Source: Raillietiella orientalis (Eukaryota). From it: a stretch of 64,000 nt of DNA. Below are positions 1-64,000 of this stretch, in pieces. Under the pieces are notes generated by a model. It was not told the DNA's origin and did no database searches. It worked only from the letters and a program-made list of their open reading frames with translations. The position numbers and the translations under genes were made by a program. Numbering within the stretch: the stretch's first letter is position 1; each line of letters begins with the position of its first letter. The stretch is from assembly GCA_036172245.1 (NCBI GenBank), contig JAYWIR010000008.1, positions 4,030,001-4,094,000 on the forward strand, in the 5' to 3' direction.

Positions 1-599
1 TCGGAGGAGAATGGGGGGGAGGACGAGCGTGGACAAGGATTTCCGAGGAAAGAGGCACAGCTTCCCCGTTCGTGATCCCCGCAGAGGTCGCCTCCGCATC
101 CAGGCAGGGAGGGTTGCGCCGAGTAGACGAGCCCGCGGAGTTGGGTGCAGATGAAGCATCGAGGAGGAGACCTCCGCAGCCCTGCGTCGGCTGCCGCGGT
201 CCGCAAGGATGACTCCGCGGCCAGCAACGCCAGGCAGACAGACCTTTCCGTTTAAGGAAGAACCCTTCTTCCTGGTGGTCACTGCCTCCAGGAGGCTCCC
301 TGCTCTTTATTCTGCGCTCTGCCGAAGAAGAGACCGTTCTCCCTCTTGCCGATCGCTTGCTCCTCCTCCCCGTCCCCAACATCCCTCCGAGTCCCTCCTG
401 GACGGAGCCAGACGAAGGTGGACGGCACCCCCTGACCCTTCTCTTCCTCGATCCCAGAGAGGAGCAAAGGCTGGATGGAGCAGGGCGAGATCCAGGAGCA
501 GGAGGACCAGGGTATTCCTTCACTGTGCCCCAGCTGGCGAGAAGCAGCGTGGAAGCGACCTCATCCTCCTATCTGACCTGACTTGACCCGCAGAGAGCA

Positions 600-1100
600 A
601 GCGAAGGAGCTGCGTTGCACAAGCGATCCTGGCTTGCAGGACCCTCAGGATGAGGAGGTCTGGGGGTCAAGGACCGCCGACTAGCAGGTCGCTGCAGAGA
701 AAGTCCTTCCGTAACGTAGCCGTTGCCATGGAGGCGAAAACTCCTTGCGTGGTGAGCGCAGAGCGCCTGGGGCTGCGAGAAACGGAGGAGGGGCAGCAGC
801 CATGGCTGCAGCTACTCCACAGGGGGAACGCGAAAACTGAAAATGTTCGAGAGCCTGCCTTGTTGGGGGGGGGGGGGGGGGGGAAGGGGCGTTCTTCGCC
901 AGGAGCTGTTTGTGAGGACTGGCTCCAGGAAAGTCTAGCGGGCAGATCCGAGAACGCGAGACTCGAAAGAGCTGTCCTCATCCCACCCACCCACCTCCGA
1001 AGTGAACCCCATGGGATGTCCAACTGTTCGACCCTTCGGGACCGACGTCGGAGGAACTGAACATCCCTGACGGGGGGAGCCACTCGTTTCGCCCGCCCAT
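600..1100 (-). pseudogene. Possible family X paralog
   Basis: ATLRKDFLCSDLLVGG (~670-725), with nucleotide resemblance to copy D 19897-19953. Confidence 0.35.
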
Positions 1101-4100
1101 CCATCACCGCGGGGACGCACTCGGCGCTGGGCGAAGAGGAGGATCCGCTGCCGACGCAGAGAGGAGGGCCGAGTTCGATCCGGGCAGCTGTCTATCGCCT
1201 ACCGCCTGCTGCTGCTGGCTACGGCCCCGCCGCTCGGAGCATCCTCTCTTTGGCGGCGTTCCTCCAATCAGGTCGAGACGCTGCTGCTGCTGAGACGGCT
1301 GAGACGGTAGACCAAGCGCTGCCTTCCCTCCCCCATCCGCCTTCTTCCGGCCAAACCAGAGGGCCTCCCACTCGGAAACTCCTCGTTGGCAGCACCTTGT
1401 AGCCCACGAGGCGCGCGTCCTCGCCACGTTCTGTTGTAGCGGCGTGAGGCGTCCCGAGGACAGGAAGGAGAAAGTCCTGGGAAGCGTTCCCTCTGCGGAT
1501 GGGAATGGCGGCTTCAAAGGATCAGTTCCTCCCTCCCTCCTAGCGGAAAGAGGAGGAATCAGGCTTCGCAGATCTTGTCGGGAATAATCTGATCTCCGGA
1601 CTGACGTCATCTGAATGGAAGAAAAATCCATGATGGCGCGGAGGGCACCTTGACCTTGCTCTTTCTCCTCCTCGATCAGGACGACGACATGACCATGGTC
1701 ACAGACACCGTCACATTTTCGTCGGCGTGGTCGCCGGCATCTTCGCCGTCACTGTGATCGCTGGTGAGCGTCGCCCTGATCACGAGACCACCACCATCGT
1801 CGTCAGCGTTGTCCACGACCCACGTCATCATGAGGATAAGCAGTATCCCTGTCGTCATCTTCACTGCCGCAGCATCCCCTCCCCCCTCGTCCTTACCCTC
1901 TACTCCGTGGTCGTCCTCACCACGAGCGTCTCCACCTCCTCTTCCTCCCGTTTTCCTCCTCCTCCTCCTCCTCCACGAGGGACCCCCGCCGACGGGCGCC
2001 CGGAGGTCTCCTCACGACGGCCGGCAGCTGTGAGGGCCCGGCGGCGAGGGAAAGTTAACCCACGAAGCAGCAGCCCTCGACCCCGATGGTCGGACCCGTG
2101 CCGAGGGCGAGCGCGCGGCAACTCCCGCAGCCGCCTCCGGCGGCGGCGACCGTATGGACCGGTGACCGCTCCGACCCCTCCAGCGAGACCTCCTCGCCTT
2201 GACCCGGACCCCTCTTCCCGGAGCGGGCGAGACCTCCTGGGGGGGGAGTCACGCGGAAGGAGCCAGACAGAAAGAGGGTGGAGCCCCGGCTACCAGTCTG
2301 GAGGACCGGGAAAGCAGCCTCCGCTCCTCTTCCTCTCCCTGAGGGCGCCCTCAGGGGGAGGCGCTGCCTCGTCACGCGGAGGGGCAGACGGGGACGCTCC
2401 TGCGGGGATACTCGGGCGAAAAGAGGTGGAGAGCAACCGCATGAGGAGGTCCAGTGCTCGAGGTCAACATCTGGGGACGCGCGTTTGCTTTTTTTCCGGG
2501 GTCACATGAAGGAGGTGAGTCTGCCTGCAGGGCGGTTACGCCTTCAACACCGCAGTGGCCGCGGTTGCCAGCAGCAGGGACGCTGCCCTCCTCTAGGAGC
2601 TGTCCCTCCCGGGCGTCAAAGAAGCACCGAGGCAACCGAGGGTCACTAACCGAAGCTCCCTGGTCTCGTCCGCCCGAAGGGAAAGAAGTCACTCCCGCAA
2701 AGGAGGGGGGGGGGGATCGGCGCTCCCTCCCCCTCCTTTCCTAATTCATTGACGCTTGCGCTCTTCGAGGAGCGAACGGTGGGAAGCGTGCGTGCCATCG
2801 AGGGCAGAGCCACTCGCCCGTTAGTGCGCGCAGGCGCGGGCGATTTCCTTTTTCTTGGAACGCGCGCGATCCTGGAGACACGCGCCATGCCGCCGCCGCC
2901 ATCTTGCGCCTACAGTGATGCGAATGCTCGCACACGCTAGTGCAAGTGCCACTCGTGGAGGGGAGTGGGAGGTCGCCTGCGCTCACATTCCTCCGTTCAT
3001 TCTCATCCACGCAACCCGGACGCGGACAGGTCCCTTCCCTGTCCCACAAGCCCCGGCGGCGTCCCTACTGTCTGCAGATGCCTGGCGACGCTTCGATTCG
3101 CCTCCTCCCACTGACCCCCCCTGATCTCGGCTTCTCGCATTGCACATGCGCATTGTGGAGGTCCGACCAGGGAGCGCAGGCAATTCCCCGAGACAGGATC
3201 GACCACCCAGGTTGCGAAGGGAACACCCCGCTGGAGGGCGCCGAGTCCAGTGCGCAGCAAAGCGCACGTGTCGGACCGACTCGATGGGGGAGGGGGAAAG
3301 AGAAAGGGCGGCGGGAGGTCGCGGATGCTGTCATCATCATTCGTGATGGATGCGCGAAAACCCACGGAGCCAGATCCCTCGCTTTCTGTTGCCGCAAGCG
3401 CTCCGACAGGAGGAGCAGATTGAGGCAGTGGGCGTTGAGGAGAGATGCTTCGAGTGTCGCCCGGGCAACCGAAGGTCCTCCCGCGGAGGCCGCATGCTAA
3501 GGAGGGGAGCCGTGTTGGTCGTCGCCACCTTCTCCGCAGCTTCTTCTGGATCTCCACGTTTTCTGGAGTTTTCAGGAAGGGTGGGAGTGCAGGAGGATGG
3601 GATGCGCCGAGGAACCTGCAGCATTCCTGAAGAGGAAGGGGGAGAGGAGGGCAGGTGACGGCGACGGAGAGGATCATCAGGGAAGGGAGAGAGTCAGGAT
3701 TTTAGCAGGAGGAATTTCTCATCCTCCCTCCAGCGTCCCTGCATGATCATGACCGCCGACGGACAAGGCTTCCGCCTCCCGAGGCTCTCAGGAGGAAGGG
3801 ATCGGCCAGATCGCAGCGGGATGCCTCGGAATTCCTCCCCTTCCGAACTCTTTCACTTCGGGCGCGGGACACTGATATCTGACGGAAGAGTGAGCACAGC
3901 TTCCTCCCCTCCGATTACCCCCTCCCCGGCTCTTGGACGCTTTTCCCTCGGGATCGCTCCCGTCCCGCTCCCTTCACCTGCCCCTTGAGCAGTGACCGAT
4001 ACGGCAGGGCCCGGGCAGGACGGTGGAAGAAAAGATGGAGGAAGGGGAAGCTTCCTCAGCATCCTCCAAGAACTGCTGAGGAGGGTCCAGCGTCGTTCTC

Positions 4101-5059
4101 TCGCACCGGGCGGGTTGGGACGGGCGGGGGGGGCGCACCGCGGTCGTGGTCAGCAGTGGGTGAGGGGAGGACGAGTAAGGATCTTTCCTTTGCTGCTCCG
4201 CTCCGCTTTCCAGCCGCCGTTCCTGAACCCTCCTGTAGAAGTAGGGAAGAGGAAGGGGAGGAGAGGATTCGCTCGCGATGGTGGAACGACAGGTATAACC
4301 ATAGAGACGGGGAGAAAGGGGAAACGCGACTCCCGGGGGGAAGGAGGAGGAGGTAGAGGAAGCAAGGGAGAGAGGAAAGACGGAGGGAGAAGGGAGAACC
4401 CTGGAATGGCGGTCCGTTCCAACGCGCCTCCTCCTCCCACCTTCTTGGCCCCCCTTTTTCTCAGTTTCGCAGTTCCCACCCACCCCTTCCTTCCCCTCTC
4501 GTCGCCTAAGAAACGGAAGAGTCTCTAGAATCCGTCTCTTCCCCCTCCTCCTCTCTTGCAGAGAAGGAGGAGGGGAGGGCGAGACGACACGATACCTCTT
4601 TGCGCTTTTCGTCACCCCTTCTCTCCCCCCCCCCCCCTGGTTGCGGTAGCCCTCGCTGCTTTACCCGTTTCTGCCCGCACTCCTGACCACGGATCTCTCA
4701 TCCCCTCCCTTCTTCCTCCTCCTCCTCCACTTCCTTTGGAAGGGAAAGTGCTGGTGGCAGGCCGAGGTCCTCCCTAACCCAAAACCGCGCCGGCGGCTGC
4801 GCCAACTGAGAACTCAAAGCCTTCGCGCGCGGATGAACACCGCGACCCACTGGTAAGAGGGGGAGGGGGGTGGAAGGAGGCGTGCTTCCCCGAGGAGAGA
4901 GGCCGGAGCAGAGACAGCCCCCATTCTTCAGGCACTTCATCACCGACCTGAACAGGAGTCCTCGAGTCCTAATGAGGGCAGAATAGGGGCATGTAGCTGC
5001 GGCTGACCAAGGCGTGGTGTCCCAACGAGGGAAAGAGCCTCACTCCTTCCTTCCCCAGG

Positions 5060-5660
5060 GTGCTCTCATCGGAAGCAGTGCTTAAGATCGCAAGAGTGTC
5101 GTCGCCGAGGGGAGCATCTGGGAGACCCCTAGGACATCAACTCCCCAAACTCCAGATCCCTGTAGCTCTCCTGAGGTACACCTCCTTTCGAGTTCCGCTG
5201 ATCTCTCCGCGGCCTCTTTCCCCTCCCTCCTCCTACTCCGTTGGGGAAGGGAAGGTGGGGGCGGTGCCAGCGGGAGAAGGATACTTGCGGGACGCGCCAC
5301 AGCCCACAAGAGGAGGGGCGGAGCCTCCTTCCCCGCTCCTCCTCGCCCCTTCCTCTCTTTCCCAGCAGCACCGGTCTCCTCCAGAGAAGGTCGCCGTCTC
5401 CTCCAAGCGATGTGACAGGCCGAGGACGGACCCTCAGAAAAGGAGCAGCAACGCCCTTTCTTCCGGAGTTCAGACAGCGGACTGTTCGTGCCAGCGGCAG
5501 GCCGCGGGTGGTTGTCGAAGACGGGTCAGGAAAAAGAGCCGGCTCGTTGGCTTGTCTCCGTTGCGGGGAAGCTGTGCACTGTCATCTTTGCGGTCTCTCG
5601 CGCGCGCTGAGACGCCGTGGCCCTTGATCAGAGGGGAGGCAGGGGATGGCATGTCTCTCT
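5060..5660 (+). pseudogene. Family X paralog (divergent)
   Basis: LLRYTSFRVPL (~5168-5200) resembles LHRYASFVPL of copy F. GEAVH...RAETPWP (~5565-5625, across a frameshift) resembles RDAAH and RTESRWP. Confidence 0.5.
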
Positions 5661-7319
5661 TCCTCCACCTCCTCACCATCTTCGGAGTCCCCTCCCGAGA
5701 AAAACTCCTTCCCTCCCGGTAGGGGGAGGGAGGATAGAAGAGGGGTGGAGTGGGGATGGATGAGGGGCAGAGTCGAGGAGTGGGGGGCGGAGAACCCGGG
5801 ATCGTACCCGGCTGCAGCAGCAACCTCTGCTCTGCCTCCTTTGCATGCATCCCTGAGGGTGTTGCCGCAGTCGCTGTGCAGACCGAGGAAGTCCACACTC
5901 TGGTTCATTCCTCAGGATTCGTGGGTCCCCTCTTCCTCCTTCCTGCCGTTTTTCCGGCGTGCTCTCTCAACAAAGGCACCGCCTCCTCCCTTTGTTCCGA
6001 GGAAGAGGCACCCAGCCAGGAGTCCATTACTCGATGTTTATCGGAAAGTCAAAAGGAAGAAAAGGGAGAGGGGAGGGGAGGAGGCGCAGCGGATGAGAAG
6101 GGGAGGGGTGGGAGGAGGACTGGCAGGTGACTCGTCACCAGATGGTCTTTCGCCGCCGATCAGATAGGTGCCGCGCGCCCGAGCGGATGAAATTCCTGTA
6201 TCGCACCGGTGCGTTCCCGGGCGGCAGGCGACGCGCGCACGCCGCCCCGCCAGCAGTCCGCCGGGACCCGCGGCGACCACCACGCCAGTGCCCCGGCCGA
6301 TAACGATCGCTGCGGTAAATCTCTTTGGGACCCGCCCGGCGATTCCAGCTGCGCGCTCCTCATTCTTTCCTTCTTTCTCTTGCGGTCTCCAGCTGCCGAC
6401 TGGTGGGCCCGCGGGATCGCGGCTCAGCTTCCTTGAGAAGCGAAGAGCGGCAGGGCGCTGCCCTATACTGTCCTTGGGGTGCAGCCCGAGGACGCGCTCT
6501 TGTTATCGCGGAACGCGGATAACCCAGAGAAAAGCTGCACCCCTGAGGTCGACCTCCGACGCTTTCCCACCGCTGCGCTTCGGCGGAATTGGCCACTCGC
6601 CGAAGGGAGGAAGAGACGGTTGCCCCTTTTGTCCACAAGAAACGGAGAAGGTTTGTCCCTCCCCCTTGCCGTGCGAGGGTAGCCAGAGGAGGGAGACCTT
6701 CGATCGGCCGCGAGACTTCCAGCTTCCTCGAACTTCATCCAATCCACGGGAGAGGTCGGCAAGGTCGGAGATGTCTTCCCGATGAACGCAGCCAAGTAAG
6801 AAAGAAAAAGACAAAAGACAGCAGTCACGGATCTCTTGAACCTTCTGACCTCAACCGGTCCGCAGGTCGCGAAATGTCATGTTGTGTTCTGCTTTTGAAT
6901 TTCCCCCGGAACGTCCCCAGTTCACCAGTTTCCTGCTGCCCGACGTCGTGCGCACGCGTATCCTCGGAGAACCCAGTGGTTCCTCTGCTGCTTTCCCATC
7001 GGCCACAGTGGCCTCTGCCCGCGCTTCGGACGTGTCCGGCGGGAGGAACGAGGGAGTCGAGCGCCTCGGTCCCGACGGGAGACGAGACGCCCAGCCACCA
7101 CCTACCAACGCAACCTGGGAAACGAGAAAAAGGCGCCCGGAGTATCCCGCATAGGATGTTCCACCCTCTCTCCTCCTGAAGAAGCTGTGGATCTCGCCCG
7201 GGAAGTGCAATCCTTGGAAACTGTTCTCAGGCGTCAGCGATTGCTGCTCGCCGATCGTCCCAGGCTGCTATTTTTAACTCGTCACTCTCCCGGCTTACTG
7301 CGCGGAGCTCGCTCTCTGC

Positions 7320-8295
7320 TGATTGTTGCGCAAAGTCCTCTCCCTACTGATTGTTGAGAGGGGCCGTTGCCGGTTCTGGTTTCATGCCATTGCACCGACC
7401 TTGCTGCCGCTGCGCCGTCCGTCCAGACGGAGCCTGCTGCCCGGATCCCTTTCGCATGGAAAGGATTCCCTTGGGACAGGAAAGCCCATCCGCATCGCCC
7501 CAATTCCTGCTTCCTCCATGCTGGGTCTCTCAAACGCAGAGGCCGCTTCATAGAGACAGGCCTCGCAATGGTAATGGAATTTTCCCGGATCCACGTTGGC
7601 AGTGAGACCAACCATCGGACTGTGGCGGTGAAGCCGCGCGCACGAGTGAAGGCATCATGGAAACGGGAAGGCCGCGGTTCATACTCGGGAACACAGGAAG
7701 AAGCTACGTGACAAAATTGTGGGTATAAGACAGTGGAGTGGGAGCGATCCAAAAGCTGACCCTACGTAGCAGAGGAGCCACAAAAAGAAAAGGAGAACCT
7801 AAAGGAAAGAAAAGCAGGAGGGAAAACAACAAGGACAGGAAAGAACCCAAAATGGATTTCGATCTTAGGGAAATCCCTTGCAAAGCTCTCCACCACTGGA
7901 CACGGGCGGGAGCATGGACGTTCGGAGTGCGACAGGTGCAGGAAGAAAAAGACCCTCCTGCACCTGCTGTCGAACTGTGCTGCCCTCCGAACTCTTTGGG
8001 ATCGTCTCGCAACGATCCTAGGAATCGCGGCGGGCGGCCCCAGGGACATTTTCAGGTGCCTTTTCGTGCGCAGTGCCGCACTGCTGCTGGCTACGTCGCT
8101 CGCAGTTCCCTGCTGTTTCAGCGGGATCATGGCGGCGTGGAAGGCCAAAGAAGAAACCGAAACGGCAGGGACGCCGCCCATTGGGAGGGGATCTTCCTGA
8201 AGACCGCCTTGTGATGACCTCACCTGGGCGATAGACGAACGGAGCTTGCCGGCATCCTGAACAGGATGCAGAGGACGTCTGGTAGCGTACTGTGA
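7320..8295 (+). pseudogene. Family X paralog A
   Basis: REIPCKALHHW (7867-7899), CAALRTLWDRL (7976-8008), RDIFRCLFVR (~8042-8071), RDAAHWEGIFLKT (8167-8205) and ELAGILNRMQRT (8242-8277), colinear with copy D. Contains frameshifts and in-frame stops. The 5' end is uncertain. Confidence 0.8.
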
Positions 8296-8344
8296 TCTCT
8301 TCCTCGGTCCGCCCCCCCTCCGCGTGTAAAAATTCTCTTCCCCG

Positions 8345-8456
8345 TTTTGGTTGTTTTTGTTTCCCCTTCTCCCACGCTGCCGAAGCGGATCTCGCCACTA
8401 TACGAACCGCTCTTCGGCAGGTTCATCGCACGTGGTAGAACAAAGAGTTCTACCAC
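8345..8456 (+). other. Conserved 3' non-coding module of copy A (pyrimidine tract plus terminal hairpin)
   Basis: Perfect 10-bp stem GTGGTAGAAC-aaaga-GTTCTACCAC (8432-8456). The preceding tract aligns with 20210-20255. Confidence 0.75.
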
Positions 8457-8480
8457 ATTTCTATGTATTTTTGTTATATT

Positions 8481-8491
8481 TATATAATAAA
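8481..8491 (+). promoter_or_regulatory. Overlapping TATA-like box and AATAAA poly(A) signal
   Basis: TATATAATAAA in a short AT island between copy A's 3' hairpin and the next ATG at 8546. Confidence 0.4.
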
Positions 8492-8545
8492 TGCCCCTGC
8501 ATAACCTGGTGCTAGTCATCCTAGCCACACGTTTCTAGTCACACG

Positions 8546-9300
8546 ATGCATCAGGACTGTCTCATATCCAGAGGGCTGTCCTCCTCCCTGCCGATCGCCC
8601 TCTGCGTCCCGAACGAGCGACTGCCCAGCTGCCTCCCCTGCATCTGCCTTGAGGAACAGCTGCAGAGGATTTGGCACGCGAGAAGTCGGAATTCTTCCCC
8701 AGGTAGGGATGTTGCCACGTCTGGGTCTCCCTCTGGGAGCAGGCGGAGGTGGAGGACACCGTGGAGGGGTTCTGTGAGGAGCGCGGGAAACCATGGAGTC
8801 CTGATTCAAGGGGCGTGCCGCTGTGCCTTCTCCTCGCCGAACTCCAGAAAGCAGCATCCCACGGGAAGGTGAGGAAACAAAGAAAAAACAAAACACAAGG
8901 AGGATGGTTGTTTGGGCACAGCTGTCCACGCCCGCAGGGCAAATCCGTCTCGGTATCTCACTGCGTGGCGCCTCGCGGGGGTCTCCCTCCCTTTCTACCA
9001 GGAAGGAGGACGAGGAGATTACGTTCCGGCTCTGTATTTTTTCCCCTCTGGCCTTCCGAGGAGGATGTGATGGATGAGACCGCGTCCACTTTGTCTGCAG
9101 CGGTGAACCAGCGTTGCCATGGGGAACGGTCCCAGCCGAAGAGCAAGGGGGAAGAGATGTGAAACGCACCTCCTTTCGCACCTCCTACGTCTGCTTGTAA
9201 ATCATCCGGGTCCAAGAAAAAGAGGACAGTGTGTCCAGATCACAGGAATGAAGCGGACGCCCGGCAGGGACGGAGGGAGCATAGAATCCAAGGAAGCAGC
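8546..9300 (+). pseudogene. Possible family X paralog directly downstream of copy A
   Basis: Protein-like fragments; GRDVKR (~9150-9170) resembles RDV.KR. An ATG lies ~60 nt after TATATAA. Confidence 0.3.
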
Positions 9301-10006
9301 GCATCCAGAAGATGGGAAGGGAAGGGAGCGAGAGCTCTGCTCCACGACCCATCCTCCGGGAAGTGCCGTTTCCTTGACTGCAGTTTTCCAAGGGAAATAG
9401 CGGTTCGACCAAGCCTCCGGCTGTCCTTCGGGGACGACGCGGTCACTCCTGAAAGCTCCTTAAGGGAGTAGGGAGTTTGTCTTTCGCCACCGCCAGTCGT
9501 CTCCATGATCCTCATCTCCCCTCCTTCTTAGTCCTTACCTGATTTTTCCCTCTATCTTGTCTAGAGGAGTGCGGATCGAATGAGACGTCCCCCCTTCTCA
9601 TATCAGGGAGGGCGTCCGCGCTTTTCTCCAGGTAGGAGATGCAGCCTTTTTTTTTTGTTTGGCTTCGTAGCACAAAGAAGTGGGGAGGAAAAGGGAAGAG
9701 AAACTAGCAAGCAGTCCCCCAAGAAGAAATGGACTGTCCCGCGGGCTTCGGTGCAACGCCCGAAGATCCGACTGGAGTTCGCCCTCTCTAAAAATAGAGC
9801 CATCCTCCGTTCCGTTCGGATGGCCGGTGGCTCGCGCTGCGCATCGACCTTCCGGTGGCCGCAGCTTTGACCGGCTAGCAGTGACCTGATCCGATAGCGA
9901 GAACTGGCTCCCCTGGATGGCGAGGGGCGTCCATTTGGGGGCTCCAGAAGACGCGGAACGGGGGATCAAGAAGGTGCTAGTCTAAGTTCGGAATGTTCTG
10001 AAATTC

Positions 10007-10600
10007 GTGAGCCAGCGGGCGCGCCTCGTGAAATCACTCACTACTTCTGACCTCCTTTCCCTCATCCCTCTCCTTCTGAGCTGCAGCCTTCCCCATCTCT
10101 ATGACCATGCGAGTGCCCACCCCACGTTCTCCTCCTGTAGCATTCGAGAACCTCTTGGCTTTGGTGAGAATCCTGGACGTTCTTTCCCTAGGCAAGGAGT
10201 TTGTCGGGACGTTCGGCGAAAGGCCCAGAGGGGATGGAGGCGGCTTTCGACATCATGTTGACGAAGGGAAGCTGGGAAGGGACCTACGGGAAATCCAGGG
10301 AAGGCCAGCCAGCGCTGGGGCGAGCTCGCGTCTCTCCTGAAGCTTTTAGCAAGGCGACTGAGAGAAGCTGAAACACGGGAGCAGATCAGGGATCAGGATG
10401 CTGGAAGACATGGACTTGACCTCCAGGGCTGCCAAGCTGGTCAACCCCGGACTCGGAGCCTGGGTCTGTTTCCTTCCGTGCTTTTCCTGGACCGCGGGGA
10501 TTACTGCGGACGAAGTTTCCCGGGGACCGCTGTCCCCGTTCGGCACCTCTTCTGTTTTTATGTTGACCTTCTCGGTGTCCTAGGAGCAAGGAGACAACCG
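10007..10600 (+). pseudogene. Family X N-terminal fragment
   Basis: KSLTTSDLLSLIPLLLSCSLPHLY has nucleotide similarity to 11680-11770. HHVDEGKL (10251-10274) resembles EHVDVGNL of copy D. Confidence 0.55.
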
Positions 10601-11639
10601 ACCTGCAGCAAGGGTGCGGAGACGACGCTCCCTGGGAGCAGCGGCACGGGAGCACTTCCGCCGGCACAAACGAAGCGGGTTCGCTCCCAGGAGTGGGTTG
10701 GAGGGGAGAGATGAGGGGTGAGGAGGAGAGGTCAATTCCTTGTGCGAGTTTTCCCCATCTCCACTCCAAGTCCCCAAGGCGTGCGGCTGTGAGCGCAAGA
10801 GGGCGAGAGCGACATCGTCCAGGAAAAGCAGAAAGCTTCATCTTCCCGGAAAGAGAGGGGGCTGGTGAGGAAGGGGAGGGAGAAGCCGAAGGCAGAGGAG
10901 TAGGACGGGAGATGATCGATGAAGGGAGAAGGGAGGAGAGAAAAGGTGGAAGATGACAGGGACGGCTGAGAAGAAGGGGGGGAGGAGGCAATGGCGAAGA
11001 GGAAGATGAGAGATGATGGATGACACGATGGAACTGAAGGAAGAGGAGCGAGATGGTCGCCAAGATGATAACGCTGTGATGGGTGACGACGATTAGGAGA
11101 AGGAATCGGGACTCCTTGGGATGAATGGTGGAGAGAGATGCTCTCCGGCGTTTTCTCCTACTGAAGTGCGCGGGGTATTCCCGTCCCGTCCAACGCCCAT
11201 CCAGTCTCTCCGGCGCTCCATGCGCCATCGAGGCCTCTCCAAGTGAGATGGAAGGGACGATAGAAGAAATCGCTCTCTCGAGTATATTCGCGCTCGCGGC
11301 ACAGGCTAACACCACCGACCCGCCGGTGCTGCGGCTGTCTCGCGCGCGCCCCACCGTCCGCTCGCGAGTTTACTGCGACAGGTAAAAATAGGTTTGATGT
11401 TGATTATAAATTTTTTTTTGGTTGCCAGCACAGGACGCGCTCGGGTCCTCTTTCAGCACCCCGGGTGATGAATAGCGGTGAACTAAGGGGAGGAGTGAGG
11501 CGTCTTGGAGACCATAGGAGCTTGGGTGCCCACGAAAACGCGTCTCTGCCCGCTCTGCCGGGGGCAGTGCCGTTCCTAGAACACTCCATCTGGCCTGTCA
11601 TCTCATCCTGCTCTTCGACATCTGGACCATCAGTGTTTG

Positions 11640-11800
11640 TGTGCGCAGCGACGCGAAAAGGCTGGCTACAGCGAGCCAGCAGCCTCCTTACGAGGTCACC
11701 CACTGCCTCTGATCTCCCTTTCCTCCTGCCACTCCTCTTGAGCTGCAGTCTCCAATACGCCTACGCAAACTGGCCCTGCAACACCCGTCGGAGACCGCGA
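11640..11800 (+). pseudogene. Family X N-terminal fragment
   Basis: RSPTASDLPFLLPLLLSCSLQYAY; about 80 bp is colinear with 10023-10103. Confidence 0.55.
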
Positions 11801-12599
11801 GGCTCGCCAGCTCCCTTCCCTTCCCGCTCCTCCCTCCCCCTCTTTTCCTCCCTTGCCTCCCTGCCACTTCCTCATCATTCCTACGATCCCTGAAAGGCAT
11901 GGCGGCCTCCTTGGCTGAAGGAGTGAAGGAGGGTCCTTGGAACTGCAAACGACGGCGAGACATCGGTCCTCCCAGCTTCCTGAATCAGCTGTGAAATAAG
12001 TTGTGGATGGGGAAGAGGGGGAAGAGGGAAGGTGGGAAGAGGAAGCAACAGGCGTCGGCGGGATCGCTAGGGGAGAGGAGAAAGGGGATTGATCTCGAGG
12101 CGCAAGCGGGGTGGGTGGAACGGTGCCTTTCCTCAGGGTCCGTGACCCAGCGAGGAGCTTAGCGAAGAGTTGCAAGTTTCCTGGATAGGAGACCTCAAGG
12201 AGGTAGTGGGAACTCTCCCTCGATCCTGGACACCGGGGATCCAGAACAGAGCCCCCCTTTGGCAGTCCTCCGCCTTTGCTCCCGCACGAGAGAGTCCTGA
12301 GTCTGCGAAACGAAGGGAGGGACGCTCCTCGATAGAGGAAGGAACCGGGCATAGGAGATAGAAGAAGGAGCCGAGAGCTTCTCCCTGCGCCTGCGGGGGG
12401 GAGGGCAGTCGAGTCCGGCGCTATTCGAACCTAAGAATTCTTCCCGATTGGGGTACGATTCTCTCGCTCATCCCACCGAGAAACGACGCAGGCCAAGTTG
12501 CGGCTTCTGGAACACCTCGAGGGTCCTCGGGAGCCATCAGCAACCTTCCTATCCACCTGGTCTGCGCCCTTCCCTTCCGGGAAAACTTGGCCGATGTTT

Positions 12600-13300
12600 C
12601 GTGGAGTATGGCTGGTCCGAGGAAGCGGCCGTGGGGAGCGGGATCCCCCAGAGGGCTAGGTGATATGAGGGAGGGAGAAGCGTCCTTCCTTTTCGGGAAA
12701 GTAAGGAACAGAGGGGAGAGGGTCCGTCCAACTCACCATGTTTGGGGCGTCCGCAATCTTCTCATCTCCGAATCACGGCCTCCGAGGCGGGTGCTCCGCC
12801 CGGGAGAGTGAGCGGCAAGCGCCACGGGACTTCCTTCCGACAGGACAGACTCGATTCCTGTCTTGGAAGAGAACCGGGGACTTTGGCAGCGAGTCGAGGT
12901 CACCGAAGGCGAACCTTTCGGGCGAGGATAGGGGCGAAGAATCGCTCCACAGTCGGAGGCGGTTTCGAAGGGAGGGTATGGGCTGTACCATTCATGTCCG
13001 GAAACGGGATGCGGTAGAAGGGAGAGGAAGAAACCACCTTACCCCTCTTTTCCTCCCTTGCCTCTCTACCACTTCCTCATCATCACCCCTAGAGACGGGA
13101 AGAATCCCGGAGACCAGGAGGTTCTCTCCAGATCCATGATGGCACCGGGAAATCCGGTGTCACTTGCTGCAAAGGAGTCGGATGCGAGCCGTGGGGACGA
13201 GTCCTCGTTTCAGGTCAGCCCTCGCTCGCTCGTCGGTGCGCCGCCCACCCGCCCGTCATCGGAAGCGTTCTCAAAGGGAAGGATCGGGACGTCCATGCTC
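12600..13300 (-). pseudogene. Family X paralog B
   Basis: On the minus strand: RTDERAR, ENLLVSGILPV, GVRWF (after a frameshift, ~13030-13047) and HLALWGIP (~12640-12665). About 170 bp is colinear at nucleotide level with copy C. Confidence 0.7.
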
Positions 13301-14569
13301 TCTCCGAGCGAAATGGAGGCGGCAACTGCCGCTTCCTCCCGTCATCAGGTGGATCCGATCGGGAGCGTCGGGAGAAAGGTTGCCGCCTCCGGTGGTGCCC
13401 TCTTCCTCGCCCCCGCCAATGGCGCCGCAAAGGGTGAAGGAGGAAGACTGTAGTCCGAATGGATGAAGACTTCTCCCACCTCTGCGAGAACAAGGCGCCC
13501 TACGAAAGGGCCGCAAAATCAGCCACCAGGCAGACGGACGACGCCCTTCGGAACTCTTCCGACGTCTCTGTGACGTCACCGCGGTGAATTCTGAAGGAGG
13601 CTCAGCCTGGCTCATCTTCGCGTTCTCGTCCCTGGGGCTAAGCCCTGGATGCAGGATGGAGGAGACATGACCTGCCGCCTAGGAAGGGACGAGATTTGAG
13701 ATGGGTTCTGGACAATAGCACGAATGACCTGAGGTTCGCGGAGGACGTGCGTGGCGATCTGAGAGGGGAACGCCGTCTCCGATTTCTCCTATGAACCTCA
13801 TCTCCCATCCCCTGTGTTCTTCTGCTGAAGGGGGAAGGAGGAGGAGAGGGTGGGTCCGAGGCATCCCCTTAGCGGCTGATGGCGCTCCTCAGCTCACGAG
13901 GAGGCCTTGAAAGAGGCTCAGGAGGCGTACACGTGCGCGTCGCAAGAGGAATAGCCCGAGGGGTCCTTCGACTCGCTTCCCAGGGCATCCATCATCTTTT
14001 GGACGGGAGGAGGGCGCGTGGGGATCTTTGCAGCCATCCCTCGAGGCCCCGGATGCCCGCGAAAGCCTCGTCCCCTCCCGCATGAATATCTGATCTTCCA
14101 GCAGGGGAGGACGAAGATCAGCTTCCCATCTACCCCATCCACAAGAATGCAAGGTCATCTCGGGGGACTGGAGGGGACGAGCAGGAGCCTCGGTGGGAAA
14201 ACCAGCTTCCGCTTCGTTTCGGGCCACCCGGAGGAGAATCCCGGACCTTTTGACCCTACAGAGGGGACGAAAGGGTGAGGAAGGGAGCATCCACTTCCGA
14301 CGGGAGCTCAGGGTACCTTCGCGATCCCCCACATTGCGGCAGCACTCTGAGGCTCTCTCTCCTGTAGCCCTGGAGAGCCGGATAGTGGACGCTGCTCCTC
14401 CCTGAGGAGACGCAGGGACCGTTCATCCCGGGGGGAGCAAGGAGGAACTCCGGGAGCGAAGGGTTCCGCTTCCTGGACTCTCTGAGAGAGCCGCCGTGTT
14501 CTCAGTCCCACAGAGACACGGCAGCTGCTGTGGCGCTCCCTCGGTCGCTTTCACGGATTGCCCGAGGCC

Positions 14570-15500
14570 CCATGAAGAGGCGGTCGTCCTCTCGCGCACG
14601 TGCGTACGCACTTGCGGGCGGGCGGGCTGCGCACTGACGAGCGAGCGAGGGCTGAACGGAATCGACAACTTGTCCCCACGGCTCACATCCGCCTCTCTTG
14701 CAGAGGGTGGCGCCGGAGTTCCGGGAGCCAACGTGGAGCTGGAGAGAACCTCCTGGTCTCCGAGAGTCCTCTCGTTTCTGGGGAAGAATCGACAAGGCAA
14801 GTGTCGGGAGTGCGGTGGTGTCGACCGCATGCGAGATCGCCCAGATTTCTCGACGGCCTCCGCTCGCCCGCCCTCGCGTAGGGACCTTCTCTTCGTGTGT
14901 GGCGGTGGCCTCCTCGCGTCCGCCGTGCAGCCACGTCGCCACTTTCCAAGGCAACGGTCGGGGAAAGAGGAAGAGGCACGAAGATGGGAGTGTGGGGAGA
15001 TGCAGGGACCTTCCGATGGTTCCTGAGGGAAATGAGAGGGAGGTTGTTCGGTGTTCCCAGGGGCAGCGCAGGACGCCTCGCTCCCTGCCATCCCACTCTC
15101 CGTTTCCTGGAATGCTACTCCTCCCTCCTTACTCCCGAGAGCTGTTCCGACCACGACACAGCCAGGGTTGCTGGGACGTGCAAGGTGCCTCTTGCACATC
15201 CCAGCAACCGGCCCACCGCGGGCGGGCGCTCTTCCTGCGGTCTCCTCCGCCCTCTGCGTTGCAGCAAGAGTGCCTGCAGCGCCAGCCGGCAGAGCTCACT
15301 CACCAGCGCGTCCCCTCTGGAGAATCCAGCAAGCGCCGAAGGTTCCTGGGATTCTTTGGCTCCCGTCCGCAGCTTCCCACACACGAGCGTTTGCCGCCGC
15401 CACCGCCAGTCGGGGAAAGCTTCCGGCGACCAAGAATAAAGCGGAGGCCGCTTTATTATCTTTTGCATAGACGGTTCCTCCTGCAATGCCCTGGAGCGTA
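14570..15500 (+). pseudogene. Family X paralog C
   Basis: GGLRTDERAR, ENLLVS and GVRWC (ORF 14600-14881). The stretch gagatgcagggaccttccgatggttcc resembles copy D's EFQDLQWY segment. It is the inverted partner of copy B. Confidence 0.7.
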
Positions 15501-15849
15501 GCGAGCTCTCCAGAGGCCGTTTTCGAAAAATTTGGAAACCAATGGCGCTTTCCAGAGCCAACAGCGCCAGTCTCCTAGGCGCTTCTCCGCTTCGGAGCCG
15601 TCCGTGCCGTGGGAAGCGCAGCCAAGATACGCAGGCGGGTCATGAGAGAGGTCTTACTTCTCCCTGATCCGGTGACCCGAAACTTTTTTTCATAGGGTGG
15701 CTCAGCACCCCCTTCTCAGGAGACCACCTGATCGACCCCCACGGGATACTGCTTCCGCTCTCCTTGAGACTCCGGCAGCGCGCGCTTCGCCTTTAGCTGG
15801 ACCAGATGCGAAAACCGAGGGCGGCTCCCCCCCCCCCTCACCGATGCAA

Positions 15850-16200
15850 CTACCTCAAGGGTCATCCTCTGTCAAGCAGACGCCTGGAGGGACCGTGAAT
15901 TTGGCGTCTCTGCTGGATCCCTGCTTCGGCAGTGGCTCTGACCGGATGGCGCAGCGAACCCTCGCCCGCTGCCATGAGCGATGCCCGCTAGACGGGAGGG
16001 TTCAGCCAACTCTCCCGGAACCTCAAGGTGCCTCCTGGAACTTCTGGTCTTCTTCCGGGAGTTCTAGGAATTTCCACACGCGAAGCACTTCAAACCTGGA
16101 AGTGCTTCATGACCGCTTTGTTCCCAACCAGACCGACCCCTCCCCTCCTTTCTCCGAGCAGGATTTTCCGAGTCGTAAGATGCAAAGGAGCCGCACTTAA
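15850..16200 (+). pseudogene. Possible family X C-terminal fragment
   Basis: GTSGLLPG, TREALQTWKCFMTA and RKMQRS (across frames) resemble GSGSLLPS, RDAMHSTTIFMRV and RMQ[RK]T. Confidence 0.35.
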
Positions 16201-18899
16201 GTGCTCCCCCCCTCTCTCTCTCTCCTCTCTTCCCTGAAAAAATTCACCCTCTCGGCGAGCGAGCGCGAGCGCGAGAGAGGCGTCATTCTGGAAGAGGCGC
16301 TTCGAAACCTGCTCACCCCCACCCCCAGCACCCTTTTTTCCATTCCCGGATTTGAATCCAGAACCCTCGCCGTTCACCCGCTCTCCCCAGACTCCTTCTT
16401 CTGCAACTTCCCCTCGGGTACGTCTGCGCTCCCTGAGGCGGCGGCGGCGTATGGACAAGACGGGAGGCCGCTCTGGTTCGGGGCAGGGAGGGGAGGCGCA
16501 AGAGGAGGGTGAAGGGGAGGAGGAGGGAGAGGAAGGGCGGCGCATTAGCGCGCGCCCATTCGCGGAGGATCAGGGAAACGGAGGGGAGGGGGGGAAGCTC
16601 CTGAGAAGATGAGCTCCGAGATAAGATAAATACGCGGCTGAAGGATTCCCCAGGATCTCTCCCTTCCCGGAAAATCAAAGATCTTTCAGGGAGGGGGGAG
16701 GGAAAGAGCAACGCGTGGAGGATCCTCGCGATCCCACGCGCTGTGTTTTCCGGGACGCATTGACGAAAATGACTGGCGTGTTTTGACGGAGTCTCCCGAC
16801 AGCATCCGGCGGCGTTCCTGGAGGATTTCTGCGTGCGTTTTCCCGCTGACGTGGCTGCCGCGCTCCGTCCAAGTGGAACGAGGCGAGGAGGCGGAGTGAA
16901 GGGGGAGGGGGGAGAGAGCAACGGAGGAGGAGGAGAGGGATAGCCCGGGGCAACGGGAGCTTTCGCTTGCCCCCTCAACGGGTCAGCAGGCTCTCAGAGA
17001 AGCGGCGAGTGGAGAGGACGTCACGCTCTCCGGTATTCCCCGTTCCCTCTCGGCTCCGGGTCCCAGCCAGGGGAAGAGAAAACACGTCCCTTGGGAGCTC
17101 CTGCTGCTCCCCCTCGTGCCCTCGGACCTCCCCGCAAGATGAGGCGGCGGTACGACGAGTACGGGCGACGCCGGAGGGGCAGCGACTCTAAGGAAGCGAC
17201 GACGCGGCAACACTTTGGGGGGGAAGGGAGGAAGGCGCGACTTTGCCCCCCGGTCCGGGGCTCTCCGTCCCCGTGGATTCTTTATTCCCAGGAGCGAACT
17301 CTCCTAGGAAGGTTGCGGTTCTAGTCGGGCCCCCAGGCGATCCCCGCGAGCGAGACCGGCTAGGTGCTCCTTCGTCTTCCTACTCCCTTTCCAGTGTAAA
17401 AGGGAAGGGGGGGAGAACGGGAGGAGAAGGGGAAGGGATGGAAACCCTGGCACCGTGAACATTTCCTCAGCTTCCCTCTTTTTCTGCTGCCAGGGCCTCT
17501 CTCCCCCTGGGCGCTTCCTCAGCGAACTGCCAGGAGGGCAGGCGAGCAATGTCTCCTTTCCCCCTTCCCTTCTTCGCCTCTCTCTCATCCCGCTGCTCAC
17601 CCGGGGGGGCGCATCACAGGCGTATGGAGGCGACCCGAGGGGCTGGTGCTGCTGCTTTCACGGCCCCCGGGCTGGTTGCGTGCCGGTCACGAAGAATGAC
17701 GCACACCCACGAACGGACACACTGGACAAAGCGAGCGGGTCGAGGGAGGAGGAGGAGGAGAAGGAGGAGGGGGAGGGGGAGGAGCGAAGAGGACTCCGAG
17801 AGTTTCCCCTGCGCTTTGTTCCTCGGCGTCTGGACCCGTCATGAGGCCGTCAATGGCCCGGGGCGCCTCCTCTCTTGACAGCGCATGAAGAGGACCGCGA
17901 GATGCCCCGAATCACTCGAATGAGGGCTGAAGACCTCCGATTCTGCCCCCCCCCCTCTCCCGCCTTCGCGCACTTCCTCTTTGGATGCTGCTGCTGCTTC
18001 TGAAACCCTCCCCTCCCCCTTCCTTCTTTTAGGATGCTCGAAAACCACGGAAAACGGCCCCCGGGCGATCCTGTGCAAAGAAACCACGGTTGGCAGGAGG
18101 CGTCGAGGTCAAAAAGGTCGGTTGGGTGAGGAAGGGGGAGGGGAGTGAGGAGGCCGCCGCCGAGATGCCGCTTCTCCGCCAAGGTGGCGCACCCGACCGA
18201 ACGAGGGGGAGTGCCGCTCGAAGGAGAGCGCCTCTGCGCCCGCACCGAGCCGCCGCCGGCTGGGAGCGGTACAACGCCGCTTTCCCACGCGGCTGTCATG
18301 ATGACGAGTCGGAGGAAATACCCCGAGCGGAGGAAGCACTGGACCCCGGACGAGATCCGAGGCGACGGGAACTTATGGGGGCCGCCGCAACCCGTCCGGG
18401 AAGCGGCAGGCTCCGCCACCTCGCTGCGACAGAACCGAGGACCACGCTCCTCCCTTCCCATCCCTCCCACCGGTTCCCGCGTAGGGAAACGAGGCTACGG
18501 AGGGACACGAAGGGAGAGGGGGAAGGGGTAGATTCCTTAGGAACGCCGCAAGCCGGCGCTTCGTCCTGGAGGACCCGCATCCTCAGATTCCAGAAGACAG
18601 ACCTTTCGGGAACCCTGAGGTGCCGTCGGAAAAGCCCGGGAAACAGAAAGCCCTTCACCTCCTTCCTCTTCTTCTCGAGACTCTTCGCTGATTCGGTTCG
18701 CCTTTTCCGGAGCTTTCCTTCGCCTCAGTGGGTGCGCTGTTTCTTCCAAGCTCCCCCCTCCCTTCCCCCCATTGCTCTCCACGCCTCGAAGCCTCGAAGA
18801 TCGCTGTGGACGCCGCCTTGTCTCCAGCCATCTCCGGGCCTCCCGCCTCTGTCTCTCTCCCTTCCTCCTCTCCCCTTTTTCGCCCGTAACCTCAACGTA

Positions 18900-20151
18900 C
18901 GGTCCCTCCAAGAATCGCAACCTGCGACGCCGCATCTCCGTGTGGCGGCTGAGGCGATCACTGCGCTTCCTTTCTTTCTCTCTCCCTCCTCCTTCCTCTT
19001 CCCTGCCTCCACCTTCGGGGCACCTTGCGAGAGGAAGAGGATGGGGCTCGCGCAGCCACGACATCGCCAGCTCTTTGGAACTTGGCTTCGTAGCTTCCAT
19101 CTCCAGAGCCATCCCGAGCACGTGGACGTAGGTAACCTCCGCACCGAGAGCGGGGAGAGGCAGCCTGTCCGTGACCCCGATGCCTCCCCTTCCCTCGGGG
19201 TCGGAAGCGCCGCTCACTGCCCTCAAACGGACCACAGAGTGATCTCAGAACTGCATCGTCATCCGCGTCCATCTGACACCGCGCCTCCGGCCGAACGCCT
19301 CATCTCCGGGATCCTGCCCGCTCGGGCAGACCCGAGCGACGCTCCTCAACAGTCTGTAGGGGCGGCCCCCGAAAGGGGCGTCAACCAGTCCTATGGTACG
19401 CGATGGTACGGCTCCCTTTTTGCAACCGGAGGATACCCCGAAGAGCTCCTTGGTTCCTGGAAGGCATCCCGGAGGGTCGACCTCCAGTTCCAGCAGGTCG
19501 ACGGGGGCATCCGGCTTCCATCAGAGCCCGCACCAGGGAAGTTGAAGTGACCATCTCCGGAAAGAGAAGAAGACTGGGCTAGTGGATGACGGTCCAGCTC
19601 AACGACTCTGCGACCCCGAGTGCTCGACCTCATGGACTTTTGCACTGGGACGAGCTATTATGAATTCCAAGACTTGCAGTGGTACCCCCCGTCGGTGCTC
19701 ATGAACACCCACATCCTCCTTATGAAATGGCAGGAGTCGGCGATGCTGCTGCTGTACTGGGGTCTCCCATGCAACGTCCGCCGGCATCTGTGGACACAGG
19801 AGGAGGTGTCGACCCAAAATTTCCCCACCTCCTAGTGGACTGTGCTGCCCTTCGACCCCTTTGGGCACGCTTTGCCGCTACCCTTGGAACCCCCGGAGGC
19901 AACTTCAGAGACGTCTGAAAGCGTCTCTTCCTGCGCGACGCCCTCACGGCGGCCGCATCCCCAGTAGCACTTTGCTGCCCACGCGGCGGGACCGTGGCTG
20001 CATGGAGCAGCGCCAGGACGAAAAGGACACCATCTATTTTTCTGTCCTCTTCATGAGGACAGAGTCAAGATGGCCCCATCTGGGAGTCGTGAAACAGGAA
20101 CTTGCCGGCATCCTTACAAGGATGCAGAAGACGCCCTCCGGCACACGATGA
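18900..20151 (+). pseudogene. Family X paralog D (most complete copy; unidentified protein with frameshifts and stops)
   Basis: Ordered motifs HVDVGNL (19119-19139), LISGILP (~19299-19319), GTRWY (19395-19409), MLLLYWGLPCNVRRH (19743-19787), CAALRPLWARF (19841-19873), KDTIYFSVLFMRT (20023-20061) and ELAGILTRMQKT (20098-20133), then TGA at 20149-20151. Each motif recurs in other copies. The 5' boundary is approximate. Confidence 0.8.
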
Positions 20152-20194
20152 TCCCTTCCCGAAGACCCTCATTTTTGGACTGTATTTTTTTATG

Positions 20195-20326
20195 TTTTGT
20201 TCTTTTGCTTTTTGTTTGTCTCCCCTTCCCCTGTGCTGCAGAGGCGGATCCCGCTGTTCTGCTTGCCGGTTCCCGGCAAGTTCCTTGTATTCATAAGTAA
20301 CGTGGCGGGATCAAACGTCCTGCCAC
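20195..20326 (+). other. Conserved 3' non-coding module of copy D (two hairpins)
   Basis: CTTGCCGG-ttc-CCGGCAAG (20262-20280) and GTGGCGGGAT-caaac-GTCCTGCCAC (20302-20326). Confidence 0.75.
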
Positions 20327-20387
20327 AGACATGTAGGTTTAGAAAGAATTGCTCCGACGTGACCAGGTGTCAACCAATGCCACCCAA

Positions 20388-20516
20388 ATAGGCCAATCAG
20401 CATCATCCTGTGGGCTAGGGAACTCGAAACCCACGACACGCTCGTCTCTCGCTGTTGATCTTTCCCCGGGCGGGATTCGAACCCGCGCCGCTTGGCGCCA
20501 TGCGCTTAGGCCACAG
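20388..20516 (-). mobile_element. tRNA-derived short element (SINE-like or pol III-type), copy 1
   Basis: Minus strand: A-box-like TGGCCTAAGCG, T-arm GCGGGTTCGAATCCCGC, and a second GGGTTTCGAGTTCCC motif. Colinear with 58122-58246. Confidence 0.65.
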
Positions 20517-21149
20517 ACAACGCGCACTTTGTGGGCGGGTGCGGCCCCGTCCTCCCTCAAGTGACAGCACATTCACGATGCTCTTCTGACTGCATCTCAG
20601 GACCCTCCCCCTCGACATGGTGCCTTCAGAGATTCGCTCCAGCGGGAACCGAGGAGACCTGGGACGCGCTGAGCCTGCGTGCGGTTCCCGCGAGAGAGAA
20701 AACCCGGGATTCCGAAGCTGCTCCAGGAAGGCGCTCCCTTGTTGAGCCAGGCTTTCCGACAGCAGCGACCCAGGCAATAAGAGCTCTCCCTCCATGCGGA
20801 GGGAGAACAGGGTCGCTCCTGCTTTTACCTCAAAACAGCTACGTCCACCAGACGGGACAGGCAGCGCCCCGCCGTGCGGAGGATCCCGCGACCTTGGAGC
20901 CGGTCGCGAAGTACCGGGAGCCGGCGGCACTACTCCCATGGACGTCTCGGGAACATGGGAAGTGGATGCATTCCCTTGGTCAGCAAGGATGATGCATCCG
21001 TCTCTGCACACCTTACGTGCTCCCCATAGGATTTCTCACGCGCTCGGGAACCCCACATCGCGGAGAAGCTCCCGGGTGGGCACACCCACCGTCCCCTCAT
21101 CCATTCGGACAGGAGGTCTAGCCTGGAGGAGATCGTGGTTCACTACCAC

Positions 21150-21500
21150 GCGACCTCATGAAGGGGTCGGAGCTCGAGTTCCCCGATTCCGCGCTCTCCT
21201 TTCTTCGAGCTCTCCCTACTGCCAACCTCGAGGAAGCATCTCAATCTCCGGCGGGACGCGCCGGATGCGGACTCACCCCGGGACGCCCTCGAGAAGATGC
21301 ACATCGGAGTTTCCCTTCTTCCCCTGGATCCTCCCCATCCTCTTCCGGGAGGAGGAAGTGAGCACCCACTGTCACTGCAGGTTGTATCGCGGCTCCTCCT
21401 GGAGGCTCCTGGCGAACAGGCTGCGACGCTGATGGCCCCTTGGTCCGCCGAAGATGGCGCAGAGGTCGCCTGCAGCGCCTTTCAGCAATGTCCCTCCCTC
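21150..21500 (+). pseudogene. Possible family X fragment
   Basis: REEEVST resembles QEEVST of copy D and is followed by a gctcctcctgg segment shared with ~43960. Confidence 0.25.
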
Positions 21501-22639
21501 TCTCCGCCACTCTGCCTCTCTGCCTCCACCCTTTTGGCCGGCTCTCCTCCCCCCCTACCCACCCCCAGTTTTCCCTGCTTCTTCAGGTGCGCCCCCTGCC
21601 TATGCACCCGTTCCTCGTCTGCCCTGCATCCTGCGTCTTCGAGACTACCGAGGTTTTCCGAGAGGAATCTTTTCGCGTCCCGTTCCCCCGGAGCGCGCGT
21701 ACCCACCACCCCGGTGGCTGCTCAGTCGTCATAGACGGCTCCCCCCCCCTTACCGGCGAGGCGAGTGCGAGGGTGCGCGAGCTCCTCGCGTTCTCGAGAT
21801 GAAGGAAGAGAGAAAAAGAGAAGACACAGTTTCCAGCATCCAGGGAAGTCGCCGGTACGCATCTTCCCCCCTCCCCCCGTCCCCCGCTTTCTACCTTCAC
21901 CAGCTCTGGCTGCCTTCCCGCAGGTTCCAGCGACGTCACGCCCCTTCCCTCCAAACGGCACGCAGCGCCCTCGCGTGGGAGCGGCCCACTCCAGCGGGCG
22001 TCACGCCCGAGGCGGAGAGCGAGACGCGCTCACTCAGCCTCGGAACCGCCTCCGGCCGGCCGGAAGCCAGCTGCCCGAAGGAATCTCCCTTGCAACGCGA
22101 GCGAGAGAGGAAGGGCGGCATGCTGACAGGCGTTCGAAGCGTTCCCGAAACGGCCGGGGAGGCCATGAAGAAAGGGAAGGAGGAGGGGCGGCCCATCACG
22201 GAAGAAGCCCCGAGGGCCGAGGCAAATCGCGGCTGCGGCGGTAGGAAGCCCGAGTGGGAGGAGGAGAAGGACCACTGACCCCTCCTGAGGGTGCCCGAAG
22301 CCTTCCAGAGTCCGCGGGGGTGCGCGCCGTGGGCATCCGAGGAGTGCGTTCTTCCTCCACCTCTTTCCGACATGACCCACGCCCACTCGCTCTCAGAACG
22401 CACGCGCGATGCACGCCGGAGGGCATTCCGTCCCGTGGGAGGACCGTTGGGTTTCGGCACATCACCTTCCTCCCTCCTCATCCCCCCCCCATCCGCTCGC
22501 TATGTCATCGGGATTGGCGCCGTGGGCGGGAACGGCCTGTCAGAGGGAGCAGACGCCTTTGCTGCCCTGTCCTCCCATCGCTCTTTCCTCCCTTCCAGGA
22601 AGACTGCAGCGAGGGCCCCTCCTGCTCAACGATCAGAAA

Positions 22640-22956
22640 ACGAAATGGCTCATGGCGTGGTGCTATCTTGGGGACGGTGCGCTCCCCTAATGGTGGGCCT
22701 TCCTCTCACCTTCACAGCCCCGAAAGGGGAACGCAGGAAGCCCGAGTCCGGGGAGAAAGGGAGAAGGAGGAAGCCCCTGGGAGTCCTGTCGGTGCAAGTG
22801 AGGTTGCCTCAGGGAGAGGGCCACTCTCAGTGCGCAGGGAAGCTGAATCTCCCTCGGAGGTCCCCTCATCCTCTCTTCCCTTCCTTCCTCCTCCGCTTCC
22901 CTGACGCGGCCCTCACGGATCCGCTGTCTGCTTTTGCAGGGAGAGAGTGGAAGTGA
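22640..22956 (+). pseudogene. Possible family X fragment
   Basis: VLSWGRC and FLLRFPDAALT; gccctcacgg is shared with copy D. Confidence 0.25.
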
Positions 22957-25389
22957 AGGAGGGCTGCCCGCACGCGCTGGGAAGAGCCCGGGCGAGTTCG
23001 CCTTTCCTCCTCCGGCCAGCGTAAAAATCTCGCAGCGACTCAGGAACAATCCTGCTGGGTGGGAAAGGGAGAGGGGGGAGGGAGCGTGGCGGCGTTGGAG
23101 CGGACTCCTGTAAAGACTTTGAGCGCTCATCTCCTTGGTCTTAGTCCTTCCCCACCTTCCGTTTTTGCTTGCTTCCTCCTCCTCCTCTTTATACTCTTCC
23201 CGGCCGCCTCCTCCCCTCGCCCCTCTCTCTGACCCCTGGAGCGGTCATCATAAGGGATTCCTCTGGAGGGTGGATGGCTCCTGAGATTGGCTCCGAACGC
23301 AGGAAGACTCTCGACGAGGGCGGCGTCGGGACTGGAAGAGGAGATCAGCAGCCGCCCAGAGCCTCTCGCACCATGAGGAGTGGTCGCCACGGATACGGGG
23401 AGGGGAGCTCAATCATCCTGCTTCAGGCTTAACGCAAAGATTCTTCTCCTCTACGTTTTCCGTGAGCGTAAGGAGAATTCGCTTGTGGAGAGTAGGAGAG
23501 GGAAGAGGGAGAGGAGAAGGCAAGGCAGGGAGAGAAGAACCCCTAGGAAGGGGCTGCTCGCCTCCTCTTTCCGCTCAAACGCTCGGGCTCATGGCCTGGA
23601 ATTTTGGGGACCCTTCGACCGACGGGAGGAAGCGGGGAGCAGGAGGTAGGCAGTGGCAAGTGTCCTGCATCCGGAGGGTGCCTCGTGAAACCTCTCTCTC
23701 GGGGAGAAGACGAGAAGGAGGGACAAGACGAATCCACGCCCACCCCTTTCCTTCTTCTCGATCTTCTATCCCTTCCGACTGCGCGAAGCAGGAAGGGAGG
23801 GAGGAGCATTCCCCGTGGGCGTGGTGTGAGGGCGGGGCGTGGGAAAAAGGGAGAAAGGACCGACCTTTTAGATGCCGCCGCTGGTCGCAAAAGACTGCGC
23901 CGGAGCTCCAATGCGGCACGCGTTCCCGCGCCCCAGAAGCGAGTGAGAACTCACCGTCCCATCGGCATGGAAACGCCTCTGTCCCTCCCCCGAAAACCCG
24001 ACGGCGGAGGCAGCGGAAGAGGAGGAGGAGACCGTCGACAGAGCCGTGAGCTGTGAGAGAGGGGGAACCCGGAGGGCGACGGTTTCTGAGGTGGAGGAAG
24101 AAGCCCTCGGGATGGTCACGACAGGCGTGCGTGACCCCTCCGAGGCGCGCTTGGATGGCAGTCGAAGGTCGCGGCTTCCTTGCGGCCTCAGAGGGGCCAG
24201 CGACGACGACGACGATGACGGAGGAATTCTCCTCTTTCTTTTCCTCTTTCCCCGTATTCCCCCCCCCCCCCCATACACACAGCACCACGAACTCCCTCCT
24301 CTCTTCCCTTCCCTATTCCAAGGGCGAGAGTGCGCTCAGCGACCACCCGAATCGGGTCTTCTCCTTTGAGGCCGCACAGAGGTCTGCGCCTCTCCTACCC
24401 ACTCCCAGAGGGGAGTGGGTAGGCACTCGTCCTTCCACTCACTCACTCCCCTCCTTCCTCCTTTTCTTGTTTTCTCTCTCTCCATCCTCCCCCGCACCTC
24501 TCCTCCTTGCCGCCAGCCTTCCGGGACTCCGCCGTGCCGGACGCTCCAGGAGGAGTGGAAGGATGCCTCGCGCAGCGAGGGGTGCGCTCGCCGCCGTCGT
24601 CTTTCCCGCTCAGGAATGCGCGCCCCCCGCTGCTCGCCCTCCCGCCTCACGGCGAGAAGCTGCACGGGAATGAATCATCGCCTCCGGGCCTCGCGACCTT
24701 GCTCCACCGCCACCTCCTCCGCCTCCCTTCCTCTTCCTCTTGTTTCGCCGCAGCTGCTGACTTCGTTGCCCCTGCTGCCGCCTCTGTCGGCTCTGTTGCC
24801 GAGGGCTTTCCTTCCCGCCATCAGTGCTGCCTCCAGCGGGGTTTCTGCTGCCGCTCCTGATTTGTTGTTGTTGTTCGTGGACGAGAACAATAATGAAGTT
24901 GTATCTGGCGTGGTGCTGCTGCTTGAGGAGTTGTTGCTGCGGAGGTTGCTGCTCCTTCAGGTTCCATGGACACATTGCTGTGCATCACTTTGGCCTTGTC
25001 TCTGCTGCCGCTGCATGGTGCAATGTTTCTCAGAGAGCGTCATCTTCCCGAAGGCAGCGCGGAGCTCTCCGAGCGCTCCTCGTGCCGTTTGCGCCCCTTT
25101 CCTGGCCTCCGACTCCAAGGTGAGGCGCAGAGTGACCGAGAGGACACCGGACGCAACAGTCCTCCCTCTCCCCCCCTTCTGAGAGCACTTCCCTTCCGTT
25201 GGTTTCCTTCCTTCTCCCAACCCCCTCTCCCCTTTCTCCGCGTTCTGCTTGCCGCTTCCATCGCCAGAGGCTCTGCAGCAGGCACGCGCGCCATCGGAAC
25301 TCCGATCGCGGCTGTTGCGGACGTGGTCAGTCGCGAGCAGCAGCCCACAAGCGGGTAGTCACTTTTTGCGTGGTAGCAGGAGTGCAGGT

Positions 25390-25930
25390 GCTCAGGTCGA
25401 GAACTCGCGAGAGTTCCTCCTGGAAGATTGTTCGAGGGCATCTCTGAAGAAGTCCTTTAGGAGATGGAGGGGACCGCTGCTTTCCCGCATCCCCTCCTCT
25501 CCCCCCCGGTCGCAGCGGCAGACGCTTCCCGCGAAAGTTCCGACCATCTGCTGACCTTCCCTAGGATGGAAGGGGAAAGAGAACGGAGGCGGAATAAGGG
25601 AAATGGATGGATGCTCCATGTCCCTTGCCGACGAGCATAAGCAGACCAACTGGGCAGCGGCAGTCGTTCGAAGCGAGCGTCCCCACAGAAACGGGTAACC
25701 TTGCCCATCGAGGGACGGTTGGTCTGCCTCTTGAGCTCTCACTTACCACAGCATCCGCCCGACCTTGGGGATTATTTTGAGCGGGAGACTCAGCGGAGCT
25801 GGTGGCCGTCTATCCATCCCCGTCCTTGAGGTACGGTCCAAAGTCTGCAGTGGTTGCTCCCAGATGCTTTTAAGCCATGAAACGACTTTCCGGGAAGAGT
25901 GAACCATACTCCCTTTCCACTGCCTCTCCA
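25390..25930 (-). pseudogene. Probable family X paralog
   Basis: On the minus strand GVWFTLP, YPFLWGR and LLKDFFRDAL occur in the expected order (compare GVRWFLP, LYWGL and KRLFLRDAL). Confidence 0.45.
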
Positions 25931-26479
25931 GAAGACGCGGAAGCTCTCTCTTGGAAGGGAGAGGGAGCTCTCGGCTGCCCTTCTTATTTTCCCGAGATTC
26001 CCTTCAGGAGGCCTCACCCGGGCAGACTGGTCTCCAGGGGCACCCCGCCTCCACCTTCACCTTGCTGCGGCGGAGTGAGGGGTGATGATCAGGGAGAGAG
26101 CAGGAAAGCAGGAAGCGTCCCAAGTCCATCCCTAAATCCACCCTTTTCTCTTAGTCACATGAAGGACTTCGAGGGCAAAAGAAGACGAAGGGTCTGAGTC
26201 TGGGCACCTTAGCAACCAAAGAACATTTCTTCCTCGAGGAGGAGGAGTCCTACTCCTCTGAGCTGGGAGCGTTGGGGACCTTCCATCAGCCCTGCAGAGA
26301 TTCCTTCTCTTCCTGGAAACAGTCTTTCAGGAGTCCAGGAGTTCCTTCTTGGAGAGGCTTTGGGACACTCCTGATGGAATCTGCTGCTTCCTCCTACAAG
26401 AGTCGACTCCCAAAGTCCCTTACAAGGGACTGGATTACTTGTCCCTTCCTTCCCCTATTCTTCCCTTCCTTCCTCCCTC

Positions 26480-27470
26480 TCGGCGCTTGTGACCAGTGCA
26501 GCCGTGATCCAACTGCCTATGAAGTGATCAGCCTCTTGTCTCCCATTGCTCCAGACATATGTACCTCTCTGCTCCCACCTCCTATCCTCCCGAGCTCGGA
26601 ACGCATGCTGCACTCAACTGCACGCTCATCCACATCTCCATCTCGTCTCCCATGGACCAGCGGAACATCCCCGTCTCCTCAAGGAAGCGACCTCTCTGGG
26701 GGCACGGACTCGTGGGACCGCCTGGAGATGCCAGGCACTGAGGGGATCCCACCAGCGAACTACGAGGTCGACCGAGCTACATCACGGAGACAATGAACAC
26801 TCCTCTTCCTTTTCCTCTTCCAGGTAACGTTTCTCCGGAAACCGTAGGAACCTCTTCCTCCCTGAGTCGGGGGTCCACGTTCCTCCACTGTGAGCATCTC
26901 GCGGAAGCTTCGAAAGCTGGGTCAGGTGCCTCTCCTGACCCGGAGATGTTCCACACGAGGATCCTGATCCGATCTTCTTCTCCAGGGACAAGAAAAGGTC
27001 AGGCAGAGGGCGAGATCGCTCTAGGATCCGCCCTACTAGCGGCTCAGCCCGAGAGATGTGCCGGGAAAAGGTAACCCTGCACAGATACGCTTCCTTCGTA
27101 CCGCTGTGCTTCCCTGGAAGGGGAAGAGGGAATCTCACAACGGCAGCAGCTGGACCCTTAAGGACATCCGGCCTCTACCCGTTTCTCTCCGTCCTCCTCC
27201 CCTTGAGCTTTGGCCGGCTCCCCTGTGTCAAGATAGCCCATAGGCACAAAGGCAAGACTGGAACCTTCCTGAGGAGAATAAGTTGCAGGAAGAGAGCGAG
27301 AGATGTCCTGCGCCTCTGCCTGCGCGAAGCAGCAGAGCGAAACGAGAATCGCTCTCTTCAGCGGCCGGGAGACGACGAACTCTTCCTGCAAAGGGGACGG
27401 GGATGGAAACAGCACTTAAGGAGTACAGCGAGTCATCCTGGAGGGAAAGGAGAAGGGGATGCGAGACCAC
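26480..27470 (+). pseudogene. Family X paralog F
   Basis: LLPLSFGRLPCVKIAHRH (27194-27247) and RDVLRLCLREAA (~27299-27334) match the WGLPC..RH and RDV.KRLFLRDA motifs. LHRYASFVPL matches the copy at ~5170. Confidence 0.6.
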
Positions 27471-27879
27471 CTGGACCTCAGCGCCTCCCCTCGGCTCGCG
27501 AGCGGCGGAGCTGCAGCTGCCTTCGTGAAGACGAACAAGGTCTGTCCTGCTTTGTTCGCGGATTCTAGGCGCGTGGAGGCGCGGACCAAGTCATCCGGGC
27601 GCGCTGACCTCTCACCCCGAGCGTCCTCGGGGTCCTCGTCGCATGCCCTTCCTCTGTCTGGTGCCAAGTCGCGGCCGACTTTTTCTGCTCTCGCAGACCT
27701 CAGACCGAAGAGTCGAGAACTTGCCCACAGCGCGCCAGGAGCGCCAGACCAGCGGCTGCACTCCTTGCTTTCCTTATCTTCCCCGAAAACCACGAATACG
27801 TCTCCTCTGACAACTCAGAGACCCCCGTTCCTCTCCTCTCCTTTGTTTCTTCGCTCCCCTCTTTCCGAACTCCCGCTGC

Positions 27880-28550
27880 CTCTTCCAGTTAGGCCATCGC
27901 TGAATGGAGGTCTCCTGCACCGTGTCTCTATCATTCGACCACAGATCTTCGCTCACGCGCCCTTTAGTTGCGATTGGTAACTTCCTCCTTCTCGTTCCTT
28001 CTCATCGTCTCGAACTCATAGAAGGGAGGGTGAGGAGTCAGGAAACGTATCCACTGCGGAGCACGTCTCCTGACCGGCACCCCGGGAGAGAGAGACCGAA
28101 AGCTCCCCCATTCCCATTGCGCGGAAAGCCAAAGGATGATAGCATCCACAGCACACCCTCTTCCTGCCCCCCCGCCCTCACAATGTTCCAGACTTCCGCA
28201 AAAGGCATCCATCCAGAGTTTTCCCTCTCGACCATCCCTGGAGCACTGGAAAGTGGCAGCGACTCCGCCTTTCTGGAGGACATCTCTCCCTGGAAGTCTG
28301 GATTCTGCCTGAGTTGCACAGGAAGGGAAGGAATTCAGCATGGAGATCGAACGCTGGTCCGAGCTGGGCTGAGCCTCTAAGGTCGCGAATCGCGGAATGG
28401 GCAGGGTCCAGCAGCAGTGCGACCCCGACTAGTGCTTCAGAGCTTCCCAGCCCCACAGTCGCTTCGTACCTGGTGCAAGCATGCCACCTTGGAAAGGAGG
28501 AAGAGCCTGAAGGCAGACCCCTGTGTCACGGTGGACCTTCGCCGCTTTCT
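27880..28550 (-). pseudogene. Possible family X paralog
   Basis: On the minus strand GDVLRSGY and NDRDTV...QRWP resemble RDV.R and [DN]x[KR]DT...RWP. Confidence 0.3.
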
Positions 28551-31500
28551 CACTGAGGGATGCGGAGACCGGAAATCATCCACAACAAAGAGCCAACTCG
28601 CGCTTGGCTCCCGAAAAGGCCACCTGGATCCTCTCCCATCATTCCCATTCTTCTCAGGTCGAAACAGGAAACCTCCACGGTTTCTAGGGGTTGAACCCCA
28701 GGCCTTCCCGAGGGTGCATTGCTCTTGTTCCTCGGTACCCTCCGAGTCCCTCAGGGAAGGCCACAAATTTCTTTCCTTTCTCTGATTCAGGAAGCTTCCC
28801 GTCGGCTGGAGCAGCTCTTCCTGAAAGACGCCCCTTTCTCCTCTCGACACGTCCTGCATTCCCTGCGTTCCAGAGTGCCCGCTCAGCCCTCGAAACAGCT
28901 GCAAATGACGAAGTCACAACCGAGCGCTCTGGAGGGAAATTCCAGGATAAAAGATTGGGATCTGGTGACGCACCTTTGGAAACCTTCGCGCTCCCATTGG
29001 GCTCCTCGTTGGCGGCCGCGTGGCTGCGGTCTTGGAGTGGCGCAGGCTGCGCCACTGCTCCGGTCTCGAGACGTTGATCTTCCCGCACGTCGGAACCGTT
29101 CTCTGAAACCGGGTATTACAGCTAGCGGGGAGGCAGGGGATCCAGGAGTCACCAGGGCAACCACCTGCCAGAACTGACACCCTCAAACGGACCAGACTTC
29201 GGTGATGAGAAGCAGCTCCCACACCCGGACGCTCCCCCGGCGAGGAGGCCTGCAGGGACTCATCAAGGCGTCCCCTGTAACTTCCCTCCTAGGACAATAT
29301 TTGAGATTCCCCGGTGAAGTCTTCCTGATTTCTCTCTTCCTCCTGCTCCCTCTCCACATCACCCCTATTCCCTTTTTTCCGGTCCGCGTGTGCCGAAATC
29401 ACTCCACTCCATTCTCCCCCGCGAAGATCTCCTGGCTGCTTCTTCTCCCCTCCTCCCCCAGAGAGAGGCAGATACGGAAGCGAAGAGAAAGAGTTCTCCG
29501 CTGCCGGCCCTTCTCCTAGCCCTCCGTCTGCTTCTTCCCCCTCCTCCTGTGGAAATCCTCCGCAAGCGGAACCTCCAGGAAGGTTCTCGGCTGAAAGAAG
29601 ATCCAGACGCCACTTCCCAGCATTTTCCTCTCTCTGGCAGCGCGGGAGTTCAGGAAATCCTCTCTTCCCCCTCACCGCTATCCCCAATACACGTCCCGGA
29701 GCCCTCCAGATCCCCGCCAAGGAGGGTCGACCGATGCTGGAGAAGGAAGGCTGCTCCCTGAGCTCCGTTGGGGCAGTGCCTCTCCGTTCCCGAGACCGTC
29801 TGGTGGAGGAGGAGAAAAAGAAGAGGAGGGAGAGGTTCTGAACGCACGCGGAAGTGATGTGCGTCTTGTCCTCCCGGAGAGCGCTTGCTTCCCTCGTTTC
29901 CATGGAGAGGGCTCCGACCAGAAGCTGTGCAGAGATTTTCGGCCTCGAGGAGGGCCGCGACGCTGTAAGGCTCCAGTCAGGAAGGGAAGAGGAGGAAATG
30001 TGGTGTCTCCCGGAAGAAGCGGACGTTTCGCAAGGAAAGATACGGAAGGAAGGCAAAAGGCCGGTCTTCTGGAGCGAATCAGCGTACGCACGGCAGCTCC
30101 AGGAACCGCAGGAACAGCCCCTTCCCTTCTTCCGTAGCACAGGGGACACATGGAGGCCGACATGAAGGGGGGGAAAGGAGGCATGGCAGGTAAGTACTCT
30201 CAGAATGGAATAGAGGCAACTCTGTGAACCCGAAGCGACGGAGGGATAGACAGAGGAACCATCCTTGAATCCCAAAAAGCCCACTCTCGCGAGGACCTAC
30301 GCTGCCTATGCCACCTTCCCTTCCTCTGGACTCGGAAGCGACATCAGGGACCGCACTCCCTCCCTCCCGAGGCCCTCTGGAGCGGGAAACGTTCCCGGAT
30401 CCGGGGACTCACAGCTCCTCCTCCCCAATCTGACACGCACGCGGGGCGTGGGTGGGTTGGAGTGGAGAGCGAGGACGCGAGTTTTCGCCTCACGTAGCCG
30501 CCACCCCACGCTCCCGTGCGCCAACACGAATTCTCTTTCGCCTGAGCTCCTCCGTTCATTCTCCGCGCGCCCACTGGTCCCGCGCCCTCCACAAGTGGCG
30601 ACAACGACTTGGCTGTTGTTCCGCTACCTCCACATCCTCACTCATCACCCTTCCCCCCCTCCTTTCCCCCCCCCCCTCCTGTCTTCATGTTCCGCCGTTG
30701 TGCTTTTCGCGATGCTCATTTCCGCTTGGCTCGCCACGGAGGCTGCCTCTTTCGGCGGCACCGGTCAACCGTAGCTGCAGTAGCGTTTTCCCCTGCGTTT
30801 TCGCCGCTTGTGTTCCCGGATCGCCTTAGGAAATTGCCGGGGATTTCCGCAGGAAAACTCCTCTCCTTTAATCCTCCTCCTCCTCCACCGTGGTGGCTTC
30901 ACCGTTGGTGGTCTCCTGCAGAGGCGCAGAGGAAGTAGCCGGTGGCTCACGTGCAGCGCGGTTCCCGACTCCTTCCCTTCCTTGTTAGCGCGCGCGCTTG
31001 CGATCCTCCAGCTTCCCTACAACCCTCATCCCACCTCGTCTGCCGCTCTCGGCCTCCAGACGGACGTCTTCTTGCCTTTCCAGCCCTCGGGACGGCAGTG
31101 GATCTTCGTCTGATCCCTATTCCCTTTCTACAGGGAGGAAACGTTGACTACGGGGGGTCGGTCCTCTTCGCAGCTGCAGCGCAGTGCGGACGCTGCCTCC
31201 GGAGCTGCGAGCACACGCCGAGGGTGTCTCGCTGTGGCATGTCCCGGGGCAGACGTCCTGGGTCCCTTGTGCTGGGAGACTCGTTCTTACACAAACGTGG
31301 TCGCGCGCGCGCGCGCCTCCCCCTCAGTATGGAGTGGAGGAGGCGCTCGCCGCGCGCCTGGCGGGGAAGGACGGCCGATCGCCTCGCAGCGGAGGCGCGA
31401 CGACGGCGAGGTGCACCCCGGCGGGTGCGGCTCCACGAGTCCACGAGCACCACCGCACCCTCGCGGCAGTCTCGCAGGAGGACCGGGAGCGATGGCGGTG

Positions 31501-31657
31501 GTGAAAGAGAGCTAGAAGGAGGGCAAAATTCGAAGGGGCTCTCCTCTCTGTGACACCGCCGAGAGGAGGACCGAGCAGGTGCGGGACTCAGGCCTGCAGC
31601 GGCCTCCGCGGCGGAGGGACGATGTTCGTCGAAACGAAAAGCAAGAAGCTCACGGCA

Positions 31658-31785
31658 GTGGTAGGGCTGCACCTCCTGCCGCATTCCCATGCTCAAGGGA
31701 AGGTGCCAGGATGCCGGCACGCTGGCGACCGATGTCCACCTGGGGAACAGAGGGAAGGTGAACTGGAAAAAATAAAATCAAATAG
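31658..31785 (-). other. Conserved 3' non-coding module of copy H
   Basis: Minus-strand T tract, GTGCCGG-catc-CTGGCAC (31703-31720), and a degenerate second stem (31658-31682) at about the same ~20-nt spacing as in copy D. Confidence 0.6.
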
Positions 31786-32450
31786 GTAAACGGGATGAGT
31801 CAGGAAGGGACCGCTGACTTTTTCGCTGCCTTTTCGCTGCGACCCTCATGAAGATGGTCGTGGAATGCATGGCGTCCCGGTAGGTCAGATCTGTTTGAAT
31901 GGTGCTCCGGGGCGCCACTACTCCGCGAAGGCAGCAAAGAGCCGCTGCCGATGAGGCGAGGAGCAGCGAGAGTATCTCCCACGAAGAGGCTCTTGACAGT
32001 GCTCTTGGCATCGCCCACCGGAGGCCGGAGGACCGTAGAGAAACGTTCCCATAGAGACCGGAGTGCAGCACATTTCGCTATCGGACTCGGGAAGGCTTCC
32101 ACCTCATCCAACTGCCGTGGGTTCGCAGTCCCGCTCCCCCATGGTCCGGCGATGCCGGTGAGCGTTGCAAGAGAGACCCCAGTGCAGCGCCAGCAGCAGC
32201 TCCCACTCCGGTGGATCTGTCCGTTGGCGGTTGTGGACCTTCCCTGGGAGGAAGGGAAGAATCACCCAGGATCCCTTCCAGGAGAAGTAGTCCTTCCAGT
32301 GGGGCACCCGAAGGACTGAACTTCCCGCGAGCTTCCGTATCCGTAGGAACCGATTCGATCCTTCCATTCCTTCTTGGTCTTCAGGGTGAGCCGATCCTCC
32401 CCCCCCCCCTCCCCCGTCACCGCCGTCGCCCCTTTCCGAATCGGCGGCTT
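31780..32450 (-). pseudogene. Family X paralog H (C-terminal half)
   Basis: On the minus strand: LLLALHWGLSCNAHRH (~32152-32209), CAALRSLWERF (32040-32072), KSLFVGDTL, GSLLPSR and RDAMHSTTIFMRV (31841-31879). Order and spacing match copies A and D. Confidence 0.8.
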
Positions 32451-35400
32451 GAAGGAACCGCCTGACCAACCTGAGAATCATAAGTCATCAGGATCTTTGA
32501 TAGAGTGTGATTATCACGAAACCGCCTGACCACCCTCACGGGAGATGCGCTTTCCGGCGTTGCGGTCGGCGGCTGCCGCTGGGGGTCCCGCGGGGGTCCC
32601 GTAGGGGTCCTCCGCGTGCTCCGTTGCGCGTGAGCGCCAGAGCTTCCTTTCTCGCGTGACGCTCGGAGGATGGCGCCGCATGCCACGCCAGCCATGCAGC
32701 AGTCGTGAGCGCCAACTTCCAGGCGGTCTCGTTGGAGGCCCCTCGCCACCCTGCTCCAGACAGGAGGCCTCCGCCCGCCACTCTTTTGGCCTTCCTCGCC
32801 AGTGCGGATGGCGTTCCCCGCGGCCACCCAAGTTCCATGCTCGTTCCACGCTTGGAGTCCTCCTCCTCCATTTCCCCTTCCGGCTCGTCTCTCTGCGCCA
32901 TCTCTGCCTCCCAGACCGCGAGCGGCTGCCTTCCTCCCCCTCCCCCTCCCCGTCCCCGTTGCCGTCGCTTCGACTCGCACCGGAAGGGAGCAGAAAGGAA
33001 ACTGCCGGATTCGGTGGCGCCGCCGCCACCCAATCTGGCAAAGTGGGTGGGGGGGAGGACGGCAGAAAAGCCTTCCTCCCTCCTCGCGGGGCACCTGGGG
33101 TTGACCCCTCGCAAGAGGGCCGAGCCTCATTGAATGATTTCCTCCGCCGTCGCCGCCGGCTGCGCGCCCGCACCCTCCTTGGCGCCTCCCCGACCAGTTG
33201 GTGGCGAACCCCCTCGTCCCGAGAGGAGACTCATGTTATAAATAGCGACAATAAGAAGAAGCAGAGGGAGGAAGCGAAGGACGGCGTGAAATCCTTCCCT
33301 CCTCCTTCCAGCCTCCGCTGCCGCCGCTCGCGCGCGGCTCACCCCGGTAGGACGCGCGGCGATGATGATGAACGGCGCTCGTAATCTCCCCGCGTGTTCC
33401 CTTTCTTTCCTCCCTTCCCGAATTCCTCGTTCCGGGAATTTTGAATCCTCTGCTGTCACTCCGAACCCCGCACGCCGCATCTCGCGCGTTTACCGGTCCG
33501 GGACACCACCCGGGAGAAGAGAGAGGGAAGGAGGAAGACGCAGAGGAGGATCAGCGGGAAACGCGTTCTTCCTGCTTTGTTCCTTCCCCCCTTCCCCTCC
33601 CCTCCTTCCTCCCCTGCTTCCTCGTAGCCGAGAATGAAGGGGAGGAGCGAAACGGGAGATCCGTTCGAGAGCGCGCAAAAAGGAAGGAACCGGGAACGGA
33701 AGGATTGGGTTCCGGGGGAACAAAGGACGTCACGGGAGAGACAAGCGGGGAACCGAAACCGATCCCAGGGAATCCGCCCCCTGACGTGCGTCGTCTTCCC
33801 GTCTTCCCGGTTCGGCTGACACAATCACCATCAATCATCCCGCGGGAGCGTGCGCAGGTTCTTGCTCGCCCGGGAAACAGATGCCGCGCTGACCCCGCGG
33901 GAGCGACTGGAAGACGGCGGAGGGAGCGTGCGCGCCCTCCGAGAGGACGAATGGCCTTTCGGTTCCTCACCTCTTCCCATCCTCATGCCCCCTTCTCCTC
34001 CCCCAATCGCCTTTCCTACCACCACGAAGCCTTGCTTGATGAGGCGACAAAGGCGAAAGGGAGCCGACTGGGAAAGGCAAGTACCCCCCTCGCCCTGCCC
34101 TGGAGAGGAATTGGAGAGTCAAGAGGAGGAGGGGAAGGGAGCTTACCATCGGTCCAGGGGAGTCGTCCCATCTTCCGCCACAGCCATCCCAGCATCCCCC
34201 ACGAGGAGGACTCGAGGGGTTGGCTGGAAGGGGTCGGGGCCGACCCACGTCTTGCTTCCCCGATCGGCAGGTGCAGCACACGATTGGTGTCAGCGAGGGA
34301 GGGGGTGACGTCTCCGCTCCCCGACTTTTCCTTCGTCTCAGGACCTCCGTTTGGGTTTCTCCATTTTGAGGTTCGCTTCCCTTCCTCCCCCCCTCCCTCC
34401 CGATCCCTCAGAAGGGAGAGAACCTTCGGAATGAGCGTGGCTCGACTCCTCCCCCGCATCTTCCGTCTGATTTTCTTATTCGCATCTCCATTCTGCCTCG
34501 TCGTGCTTTACCGACGGCGCAGCACGGCGTTCCTCCCGCTTTCCCTTTCTTCCAGAAAAACCCGGGAGCCGGAAAATCCTTCGCTGCTCCGCAGAGCAAG
34601 GGAGCAGGCTTGGTTACGAAACGCGGCACCCCGACCGGCCGCGGTTTCGTCCGCACAACCCGGCGGCCGCCCGCTGGTTTCCCGTCGGACCGCGCGCGCC
34701 CGCGATGCCAGCGAGCGTGGACCAGCAGCGGGCGAGCCCCGCGAGTGCTGGCAACCCCGCGACGTCGGTCCTCCCCTTTCATCCACAGCATCCGTTCCCT
34801 CTCCCCGTCGTTTCTCCGAGGAACGCCACCGTGACTCCTGCACTGTCGCGTCTCCTTCGCCAGAATTCCTTTCTAATCAGCGCCGAGGGAATCCCTGATT
34901 GGAGAAAATTTGGCAGCCGGAAAGTCCGCCGTCAACCTGTTTCTTCAGCAGTTGTCTGCCATAAGCAGGAAAAAAAGAAAGAAAGAAGAAAAAACACATA
35001 GCAACGCCAAGCATCTTCTGGATGTCTCCTCTGAACTTGGCTGTAGCCTCATGTTCTCTGCATCCTTAATGCTCTTTTAATAGCGGACTGGCCGCGAGCC
35101 CTTTTGCGGCCATGATTAATTCTTTCAGGTTCGATACGTACGTTGCTCAATCTTTAACAATATTCCATTCCCTCCCTCCTTTCTCCTTCCTTCCTTCCCT
35201 CCTCCAGCAGAAAGAATCTCGAGGAAAGGATCCTTTTGAACGGCCTGTGAAATCACGAAAGGTTGTCTCGGCCTCTTAATAATGCCTTTATTATCGCAGA
35301 GTGACGTCCTTATTGCTGTTGTTTTACTCACGTCCGCGTTGTTTGGACTACGGCGACACTTTACTACTCGAGGGAGGGAGGGTGCATTGCGGAGATCAAT

Positions 35401-35451
35401 GTATCGCATCACGATCAGGTTGCATTCTCCGCAGATAGGTGAAAGCGGGAA

Positions 35452-35585
35452 CACGGAAACGCACTCGAGTTTCGCGGTTTGGTGGCGGCAATCGTGTCTG
35501 TGTATACACATACACATGTATACATGACATGTGCGTTCTGTATGATTGCCGCCTCCAGGCTACGAAACTCGGGTTCGTTTCCGTG
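35452..35585 (+). repeat. Foldback inverted repeat (44-bp arms, 46-nt spacer)
   Basis: Arms 35452-35495 and 35542-35585 give 36/44 Watson-Crick pairs; 5 of the 8 mismatches are G-U on the + strand. Confidence 0.9.
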
Positions 35586-36380
35586 CTGCTGGGCGCAGCG
35601 GGCCCTTGGGTCGCTCCCTGACAAACAGCGCGGACCACGTCGCTCGAGGAAGCCACGACAGTGGACACTCCGTGTTTTCAGGGTTGACGCTGTGTTGCGT
35701 TTGGCTTCACAATCAAAGGGCTTCTTGTGGACTCGATGCACACACGTGTATTTTATAAACACTTGCATGCGTGTATCTCTCGGAATGCAGTCGGACGCTC
35801 CGCATGAAAGGGCAACGATTGGAAAAGAATGATTGCGAATGTACTTCCAATCAAGTCCAATCAAGAATACCAGGATTGCCATTCTCCTCTGGCGCCCTTT
35901 TGACACTGCGTCTGATGTCTCTCACTAAGCAATTGCCTCGACCGCGTTTTCCAGTCTGCTTGAGCTTGTATTTACAAATTATGTTTTTTTTTTTTTTTTT
36001 TTGCACGAGAGACGATTTCCTGAATTGCCATCCGGGCACATGTCAAGCAATGTGGCAATCCCGCGTTCCCATTCCTATTCTCGGGGGGGATACTAATCGC
36101 CCTCTCTCTATCCGTATAGCTCGGTTAAGGATCCATCTAACTTATGATTATTGTTGGCACTGTTGACAAGATCCTCGAAGTTCTGGAAACGAAAATAGAT
36201 CGCAAACTGCAAAACAATGGAAGAGGACCTTTCATTCATAATAGAAAAACGCCAGCCTCTGTTGGCTCATTTTTTTGACGGCTGCATTACTCGGTAATTT
36301 ATTCTTTCCTTTTTTTTTTTTTTTTTTTTTTTTTATTTCGTTCCACTTTTTTTTTTGCCTTTATCCTTGAATCATTACGC

Positions 36381-36675
36381 CTTCTCCTCGACAACAATGT
36401 GCTCTACTTTCAACCCAGAACACACCGAGTTTTCTCGTGGGCAACAATGGGATTCGTTGTCACCTGTGAACTGGTGGGCTGCTCCACGGCAATAATACAA
36501 TGCTTTCTGTTTTCTTATAAAAAAAAAATAAAAGCTCTCGCAGCTTGCGCCTCGGCAACAATGTAATTCTTTCGACCCTAAGATGCCGATTTTCTCTCGC
36601 AGGCAACAATGCGCCGTGCTTTCAACCCCAAGCTAATGAAGTGCTCCTCGGTAACAATAGAATCCGTTTGTTCTT
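36381..36675. repeat. Degenerate ~50-bp tandem array, 6 units, organised as a ~165-bp trimer repeated twice
   Basis: Core (C)TCGGCAACAAT(G/A) at ~36387, 36437, 36485, 36551, 36599 and 36647. Units 1/4, 2/5 and 3/6 are the most alike. Confidence 0.8.
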
Positions 36676-36893
36676 TGTTTTTTTTTCTTGCTTTTTTTTT
36701 TTCCCGAGTGTTGCAGCTTGTTGCTTGGCAGCAATGTAAATCTATTTTAGGCTTGACTTTGCGTCGTTGTCACGTGAAGGGTTTTCCTGCGGACTCGAAG
36801 GTTTACGCATAGGACACCCCCAGATGGCGATTCGTTAAGAATGGCAGTCACCAGCATCCGGAGTGAAACCCGCGTGAAAAGGGAAGCCCACTC

Positions 36894-37450
36894 TTGTCGC
36901 GAAAAGCAAAGGCAATTGCCGCGGCCCGGAACAGCAGAAAGAGAACTGGTGAACAGGGAGACGATTACGTGCTGCGAGGATCGCGGTACATCGACCTGGG
37001 CCTCCTACGGAATTGCCGCCGCCGCCGCGGCATGGATGCGAAAGTTCCCGTGAATCGGGAGAGCGGAGGAACGGCAGGAAGAAGGCCTCCCGCCGGCGAC
37101 CGTCCCTCCGGCGAAAGCGAAATGCAAAAAAACACTCTTCCCGCTTTTCTCCGGAGGAGCCACAGGGCTCTCTCCGACGAAAGCGCTGCGTCCTCTCGAA
37201 GGAGCAGCGGCCGCCACATCTGGGCTGCCGCTGCAGACGCCTCGCGACTGCGCGTACGCGAGGCTGCTGCAAGCGCGGGGAGATGCGGGCGAAGGCGGCG
37301 GGTGCGGCGGGCGGCTCCGCGGCTTGCAGAGGCCGAGAAGAAAACGAGGAGGCGTTGCTCGAAGCGGAAGAGAAAGAAAGCATCTCGCAGGGAGGACGCG
37401 GAATGTCAACGAGGATGTCAGGAGGCACACGTGGACCGCGTACCTCGTTG
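36894..37450 (+). mobile_element. Probable decayed Mutator-like (MULE) transposase N-terminal fragment
   Basis: Across frames, LRGSRYIDLGLLRNC, EERQEEGL...KC, GLPLQTPRDCAYARL and EDAECQRG follow the order I recall for metazoan Mutator-like transposases (GxRxxDL..C; ExRxGL..C; LPxP...Y; DGxWQxRG). Frameshifted; matched from memory only. Confidence 0.4.
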
Positions 37451-39922
37451 CGGTGCTCTCTCTCTCTCTTTTACTCCTTCCCTCCTCTTCTCCTCCTCCT
37501 CCTGCGTTTCCTCCTTTCCATTCTCTCTTTCCCTCTCTCCTCTTCGCTGGCCCCTCTCTCGTCCAAGGGAGCGCCAGACGCGAAGGCGATCGTCACGTGA
37601 TCCCAGCAGTCGCTTGCGGTGGAGGCTGCGTCGTCCGCCGGCTTAACGTCTCGCGTCGTCGAATCGTTTTAATTGGCGAAGTCGGAAACCCTGATGACTC
37701 GCGCATTCCCGATAAGGCCGGTGGGGGCTGGGGTTGGGAAGGGGAGGGGAGGAAGGAAGCCCTGCTTAACCCGGTGGGGAGGACTTCCTCCCTACCGGGA
37801 GAGACTTCTGGCTTCTTTTCTCTCTACCGAAGGCTTGGCAGTTTGCGCGCGAGCACGAGTTCCACCCACGGTTGAAGAAGCTCTCCGTATAGCTGGCGAA
37901 GAGTCAGGAGCGGGCCTCAAGAAGAGGCGGGAGGGGAAAGAGAAGGGTTGGGAGGTCTTAAGGTCCGCGCACCTGCGCGCGTTCCATCACCTTGTATGTC
38001 CTTAGGAGGGTCCTCCCAGGACGTCGGCGGACTTGCGCTTGGGACTCCAGACCTTCTCCTGCAGAGAAGTTCTCCGTTCCCGAATCCTTTTTGTTTTCCT
38101 TTTTTGAGAATAATGAGGGTTCCCGAGAGGCCATCGAAGTCTCGGACGGTCCTTGGCTCAATCCTCGGTGGGAAAAGGGGGAGGGGAGGAACGACCTGAA
38201 CTACGCGCACGCGCCTCCAGCCTGGAGCGGCCAGTAGTGCGGAGGAGGGAATGCTGAGCGCTCCGTCCGTTCCTAAGCGACGATCCGCAGGGTTGGCTGG
38301 TCGCCTCCTGCACCCGTTGGTATCTGCCGTGCTTCCCTCACGATGAGGAGGCAGGGAAGGGAGGTGTTTCGGGGAGAGGAGGGGCATCTCTCGAGGAGGA
38401 GCCGAGCAGAGCCCTCGCGCCCTCGGGTGACGTCATCCTTGAGCGAGCTGTCGTTTAACTACGGCAGGGCGTCTCCACAGACGGTGCTGCTCTTGGCAGC
38501 TGCTGCTGGCCAAAGGCGAAGGGGGACAGCAGGGGGAGGCGCGGGTACTTCCTTAGTACCCAGTGTTGGGGTACTAGGCTAATGAGGAACTTCCGGGTCA
38601 GAAACCAGGAAGGTTCCTGCGCGCCCCTTCCAAGCTGATTTCGTGGCCCCTGTAGAAGGTGGAGGCGCTCCTGTAATGAAACTGAACTCCCGCACGTCCT
38701 TCATCCCTTTTCGTGTTGTCGACTGCATCAGCACGGCCAGACGCTCTCCCGTGGCTGCTCCGGTAGTCTCGCGGGGAAGCAGGGGCGATCAGGAAGAACA
38801 AGATTGAGGAAGGAGAAAGCGACCCATGTCTTTCCCGGCATGGTGAAGACGAACCACGGGGTTGTGGGCGCCGGAGCTGGTCCGGAATCAGTTGCTGCTG
38901 TAGTGACCCCCGAATGGACGATGGGATGCTGCAGGAGTCGAGCGGGCTCCTGTTGTTCCGCGTCTGATTCCGCGTAATTTCCGGGAGAACGGAGGGGAAG
39001 ACGAAGGGCAAGGAAGGAACGGTGACAACGAATGCACGGCGGATGTGCGACTCCGTTCGTTTCCGAGGCAACGGCTAGGTAGTTGCCGCCCTGGAGAGAT
39101 TATGCCTCCGCGCCTCTCCTCGGAGATGGCCACCACCGCCACCACCTCCTCTTCCACTTCCCACTCGTACTCGCGGGCTCACGAAGAAGTGGAGCAGCCG
39201 GCCGGGGTAGCCAAATCCCACGGCCGCGAGGAGCGCTCCGCCGAGAGGTCCTGGACCTTGAGGGACTTCATCTGCGCGCCCATTCGGAAGCGCCGGCTGC
39301 TGAGGAACTTCCGGTGTTATTTTAAGACACTTCTGCAGCTCTGAAGCTGCGTTGGCCGCGAGCAGGGTAGGCGTGCGTTCCAGAAAGTTCCCCAACGGGA
39401 AATCGATTTCGCCGCCACCGAAGAAAGGGGAACGCAGAGCGGGCGCCGATTTCCCTCTCCCAGCACCCAGAGCGGCTGCGACCCTGCACTTGCGGGGTCA
39501 AAGTCCCTGCCTCCTCCCCCTTCCCTCTTACATCGCCTTGGTTCCCGCCGGGAAAAACCTTCTCCCTCTCACACACACACACACACCACCACCACCGCGC
39601 GAACATACCCCGAACTCTATCCTCGTGCCGCGGCGGCAGCCGCTACCAACGTGGGTGCTGCCTCTGGAGAGGCGGCACCCAGGCCTAGGGCCTGGCTCTT
39701 TTGCGTTCCCCCGGCTCTCTTGGTTGCCAAGGAGAGGACTCGAGCGTGCGTTTCCGTTTCCTGCTAAGAGAGCTGCAGAGAGAAGGGGGGGGACAAACAA
39801 ACAAATAGGAAAGGAAAAGCAAAAAAAAGGAGAGGAGGGGGAAGAACCGAGCCGTTGGCTCCTTCCCGCAGAGGGGGGAGTGAAGCGATTCGGTTGGCCA
39901 GTGCCGTGATCAGCGGTTGCCC

Positions 39923-39944
39923 CGCGCGCGCGCGCGCGCGCGCG
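39923..39944. repeat. (CG)11 dinucleotide tract
   Basis: Directly visible in the sequence. Confidence 0.95.
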
Positions 39945-42774
39945 GCTTCGAGGCGTCTTGCGGAGATCGTGAGCCGGAGAGGGCAGCGAAGGTGGACGCA
40001 CTCAGCGCCTCCGGGCTGTCGCTCTCCCTCGTCGCGAGCGCGTGCGTCCCCCGTTCTCTCCGTTCCCAAGGCGGCGGCGGCAACGTCCCGACGGCGGACG
40101 ACTCCCCCGGAAAGCGCGGCCGTGGCGTCGTGCAATGGAATGGGAGCATCGGGAGAGCGGGCCCCTTCCCCGCGTTTCAAGACCTCTCTTCCCTTGCTCC
40201 CTTGCTCCCTCCCTCCTCCCTCCTCCTCCCCTCGACTCTGTCCTCCTTCGCTCGCGTCTGCGGGTCATCTCCCACAAACGTGACGGCGCACGAGTCGTCA
40301 TCGTGCCAGGCCAGCTCTCTCTGCAGGGGGGGAACGAAGGGTCAAGAGGGGGAAGACGGGATGCGAGAGACCGCCGGCTGCAAACCGGGAAGGACTGCCT
40401 GCTGCTTGCACGTCATCCCGCCCCCGTTCCGTCGCCCTAGGTGACGAGACCGGCGGACACGTCCGGTATCCTTTCCTCCCCTTCCACACACCCCGGCCAG
40501 CGCGGAGGGATCAGTGCAGCCCGAGCCCCCTCCATCCTCTCTCTGCCGGGAAGACCTTTGGCTGTCTCGTGGTAACCGGAAGGTGGGAGAGCGGCGAGAG
40601 ATGGCGCCTCGAGGATTCGCGGACCTGAGACCTCGGAGGCTCTCTCCGTGCTCTCCGTGAGAATCCCTGCGCCCCTCATCCTTCCCTTTCTCGCCGCTCG
40701 CATCCGGCTGGTCCAATCTTCCCTTCCCTCCTCCACCCCTCCCCTTCGTGCTCCTCACCTAAGGATGCCCGCGATTTCGACTTCTTTTCCACGGGAGAGA
40801 GAGCAAAGCGGAGGAAGCGGAAGCTGCCGACGTCTCTGCCCCCGGGGAGCGTTTCGAGGAAACCGCCAGGAGATGAGTCGCCCACTCCCGACACTCGACC
40901 ACTTGACCAGGAGCCGGTCGAGAGACTGCCCAGCGGGTCAGACGACGCGGGTACGGGAGACAGGGATCGAGGAGGGCGACAACGCCTCCGGGGAACGCCG
41001 GACGACCCGTCCCAGCACTGGGAAGCCGAAAGGGCAATCCCCTTGGGAAGAGGCTGGAGGGACGGAGGGGGAGGGTCCGGGAGCTCGCTGGGGCTTGGCT
41101 TCGTGCGTCCGGAGGGGGGACGCTGACCGACCCGTGCAAGAGAGGCAGAATTCGGCCCTCGATACGCGTCGTTCGTCCCGGGTCTCGGCGGCGAAGGGCT
41201 CCGGGGTCGAACTCTTCCTCCGGATTGGCATGGATACGGACCACGACGCGGGAGAGGGGGAGGAAGTGGGGGAGGTCACTCGAGCTGCTTCTCGGTTACT
41301 CCGCCGACTCTCGCGGCTCAGTCCACGGGTCGAGCTGAGCGCGACCCCCCATGCTTCCCCTGAGAAGAAGGGGGAGGACGCCTAGCGGACTCTCCCCATC
41401 GGACACTTGCGGCACCTCCTGCCCGAAAGAGAAGGGGGAAGGAGGGAGGAAGCGTGGAGTTGGGATGGCTGGAGAAGAGGCCTCCTCCCCCCGACCCTGG
41501 CAGGGGGAGGGTCCTCGTTCGTGGAGAGGACTCCCCGTCTCGAAATGGAGGCGGGTGGAAGGGGCAGTCTTGTCTGGCCATCGGTGTGCCCTCCCCCCCC
41601 CATCCTCACACCTGCCTGGGGCATCCGACCGCCGAGCAAGGCAGCCGGGGTGCCTGCCCTTCTCCTCACGGGCCGTGGAGACTGGAGCGCAGCGCGCCAC
41701 CGGAATCATGTTATCGCTCCTTTCGTTTGTCTGCTAGCAGGAGGGGGAGGGGGGAGATGAGATTAGATCGGCAAAAGCTGGGAGGAGGGTGGGTGAGGAG
41801 CGTCCGCAGCAATCGCGGGGGAAATCCCTGTGCCCCTCTCCAAAGAGCAGGAAAAGAGGTCGCCTAGCAGGAAGGGAGGGAGTGGACCGGGAGGGACGCC
41901 AGCCACAGGTCTTCTTGGAATGACCTCCGCCTGATCGAGCTCCAGGGATCCCGGCTTCCTCTTCCTCCTCCTCTTGTAGTGGTTTCCCGTTACTGCGTCA
42001 CGGGTTCGCCCGTCCCTTTTTCCCACTTCTCCACAGCGACACCGTAGATAGGATAGCCCCGTTTCGATCGCCTGGATTTTTCCCTGGCTTCCGGTGCTGA
42101 CCGCGGACCTCTCGCTCCCGGGGAAGCGGCGAGAGAGGCCGGAAGAGACAGGAGACCCGACACCCGGATGTACCGGGAGGTACTGTGCCCCGCCTCCTCG
42201 CGCCGAGTTTACGGGAGCACAAGAGGTCCCGCGGTCGGACGCGCTGCCACGGCGAGGAGGGAGGAAAGGTCGACTGATCCCTTCTTCCTCCGCCGGGAAG
42301 TCCGTCGCCGTCACTGCTTCCGGGTGGCCCAGGCGACGAAAGGAAGGGAGTGCTTTGCTTGGCGACCGATGCGCAGCCCTTCGGCGCCAGATCAGTCGGG
42401 GGTGATCCCGCGCGCGCGCGCGGACGGGCCACCCCCCGTGGCGGCGTCGGCGTCCGACGTGCAGCGTCTCCGGAAGGAGGAGGAGAGCTCCGTTCGTTTC
42501 TCTCATCCTCTCCCTCCCTCTTCCCGTGTCCAGCACGCCAGAAGGCAGAAAGAAAGAAGGAAAAAACGAACGCGCGCACTCTTTTGGCCGTCGTGGCCGT
42601 GGCCGTGGCTGCCGACGCCGCCCGTCGTCATGGCCATCATCGCTGCCATTACCGCCATGATTGCCGTGTCCTGCTTCCCTCCCCCTCATCATCACCGCGA
42701 TTAGCGCGACTCCAGCGCGCGCGATCACGTGGCAGAGCCTCGAGAGCGGGTTCTCGAGTGACGTCATCATCCCG

Positions 42775-42801
42775 CGCCGCCGCCGCCGCCGCCGCCGCCG
42801 C
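42775..42801. repeat. (GCC)n microsatellite
   Basis: Directly visible, ~9 units. Confidence 0.95.
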
Positions 42802-43899
42802 ATGCTGCCCGCCGTATCCCAGCTGCGGGCCCTCGAAATAGCGCCGTCGTCGTGCGAGAGCAGCGCAACCGATCGTTTACCTAGCGCCGCTCGCTCGCGC
42901 ACGCCACGGGACCGCCTGATCTCACCGCCCTCCTTTCTCGTCGGGCCGAGAGGGACAGGAGCGCGGAAACCTCCTCCTCCTCCTCACTGTTCTCTTCTGT
43001 CGCTCCTTCCTTTCTTCTTCAGGTGGGCCCCATTGTTTCATGGTGGTCACCCTCGAGAGGTCCTGGATGGTCTCGGCAACCAGACGTGAATCCCCTCTCC
43101 GTCCTTCCTCTTCCTCCTCCTCTTCCTTCTTACTCTTCCTCCTCTCACCTCTTTCTGTTGCCCTTCGTCCACCTCATCATCCTCGCCCTGCTTCCTCTCT
43201 CCTTGGCGGATCTCTGAGAGTCGCTGGAAGCGAACCCGCGGAATCCGAAATGCCTGGCATCCCTCCTGGATGAGGATCGACGTTGTCCATCCTTTTTGCC
43301 TCCTTCCGCTCCCGCTTTCTCGCGCTTTCCGTGCGCGTGGGTCCCGGGCTTCCCGGAAACTCATCGCCTCGCGACCAAGGAGCAGACGCAGCTGGTCGCG
43401 CGGACGACCTACCGGCGCAATGGGCTTACGCCGTCAGAGGAGGCTCCGCCGCCACGAGTGACCCCACCTCGAGAAAGGGAAGGAGGAAAGGAGAAGGGGC
43501 CTTCGGGAACGTTTCACCCTGTCTTCCGCCCCTTGGCTTCCTCCCGGCTGCTCACCACCCCGCTGACGGTGAAGACGCCGAGGTCTTCGGTTGCCACCAG
43601 TCGGCAACGGGACGTTTCCCCGAACGCCCCACGGAGTTGTTACCCATCCTCCTTTTTTCCAGGGATCGTCAGGAAGGGAGGGGGCAGCTGCGAGCACTTC
43701 TCCCTCCTTCTTCTCTCTTCTCTCGCTCCTTCTTCCTTCCACCTGCAACTGTAGCCCTTCCTGGAGCAGGAACGTCCTTCCAGTAGAAAGGAGAGGAAGG
43801 ATCACTCCTCAGGACATTGGATCCGGGGACTCCTTCGGTGAGCAAGGGAGTGGGGGTTGCAGGGGCGAGACGCCGCCAGCAGGGTTTCCCTAGCTGGTC

Positions 43900-44100
43900 G
43901 CTCGAGGGGATGCCGGGGGCAACGGGCGCACCGCTTGGAGGCCTTGGATGCAATCCTGCGCTCCTCCTGGGACACCGCCGGCAGCCTCTCCGGAAGTCCA
44001 GCAGGAAGAGTCAGGAGGCCGTCCCGGACCCTCTCACGTGCGACCCTCGGCACGGACGGAGAAAACTCTCGCGTCGAGCTGTTTACCTTCCCGGTGATCG
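43900..44100 (+). pseudogene. Possible family X fragment
   Basis: DAILRSSWDT...GSPAG resembles CAALRxLWxR...GTPGG. Confidence 0.25.
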
Positions 44101-47100
44101 CTCCCTCCTTCTCCTTCCCCGTACCCCACTGGGGCTGACAGCCGAGACCGGTGGTGGTTCCAGGATCGCGGTCACTCTCCCACCACCACCTCTTCCGCAA
44201 GTCCGCCTGCAGGCTCCACGTTCCAAGGGAGCCCACACTCCGCGAAAAAGCGAACAAGGTGTCTCTCCTGCCTCCCTCGCCACCCCCCTCCCCTCTTTCC
44301 TTCCGTACCACTGGAGAGGACACGGTACTTGGAAGGAAAGGGGGAGGGAGGAAGAGAAGAGGAATGCGCGCAAGACTTGGGGAACGGCGGAATCGCCACC
44401 GCCTCCACAGGGGAGGGCGTAGCGCTTCCCTTTCCTTTCCTCTGGACCACCCTTCCACCGTCCTGCAGAAAGGAGGGGGCGTCCTCGAGACCCTCCTGGA
44501 AGGCAACCACCTCATCCGGAAGACAAGGAGCCCGCGCCGTCCACGTGCGCGGAGACGCGGTGGAGGGAAACCCTCGCTACGTACACGCCCCCCGAGAGAA
44601 AAGGAAGGCCCACCCCCTCCTCTCCCTACAACGGGTCGGAAAGACGAGGCGAGGAGGAACAAGGAATAGGGTTGACGGAATCAAGGAATAAGACAATCCT
44701 GAGGGCTTCCTGACGGACAGAAGAGGAAGCGGGAAGAGGAGGAGGCTGGGGTCAGCTGCGGCGCCAGAATGGGAGTGACGATCACGGAGGGCGGCAGCCG
44801 ACGGCGAGGACCAAGCAGAAGGGAGGCGGAACGGGACAGGGAAGGAGGATGCGAACGGAACAAGGGAGTCAAGATGCCCCCTAGCAGTGGCTGCTTCCTC
44901 CCCCTGACCCCCTGCCAAGGACCAGTCGTTCGCTTCGGCCACTCCTTTACGGTCAGCCACTGGACCCGAGTGCTCCGCAAAGCCTCCCTTCCCCTCTTCC
45001 TGCTTCCACGACACTTCGATACCCCCTCTCCTCCCCGATCAATGCTGTGTCCCGAGACCCCCAACGCCTAGTGTAGCCTTTGGCGGAGGAGACGACTCCT
45101 GGGATCTTCTCCTAGGGGCTCTTCCTCGGACCTTCTCCTTCCGGATGGGAGCTGCGACGTTCCCTCGGAGCTGCCCCGCTTCCGCCATCTTCCCTCCAGG
45201 TCCCACCCTCCGGAGGCGAGGTGTCTGATGACTCCAGTGAGAGGGGGAAAGGAGGGGACGCCTGGAAGGAAAAGAACGGGGTGGAAGTGGCGCCGAACGA
45301 AGGGTGAGTGAAGCTCCCTTGTGTTACCCCGCTCCCATTCCTTCCCGCCCTCTCCATGGGGAAGCGGCGGAAGGGGACAGGTACGGCCCCCCGGGACGCA
45401 AGCCACTGCTCGTGGAGCAGCCTCTCACCTGCTGCTTTTCCTCCTCTCCATCTCCTTCCTCCTACCGCCGTTCACCCCGACCTACTTGCGCTTCCCCTTC
45501 TGACCGACATCCGTCCCTTTCCTCTCTTTCCCCCTCCCCCTTTCGCATCGCTCCTCCTAGGAGGCCTCCCTGCCGGCGTCATACTCCCCTGTCGCCTCCA
45601 AGCTCCTCAGTTACGAGGATTGCGCCCCTCTGGCGCGTGAGTGGGGGAGACTGCCCGCCGGCATCCATGCCCTTGGCGAGGTAAGCGCGCGCGCTGTCGG
45701 CACCGAAGAGCCTCACGGGCACGCGACGGAGGAGCGGGAGCGCCCCGTCGCCGAGCGCTTGAGCGAGGATTGGGGAGGGGAAGGGGCGTGCTCCGATCTT
45801 CCCCTTCTCCCTCCCCCTCCTCCCCGAGAGAGGGCTCCAGGATTGCCCCTGTGATGGCACTCTCTCCACGGGCTCGGGAAAGTCGCCCCGAACCGCCTGA
45901 GGGGCGCCGCTGGCTTCGTTGCTGCGCGCGAGAGCCGACTACTGACCGGGGTCTCCTACACCTCGGGGAGCGACCCCTCACTCGAGGGACCTCGCCCTTT
46001 CGGGTAAGGATACCGCGAAAAGAGAAGGAAGGGAGTGTGCGGGTCCCTCGCTTCCTCCTAGAAACGCCCACGGGGGGGGGGGGGGTCCATTCCTCACCCG
46101 GTGTCGTCTCCCGGGAAAGGTTGGCGCCAAGATCGGATGCTCCCCGGATGTGGTGGCAGAGGTCGGGTCCCTGAGGGAAGTGGGAGGTGTGACGGGGCGA
46201 AAAGGGAATGGGGAGGTCCCCGTTCCCTGCTGGCGGCGCGGGCGTGCGTCGACCGACCGCCTCCCGAGCGGCAGGCGCGCGACGCGGCTCCTGCCGCTCC
46301 ACCGCTTCTCGCGCGCGCGGGCTGCTGCACCCCCTGCAGGCGCCGAGGCGACGCCGAGCGGCCGCCAGTCGCGTGAGGTTCGTGCGAGGAGCGACACGCA
46401 GGCTGAGTGCTTCCCGCCCAGCGCTTCTCGCCGACGTCTTCGGCCCGCCCCGGCCAGCAACGGAGGGCCCAGGATCCCTTCCCTAACCCCCCCTTCCGCC
46501 TTCCCCCTTGGTGCAAGGCGCCCGCCCGCGCCTGCGTGAGAAGCGGGCGGACAGAGGCGCCCCCACCGCCGCCGCCTCCGACCGAGAGCGCGCGCCCTGG
46601 ACCCGGGCGCCTCTCTCCTCCAGCCGTCCCGGTTCGCCCACGCCCTTCCGGGGAGCGGCTGCTCTCCCTCCTTCCCACCCCGACTTCGCCTTGTGTTACC
46701 CTCCGTCGGTCGAGCCGGTGGGAGAACCCGCGCGCGTGCGCGTGCGGTATGTGACGCGTCCCCGCGGACGGCGTGGTCCACCCGAGGAGGAGCAGAGAGG
46801 AGGAAGAGAAGCCTCACGAGCGAGGGCCAAGATGGGAAGATGAGGTCCTCCCCAGCTCCCTCGCTGCCGTTGTTGCTGCTGCTGCTGCTGCTCCGCCTCT
46901 TCCTGGAGGCGGTGTCTCCGGGCAGGACCTTCGTTGCCGGGACAGCTGCGGCGGCGCCCCGCGAAAAGTTCCTACCCAGTGCGGAGGAAGCTGGTAAGTC
47001 CTCTCCGTCCCTGGATCCACCCTTTCCTCCCCCTCAACCGCCCCCGCCTCCTCTCGAAGCAGAGCTGGGGACCCAACGGCGGCGATATCCCGTTGCCAGG

Positions 47101-47218
47101 CCGGTCACCTCGCGGCGGGGGTAAATGGAGCCCGCGGACGGCCTCCCGTGATATCCCGCCCTCTTTCCCGTGCGCCCTCCAGTGGGAGCCCGAGCCGTGC
47201 GGGGTGACGGGATGCGGC

Positions 47219-47254
47219 AGGAGGAGGAGGAGGAGGAGGAGGAGGAGGAGGAGG
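47219..47254. repeat. (AGG)n microsatellite
   Basis: Directly visible, ~12 units. Confidence 0.95.
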
Positions 47255-49707
47255 GCCGCAGGAGGTCCCCTCTCCCTTCCCCGCCGCAGGAGGGACGAGT
47301 GAAGACTCTCTGCTAAGAGTGATCCTCGTGCTTCCTGGGAGGCGGCCGCGCGACGGCCATTGCTCAGGGAAATACCGCCGACGATGCCACCACTGTCTTC
47401 CTCCCCTTCTCCCCTCTCCTTTTCGGCGATGGGGAGATGGGGGGAGGGGAACGGTCGGGGAAGTTTCCCCTGGGACGAGGTCTCATCTTCCTCGACAGAG
47501 GATGAAACCAACGGAGGCGGGAGAGGGGGGAGAGGGCGAGTCCTGGTCCACCTGGGACGTCCGTCCTTCCGTCTGGGGCGGCGGGTCCGTTTTCCCTCCC
47601 GTCCGGGAGAACCTCTCGTTAGGGATTTCCGGCGCCGGGACGTCCCGTGGCGGCCTGGAGTCAGCGCGTGCCGAGTCTTGCAGCCGCCCCTTTTCCCCCT
47701 GCTTTCTCCCCGTCCCTTTCGGGACGGGCGCGCTCGAAGTCGTTTCCCTGCACGCGGCGCCGCTGCTCCCTCTCCCCCTCCTTCCCCCCTGCCTCCGTCG
47801 GGGAGCCTGTCCGAGTCCCAAGAGGCGCGTCCGTCGTTATTCCCTTCCTCCCTCCCTCCTCGTCCGTCGCTCCCTGCTTCCCCTTCCCTTTCCGGAAGGA
47901 AAACCGACACGAGGCGCCCTCCCTTCCTTTTTCCTCCCGGAGAGCGCATCTCTCTTGGGCACTGCCCTCGCGCACGTGCGATTCCTTGGGCCGGCGGGCG
48001 GCCGACCCAAGGAATCGCGCGCAAGATGGCCATCTGGCGGCGTCCCTCTGCTTCTGGTTCCCCCGCGGCAGCGTGTAAGGACCGCGCCGTCGCCCGCCGC
48101 TCCCGGAGGGAGTTCCCTACGGACCGGGCGTTGCTGCCTCTCCTCTCCCGCTCCTGCTCCACGTGCGCCTCGTCGCTCACCTGCGTGCGCGCAGCCACTC
48201 CGGGTCTCCGCGCCAGCGTCGTCCGAGAGAATAGGGGGGGGGGGGGGGGGGAAAGGCGGTCACTGCCTCCGGCTTCGTCGGCAGCACTCTTTCCGCCCCG
48301 TCCCTCACACCGCAGCACCCCCCTTCACCCCTCCACGCCGCCGCGCGCCGAAACCTGCACCGAAGAGGGTGCCATGGGAACTTGGCGCCTGCGCGCAGAC
48401 CGAAAAGTCAACGCGCCGGGCCTTTCTCCCCCCCCCCCCTCTCCCCTTCCACGTCGAGCTGCATCAGGGAAGCCCTCATCTTTCCCCTCGTGTCACCCGG
48501 CCAGCGTCTCCTCCCGTGTTGCTGGTGTTGTTCTGTTCTCCCTTCCTCCCCTCCCCCATGTTTTGACGGGCCTGCCCGCAGCGCGTTCGGCTCCGGGTTT
48601 GCGCGCGCGCATTCCTGCCGTCGCGAGGTGCGCCTCCTTTCGCCGTCGTCCGAGAAGCGAGAGGGATTTATCCGGGAAGCTCCCGCTGAGAATGTTTGAG
48701 CACGGGTCGTTAGGAATTTCCCCTCAGCTTGTTCGAAAATTCAAAGTACATCTGGATTTATTGTGTGCGTCGCCCCTTCCTCCCTCCCCCTTCCCTTTTC
48801 CACAGTTCTCCTCTCCCCCTCGCCATCCTTTCTTTTTCTTGCTTCCTTCCTCCTCCAGCCATCGCCCCGGCGCTCTTCCAGTTACCGGAGGATCCTGATA
48901 ATCAGTTAAGAATTCTCTTGTCATGCTCGTTTATAATTCCATCTCTCTTCATCGCGGATGATGATGAACGTCGCACGGGAACCTCTCCTCTCGCGGCTGC
49001 AGCCCGGGGAGACACCACGCAACACGCACCAACACGGAATTCTAGACCGCGGAGGGATTTCTCATGTCAGATGGGAAAATATTTGTTTTACTGGAAGCGA
49101 TTGTTTTTGCGTCAGGGAATGAGGAGGACGGGAGGAATTCGCTGCGGCCGATGAATTTATCGCCGCTCTGTGTCACACACGTACGGTTCCATTGCGCCTA
49201 GAGCGTTCGTGAACTTTTGTCAGATATCGCAACATTTCGTTTGATCGCGACGTTCTGCATGTGTGGTTCAACAGCTCTTAATTCGAAAATTCATCCGCCG
49301 AACGCTCAGAGGATTTTTCTTTTCCGTTTTTTTCCCTCTCTCTATGGACCTCCTCCTCCTCCCCCCCCCCTTTTTTTTTTCGAGAAAAGGGGGGAACCTT
49401 GCGTATTTTTGAAACCGCATTTTAAAAATGTATTTATTCGGATGAGGAAACCAGGGAAAAAGGAAGATGAAAAAACTCGTGTGCCTCGCCGATATCGAGT
49501 GACTGAAAGATTTAAAACATGTTTGTTTACGTCGGAAGATTTTGTTATTATCAGGAACTCATCTGCGCGGTGCCGAACGCGCGCGGGAACCCTGCGTGAT
49601 CGTTGCCCTGGTGATCTCGGGAAGCCATCCACTTGATGCCATTGTTGAGCGACAGTTTGTTCCGCACGCGCAGGCGCGCGCTTGCGTGCGTTTGTGCAGT
49701 GCCAGTG

Positions 49708-49750
49708 CGTGTGTGTGTGTATGTGTATGTGTGTGTGTGTGTGTGTGTAT
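49708..49750. repeat. Interrupted (TG)n microsatellite
   Basis: Directly visible in the sequence. Confidence 0.95.
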
Positions 49751-52700
49751 GGACACTTAGTAAAGGGTTGGGAAAATGAGTGATGACGCGATTTGTTTCT
49801 TGTCGTGTGACCAATGCAAAAACCGTAAAAAAAGAAAAAGAATGCATCATCAGAATTCATGCAGCATGCATTTGTCGCGCTCCCAGAAAAGCTGTCCTTC
49901 CAGGGTCCCAGGGACTTTACCTCGTAACGGAACTTGGCCAGTTTCCTCGGTTGTTGCTGTTGTTGTTGTCTCTGGTGAACGGAAAAGTGCATCTTTCTGT
50001 GCAGTGGTCATCTCCAGATGACTGATAACTCTCCCGAAAGCTCTTCTTCCGCTCTTCCAGCTTTCGGCTGACCCCAGCCTACACCGAATCGCGTCTCGTG
50101 CGTCGCTTGGTGCTCGCTGCTATTCTTTCAGGAATCCATCAGAATTCCAGACTTCTTGGCATGGCTGTCTCAGTTGTGTGAGAATTCTTTCCCGACCGAA
50201 AACCAGTTTCATCCTTAGAACGTTAACGAAACGCGTTGTAAGGTGTTCCATCATCCATTCTGAACGATTCTCTGTTAACGGGACGGGGCAGAATTCCTGC
50301 ACTTGTCAGCTCTGTTTCATGAGGGATGCTGTGCTCCACTTGGGAACGTGTCTTCTCTCTCCCTCTCTCCTTTTCTTTGGAGTTTGTGTAGACGTGGTGC
50401 TCACAAGAGAGGATGCCGTGTCCTGTCTCTCGTAAGCTTCACGATAGCTGAGGTGCTCGACGCAGGAAACCGCGTCTTGTTCGATGACTATAAAGGGAAA
50501 GTGCCGCTGGCTAGAAAGAGCACTTCCTCAAGAGGAGGGGGTCACCCGCGTGCGAGTTGGCCCCTGCTCTTCAGGAACGCACGGAACTCGTTGTTTCCAA
50601 TTCAGGCACTTTCGTTTCTTCGGTCTTTTTCTTCTTCATGCAGAGGGGTTGTTTGGGACATCATATGAAAGTTGACGAAAGACGAAGCAGTTTCTCCCGC
50701 CCACCCACCCCACCTCTTCCTCCGCTACAGGGATATCGTCAGTGCTGGATCCATTTACGATTACGTCAGGATAACTTTTGTGGCTTTCAAAATCTCCTAC
50801 GCCCCGCGCCATTGAAACGTTCCAGAAGACAATTTTCAGGCGATCGTTCGTCCCGGTTTTCGTATTCTTCCCTCGCTAATTAAATTTCTCTTCGACGAGC
50901 TTTCCTTGGCAGGGCGATCGGTCGATTCCTTGAGAAATCCGACTTTGATTGACCATTTAAACTTGAAAGCAATCTATAATTTTTCCTTTTCCTTTTTTTT
51001 TTTTTTTTTTTTTTTTTAAGAAAGGAAGAAAAACTTCGCCTTGATGATCAAAAGTTTTGGATTTTTTTTTCCGCTTAAGGAAAAACAAATTGCACTTGGG
51101 AGTAGCAGAAAGTGAAATTCCACGATTCCCTTGCAGGCTATCAATAAAGCGCTTCCGGAAAAGATTGTACACCGGACGCGTACAACCCTGTACACGGCAC
51201 GCCCGCTTAACAACAGGGTTTCCTGGAATTTTTTTTTTTTTTCCTTGCTGCTGTGAATTAAAGGCTGCTGCTGCGGCCTTCGCTTCGGAAGATTCCGCGG
51301 GGCGGTCCACTGGCTCTCTACGATCCATCCATCCGTCGGAGCAAGGTCGACTGGCAGCTGCCACCGCGCGAAGACGCAGATCTTCGCTGCTTTGCATCCA
51401 TGAGTGACCGTTCCTTCAGACGCCGACCATCTTGGAAGCAGTCAGTTTCCTCCTCCTCCCTGAACTCCCATCTTGAGGAGCGCAGATGGAGGAAACTCAC
51501 GAGACATCCAATCAATCACGGGGCCAGAACGTTTCGGTTCCTTTGGTAAACAAATCGATTAGCTACCATGGTAACGAGAGAGTGTTTCCCGATGTCGTGT
51601 GAGCAGCGCGTTATCTCCTCTGCGGCCTCATCGCCTGCCGGCCTCTCTCTGCTCGGATTGTGCTCCGGCAGCAGTAAAACAGGCCGGGATCGCTCATCAA
51701 AGAGATCCGCGGAGATTGGAGAGGCGTCGAGCTCTTGTAGAGGGAGTCCTCGGAGATGCTGTCCTCCGCCGCCGCGTGTTTTCCGCTCGCGCGAGCTCTG
51801 GCGCGGGGGATCGCGCGCACGGCACGAGGAAGAGCGCGCGCTTCTGCTGCCGTCCTCCAGGAACGCGGGGCGGTTAGGAGCTGGCTCCGGGAAAGGTTCC
51901 GTCCCGGTGATGTCCCGCCGCTGCGTCCCGCCTGCAGCCGCCCGTGCCTTCGACCCCTACCGGAGGGAACCTCCTTGGGGGAAGGAACCAATCTATCCCT
52001 GGTTCGCCTTCCCCCGCGGTGCTTTCAGGCTGCAGCAGGAGGGGGGAAAAGAAGGGTGGGTTTCCGTATCTCTTCCAGGAACCGAGAATCTCATTTTGCT
52101 GCTTCCCCCCCCCCCCTCCCCCCTGTAAGCGTTTGCGCACCTGGAAACCTCCCTTTCCGCACGGGGAAGAAGCGACCTTTCGGAGAGCGTGGCGCTTCCC
52201 TTTCCTTTCGTCTCTGTGCAGTGCCTCACGTGGCGAGTGCGTTCGTCTCTCTGTCCCTTTCCTGGAACCAGCGGCGTGCGTGCCGAAGCTCGCGACGGCT
52301 CGCGAGCAAAGGAGGCCACCTGCCTGGCTGCGCGCACGCACTTGGTGGTGGTGGTGGTGGTAGTTTTGGCGGGGAGAGGGGGAGGAGGTGGATGAAACCT
52401 CGCGTTGCACTCAGAGTCCCGAGGAGACTCTTCTGGCAAGAATCCAGAGGGTCAGGAGCCGTGGGGAATCTGTGGCCTCCTCTCTTTCTAGAAGAGCCGT
52501 CAGCACTTTCGAAGGTTTTCGACTGCCCTCCTCATCTTCTCCTCTTCATCCTCCCCTCTTTCTCCCCCTCTTCCTCATGTTCAGCTCGGAGAAAGGGAAG
52601 ATAACAACAAAGCAAGGACCGCCAAGCAGTGTCCGGTGCAGAACGAGGGACTTTCGTGAAAGTGACCGTCCGGGATCGTCTCTGGGAAGGCAGGGAAGCG

Positions 52701-54324
52701 ACCCTTTGTGGGGAAGGGAGTCGCACCCATGAGCAGTCTGGAGAAACCGAGGGCAGCGAAGGCGACAGGACAGGGAGCAGGGGAAGGGCGCCGCCGGTGT
52801 GCGAGCGGTCCATCCGCCGTCGAGCTCTCCGAGGTCAACGGTGACGAGAAGAGAGAGATGACCCGCCGCTCCACCCTCGCCGGCCCTGCGACCTGTCCTG
52901 TAGTCCGCCGGAGCAAGAAAGGGGACACGCGAGGGGGCGTTCCCTGCCAATCAGGGCTGAGGGGAAGCCGGCGCTCGGGGCAGCCTCGGAAGGAACGGGA
53001 AAGAGGCGCAACGGACGACAGGTGGGTGCAGGTGGAGGGCACGTGTCTGCCTCCTCCCCTTCTCATCCCTCGCGAATTCCTCCACCCGCACCTCCTCCCT
53101 CCCCAATCTGCACATCGGTTTCGCGGTTTCCTTGGGGATGTCGAGGACGAGCCTCGGAGGACCGGCGCACAAGCATCGCCATGTGGAAGGGGGAAGGCGA
53201 TGTGGAATGGTCGCCGCACCCCTTCCCGCTTTTGGCACATGGCTCAGAGGAGTGGATCCCTCTCCTTGCTATATCCCCATTTCTTCTCCTTCCCTTCTTT
53301 CCGTGCCAGCAGCGCAGCACGTGAGGGCGCGTCCCGTCCAAGCTGAGGCGGTGGCAGTGCTCCCTCCCACTTGTCCGCTTCCCGAAGAGACGGAGGTCTC
53401 TCCTCCCCTTCTCCTCTCCGCTCATCTTCCGGGATGCCTCCGGTTAGCGGAAAGGAAATCCGCGCGCCCCTCACCCCGTCAGAGGGGACGCCGTCGCGCC
53501 GGAAGTCTTCCCGGACAGCGCTGCTCCCTCGTGGATTCCTCCCTTGCCCAGGAGACCGGAAGTCATCCCTGCTCTCCCGATCCCGGAAATCGTTGCTCCC
53601 GGAAACCCGGGACGATACGCGGAGTGAGGCGGAGGACGCAGGTTCGAAGAAACGGCGTGGGGAGGGGGAGGGGGCGGAAGGAAGAAGAGGATGGACGCTC
53701 CTGGGGGGCGTTCCTGCGCCAACCGGGCAAATGCGTGCGGCGGGGGTTTTTTCTGACATGCTTGCCGGAGAGACAACAGTCTTCCATCCCACATAGCCCT
53801 GGAGGGACTCTTCCAAAGAGAAAGGAGGGAGACGGACCCGGTGCTTCGGGGGAGCCACGGCGACGGTTTCCCGACCGCTTCCGGGGTCTCTCCCGGAAGA
53901 CCTGGGCAGCCTCTTTCCCGGGGAGAAGCGGTCTCCCAGGCGCGAGCACGGTCAACATGGCTGCCAGGTGTGTGCAGCGTGTCGATAGGACGCACGCGCG
54001 AGGGTCACGCCGGGTTGCCTCTGCGGGGATGTGAACACCGGTCGTGCGGACATAGTCCTTCGGGGAGCAAGGGAGGAAGGGAGGGCAATTCCCGCTCCCA
54101 TTCGGCGATCGCGGAGCCCATCCGTCAGGACAGAGGGCCCGCTCATGCGCACCTAGCAGGCGGTTCTCTACATCCTTCCCCTCTTTCTCTTTCCTCCCTT
54201 CTCTGTCCGACCCAACCCCGGCGGCTTCCTTCTCGAAAGTGCTCCTTGCCTTCCAGAGCACCCGCCCGGCGGAGACCGGGAAAGCTCCCGGTACGTCCCA
54301 AACGACACCTACGACTACAGCTAC

Positions 54325-54382
54325 GAGGAGGAGGCAGAGGAAGAGGAGGAAGAAGAGGAGGAGGAGGAGGAGGAGGAGGAAG
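54325..54382. repeat. (GGA)n-rich homopurine tract
   Basis: Directly visible in the sequence. Confidence 0.9.
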
Positions 54383-57300
54383 GGCAGGACTCTCACATCC
54401 CGACGGGAGTCCTATTAAACTACACGTGAGTAACCGGGAAATCCCTACGGGAGGCGCCCCCCTGCTTCTGGGAGGCACCTCCCTTCCACTATCCGGAAAC
54501 CTCGAGTCCCTGCAGCGAATGCTGCGCTCTCCTGTCCCCCTTCTCCTTCTGCGCCTCTGCTCTGGAGGTGCGCCCCTCTCCACGGCAGCCCCAAGTCCTG
54601 TATCCCCACGGAAATATCCACGGTCAGGTCGGGAGAGCAGCCAGAATGGCGCGGCGGTCTCCTCCAGTGATGCCCGGAGGGGGCGAGAGAGCGGATCCGC
54701 TCTCCGGAAGCCGGAGGCAACCCGAAGGACCACCTCATCAAGCAGGAGGGAGGGGAAGCCGACAGCTCCCAGGAACGCGGGGAGAGGAGAGAGTGGGTTA
54801 CAGGAAGGAAGCAGTTGCGTTTACCCCCTCCGCGATCGCCCCGTACTCCGTATCCTCAGGGCGGCCTCCTGGCAACGCCAGAGACCGCGCCGCCTCACCT
54901 GGAGGTGCCCCTCGGGGCGACTATGTCACACTGCGCGCGATCGCCTCCTCTTCGGTCGCCCCCTTCCCCCGTCATCTCCCCTCCTTCCTCCTTTGCCACG
55001 CCCAACCCGTTTGGGGAAGGAGTGCCATCATCCCGTCGCCAGCAAGGGCCCGAACAACGCAGTGTCGCCACCACCCCTCTCACCCCTGCTCCGTTTTCTT
55101 TCGTTGGCGATTTCTGACGCGAGGTGGTTCCTCCAGCAGCCCTCTCGGTGTCTCCCCCTCCCCCTCCTCCTCCCCTCGTTGGATTGAGAGATCATCACCA
55201 GATGGATGCTTGGAGCGACGGATGCAGCCTCCCGCGTGCCAAGATGATGGATGGAGGAGATGCTTGGGCAGGGAAGGAGACGGAGGGAGAGATGAGCCAT
55301 TAAGCGGGGATGCCGGTACGCCCCCGCGCCTCTGCATGCAGGAACCGGAAGGGGGGAAGAGAAGGGGGCGTTGGCTCGATGCGCCGCGTTGCCCCCTTCC
55401 AGGACGAACGCACCGGGACTGCCGCGCAGGGAGGTGATAATCGGGTGCACTCCTCCTCCCCCGCATCACCATCGACTCCATTCCCCCTATCCTTGTCTCC
55501 TTGCCTCAGGTGCACTCCTTGATTCCTTTTTTTTTTTTTTTTGTTTCGCCGCCGCGAAAAGGACGCTCACTCCACTCCGTCGGGAACCCCCTCTGCCTCG
55601 GAATTTGTTCCCCTCCCCCTTCCTCCTCCTCCTCCTCCTCTTCCTCCTCGGCGCTAGCGCGGAACGCCACCCGAACCCGTCTTGGCCGTCTCCCGGGCGA
55701 CGTCCCGCGTTTCCGGACCTCCCGCGGAGGCCGGCGGAAACACGTGGGTCGCGAGTACGGGAGGAAACCCCGGAACGGGGTCGCGATCCTCCGAAAGGGA
55801 GCGACACCCGCGATCGTGGGAGCGACCCGAAAAGGTCCTGGACCGCCGAGCGCGTCCCCGAGGAGATAAGGGGGGAGGGGGGACATTGTGGTGGTGCCGA
55901 GGTCAACTGCGGGACGGAGGCGGTGGTCCGCGACCTCACTCATACGAGGGCGGCGCCGGCGGGATGTCAAGGTGCGCGTGCGCGGGGTAGGGGATCTGGG
56001 GGAGGCGGCGAGGAAGGACCAAGGACGCGGACGGGGGAAAATGACCACCGCAGGCCTCCGCGGGAAAACGGACGGACGGACGGTACGGGGCAGAGGAAGC
56101 AGATAGCCCTCTCGCTCCCTCCTCCCGCGCGGACCGCGAGCCTTCGCCGTCACCCAGCCCTCGCGAAGACGCAGGAGCTGCGGGACCCTGGGTCTTGCCC
56201 ACCCAGCCCGATCAGCGGCGAGGGATTTGACGCGCCGTGCGGACAAAGTGTAAAGCGACGAGAGCATTCGTTTCCCTCTTCGGAGGGGGGAGAAGGGCAC
56301 GGCTTTCTCCGTCCCCAGCTGCCCCTCTCCGCGCGCCTTTCCCCTCCCCCCGAGGGCCCCCCGATCCAAAAGCGCCCGCTGCTCCTAGGACGGAATGTGG
56401 TTTCAGCTGCCTCTTCCTCCTCGGGCACTGCGGCCCTGCCCGGTCCTTCGGTGGGAGCCTTTCTTTCTCCTCCCTGCATCCTATCTCCTGGAACCGGGTC
56501 CTCCCGGCCTTCGACTCTCAGCCGTGCCATTCCTGGCTCCTTCCGTTCTGTCCACGAGGCGGCGGTGTTGTCTAGCAGCTCCAGCGAGGCCCCCGTCTGA
56601 CCCTGCAGAAACGAGTAGGGCTGTGCGTCGGTGTGGCCGTCGAGCTTCTCGCGACCTCTCGGCAGTTGGCACGTGCTGCAAAGTGGCGGCTCCGCGCGGT
56701 TGGCGGGCGGGATGCGTGGATCCCGGCTGGTTCGCCACAGTTTCACTCGCGGGCGCTCACCGTACGCGCCTGCCTGCCCGCCCGTGCCTGGCGGGCGCCT
56801 CACGGAGGTGTGCGCGTCGCCAAGCGGCCAGGAGCCACACGAATCGAGGAGGACGCAACAGTGCGGGCAGCGGGCGGTTGCGGCTCCCCCTGACGGAGGG
56901 TGCGGGCGATCTCCCCGCGCAGAGCGACGGTGCTCCCCTCGGCGGCGGTACTGCGAAACGACCGTTCCCTCGCAACCGCCGAATAAATTTCGCCGCAATT
57001 TCACGATGTTTGAACAGCTTCTTTGAGCTTTTGCGAGCGATGCGATCCCGGGACTCCCATCAATTTGTTTTGCCTTTCTGTTTGGCTCGCCTGCTTACTT
57101 TCGAAAACAAATTTTTGCGACCCGAGGCCGGCAGCATTGGTGAAAACACCAGAAATGTGCACGACTCCCGAGAGCATTTGTTTTGTTTTGTCTCCTTTTT
57201 CTTTTTCTTTTTTTTTGCCCCCCCCCCCCCCGCCCATCCTTTGGTTTCACTTTTTTTCGCTTCACCAGCGGATACCTAATCCAGCCCGTAAACATCATCA

Positions 57301-58121
57301 TCACCAATCTACCAATACGACGCGTGTTTTCGCCGAAAGACGAGAGCCGAAGTGTTTCTCGAATTTCATCAGGACGAAGCAGACCGCGGCGAGAAAAGAT
57401 GCGCTCCGAGCCCTGTCGGCAGGTCCGTTGATAAATCTTCGTTGGACAATGGGCAGCAAGGGATGCATGCATGCAGCAGCGGATGATCGGATCCAGCAGA
57501 CCGTTCCGTCGATGCGGCCACTGAGCGGGCGGGGAGCCGTTAGAGAAAAGTCGATGGTCCGTTTCCAACTGTGGTGTGAGCCACTGGTTGCCACGGAATC
57601 GGCGCTGCCTTCTCCAGAGTCCCCCTGGCAGCAGAGGCAGCAACCGGACGAGGCACGCGGGAAAAGGTCCCGGGGGAGTGTGGGATTCGTCTCGGCTCGA
57701 AAGTCTCCGCGCCGTCCGCCTCCCCTCGTCTTCCCTCCTCCTTCCCTTTCGCTCTCTTCCGGCGGATCGCCCAGTCGGTTTCTGTCCTCCGGAGGACAGA
57801 ACTCGTCCGCGAACCGTCGTCGTCACGGGCGTGGGCGACCCGGAATCCACCGTCTACCCTCTCTCGCTCCGCATCCCTGGGGATCGTTTCCGCGGGAACC
57901 GAGCGCCGCATTCCTCGCGCGGGCCTCTTCCGCGAGCATTCCCGCCGCCCGTTCGTCACGTGACCGCCTCCTTATCTTGTTTGCAAACACACAACAGGTT
58001 CGCGCCGATCCGGGTTCCGCAGACAGCGACGGCCACAGGAAGAGCGTGTTGGCTCGAAAGCCCCGCGCTAGCGGCCGTGTGGATCGTCTCGGCGCCACCG
58101 GGTGAGAAGGCTACCGGCTAC

Positions 58122-58246
58122 AGAGGTCTCCGCGGATGGCACCGAGCGTCGCGGCTTCGAATCCCGCCCGAAGAAGGATCGACGCCGAGAAATGGGTGCG
58201 CCATGGGTTTCGAGTTCCCCCCGTAGGACGACGCTCGTTGGCCTGT
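58122..58246 (+). mobile_element. tRNA-derived short element, copy 2
   Basis: cgcggcttcgaatcccgcccg...gatc...tgggtttcgagttccc...ttggcct aligns almost gap-free with the reverse complement of 20388-20516. Confidence 0.65.
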
Positions 58247-61200
58247 AGGCTTTGGCGGAATCCGGAAGCCCCCGTTGACCTCCGGAGTCCTTCCAGAAAT
58301 CAAGGAAAGAGCCGGTTTCCTTCGGCGCGCTTCCCTGCAGTTGTGAAAATGAGTTATCTTGGGGGGAAGGGGACCTTCATCGCGCGCCACGGAGCTGGTT
58401 GGCACCCCTTCTTTCGGCCTCGCGAGGCGAGACCGCTCCGCCGTCTTCGCGGAAGATGCTCTCCGGACCAGCCGCTTCTTCGCATCGTCGTCTGCGGCAG
58501 AGTCGATGCGGGCGGGTAGCCGCGTCGTCGTCGTTGCCGGACCGAGCAAGAAGCTGCCTTTTGCCTTCGTACGGCACGGGGCGCAGCCCCTTTTGGAGGC
58601 GAGGAGAGGGAGGAAGGAGTGGAGCACCAGAAACAGCTCGGCGCCGGAAGTCTCGGTTTCGCGAGGTCCTCGAACACCTCGCTCGGGCGGGAGGCAGCAG
58701 CACACGCGGAGGTGCCGCGTAGGGTCGTCGTCGAAGCCCTAAAGCAGCGTGAACGGAAAGAGGGGGTCTCGGAATTCTGGTGCCCGGGGCAGTCCGGGAG
58801 AAAGTAGCAGTCGGGCGGACCTTCCGACCGACGAAACTCTTGCGCTTTGGCCGCTCTCGCCTCCAGCAGAACAAGTGGACGATATAGGCTCTGCATTCTT
58901 TGAGAGACGGCGGGTGGCTCATCGGCGGCGATCAAACACTCGCAAACACCACTCCTCCACAAAACACCAAGAATAGGAAGAGAAACACACGCACACACGA
59001 AACGACAGTGAGGGACGCCGTAGTTGTCCGGAGGTGGCGTTGCAGGGGCGAGGCGACGGGTTTCGCTCGCGCGTGCGCGTCTTGGATCCCAAGTCCCCTC
59101 CGCTACCCCGGTCGCACCCTTTCGGCAGATACGCCACAGCAGCCTCCCTCCTTTCTTTCTTTGTCTTAACAGCGGTCGTTTTTTTCTTTGTTCCAGAAAC
59201 CACGCTCCAGGTCCACTCGATCCCGGAAACCACTCGTCTTCAGCAGCAGCAGGTGCTCGCAGTGGTGAGTGCACTCAGGTCTTGCTGTTTGCTTTTGCTC
59301 TTTGGCACGACGCTATGCCAACCCGATGGTGAAGGCGGAGGGCGAACGTCTGCGCCTCTGCCGCCGCCGCAGGTGGCTCGCGCTCCGGGTCGGTTTGTTT
59401 ACAGTGACGTAATACGAGACGAACAGGCGGCGCGCTTTCAAACGTTGGCTCTCCAGCCCTCGTTGAATCATCAGCGGGGCAAAGCGCGTCCCGGAGCACT
59501 CGAGGCACCGGGATGCGGTCGTCAGCAGAGCGGTTTCCTCCCCTCGTGCGTGGACCGACGCACCACAGGCTGTGAGCACTTGAAATTCGGACTCTGCGAA
59601 TCCCAGCGTTTCCATCCGGGTGTGCATCTCTATGAATGCGACTGCGTGGGAATTGCATGCGTCCATTCGTATGTGAACGAACATGCAAAGCTAAGTGTGC
59701 TCAAACCTATGGGTGAATGTAGGTGTCAGAGTGCATGTGTTCTCGTGTTCGGAGGGGTGCGTGAACATGTCTTGGTCTTCCAAAATGTACTTAAAGGTGT
59801 TCTCCGCTGAAAGCGCACAAGTGTTCAAAGAGGAACGTTGGCTACGTGAGTGTGGGCAACGTCGCCTCCTTCCGGGCGGCGAAGCCTGCAGTTCACCCCC
59901 GGCGGGGCTGCAATTGGGGTGGTGCTTTGAGAGGAGAGCCGAGGACACACTGGGTTTCGTTTCGCGTGATGGCCTCACGAAGCGAACGTCATCCTTCGGA
60001 CGTACCAGGGAAGGACGAAGGGTCCAGGAATGTCCCGGTTCTTAACAGACGCATCCCTTTCCTGCTCCCAGCCCTCGACCGATCGAGCCACCCTCCGCTC
60101 CTGCGCAGAAACAGCTGTTGCCGTGCGGCGCGGGTCTCGTGGGTCGGTCCATCGTGGAGTGTTGTTGACTCAGCTGTGCTTTAGGGAGTGGCTGTGTTTG
60201 CTGTGCAGTCTAAAAACACACACAAAAAAGAATGAAATCGGGCTGTGGTACGGCAGCTGCATCAGCGCATCGGGACACGAGGCTGAAGTCCTCGCTGTCA
60301 CGGCCTCGAGACTGTCGATCAGTGGACCAGAGATCTGACGCCTGGGGTCTTTGGAAAGCCTGAAGGATCCTCATTTTGATCTCTCGAGGAAGGGCAGAGC
60401 TGTGGGGCGGGTGCAAGACACTGGGAAGACACTCGGAGCGTCGACCGATGCGCACTGGGTGGCGGACATGGCACAGGACGGTGAGTGCAGCGCGCGCCTC
60501 CCCGGAGGGCAGAGTGGTAGGGAGCGAGGGGGAGGGCGATCGCACACGGTCCGCCGCCGCCACCTGCCGGGCGTTCTGAGTTTTCGACGATCTCCATCGC
60601 GAGCGTTGCGTGCGAGAGGGCTGTCGCCTCCAGCATGCGGCGCCTGTGAGCGCGCGTTCGCATCTTCGGCTCTTCTCAGGAAGGCAAAGAAGGAAGGAAG
60701 ACGAGCGGACAGAACTAGTAGCATGGCGCGCACGCCGTGCGCCGACGGAGAGAACGAAGGCGCCGAACCAGCCGAGGACAGGGAGCATGCTCGAGGAGGC
60801 GCGCGAGGAGGGCAAGTCGAAGACGCTTGCAGGGGTTGGAGGGTACAGAGAGGTAGGGCGAAACTCGAATGCCGTCGCGTACAGGTGCCTGGGTGCTCCG
60901 GCGTGTGGGTCACCTTCTCGAACGTGCTGCGTCATCAGCCTCGTCGGCTCCGCGCCAAAAGACTGCTCCTCTTGTCCTCATGGCGATGATAATGAACATC
61001 CCTTCCTTCTCTTCCTCGTCCTCCTCATCATCATCGTCGTTTGCCTTCCTGTTGTATCCCCCAAGCTTGCATGTTACTGACGGTGTGGACGAGCGAGGGC
61101 ACGTCCCATCGCGATACGGCTCGGGGTCGCGGAACGTGTCATGCCGTGCTGAGCGCTCGCAGTAAACAGACATCTCTGGTGGCAGGGGTGGAGAAGGAGG

Positions 61201-64000
61201 CAGGGTTGCGTCGCTTCCCCGGACGACCACTTCTCCTGTCGGTTTTCTTCTTGCCAGGTCTTTTTCGCCCCCGCAAGCAGGGCGAGCTCCGCCTCCACTT
61301 GACGGCTTTCGGAACGAACGGGCAACTGTTGGGAGTCTGCCTGTTTGCTGTGCAGTGTCCTCTATCCTTCCTTCCTTCCTCCTCCTCCTCCTCGGCGCTC
61401 CGCGACCCAGACGCCTTCGAGAGGGATTTCCCATCTTCTTCAGTGTCGTCTTCCATCCTCCCAGCCGGCCGAGAGGACTCCTCAGCTCCGCTCTCTTCCG
61501 GGGTTGTTCGTGAGATGCTCCCGTCTTTCTCCTGCTCCTCGGTCGCCTGCCTCCCTCCTTGCTCCCATGGAGGCGTGGGAGGCGTCCCTCGTCTTCCTCC
61601 GTGCCCCCTTCCCCTCCCCTCGCCCACCTTCCCCTGTCTGCGCTCATAGCAGCCGTGTGGGGCACCTCGGGTATGCCCACGACCTGACTCTCTGCTTCTC
61701 CCTGGAACAGCCAGGAAGGCGGACCTGGGACATGGACCGCCGCTGCCCGTACACGTGACGTTTCGCTCTGCCGCCGCCTCTTCTGAGGAGGGGTTGATAA
61801 GGGGGAGGAAAGGTGTGCGAAGTAGACTTGGAGGCGAGTCAGCAGGCCCGCTCCCTTTCGCCGGCCCGCCTCGTCTCGCCTTCCTCTTCCCAGAACGAGT
61901 GCTCCTCCCGGAAAGGATGATGGGTGCAGCGATGACCCGGGCTGGCGACCGAAGGATCCCCGCATTGCAGGACGGGAGAGAGGAGGGGCGGCCGGGAAAA
62001 ACATGGTTCCGGAGTTAGGTAGAGGGGCATTTCCACCTTACCCCTTCCCGCCGGGCCTGCAGCCCGCAAGAGATCCTTGGGAAGGCGGGGGTTGGAACCA
62101 CCTGCACGACGAAACCATCTGGAAGAGGCACTTCATCGCGCAGCAGGGAGCAAAGGGCAACGGAGGGTTCGCAAGGGAAGGCAGACGCCGCCCCGGGAGA
62201 ATCTGCGAACGCGGAAGACTCCGAGAGGCAGGCTGGGGAGGAGGCGCTCACCCGAGGAGTATCGCCGCCGCCAGACCTTTCTGCGAACGTTCCCGCTCGT
62301 GTGGCGCTGGTCGGAATCCTGGCTCAGACGAGGGCTCAGCCCTGACCACTGCCATGGGGAACCTTCGACGCGAAACCCCGGCAACACGCCTGACCCCTCC
62401 TCCCGCGAGGGAGCTCCAGCGTTCGCGCGTCCGAGAGACTCACCAGCATCCCCACGTGGCTGCCCGGCGGCGTCTGGAAAATTCCCGAGACACCGTCCGA
62501 GGACCACGCGGCGCTCTAGCGCCTTGATCGGGGCAAAGCAGCGGCGCCGTAACCTCCGGTCGCCGAGTTCGCAACCGCGTGCGAAGTTACGAAGATGCAA
62601 ACATGGCTTTGAAGGGGAGGAGGGGAGGGGAAGGGGGAGTGCGCGCGCACTCGGCCACGGTCCCTGTGTATGTGAGGATGTCCTCCTCTCGGCTGCAGCC
62701 GCCAGGAGTGGCGTAAAAGAAACGTCTTTGTGCGTCGTTTTGCCGCATCCCTCAATGCGAGCATCACGCAGTGGGGGACAGAGGCGCGTCCGTTTGGACT
62801 GTGCCGCGATTTTTTATTTGCGCACTAATTAACGCACCCAATGAACTCGCCGTTTTGTTTTTGTTTTTTTTTCGGTTTTATTATTTTCCTCTCTTTTGTT
62901 CTCTTCATTCTGGGAGGGGTGGGGGGAAGAGGAGGAGCACGCGGGTGCTCGTCTCACGTCACCTGGAAGCGAGTGAGCTGCGCGGTCACTTCGTGGCGCG
63001 GGGAAAGCGCGGCCGTGCTATGCGTGGACCTGCTGTACTCCCCCTTTTCAATCAGGGCGCATGAGCGCGTCTCGGCTTCGTGAAAATTCGTGATTATACA
63101 AAAGCGCGCATGGCAGTGTTTTAGCAGGAAAATAAAACGGGGACAAAAAAAATGGTTCCAGCAGCCTCCATAATCAGCGTGCGACAGAGCCGTTCCGAAG
63201 AGCGTGATGCCAGGGATGGAGGAACATAAATTTTATACGGTCTGCTGGAATCGTGCCGTTGTACCTGCGGAGGATCCATCACGCGCGTTTAATTCCGGGG
63301 TGTTCCGGGGAAGTTCGTTCTCGAAAATGGCTGACGCTCCGTCGTTCTTCCGCCGTGATCGACCTTAAATGATCCTCCGGCTCTTCGGTATCGAAAGGAG
63401 TTCAGGGGCAGCTGATTAGCCGACTCATAAGGGAAGCACTCGCAGTTCGGTATCTCCCATTAGGGCGCAGTAAAAAGGAGCATCCCATCAGCGTCCTCCT
63501 CACTTGCATCCGTGGCGAGGACTCCGCTCTCCTCTCATCCTGAATGCCAGTAAACAACCACGTGCCCATCTGAACGCGTGCTGGGGAAGCGGCGCTCCTC
63601 CTTCGGTCCACTCCTGGCGCGCCACCTCCTCCTCCACTCGTGACCTTCTCTGGATGGCCGGCGTGCCGGACTCCTCCCTCCGTCCACTTCTCCGTCGCGG
63701 GCATTTCGCGATCTCCACTGGCGCGGCGCCACCCCCAGAAAAGCGCGCCCTGTCGCAGGATCCTTCCCTCCCCGCGTGCCCCCTCGTCACGGGACGCAAC
63801 TTGCGGCCCTCGGCAAGAGGGCCGGATATGAGCCGAGGCAGAGCGTAGGCGCAGAGGCTTTTTCGGTTCCGGAAGAACGGGGACAGCCCGCAAGGAACGG
63901 GGATCCACGCATGCCGCCTGAATTTCCGGGAGTGAGCGCGCATCCTAGAGGCTCCGCGCCGAACTTCCGCTAGAGGCCTCTGGCGAGCTTTTCCGTCGAG

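Follow-up and report, generated by a model that had tools for sequence, protein, structure and literature searches.

The window (the whole 64-kb stretch of DNA that was analysed) contains three relics of a single old interspersed repeat of ~0.6 kb. The relics, which we call copies A, D, and H (Table 1), are dispersed and are decaying neutrally. All three copies are dead: they contain stop codons and frameshifts, and they are ~40% diverged from one another. The original prediction for this region was a cryptic multigene family, and that gives way to the ancient remains of an interspersed repeat at three loci, which is an ordinary finding. We propose that the copies are relics of the tail of a retroposon, that is, of the C-terminal end of an ORF together with its 3' untranslated region (3'UTR); we give this explanation about an even chance. 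The retroposon may have been LINE-like.

Table 1. Positions within the window of the three copies and of the features in them.
Feature	Position	Strand	Evidence or remark
Copy A, ~630 bp	7847..8475	+	nhmmer, pairwise significance, alignment
Copy A, coding-like part in the CAALR frame	7847-8200	+	TGA at 8198-8200
Copy A, CCHC knuckle (C-x2-C-x7-H-x4-C) followed by AALRTLW	7925..7999	+	translations
Copy A, 3' untranslated tail	8201-8475	+	
Copy A, stem-loop with a perfect 10-bp stem and a 5-nt loop	8432..8456	+	RNAalifold; ~20 nt before the end of homology
Copy D, ~610 bp	19731..20343	+	nhmmer, identity, pairwise significance, stop-column alignment
Copy D, in-frame TGA	19916-19918	+	
Copy D, common terminal TGA	20054-20056	+	tail at 20057-20343
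Copy D, homologous stem-loop	20302..20326	+	RNAalifold
Copy H, ~575 bp, inverted	31637..32211	-	nhmmer, identity, pairwise significance, stop-column alignment
Copy H, homologous TGA	31848-31846	-	out of the CAALR frame through indels
Copy H, homologous stem-loop	31658..31682	-	RNAalifold

The three copies are homologous beyond composition-matched chance, as had been predicted. When their translations in three frames were compared by blastp, A and D matched at 78.2 bits, D and H at 42.7 bits, and A and H at 35.4 bits, and none of 30 dinucleotide shuffles (also compared in 3 frames) reached any of these scores. At the DNA level, A and D are 61.3% identical (470 columns), A and H are 62.5% identical (341 columns), and D and H are 59.8% identical (311 columns). 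According to nhmmer, the homology extends across ~0.6 kb in each copy (7847-8475, 19731-20341, and 32211-31641), rather than the ~1 kb that had been claimed. The quoted peptides are present in the sequence: CAALR is at 7976(+), 19841(+), and 32072(-), and ELAGIL is at 8242(+) in A and 20098(+) in D.

We did not recover the predicted array of ~10-16 paralogs. Searching the window with a DNA profile of the core (nhmmer) identified A, D, and H only, and the next-best match had E = 0.03. (Copy A had E = 5e-175, but it is itself a training copy.) Protein profiles for two motif blocks scored 134-171 and 42-90 bits on the three copies; outside of them, the highest scores were 3.1 and 2.4 bits, which is less than the maximum from 20 shuffled windows (7.7 and 5.9 bits). 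Six-frame blastp of all against all (E ≤ 0.1, with no shuffle control) gave three families of pairs at 31 bits or above, and the remaining matches were scattered and at most 28.5 bits. Six loci had been described as full copies. A, D, and H are among them and are related, but the loci at 12.6-13.3(-), 14.6-15.5(+), and 26.5-27.5(+) kb show no match to A, D, or H (19.6-26.6 bits; between 2 and 27 of the 30 shuffles did equally well). The DNA profile, the protein profiles, and all-against-all blastp did not detect any of the 11 "partial" copies. In all, the 14 claimed copies other than A, D, and H score within noise.

The sequences around the copies are not related to each other. For the downstream flanks, 75-92 of 100 shuffles scored as high as the real flanks, and 90 of 100 shuffles did so when the upstream flank of A was compared with the upstream flanks of the other two copies. 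We considered whether the upstream flanks of D and H might be homologous, but the similarity was marginal, with 1 of 100 shuffles scoring as high, and was not colinear. We conclude that A, D, and H are dispersed copies and not a segmental duplication, and since their flanks are unrelated, they do not form a tandem cluster of genes. The copies and the sequence around them have an even base composition.

The unit that was copied comprises the last ~100-120 codons of an ORF (in the frame of CAALR), a common TGA stop codon, and a 3' untranslated stretch of ~280 bp that includes a T-rich tract and a terminal stem-loop. The terminal TGA occupies one and the same column when the three copies are aligned, and in A and D it is in frame with CAALR. 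Homology continues past this stop codon into the T-rich tail, which ends with a conserved 10-bp hairpin. The stem is found in all three copies, and two of its 10 pairs have changed on both sides (RNAalifold), which with n = 3 is weak evidence of covariation. We found no tRNA and no Rfam family at the gathering score.

The similarity between the copies is at the DNA level, as matches between them occur in multiple frames and on each of the two strands. Also, identity is ~50-65% along the coding-like part and the part after the stop codon alike (for A and D, 0.65 vs. 0.58), and similarity after the stop codon is significant (z = 12.5 for A and D and z = 7.2 for D and H; 0 of 100 shuffles reached either). 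Of the three motifs that had been quoted as a series of ordered protein motifs, the second and third sit at or after the common stop codon, have no coding signature, and are untranslated DNA.

The block around CAALR is the one part of the unit with a coding signature, which points to translation of this part in the past. In an ungapped block of 115 columns, the mismatch rates at the three codon positions were 0.39, 0.26, and 0.49. By the Nei-Gojobori method, in the CAALR frame (34-35 codons), A and D have pS = 0.56 and pN = 0.25, and D and H have pS = 0.745 and pN = 0.33. There is no coding signal for A and H (pS = 0.38 and pN = 0.33), so the signal is seen in two of three pairs, and it rests on ~35 codons and three pairs that are not independent. 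In the other two frames, pN ≥ pS, except for one frame of A and H in which the difference is within 0.02. We also considered an alternative frame (frame +0 of the window), which is open across the core of D (19726-20148), but it has pN ≥ pS and no match in Pfam or the other databases, so we do not believe that it is the real frame.

The organization of this unit is like that of the 3' tails of LINEs with a CCHC motif or a zf-RVT domain: the C-terminal end of an ORF is followed by a stop codon, a 3'UTR of a few hundred bp, and a terminal stem-loop. As with such tails, the copies are dispersed, are in both orientations, and have unrelated flanks. A CCHC pattern of zinc ligands followed by a conserved tryptophan is a feature of the zf-RVT family, and copy A has a CCHC knuckle and then a tryptophan. 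Knuckles like this one occur at the C-termini of LINE ORF2 proteins. The CCHC pattern is complete in copy A only (one of three copies); D has three of the four ligands only if two frames are stitched together by eye, and H has one of the four. In a feature search of the ESM-Atlas with copy A, zf-RVT (PF13966) clusters ranked first (0.92), and 19 of the 30 hits were in that set. We view the link from copy A to zf-RVT and LINEs as a weak lead: its recognition value was 2272, which is below the tool's mark of 2300, and there were 154 features in common vs. 170 that are typical of true members. When copy H was the query, the same search yielded nothing usable, and a literature search for the exact spacing CX2CX7HX4C found no match. 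As drawn in one figure legend, zf-RVT is a domain of the fungal element Grem-LINE1, beside endonuclease and reverse transcriptase (RT) domains (10.1101/706580).

If the copies are indeed relics of a retroposon tail, then they could come from the 3' end of a LINE-type (non-LTR) element that had a CCHC zinc knuckle at the end of its ORF2, or alternatively from a short non-autonomous element that was built from such a LINE tail. Reverse transcription with priming at the 3' end would have produced the copies, and the hairpin would be the likely recognition site. A structured 3' end (a stem-loop) is a feature used by the reverse transcriptases of stringent-type LINEs. We infer both the class of the element and this role for the hairpin.

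The copies are also unlike LINE tails in some respects. They lack a Pfam-level match to zf-RVT or a sequence relative in the databases that we searched, and no RT or endonuclease was found in the window. RT, endonuclease, and integrase remnants were absent from 103 ORF pieces of at least 45 amino acids from the ~4.5 kb upstream of each copy (RVT and Exo_endo_phos, E ≤ 1), and the window's 300 longest stop-to-stop ORFs had none either. We did not find a poly(A) or microsatellite tail at the ends of the copies (there is an AT-rich stretch after copy A only, at 8477-8494). We found no target-site duplication either, as no direct repeats of at least 7 nt spanned the boundaries of any of the three copies, but at ~40% divergence such marks would be eroded in any case. 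Finally, LINEs are variably truncated at the 5' end, whereas the 5' ends of A, D, and H are within ~30 bp of one another. (Their 3' ends coincide too.) A discrete short element fits these coincident 5' ends better than does random 5' truncation of a LINE.

The common starts and ends suggest a discrete unit of ~0.6 kb. They are also consistent with an old interspersed repeat that belongs to some other class, for example, a solo LTR, part of a DNA transposon, or a discrete short non-autonomous element with no relation to LINEs. The CCHC motif and the zf-RVT lead would then be a coincidence. Like solo LTRs and short interspersed repeats, the copies are discrete, dispersed, and old, and they encode no protein today. 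The lack of RT or endonuclease remnants nearby, the failure of Pfam to see zf-RVT, and the lack of an Atlas hit for copy H fit this explanation as well. However, the copies have a local coding signature and a stop codon at a common column, which differs from those repeats. The codon-position pattern of the CAALR block, with pN < pS in one frame only, and the common stop codon together indicate past translation of part of the unit, and this would be unusual for an LTR or a MITE. Also, neither TG..CA termini nor terminal inverted repeats were seen at the boundaries of the copies, and target-site duplications were not seen either. Overall, we think that a repeat of another class is somewhat unlikely.

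The copies might instead be decayed members, or last exons, of a clustered host gene family. The spacing is regular, as the starts of A (7847) and D (19731) and the left end of H (31637) are ~11.9 kb apart; there are AG dinucleotides near each 5' boundary, as in a splice acceptor; one block has a coding signature; and no domain of a transposable element was found. But if these were paralogs, then their flanks, which would include upstream exons and promoters, should be at least as similar as their 3'UTRs, so the unrelated flanks on both sides count against a host cluster, and there is no other paralogous segment in the window. H is inverted, the reading frames are broken (D has a stop codon, and the frame shifts in H), and the tract upstream of A is purine-rich instead of polypyrimidine. 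The untranslated tail is about as conserved as the coding block, as expected from neutral decay, and the searches of protein databases found no similar predicted protein. Given also that the coding signal spans just ~35 codons in two of three pairs, we consider the lineage-specific host cluster, which the original prediction had listed among its options, to be unlikely.

The original prediction also recognized no domain in the family, and this held up: we found no known domain and no database relative. With pieces of the copies as queries, hmmscan against Pfam (E ≤ 10) found no families, including zf-RVT (PF13966), and further scans of these pieces were likewise empty. A profile of the three aligned rows had no hits among 1.84 billion protein representatives. 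Word-indexed protein searches found nothing for copy A, whether against longer proteins or against proteins of similar length (E ≤ 10), or for the alternative-frame ORF of D. The only profile match in the PDB, to a subunit of methylmalonyl-CoA mutase, is due to chance (E = 0.029 across 27 residues). No match was found in a DNA pattern scan of metagenomes. A search for related metagenomic loci returned a single locus, whose contig has an integrase-like ORF (as judged by eye), but it shares only the word CAALRTLW, so we attribute it to chance as well. A structure prediction by AlphaFold2 from the three-row alignment was unusable (mean pLDDT of 49.2 and pTM of 0.27). The original prediction also saw no motif of a transposable element. 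The CCHC knuckle of copy A and its zf-RVT neighbors in the Atlas, which are a lead and not proof, go against this.

The lack of cellular homologs is the only point in favor of a viral origin, in which the copies would be what is left of a gene family that belonged to an endogenised large DNA virus or giant element, or of a viral gene that was captured repeatedly. A scan of viral contigs in IMG/VR with the family alignment gave 21 pattern matches, but none of these was confirmed by tblastn. There are no viral hallmark genes around the copies: when the 300 longest ORFs of the window were compared to Pfam, the sole match was to Peptidase_S21 and was below threshold (E = 0.0064, with 16.7 bits vs. 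a cutoff of 27). The even base composition also argues against a viral insertion. We found nothing viral, and we regard this origin as very improbable and close to refuted.

Another scenario is that the copies derive from an undescribed lineage of retroelements or from a small mobile gene, in an under-sampled and GC-rich eukaryote. Its C-terminal domain would be too divergent for Pfam or for our profile search of the 1.84 billion proteins, and the conserved 3' hairpin would be the recognition site of its own reverse transcriptase. We think that this is quite unlikely. In any case, the repeat has no relative in the databases that we searched. It is also a worked example of how similarity between DNA repeats can mimic a series of ordered protein motifs when the sequence is GC-rich and thus commonly has long open frames.

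Two of the loci that had been reported as full copies, at 12.6-13.3 and 14.6-15.5 kb, do match one another at 82.8 bits, a score that none of 30 shuffles reached. They share a different repeat of ~200 bp, which is 82% identical across 169 bp and is unrelated to the repeat in A, D, and H.

The peptides quoted in the original prediction are present in the window. The array of 10-16 decayed paralogs that they were thought to mark, spread over positions 600-44100, is not: self-comparison of the window gives no array, and self-blastn found only 18 short pairs. Six-frame all-versus-all blastp gave three families of pairs at 31 bits or more and nothing else at that level (see table). We compared the six loci that had been claimed as "full" copies (A, B, C, D, G, and H) with each other in three frames, each against 30 dinucleotide-preserving shuffles. 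Copies A, D, and H are similar beyond what their composition accounts for, as predicted (A-D, 78.2 bits; A-H, 35.4 bits; D-H, 42.7 bits; reached by 0 of 30 shuffles for each pair). B (12.6-13.3 kb, -) and C (14.6-15.5 kb, +) match each other at 82.8 bits, again with no shuffle as high. The other eleven pairs, among them every comparison that joins one of A, D, and H with B, C, or G (26.5-27.5 kb), gave 19.6-26.6 bits and were equalled by 2-27 of the 30 shuffles. A DNA profile built from the shared core of A, D, and H matched only those three loci (the next best match had E = 0.03). Protein profiles of the predicted motif blocks scored 134-171 and 42-90 bits on these three copies and at most 3.1 and 2.4 bits elsewhere; 20 shuffled windows yielded higher maxima (7.7 and 5.9 bits). 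From the shuffle tests and the profiles together, the family is real, but it has three members, not 10-16: A, D, and H are truly related, if shorter than claimed, and the remaining copies are noise plus one unrelated small repeat.

Positions in the window of the repeats and other features
Feature	Position	Strand or orientation	Remark
Copy A, homology	7847-8475	+	
Copy D, homology	19731-20343	+	
Copy H, homology	32211-31637	-	
Blastp pair family 1	7.9-8.3 kb, 19.75-20.15 kb, 32.0-32.1 kb	third locus -	copies A, D, H
Blastp pair family 2	13.09-13.29 kb with 14.58-14.78 kb	inverted	
Blastp pair family 3	20.39-20.55 kb with 58.09-58.25 kb		
Shared TGA, copy A	8198-8200		in CAALR frame
Shared TGA, copy D	20054-20056		in CAALR frame
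Shared TGA, copy H	31848		outside CAALR frame
B/C repeat	13083-13296 and 14574-14783	inverted	about 1.3 kb between
Third repeat	20389-20545	-	
Third repeat	58092-58245	+	
Lower-GC islands	34000-38000 and 48000-52000		GC 0.52-0.56
T runs	36310 and 50993		29 nt and 25 nt
(GT)22 array	49705		within second island

The DNA identities of the three pairs are 61.3%, 62.5%, and 59.8%. In the six-frame comparison, these loci match one another on both strands and in multiple frames. Identity between A and D is fairly even along the copies (0.65 in the block that contains the CAALR peptide, 0.61 for the second motif block, and 0.58 over the final ~190 columns). The last part is significant by itself for two pairs: none of 100 shuffles came up to the score of A-D (z = 12.5) or of D-H (z = 7.2). 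For A-H, the last part alone is not significant (z = 0.9, 27 of 100 shuffles as good). The multi-frame matches, the even identity, and the significance of the last part show that the likeness is that of a DNA repeat and goes beyond protein similarity.

Downstream of the copies, the flanks show no relationship (75-92 of 100 shuffles do as well), and neither does the upstream flank of A when compared with the D and H flanks (90 of 100 shuffles as good). We rejected a candidate homology upstream of D and H, which was marginal (1 of 100 shuffles) and not colinear. Since the flanks are unrelated, the copies were inserted separately and do not stem from an old segmental duplication. With just three copies of a DNA-level repeat in unrelated surroundings, the proposed "multigene family" is unsupported. 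Copy H is inverted relative to A and D. The left ends (7847, 19731, and 31637) are spaced by ~11.9 kb (11,884 and 11,906 bp), which is best taken as coincidence because the flanks are unrelated.

Part of the repeat does bear a coding signature. In an ungapped block of 115 columns at CAALR, mismatch rates are 0.39, 0.26, and 0.49 at codon positions 1, 2, and 3. Nei-Gojobori counts over 34-35 codons in the CAALR frame (the reading frame of the first quoted peptide) give pS of 0.56 and pN of 0.25 for A-D, 0.745 and 0.33 for D-H, and 0.38 and 0.33 for A-H. In the two other frames, pN is at least as high as pS, except for one A-H frame where the difference is within 0.02. Over 61 codons of A-D, pS is 0.51 and pN is 0.35. 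All three copies have a TGA at one common alignment column; in H it lies out of frame because of indels. The block with the second and third quoted motifs (RDAAH... and ELAGIL...) has no coding signal (pS = 0.49 versus pN = 0.36) and flat phase counts (14, 17, and 18 out of 42). Of these two, the second overlaps the shared stop in a different frame and the third lies beyond it; what is conserved in these "protein motifs" is DNA and not peptide sequence. Most simply read, the ancestral unit comprised the final ~100-120 codons of an ORF, up to the shared TGA, followed by a 3'UTR of ~280 bp. The tail contains a T-rich tract and, ~20 nt before the end of homology, a 10-bp stem-loop. The stem-loop is found in all three copies and two of its pairs are altered on both sides, which at n = 3 is no more than suggestive. 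We consider a decayed host family an unlikely origin of the copies.

An ORF's C-terminal piece and 3'UTR copied to unrelated sites in both orientations is the signature of retroposition. The translation of copy A contains C-x2-C-x7-H-x4-C, followed by AALRTLW, a CCHC knuckle of the kind that LINE ORF2 proteins carry at their C-terminus. D retains three of the four ligands when two frames are joined by eye, and H retains one. In an ESM-Atlas feature search with copy A, clusters of zf-RVT (PF13966) ranked first (score 0.92) and 19 of the 30 matches belong to the zf-RVT set, with a recognition value (2272) and a number of shared features (154) that both fall short of what the tool sets for a confident assignment. 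The same search with copy H gave nothing, and Pfam did not find zf-RVT in the copies even at E ≤ 10. A figure legend draws zf-RVT beside endonuclease and reverse transcriptase domains in the fungal element Grem-LINE1 (10.1101/706580).

Among 103 ORF pieces within ~4.5 kb upstream of the copies, there were no remnants of reverse transcriptase, endonuclease, or integrase. Neither a target-site duplication nor poly(A) can be seen at the copies; an AT-rich stretch follows copy A. The 5' ends of A, D, and H agree within about 30 bp, a pattern closer to that of a discrete short element than to random 5' truncation. Relics of another class of repeat are among the readings we weighed, and we think that origin possible if rather unlikely. 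We give about an even chance to the copies being relics of a retroposon tail, either LINE-like or from a non-autonomous derivative. A, D, and H are relics of an ancient interspersed repeat, which is an ordinary kind of object.

Searching for homologous proteins with the copies found no relative, nor did a profile search of 1.84 billion protein representatives. Viral contigs from IMG/VR gave no relative either, and a viral origin is very improbable. A DNA pattern search of JGI metagenome contigs had no match; a scan for related loci there returned a single locus (L001), which is a chance word match. The one match in a profile search of the PDB was also dismissed as chance. AlphaFold2 on the three-row alignment was unusable (pLDDT = 49.2). 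The absence of matches in the protein, PDB, viral, and metagenome sets fits both a very decayed tail of a known transposable element and a lineage-specific element, and is not in itself proof of novelty.

The window contains two other repeats. The B/C repeat (~200 bp, 82% identity over 169 bp) accounts for the loci claimed as copies B and C and has no relationship to A, D, and H. It may represent two small elements or the termini of a single 1.7 kb element; there are no Pfam matches between its two copies. The third repeat (77% identity over 116 bp) carries a motif like a tRNA T-arm, GCGGGTTCGAATCCCGC, with another such motif downstream of it. ARAGORN identified no tRNA in this repeat, and its Rfam match is only a 17-nt hairpin. 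A tRNA pseudogene or a SINE derived from a tRNA is a possible identity. One of its copies lies tail to tail with copy D, ~45 bp from that copy's 3' end.

The 64 kb window is free of N, and its GC content is ~0.52-0.70. TA is far below expectation (observed/expected 0.37) and CpG is close to it (0.89); GA/TC and AG/CT exceed expectation, and purine/pyrimidine tracts (GGA, AGG, GAG, and CTTCCT arrays) are over-represented. There are no tRNAs (ARAGORN) and no Rfam families at gathering score in the window. Because of the GC content, long open frames are plentiful (401 stop-to-stop ORFs of at least 100 amino acids; 404 from a separate six-frame split). Among the 300 longest, none has protein-like composition and the sole Pfam match is sub-threshold (Peptidase_S21, E = 0.0064, 16.7 bits, cut-off 27). 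The window looks like gene-poor DNA from a GC-rich eukaryote. The few ORFs with protein-like composition, which lack Pfam matches, are in two islands of lower GC, where the long T runs and a (GT)22 array are also found.

Follow-up and report, generated by a model that had tools for sequence, protein, structure and literature searches.

Can dead, related DNA segments still carry the imprint of selection on a protein and, if so, on what did that selection act? This question is raised by a 64,000-nt stretch of the genome of Raillietiella orientalis (assembly GCA_036172245.1, contig JAYWIR010000008.1, positions 4,030,001-4,094,000, forward strand), referred to here in its entirety as the window. 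The initial annotation described a set of paralogs, lettered A to H, that were thought to have diverged as distinct functional genes under protein-level selection, to have been integrated as an already diversified array and then to have lost constraint together.

Three related copies and their setting

The window holds only three related stretches, A, D and H, with pairwise DNA identities of about 60%. Profile searches at the DNA and protein level, blastn at sensitive settings and an all-against-all blastp of ORF pieces (20 aa or longer) detected no further member of the proposed A-to-H set in the window. The segment that had been called B (13111, minus strand) belongs to an inverted repeat at 13087-14783, unrelated to the three copies, and is situated in its left arm (13087-13255), which is 82% complementary to the right arm (14615-14783). 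An SGILP motif common to D (19305) and B (13111, minus strand) had been offered as a synonymous comparison between paralogs. This is a 33-nt local match equalled or bettered by 12.6% of random window segments, in a window whose six-frame translation contains 12,949 recurring pentapeptides, and it is a chance resemblance.

Each copy consists of about 110 codons of reading frame, a TGA and an untranslated tail of about 260 nt that bears hairpins and has no poly(A). Copy A occupies 7868-8456 on the plus strand, with an approximate 5' limit (7850-7872), as delimited by nhmmer (7864-8411), blastn (7961-8424 against D, 7930-8207 against H) and a three-way alignment; its tail boundary was carried on to the third hairpin. 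Copy D (about 19745-20326, plus strand) has the same architecture and an uncertain 5' limit, and was placed by nhmmer (19755-20271), blastn, alignment and translation. Copy H (31654-32196, minus strand) is the most decayed; it was placed by nhmmer (32184-31713), alignment, translation and folding, and its tail matches the tail model at 31786-31654 (E 0.0028). The TGA falls in one aligned column in all three translated copies (8198-8200, plus strand, in A; 20054-20056 in D; 31848-31846 in H), suggesting that it is the ancestral stop. Copy A has an open frame of 146 codons, which 5' of the homology traverses purine-rich filler.

The setting of the copies is GC-rich, eukaryotic-looking DNA with no sign of genes. 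The long ORFs of the window are flat across GC1/2/3 and rich in R, P and S. Pfam searches found no protein domain in 425 ORF pieces across the window (121 + 105 + 117 + 82); sub-threshold matches to Peptidase_S21, Gly-zipper, POM121, GRF zinc ribbon, GxDLY and RepB_primase lay far under the cut-offs and are ascribed to chance. Searches of the window with Rfam and for tRNAs likewise returned nothing.

Constraint in one reading frame, and its loss

The observation behind the selection proposal is in part sound. In the CAALRxLWxR block (A, 7976-8005, plus strand, where it reads CAALRTLWDR; D, 19841-19870, plus strand; H, 32072-32043, minus strand), all three ten-codon strings are exactly as first quoted, and at all eight conserved residues the differences are confined to third positions. 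The DNA pattern of this block occurs three times in the window; 0.28 occurrences would be expected, and none of 100 shuffles reached three. The CAALR at 42370, a fourth instance, has no relation to the copies.

The comparison was extended to the whole alignable frame, 77-82 codons, ending at 8197 in A. Differences per codon position (first/second/third) are.44/.34/.49 for A-D,.47/.27/.46 for A-H and.46/.34/.60 for D-H. The corresponding pN/pS values are.69 (bootstrap 95% interval.51-.94),.67 (.50-.93) and.55 (.40-.74), while in the other two frames pN/pS is.88-1.20, with intervals that include 1. The excess of synonymous over non-synonymous change is thus restricted to the CAALR frame, and codon periodicity is absent from the tail. 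Across the alignable frame, the protein-level signal is real but modest. Judged from these codon comparisons, A, D and H appear to have diverged partly under protein-level constraint over about 80 codons, and to this extent the core of the original proposal holds.

Its other half, the loss of function, holds as well. In copy D, alignment and translation show a premature TGA at 19916-19918, a 29-nt deletion that takes out the C-x2-C of a Cys/His motif described below, and a further 10-nt deletion. Copy H has two 1-nt frame shifts and has lost the His and first Cys pair of the same motif; about 60 nt are deleted from it, the first tail hairpin included, and its third hairpin is degenerate. The three copies are now dead. 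Could they instead be intact genes, with stops and frame shifts introduced by the assembly? This is barely credible: the lesions extend to 29-, 10- and about 60-nt deletions and to substituted motif residues, unlike the 1-nt homopolymer errors that polishing mends, and divergence within the frame, at 40%, equals that of the untranslated tail.

A structured tail

Conservation between the copies continues past the stop, where up to three hairpins can be folded. Hairpin 1, a 7-bp stem with a 4-nt loop, lies at 8252-8269 in A and, by folding and pair comparison with A, at 20108-20125 in D (both plus strand). All seven of its pairs are identical between A and D, and three of the four loop letters differ.

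This hairpin coincides with the ELAGIL block, which had been read as a second case of third-position change. The gag/gaa and ctg/ctt letters are indeed present. However, the block is in phase 1, against phase 2 for the CAALR frame and the TGA common to A and D, so ELAGIL lies past the stop, in another frame and inside the hairpin. Two of the three motifs put forward in support of selection, ELAGIL and SGILP, are therefore not coding evidence. More generally, changes that look synonymous can mimic codon-level selection when they fall within a conserved hairpin.

Hairpin 3 has a 10-bp stem and a 5-nt loop in both A (8432-8456; fold z -4.79) and D (20302-20326; z -3.62), both on the plus strand, and in each case none of 200 shuffles folds as well. 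Between the two there are two compensatory changes, two one-sided compatible changes and no broken pair, a comparison of two sequences, H being degenerate here. Pairing is found in 34 of 34 cells, against 29-53% with the partners slid; the covariation score from two sequences is reached by 115 of 500 shuffles. In A, hairpin 3 is likely the 3' end module, and local homology scores for the sequence 3' of it fall inside the shuffled range.

A strong hairpin 2 is confined to D. There (20261-20281, plus strand) it has a 9-bp stem and a fold z of -2.78, with 2 of 200 shuffles as good; its weak counterpart in A (8404-8424, plus strand; z -0.28) is in a different register and is equalled by 66 of 200 shuffles. 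None of the copies shows a tail that combines AATAAA with a hairpin.

A zinc-knuckle motif and its affinities

Upstream of the stop, copy A contains a CCHC motif of the form C-x2-C-x7-H-x4-C (7928-7978, plus strand). A six-frame search of the window for C-x(1-3)-C-x(7-8)-H-x4-C retrieves this motif alone, where a simulated window yields 0.09 matches on average, and one of the three copies has it intact. The spacing resembles that of the zinc knuckle at the end of L1-type ORF2, C-x3-C-x7-H-x4-C.

Further hints come from a language-model protein atlas, in which zf-RVT (PF13966) clusters make up 19 of 30 matches for the 146-aa ORF of A and 26 of 30 for a trimmed 116-aa peptide (top score 0.94, 178 of 256 features in common); the recognition values, 2272 and 2228, fall under the tool's mark of 2300, below which scores count as weak evidence. 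Pfam, PF13966 included, gave no family at E <= 10 for any of four peptides from A, D and H. With phmmer, four matches emerged from 1.84 billion representative proteins, all to internally repetitive proteins aligned in 4-7 stretches and all judged spurious. A database search for longer homologous proteins found none, PDB searches did not retrieve L1 ORF2p, and by alignment no homology to a LINE emerged. Among PDB matches, cytochrome bo3 subunit III (phmmer, E 0.002) was rejected as chance because there is no COX3 match in Pfam, none in the 1.84-billion library and no oxidase gene adjacent; methylmalonyl-CoA mutase (profile search, E 0.024) was also rejected. AlphaFold2, run on the A peptide with a five-row alignment, returned a mean pLDDT of 59.3 and a pTM of 0.27, a model of insufficient quality for fold comparison.

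In metagenomes, a scan with the hairpin pattern gave no matches. One locus came up with the peptide pattern. Its contig looks bacterial and contains an integrase-like ORF, the match lies outside a sensible frame, and the locus was discarded.

These results bear on the reading in the initial annotation, in which the copies were once-functional host or acquired genes for a small Cys/His protein, diversified as an array that later lost constraint throughout. A pN/pS below 1 in one frame, the still-open 146-codon frame of A and the spacing of the copies, about 11.9 and 12.2 kb, would all suit such an array. However, there are only three copies, in mixed orientation (A and D on the plus strand, H inverted), and the units have no other conserved block: sensitive blastn and blastp of ORF pieces found no collinear similarity in their flanks outside a common block of about 550 nt. 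Conservation also runs on for about 260 nt beyond the stop, with hairpins. The databases searched yielded no cellular-gene homolog, the open frame upstream of the homology in A passes through filler, and the character of the window's long ORFs and the lack of a domain in all 425 pieces count further against genes. Host or acquired genes are thus highly unlikely, and the integrated array falls with its missing members and unlinked surroundings.

Origin of the copies

What, then, was under selection? The most likely units are active retrotransposon lineages rather than distinct host genes. We consider it probable that one L1/Tx1-like LINE family, or a short element borrowing that LINE's tail, gave rise to A, D and H as old, tail-only copies.

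Under this explanation, the copies would carry the C-terminal zinc-knuckle region of ORF2, its final 110 or so codons, and would derive from different lineages or subfamilies of one element. During the active life of those lineages, selection would have maintained both the protein and the tail hairpins, which would account for the synonymous excess and the compensatory stem changes between lineages. Each inserted copy would have been dead on arrival and, evolving neutrally, would since have accrued substitutions, stops and indels. The reverse transcriptase of the element may, by analogy with stringent-type LINEs, recognise one or more hairpins in the tail of its own RNA, starting target-primed reverse transcription. 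A pattern of selection followed by decay is ordinary LINE evolution.

No RVT or Exo_endo_phos match was found among the 425 ORF pieces, in a scan for upstream domains that took in pieces down to 35 aa in the 4.3 kb 5' of each copy, and the copies are therefore described as tail-only. The missing reverse transcriptase and endonuclease are expected if the copies are 5'-truncated, as they probably are, so a LINE origin stays compatible with this result. As candidate target-site duplications, the top-scoring direct repeats do not exceed chance (p about.06 for A,.29 for D and.94 for H); divergence of about 40% would erode such repeats.

In the alignment, the starting points of the three copies span no more than about 150 nt, with A beginning later than D and H. 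Random 5' truncation would not predict this, and it counts against truncation. It lends some support to a different reading, in which the unit is a non-autonomous retroposon, short at about 600 nt, derived from and mobilised via a LINE tail, with a fossil piece of ORF2; the observed lengths would then be full length. The absence of a reverse transcriptase or endonuclease domain upstream of any copy and the conserved, structured tail would also fit. However, a frame-specific synonymous excess is unexpected in a non-coding passenger, unless inherited from LINE ancestors, and the 5' ends do not coincide, three copies being too few to fix one. This reading is unlikely. A variant, in which the 600-nt unit is a complete retroposon with a zinc-knuckle frame under selection of its own and a three-hairpin tail, is very improbable indeed; if true, the unit would be a protein-coding, SINE-like parasite of an L1-like LINE without poly(A).

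Returning to copies of an L1/Tx1-like LINE family, the consequence for annotation is that the three stretches are best masked as old repeats derived from a LINE, rather than recorded as gene-family pseudogenes or an acquired array, with little import beyond this. A by-product is a candidate tail-recognition module, with an invariant 7-bp hairpin, a covarying 10-bp hairpin and no poly(A), from a LINE family without relatives in the databases searched.

Comparison with known systems

The ORF2 of L1/Tx1-type elements encodes an APE endonuclease, a reverse transcriptase and a C-terminal Cys/His zinc-binding region (zf-RVT, PF13966). The copies differ in having no PF13966 HMM match, no reverse transcriptase or endonuclease, no poly(A) and no relative in the databases searched. 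They resemble these elements in their Cys/His knuckle late in the frame (in copy A), with a stop about 70 codons on and a 3' untranslated tail. They are also short, tail-only and dead, and for copy A most neighbours in the language-model atlas are zf-RVT clusters, at recognition values that count as weak evidence.

Parallels for the tail are found among stringent-type LINEs. Eel UnaL2 and zebrafish ZfL2-1 and ZfL2-2 are described as LINEs of this type, whose 3' stem-loop is recognised by their own ORF2 protein (PMC4176376), and a stringent L1 lineage is reported in monocots (PMC3472496). Those LINEs have one terminal stem-loop and short repeats, whereas three hairpins are present here, known from two sequences and with a putative role in recognition by reverse transcriptase. 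As in stringent-type LINEs, the tail hairpins of A and D are conserved, with the stem kept while the loop or inner pairs vary between lineages, and there is no poly(A).

The manner of decay also has precedents. Dead-on-arrival evolution of non-LTR elements is reportedly the subject of work by Petrov and Hartl on Helena in Drosophila. In such evolution, active lineages are constrained and terminal copies are neutral (PMC2861651). Unlike in those studies, the tree here, with three copies, has no internal branch, so the two kinds of branch are inseparable. Like dead-on-arrival elements, A, D and H combine a synonymous excess between copies with disabling lesions.

Three related copies in apparently gene-poor DNA

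The initial annotation had quoted three ten-codon strings encoding the peptide block CAALRxLW, and a codon-by-codon check found all of them exactly as written, in the related stretches labelled A (7976-8005, plus strand), D (19841-19870, plus strand) and H (32072-32043, minus strand). The corresponding DNA pattern occurs three times in the window against 0.28 expected, a count reached in 0/100 shuffles. Each string lies within a longer homologous stretch, at about 7868-8456 (copy A, plus strand), about 19745-20326 (copy D, plus strand) and about 32196-31654 (copy H, minus strand), with pairwise DNA identity of roughly 60%.

Five approaches were used to search the window for further copies: a DNA profile built from A, D and H, a sensitive self-comparison of the window by blastn, all-vs-all blastp of ORF pieces at two size limits (≥40 aa and ≥20 aa), a protein profile, and a profile of the untranslated tail that follows the shared stop. 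None found a fourth copy at E <0.05, and the proposed paralog set running from 'A to H' is therefore absent. Its member 'B' (13111, minus strand) was rejected as a copy, as it sits in an arm of an unrelated inverted repeat. The three copies (7976, 19841, 32072) are separated by 11,865 and 12,231 nt, an even spacing taken as coincidence because no similarity was found between the intervening stretches.

The inverted repeat (13087-13255 versus 14615-14783) has 169-nt arms that are 82% complementary and 1359 nt apart, with protein-level similarity running on to about 13294 and 14576, and may represent DNA transposon ends or a foldback element. One copy of a 50-nt direct repeat (90%; 11829-11878 and 13034-13083) abuts its left arm, while the other lies 1.2 kb upstream. 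Another repeat, of about 120-155 nt and 76% identity, pairs 20390-20512 with 58125-58244 in inverted orientation, its first copy starting only about 65 nt past the end of copy D.

Across the window, no Pfam domain scored above cut-off in 425 ORF pieces, and no Rfam family or tRNA was found. ORFs of 400-530 codons are probably not genes, as their GC is flat across the three codon positions and their composition is rich in R, P and S. Overall, the window resembles GC-rich DNA that is poor in genes (GC about 0.52-0.70), and the whole 64 kb seems to be without recognisable genes.

Anatomy and decay of the copies

The open frame of copy A spans 7760-8197, contains a Cys/His motif (C-x2-C-x7-H-x4-C; 7928-7978, plus strand) and the CAALRxLW block, and closes with a TGA at 8198-8200 (plus strand). 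A purine-rich low-complexity run (7760-7865) adjoins the copy upstream and holds this frame open for ~35 codons more, so the ORF looks longer than the homologous element. Copy D is in this frame too, and a TGA (20054-20056, plus strand) occupies the matching column of the alignment, as it does in H once two 1-nt shifts are corrected. D carries a premature TGA (19916-19918), a 29-nt deletion that takes out C-x2-C and a 10-nt deletion; H has lost the His and first Cys pair, with a deletion of about 60 nt. Assembly error is a rival reading of these stops and indels, but it cannot account for losses 10 to 60 nt long.

The copies remain homologous over about 260 nt past the common stop, with three hairpins numbered along this tail. 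Hairpin 1, with a 7-bp stem, is formed by the block read earlier as the peptide ELAGIL with synonymous gag/gaa and ctg/ctt differences. This block (A 8242, D 20098) lies 3' of the stop and in phase 1, versus phase 2 for the frame and stop in both copies. Between A and D, 7/7 stem pairs are identical and 3/4 loop letters differ. Of the two quoted differences, neither of them a synonymous change of codon, ctg/ctt falls on the first letter of the loop and gag/gaa sits 8 nt before the stem. SGILP, also offered as codon evidence, is a 33-nt local match equalled or beaten by 12.6% of random segments, in a window whose six-frame translation holds 12,949 recurring pentapeptides.

Hairpin 3 has a 10-bp stem and a 5-nt loop in both A (8432-8456, plus strand; fold z -4.79) and D (20302-20326, plus strand; fold z -3.62), folding that was matched by 0/200 shuffles. 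Six of its pairs are unchanged between the two copies, two show one-sided compatible changes and two have changed on both sides. In the hairpin pairing check, 34/34 cells pair, against 29-53% with partners slid; the covariation shuffle control (115/500) is weak with two sequences only. Hairpin 2 is convincing in D only, and copy H has lost hairpin 1 and retains a degenerate hairpin 3. A module combining AATAAA with a hairpin is seen in neither A nor D.

Constraint on the reading frame

In a DNA-based alignment guided by no frame, differences are fewest at second codon positions of the frame running through the Cys/His motif and CAALRxLW. Across positions 1/2/3 they are.44/.34/.49 for A-D (chi-square p.16),.47/.27/.46 for A-H (p.010) and.46/.34/.60 for D-H (p.005), and the untranslated tail has no codon periodicity (p.58-.75). 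Nei-Gojobori dN/dS for the three pairs is 0.54, 0.53 and 0.29 in this frame versus 0.83-1.34 in the other two. Likewise, pN/pS in frame is.69 for A-D (bootstrap 95% interval.51-.94),.67 for A-H (.50-.93) and.55 for D-H (.40-.74), while every interval in the other two frames includes 1.

When the distances over 77 codons are split three ways, on a three-sequence tree with no internal branch, the ratio comes to.97 (.57-1.8) on the branch to A,.56 (.33-.92) on that to D and.54 (.35-.85) on that to H. Divergence of the copies is therefore part protein-level constrained and part neutral. Total divergence in frame is.40-.47, not below the.39 of the A-D tail.

Identity of the encoded peptide

When the window is translated in all six frames, the Cys/His pattern matches once, in copy A, against 0.09 expected per simulated window. 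Its spacing is like that of the cysteine-rich motif at the C terminus of L1-type ORF2. In a language-model search of a protein atlas, zf-RVT (PF13966) clusters made up 19/30 matches for A's 146-aa ORF and 26/30 for a trimmed 116-aa peptide (top score 0.94, 178 shared features); recognition values fell below the tool's 2300 mark for both queries, making this placement moderate evidence at best.

Searches based on alignment found no Pfam match even at E <= 10, no match in a word-indexed search of longer proteins, no real match in two metagenome scans, and only four matches by phmmer among 1.84 billion representative proteins, all internally repetitive. PDB searches returned chance-level matches, L1 ORF2p not among them. 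One such match, between the peptide of copy A and the N-terminal portion of cytochrome bo3 ubiquinol oxidase subunit III (phmmer, E 0.002, 21.5 bits; 7892-8101, residues 15-84 of the 7850-8197 translation), was judged to be chance because Pfam and the large protein library give no support.

Origin of the copies and comparison with known elements

Upstream of all three copies, no reverse transcriptase or endonuclease was found, even among ORF pieces down to 35 aa. The best reading is that A, D and H are tail-only copies, all three belonging to one LINE family. Its weak points are the small sample, the fact that no LINE matches the copies at the alignment level, their similar 5' ends, and the absence of demonstrable target-site duplications around them. 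The main rival is a short non-autonomous element.

The initial annotation had proposed that paralogs diverged under selection on the protein before decaying together, as an integrated gene array. That proposal is partly supported: partly constrained divergence followed by decay is borne out, while decay of a host gene array is an unlikely origin. Under the LINE reading, the source lineages, when still active, would have diverged under selection on both ORF2 and the tail RNA, with decay setting in for each copy once it had inserted. Such a history fits the standard dead-on-arrival picture (PMC2861651). The tails of A, D and H resemble the stem-loop tails of stringent LINEs (PMC4176376). The kind of element is ordinary and the family is undescribed.

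What the first reader, a model, noticed from the sequence alone, without database searches (positions are those of the whole stretch)
8345..31785. Family X genes share a 3' non-coding module with covarying hairpins
Seen: roughly 100-175 nt after the stop, copy A has GTGGTAGAAC-aaaga-GTTCTACCAC (8432-8456) and copy D has GTGGCGGGAT-caaac-GTCCTGCCAC (20302-20326). There are two fully compensatory changes (T-A to C-G, A-T to G-C) and two changes to G-U. A second stem ~20 nt upstream also covaries: D TTGCCGG/CCGGCAA versus H GTGCCGG/CTGGCAC. A T/pyrimidine tract precedes both. Copy H's distal stem pairs better on the opposite strand, so RNA versus DNA action is unresolved. Inference: a selected cis-element for 3' processing or termination, RNA replication or packaging, or a mobilisation signal analogous to a Helitron subterminal hairpin.
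Basis: partly seen in the sequence, partly recalled or inferred. Interest (0 to 1): 0.75.

Follow-up and report, generated by a model that had tools for sequence, protein, structure and literature searches.

The report
Hairpins in three decayed retrotransposon tails
The shared "3' module" belongs to three old, broken copies of what looks like the tail end of a LINE-type jumping gene, and its small hairpin near the end is most likely the handle by which such elements recognise their own RNA, which is a known kind of feature.

Summary
The hairpins exist where stated: A 8432-8456 is a perfect 10-bp stem, and D 20302-20326 has 8 Watson-Crick plus 2 G-U pairs. The A/D differences are six transitions, giving two compensatory pairs and two G-U pairs.

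"Family X" is not an eight-gene family. DNA profile, protein profile, covariance model and tblastx find only three copies: A about 7874-8480 (+), D about 19705-20350 (+) and H about 32234-31636 (-). They are 67-70% identical.

Each copy is a roughly 600-650 bp unit. It holds a decayed coding remnant with a Cys-His motif, intact only in A, then a conserved TGA and a 3' UTR. D has an in-frame stop and H a frameshift.

The best reading is three 5'-truncated tails of one LINE-like retrotransposon, with a subterminal hairpin 20-25 nt from the element end, as in "stringent" LINE tails. Support for the LINE identity is indirect: a protein-atlas lead to zf-RVT, a codon-position signal and earlier scan notes. 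There is no Pfam hit and no reverse transcriptase nearby.

Covariation is suggestive (p about 0.04-0.07) but not significant with three sequences (107 of 500 shuffles). No further copies could be obtained. The scan has reported similar LINE tails elsewhere in this genome. This is an ordinary kind of feature, of low to moderate interest.

The parts
7874..8480 (+). Copy A: repeat unit made of a coding remnant plus a 3' UTR. It has the longest open frame (7760-8197) and the only intact C-x2-C-x7-H-x4-C motif (starts 7928).
   Evidence: nhmmer; local alignments; regex; translation
8198..8200 (+). TGA conserved in position in all three copies; the presumed ORF stop (D 20054-20056, H 31848-31846).
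   Evidence: alignment; coordinates
8252..8269 (+). Proximal hairpin P0 in A (8-bp arms, 2 nt between). It lies in the 63-nt block 8241-8303, the best conserved stretch between A and D, and is absent from H.
8334..8374 (+). T/pyrimidine-rich tract of copy A.
   Evidence: read
8377..8420 (+). A-specific 9-bp stem (8377-8385 with 8412-8420) at the place where D and H have the short 'second stem'.
8432..8456 (+). Distal (subterminal) hairpin of A: perfect 10-bp stem with a 5-nt loop.
19705..20351 (+). Copy D: the same unit, with an in-frame stop at 19916-19918. Its 3' end abuts another repeat that starts at 20352.
20108..20125 (+). Proximal hairpin P0 in D. Seven of the eight stem pairs are the same as in A; the pair next to the loop is G-C in A and T-A in D.
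20096..20285 (+). Long-range inverted repeat in D (20096-20113 with 20268-20285; 18 nt, 89% complementary). It closes the U-rich region. A has a 10-bp counterpart, 8242-8251 with 8415-8424, that includes G-U pairs.
20262..20280 (+). Second stem in D (8 bp, 3-nt loop).
20302..20326 (+). Distal hairpin of D: 8 Watson-Crick plus 2 G-U pairs with a 5-nt loop.
31636..32234 (-). Copy H: the same unit on the minus strand. It is frameshifted and lacks the roughly 70-nt block that holds P0.
31703..31720 (-). Second stem in H (7 bp including one G-U, 4-nt loop).
31658..31682 (-). Position in H homologous to the distal hairpin: 6 of 10 pairs on the sense strand and 9 of 10 on the antisense strand.

Best explanation
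A, D and H are three old, 5'-truncated and decayed copies of the 3' end of one LINE-like (non-LTR) retrotransposon family. Each copy keeps three parts:
- about 250-350 nt that once encoded the C-terminal Cys-His region of ORF2;
- the ORF stop;
- a 3' UTR of about 280 nt (A, D) or about 210 nt (H).

The '3' non-coding module' is that UTR. The distal hairpin lies 20-25 nt before the end of the element.

Inferred mechanism, by analogy with 'stringent' LINEs: the element's reverse transcriptase binds this structured RNA tail to start target-primed reverse transcription on its own transcript. Stems therefore stayed paired while the active lineages diverged, and they decayed after insertion, as in H.

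Shown: three dispersed copies, their common 3' limit, the hairpins, the compensatory pattern and the past coding constraint.
Inferred: the LINE identity and the RT-recognition role.
For: (1) Dispersed repeat, not a gene family.
- Only three units of about 600-650 bp are found, in both orientations. They are 67-70% identical.
- No other homology between their surroundings was found.

(2) A coding past.
- In 7961-8197 the second codon position differs less (0.27-0.34) than positions 1 and 3 (0.45-0.59) in all three pairs. After the stop there is no such pattern.
- The copies are now broken: D has an in-frame stop and H changes frame.

(3) Cys-His motif and family lead.
- A carries C-x2-C-x7-H-x4-C followed by a conserved C-A-A-L-R-x-L-W block shared by all three copies.
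- The protein-atlas search puts A nearest to clusters carrying Pfam zf-RVT (PF13966): 19 of 30 hits, top score 0.92.

(4) Element end.
- A/D/H homology stops about 20-25 nt after the hairpin.
- In D an unrelated repeat starts at 20352.

(5) The hairpin.
- It is perfect in A and fully paired in D despite 6 of 20 stem differences. Exact enumeration gives 0.074 for staying fully paired and 0.036 for doing so with at least 2 double changes.
- RNAalifold keeps this hairpin in the consensus.

(6) Strand.
- The sense strand folds better than shuffles (z = -2.99, -3.88, -1.56), and better than the antisense strand (z = -2.39, -3.16, +0.10).
- D's two G-U pairs exist only on the sense RNA.

(7) Literature: stem-loops with compensatory changes near the 3' end are described as common in stringent-type LINEs and SINEs (PMC3472496, passages read; listing and abstract openings of PMC4176376 and PMC1636434).

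(8) Earlier scan notes (unchecked leads) report decayed LINE tails with zf-RVT-type motifs and covarying 3' UTR hairpins elsewhere in this genome.
Against: - No Pfam family, zf-RVT included, matches any of the 5 A/D/H frames at E up to 10.
- No reverse transcriptase or endonuclease was found. This covers 134 ORFs of at least 165 aa over the whole window and 107 ORFs of 45-164 aa within about 5 kb upstream of the copies.
- An exhaustive phmmer search of 1.84 billion representatives gave only 6 weak hits, to repetitive or unrelated proteins.
- The atlas lead is weak by the tool's own measures: recognition 2272 is below 2300 and 154 shared features is below 170. Copy H gave no usable hit.
- The Cys-His regex also matches 4 unrelated places in the window.
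- The 5' limits of detectable homology lie within about 60 nt of each other (in A's coordinates, about 7814-7874). That is not what random 5' truncation predicts.
- No poly(A), 3' repeat or target-site duplication could be recognised.
- Covariation is not significant by column shuffling: 107 of 500 shuffles reach the observed score.
- H's stem is broken on the sense strand (6 of 10) and better on the antisense strand (9 of 10).
- The second stem is not shared by A.
Confidence: 0.6

Rival explanations
1. The units are LINE-like (or other repeat) debris, but the hairpins have no function. They would be relics of an ancestral palindrome that happen to remain paired in two of three copies.
For: - With n=3 the shuffle control is not significant (107 of 500).
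- The conditional probabilities are only 0.036-0.074.
- H is broken on the sense strand.
- The second stem is absent in A.
- All A/D stem differences are transitions, so double changes are automatically complementary.
Against: - A is perfect and D fully paired at about 30% stem divergence.
- Sense-strand z-scores of -3 to -3.9 for A and D.
- The position close to the element end matches known functional tails (PMC3472496).
- The P0 block is the most conserved part of the whole unit between A and D.
Confidence: 0.2
2. A, D and H are terminal exons plus 3' UTRs of a real host gene family, and the hairpins act in mRNA 3' processing, stability or localisation.
For: - The 5' limits of homology fall at nearly the same place in all three copies.
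- In H that limit lies just after a pyrimidine tract ending in CAG, which looks like a splice acceptor (read).
- There is a past coding signal.
- The stop is conserved.
Against: - D has an in-frame stop and H a frameshift.
- There is no homology in any upstream exon-like sequence.
- No protein relatives were found in 1.84 billion representatives.
- There are only three copies, one of them inverted.
- The atlas lead points to a retroelement domain.
Confidence: 0.12
3. The hairpin is a DNA-level terminal signal of a DNA transposon, such as a Helitron-like subterminal hairpin, or it acts on the opposite strand.
For: - H pairs better on the opposite strand (9 of 10 against 6 of 10).
- The hairpin is subterminal.
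Against: - No conserved CTRR-type terminus follows the hairpin in the three copies (read).
- No Rep/helicase or any other Pfam domain is found nearby.
- The unit runs in the same orientation as a coding remnant.
- D's G-U pairs become C-A mismatches on the other strand.
- Antisense z-scores are weaker in all three copies.
Confidence: 0.05

Closest known systems
3' tail stem-loops of 'stringent'-type LINEs (eel UnaL2, zebrafish ZfL2; the monocot L1 lineage LINE1-1_ZM described by Ohshima 2012, PMC3472496)
   Same: - A short stem-loop lies close to the 3' end of a LINE 3' UTR.
- The stem letters vary while pairing is kept through compensatory changes.
- The sense-RNA orientation is the one that fits.
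   Different: - No partner SINE sharing the tail was found in the window.
- There are only three decayed copies.
- The loop is not conserved (three different 5-nt loops).
- There are extra elements not described for those tails: an almost sequence-invariant proximal hairpin and a long-range helix in A and D.
- LINE identity itself is inferred, because no RT is present.
5'-truncated L1/Tx1-like LINE fragments with an ORF2 C-terminal Cys-His (Pfam zf-RVT type) region, as earlier notes of this scan report for other windows of the same genome (e1-7589695, e1-7589692)
   Same: - Short, old, dispersed tail fragments in both orientations.
- A Cys-His motif followed by a 3' UTR.
- No RT left.
   Different: - No sequence match to any stretch indexed by the scan, so this is a different or more diverged lineage.
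- Those notes describe AATAAA-plus-hairpin tails, which these copies do not show before their hairpin.
Helitron 3' subterminal hairpin
   Same: A short GC-containing palindrome a few tens of bases before an element end.
   Different: No CTRR terminus and no Rep/helicase. The coding remnant and strand evidence point to an RNA-level feature.

Membership tests
Non-LTR retrotransposon (LINE), L1/Tx1-like | Reverse transcriptase (and APE endonuclease) domain in ORF2 upstream of the tail | tested here: not met
   No RVT or any other Pfam family at its gathering score in 134 ORFs of at least 165 aa over the whole window, nor in 107 ORFs of 45-164 aa within about 5 kb upstream of A, D and H. This is expected for 5'-truncated fragments, but it leaves membership unproven.
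Non-LTR retrotransposon (LINE), L1/Tx1-like | C-terminal Cys-His (CCHC, zf-RVT-type) motif near the end of ORF2 | tested here: inconclusive
   C-x2-C-x7-H-x4-C is intact in A only. Pfam zf-RVT gave no hit at E up to 10. The atlas search gave 19 of 30 hits in zf-RVT clusters at 0.92, which is weak by the tool's own criteria, and H gave no hit. That this motif is typical of L1-like ORF2 is recalled knowledge.
Non-LTR retrotransposon (LINE), L1/Tx1-like | Copies share the 3' end and differ in 5' truncation point | tested here: inconclusive
   A common 3' limit about 20-25 nt after the hairpin. The 5' limits of detectable homology lie within about 60 nt of each other, so variable truncation is not shown.
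Non-LTR retrotransposon (LINE), L1/Tx1-like | Poly(A) or simple-repeat tail and target-site duplications | tested here: inconclusive
   No poly(A). A is followed by an AT-rich stretch (about 8460-8493), while D and H are not. No formal search for target-site duplications was made, and at this divergence they could hardly be recognised.
Stringent-type LINE 3' tail | Stem-loop close to the 3' terminus of the element | tested here: met
   The hairpin ends at 8456 in A and 20326 in D. Homology ends at about 8480 and 20350, and an unrelated repeat starts at 20352.
Stringent-type LINE 3' tail | Compensatory changes keep the stem paired | tested here: inconclusive
   Two double changes and two G-U pairs between A and D (p = 0.036-0.074). 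The shuffle control reaches the observed score in 107 of 500. H is broken at 4 of 10 pairs.
Stringent-type LINE 3' tail | Tail shared with a partner SINE | tested here: not met
   Covariance model R1, run with filters off over the 64-kb window, finds only A, D and H. The SINE-like repeat next to D does not carry the tail at its other copy. Only this window could be searched.
Stringent-type LINE 3' tail | Tail required for retrotransposition and bound by ORF2 protein | not testable with these tools
   Needs a retrotransposition or binding assay.
Helitron terminus | CTRR 3' end about 10-12 nt after the hairpin; Rep/helicase in autonomous copies | tested here: not met
   No conserved CTRR after the hairpin in the three copies (read). 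No Pfam domains.
Any curated RNA family (Rfam 15) | Match to a covariance model | tested here: not met
   0 matches at gathering score over the window. At E up to 1 there is only a chance FinP match in 7900-8520 and nothing in 19700-20600.

The most novel reading that the evidence does not exclude
The 3' UTR is a multi-part RNA fold specific to an undescribed LINE lineage of this unidentified GC-rich eukaryote. It would consist of a proximal hairpin kept almost letter for letter in A and D, a long-range helix that loops out a U-rich tract, and a covarying subterminal hairpin. Together these would form a new type of reverse-transcriptase recognition module, possibly with alternative pairings of the repeated CTTGCCGG motif.
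Probability: 0.2. Interest if true: 0.4.

Novelty: new member of a known kind. Interest (0 to 1): 0.22.

Why it matters
If the reading holds, it adds one more lineage to the LINEs that recognise a structured 3' tail rather than poly(A), in a genome that other windows of this scan describe as unusually rich in such elements. It also corrects an annotation trap: these are transposon tails, not a host gene family with a regulatory 3' UTR. By itself it opens no new question.

Tried and rejected
- Whole genome: none is held for this window.
- Sequencing runs: none was listed for 7500-9000, and no RNA holder was listed.
- Metagenome pattern scans: the P0 block pattern gave 0 loci. The coding-motif pattern gave 4 loci (L001-L004) that match only the pattern itself, so they are chance matches.
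- Earlier-findings look-ups by sequence: 0 look-alikes in each of 3 look-ups.
- Word-index protein search for longer relatives of A's frame: none at E up to 0.01.
- Exhaustive phmmer search: 6 hits with E between 5e-7 and 7e-4. They are cystatin/papain repeat proteins, a repetitive 1245-aa protein and short unrelated proteins, judged spurious.
- PDB sequence search: only a cytochrome bo3 subunit at E = 0.003, judged spurious.
- AlphaFold2 on the 3-row alignment: mean pLDDT 50.6, too poor for a fold search, so none was run.
It was replaced by an ORF-by-ORF scan.
- Regular spacing: the TGAs are 11,856 and about 11,794 bp apart, which suggested an old tandem array. This was rejected because H is inverted, the spacing depends on the anchor chosen (11,870 against 11,380 from the hairpins), and no other homology exists between the intervals.
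- The idea that D's hairpin belongs to the neighbouring SINE-like repeat was rejected because the other copy of that repeat (58124-58287) has no such hairpin beside it.
- A-D similarity further downstream of the hairpin is not above shuffles (score 28 against 23.6 +/- 3.5).
Full report
**What is there**

The window is GC-rich (about 60%). CpG is not depleted (observed/expected 0.89) and TpA is strongly depleted (0.37). It has no tRNA and no Rfam match at gathering score. No Pfam family reaches its gathering score in 134 open frames of at least 165 aa. No whole genome is held for it.

- Copy A carries a perfect 10-bp stem with a 5-nt loop at 8432-8456.
- Copy D carries the homologous hairpin at 20302-20326, with 8 Watson-Crick and 2 G-U pairs.
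- Perfect 10-bp hairpins with 3-8-nt loops occur at 5 loci in the window, against 0-2 per simulation in 10 first-order Markov simulations.

**How many copies, and of what**

Every search I could run finds the module in just three places:
- a DNA profile of the aligned units, run with nhmmer;
- a protein profile, run over all 6-frame ORFs of at least 25 aa;
- a covariance model of the stem region, run with all filters off;
- a tblastx self-comparison of bases 1-40,000.

The three places are A about 7874-8480 (+), D about 19705-20350 (+) and H about 32234-31636 (-). Local alignments give 67-70% identity. The only other repeat in the first 40 kb is an unrelated inverted pair at 13.1 and 14.7 kb. 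"Family X" as an eight-member gene family is therefore not supported. What exists is a three-copy dispersed repeat of roughly 600-650 bp.

**Anatomy of the unit**

- *Coding remnant.* The 5' part looks like a former coding region. A has an open frame, 7760-8197, with a C-x2-C-x7-H-x4-C motif starting at 7928. All three copies share the following block, C-A-A-L-R-x-L-W.
- *Coding signal.* In 7961-8197 the second codon position differs less (0.27-0.34) than positions 1 and 3 (0.45-0.59) in all three pairwise comparisons. After the stop there is no such pattern. The lineages therefore diverged partly while this frame was being translated.
- *Stop and breaks.* A TGA is conserved in position in all three (A 8198-8200, D 20054-20056, H 31848-31846). 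The copies are now broken: D has an in-frame stop at 19916-19918, and H changes frame between the motif region and the TGA.
- *Proximal block.* In A and D a 63-nt block follows the stop (8241-8303 and 20097-20159). It is the best conserved part of the unit and holds a small hairpin, P0 (8252-8269 and 20108-20125). Seven of its eight stem pairs are identical in A and D. H lacks about 70 nt here.
- *Pyrimidine tract and second stem.* A T/pyrimidine-rich tract comes next, then the "second stem". This stem is 8 bp in D (20262-20280) and 7 bp in H (31720-31703), with one pair changed on both sides. A does not form it and has a different 9-bp stem instead (8377-8385 with 8412-8420).
- *Long-range pairing.* In D the 5' flank of P0 is complementary to the 3' arm of the second stem (20096-20113 with 20268-20285; 18 nt, 89%). 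A has a 10-bp counterpart with G-U pairs. The minimum-free-energy folds of both A and D use this long-range pairing.
- *Distal hairpin.* It comes last. Measured from the conserved TGA it starts 232 nt (A), 246 nt (D) and 164 nt (H) downstream, not 100-175 nt.
- *Element end.* Similarity among the copies ends about 20-25 nt after the hairpin. Further downstream the best A-D local score is 28, against 23.6 +/- 3.5 for shuffles. In D an unrelated repeat begins at 20352.

**Is the covariation more than chance?**

A and D differ at 6 of 20 stem positions, all transitions. Four of these make two compensatory pairs, two make G-U pairs, and none breaks a pair.

I enumerated every way of placing six transitions on A's stem. 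All ten pairs survive in 2850 of 38,760 placements (0.074). They survive with at least two double changes in 1380 of 38,760 (0.036). That is suggestive only.

The formal count on the three-row alignment covers 17 pairs, with 76.5% of cells paired and 2 pairs changed on both sides. It is not significant, because 107 of 500 column shuffles reach the observed covariation score. RNAalifold does keep the distal hairpin in its consensus.

H goes against the pattern. At the homologous position only 6 of 10 pairs form on the sense strand, while 9 of 10 form on the antisense strand.

On strand, the sense strand folds better than shuffles in all three copies (z = -2.99, -3.88 and -1.56). It also folds better than the antisense strand (z = -2.39, -3.16 and +0.10). 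D's G-U pairs exist only on the sense strand. I read H as a decayed copy, but three sequences cannot settle this.

**What it most likely is**

The units fit the decayed tails of a LINE-type retrotransposon:
- they are short, dispersed and in both orientations;
- they share a 3' limit;
- they consist of the end of a former ORF with a Cys-His motif plus a 3' UTR.

That such a motif closes L1-like ORF2 proteins is recalled knowledge, so I tested it. Pfam gives no hit for any of the 5 frames, even at E up to 10. The protein-atlas search places A's frame nearest to clusters carrying Pfam zf-RVT (19 of 30 hits, top score 0.92). By the tool's own measures this is a weak lead, and H's frame gave no usable hit.

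No reverse transcriptase lies within about 5 kb upstream of any copy. That fits 5' truncation, but it leaves membership unproven.

Against simple truncation, the 5' limits of detectable homology lie within about 60 nt of each other. In H that limit follows a splice-acceptor-like tract, which keeps the host-gene rival alive at low odds.

Earlier notes of this scan are unchecked AI leads. They describe the same genome as full of L1/Tx1-like LINEs with covarying 3' UTR hairpins, and with old tail fragments carrying zf-RVT-type motifs. None of their indexed stretches resembles A, D or H in sequence.

**How it would work**

In "stringent" LINEs the element's reverse transcriptase must recognise the 3' tail of its own RNA. 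A stem-loop with variable stem letters and compensatory changes near the 3' end is described there as common. I read passages of Ohshima 2012 (PMC3472496). For PMC4176376 and PMC1636434 I saw only the search listing and the openings of the abstracts.

The distal hairpin here has the right place, the right strand and a hint of the right substitution pattern. I therefore put the RT-recognition reading first, at about 0.6 for the whole picture. The role of the hairpin itself is less certain than the repeat nature of the units.

**Limits**

The decisive test needs many copies. None could be obtained:
- no genome;
- no sequencing run listed;
- nothing but chance matches in metagenome contigs;
- no protein relatives.

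A structure prediction was too poor to use. The supplementary figures of PMC3472496, which show the hairpins it describes, were not seen.

**Verdict**

The object is an ordinary kind, a structured LINE tail surviving in three decayed copies, so interest is low to moderate.

Noticed in passing
window 20352-20513 (+) and 58124-58287 (opposite orientation): A second dispersed repeat of about 160 bp: local score 128 against about 25 for shuffles, and 82% mean column identity. By eye it has two tRNA T-arm-like GGTTCGA motifs on the minus strand at 20.4 kb and the plus strand at 58.2 kb. ARAGORN finds no tRNA, and Rfam gives nothing for the 20.4-kb copy at E up to 1 or for either copy at gathering score. 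It may be a tRNA-derived SINE. Its end abuts the 3' end of copy D, tail to tail.
   Followed up: partly
window 13087-13255 and 14783-14615: An inverted pair of 169 nt at 82% identity (tblastx up to 95 bits), unrelated to A/D/H. It may be two fragments of another repeat lying head to head.
   Followed up: no
window 15435-15457: A perfect palindromic hairpin, AATAAAGCGG-AGG-CCGCTTTATT. It recalls the 'AATAAA plus GC hairpin' LINE tails that earlier notes report elsewhere in this genome. Not examined further.
   Followed up: no
window 24395-24422 and 16082-16108: Two further perfect hairpins: a 12-bp stem with a 4-nt loop at 24395-24422, and a 10-bp stem with a 7-nt loop at 16082-16108. Origin unknown.
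   Followed up: no
whole window: The dinucleotide profile is unusual. TpA is strongly depleted (0.37) and CpG is not depleted (0.89). GA/TC/AG/CT are enriched (1.2-1.4), with many purine and pyrimidine tracts. No Pfam domain reaches its gathering score in 134 long ORFs.
   Followed up: partly
window 8198, 20054, 31848: The conserved TGAs of the three copies are 11,856 and about 11,794 bp apart. I judged this a coincidence, because H is inverted and no other homology exists between the intervals.
   Followed up: yes
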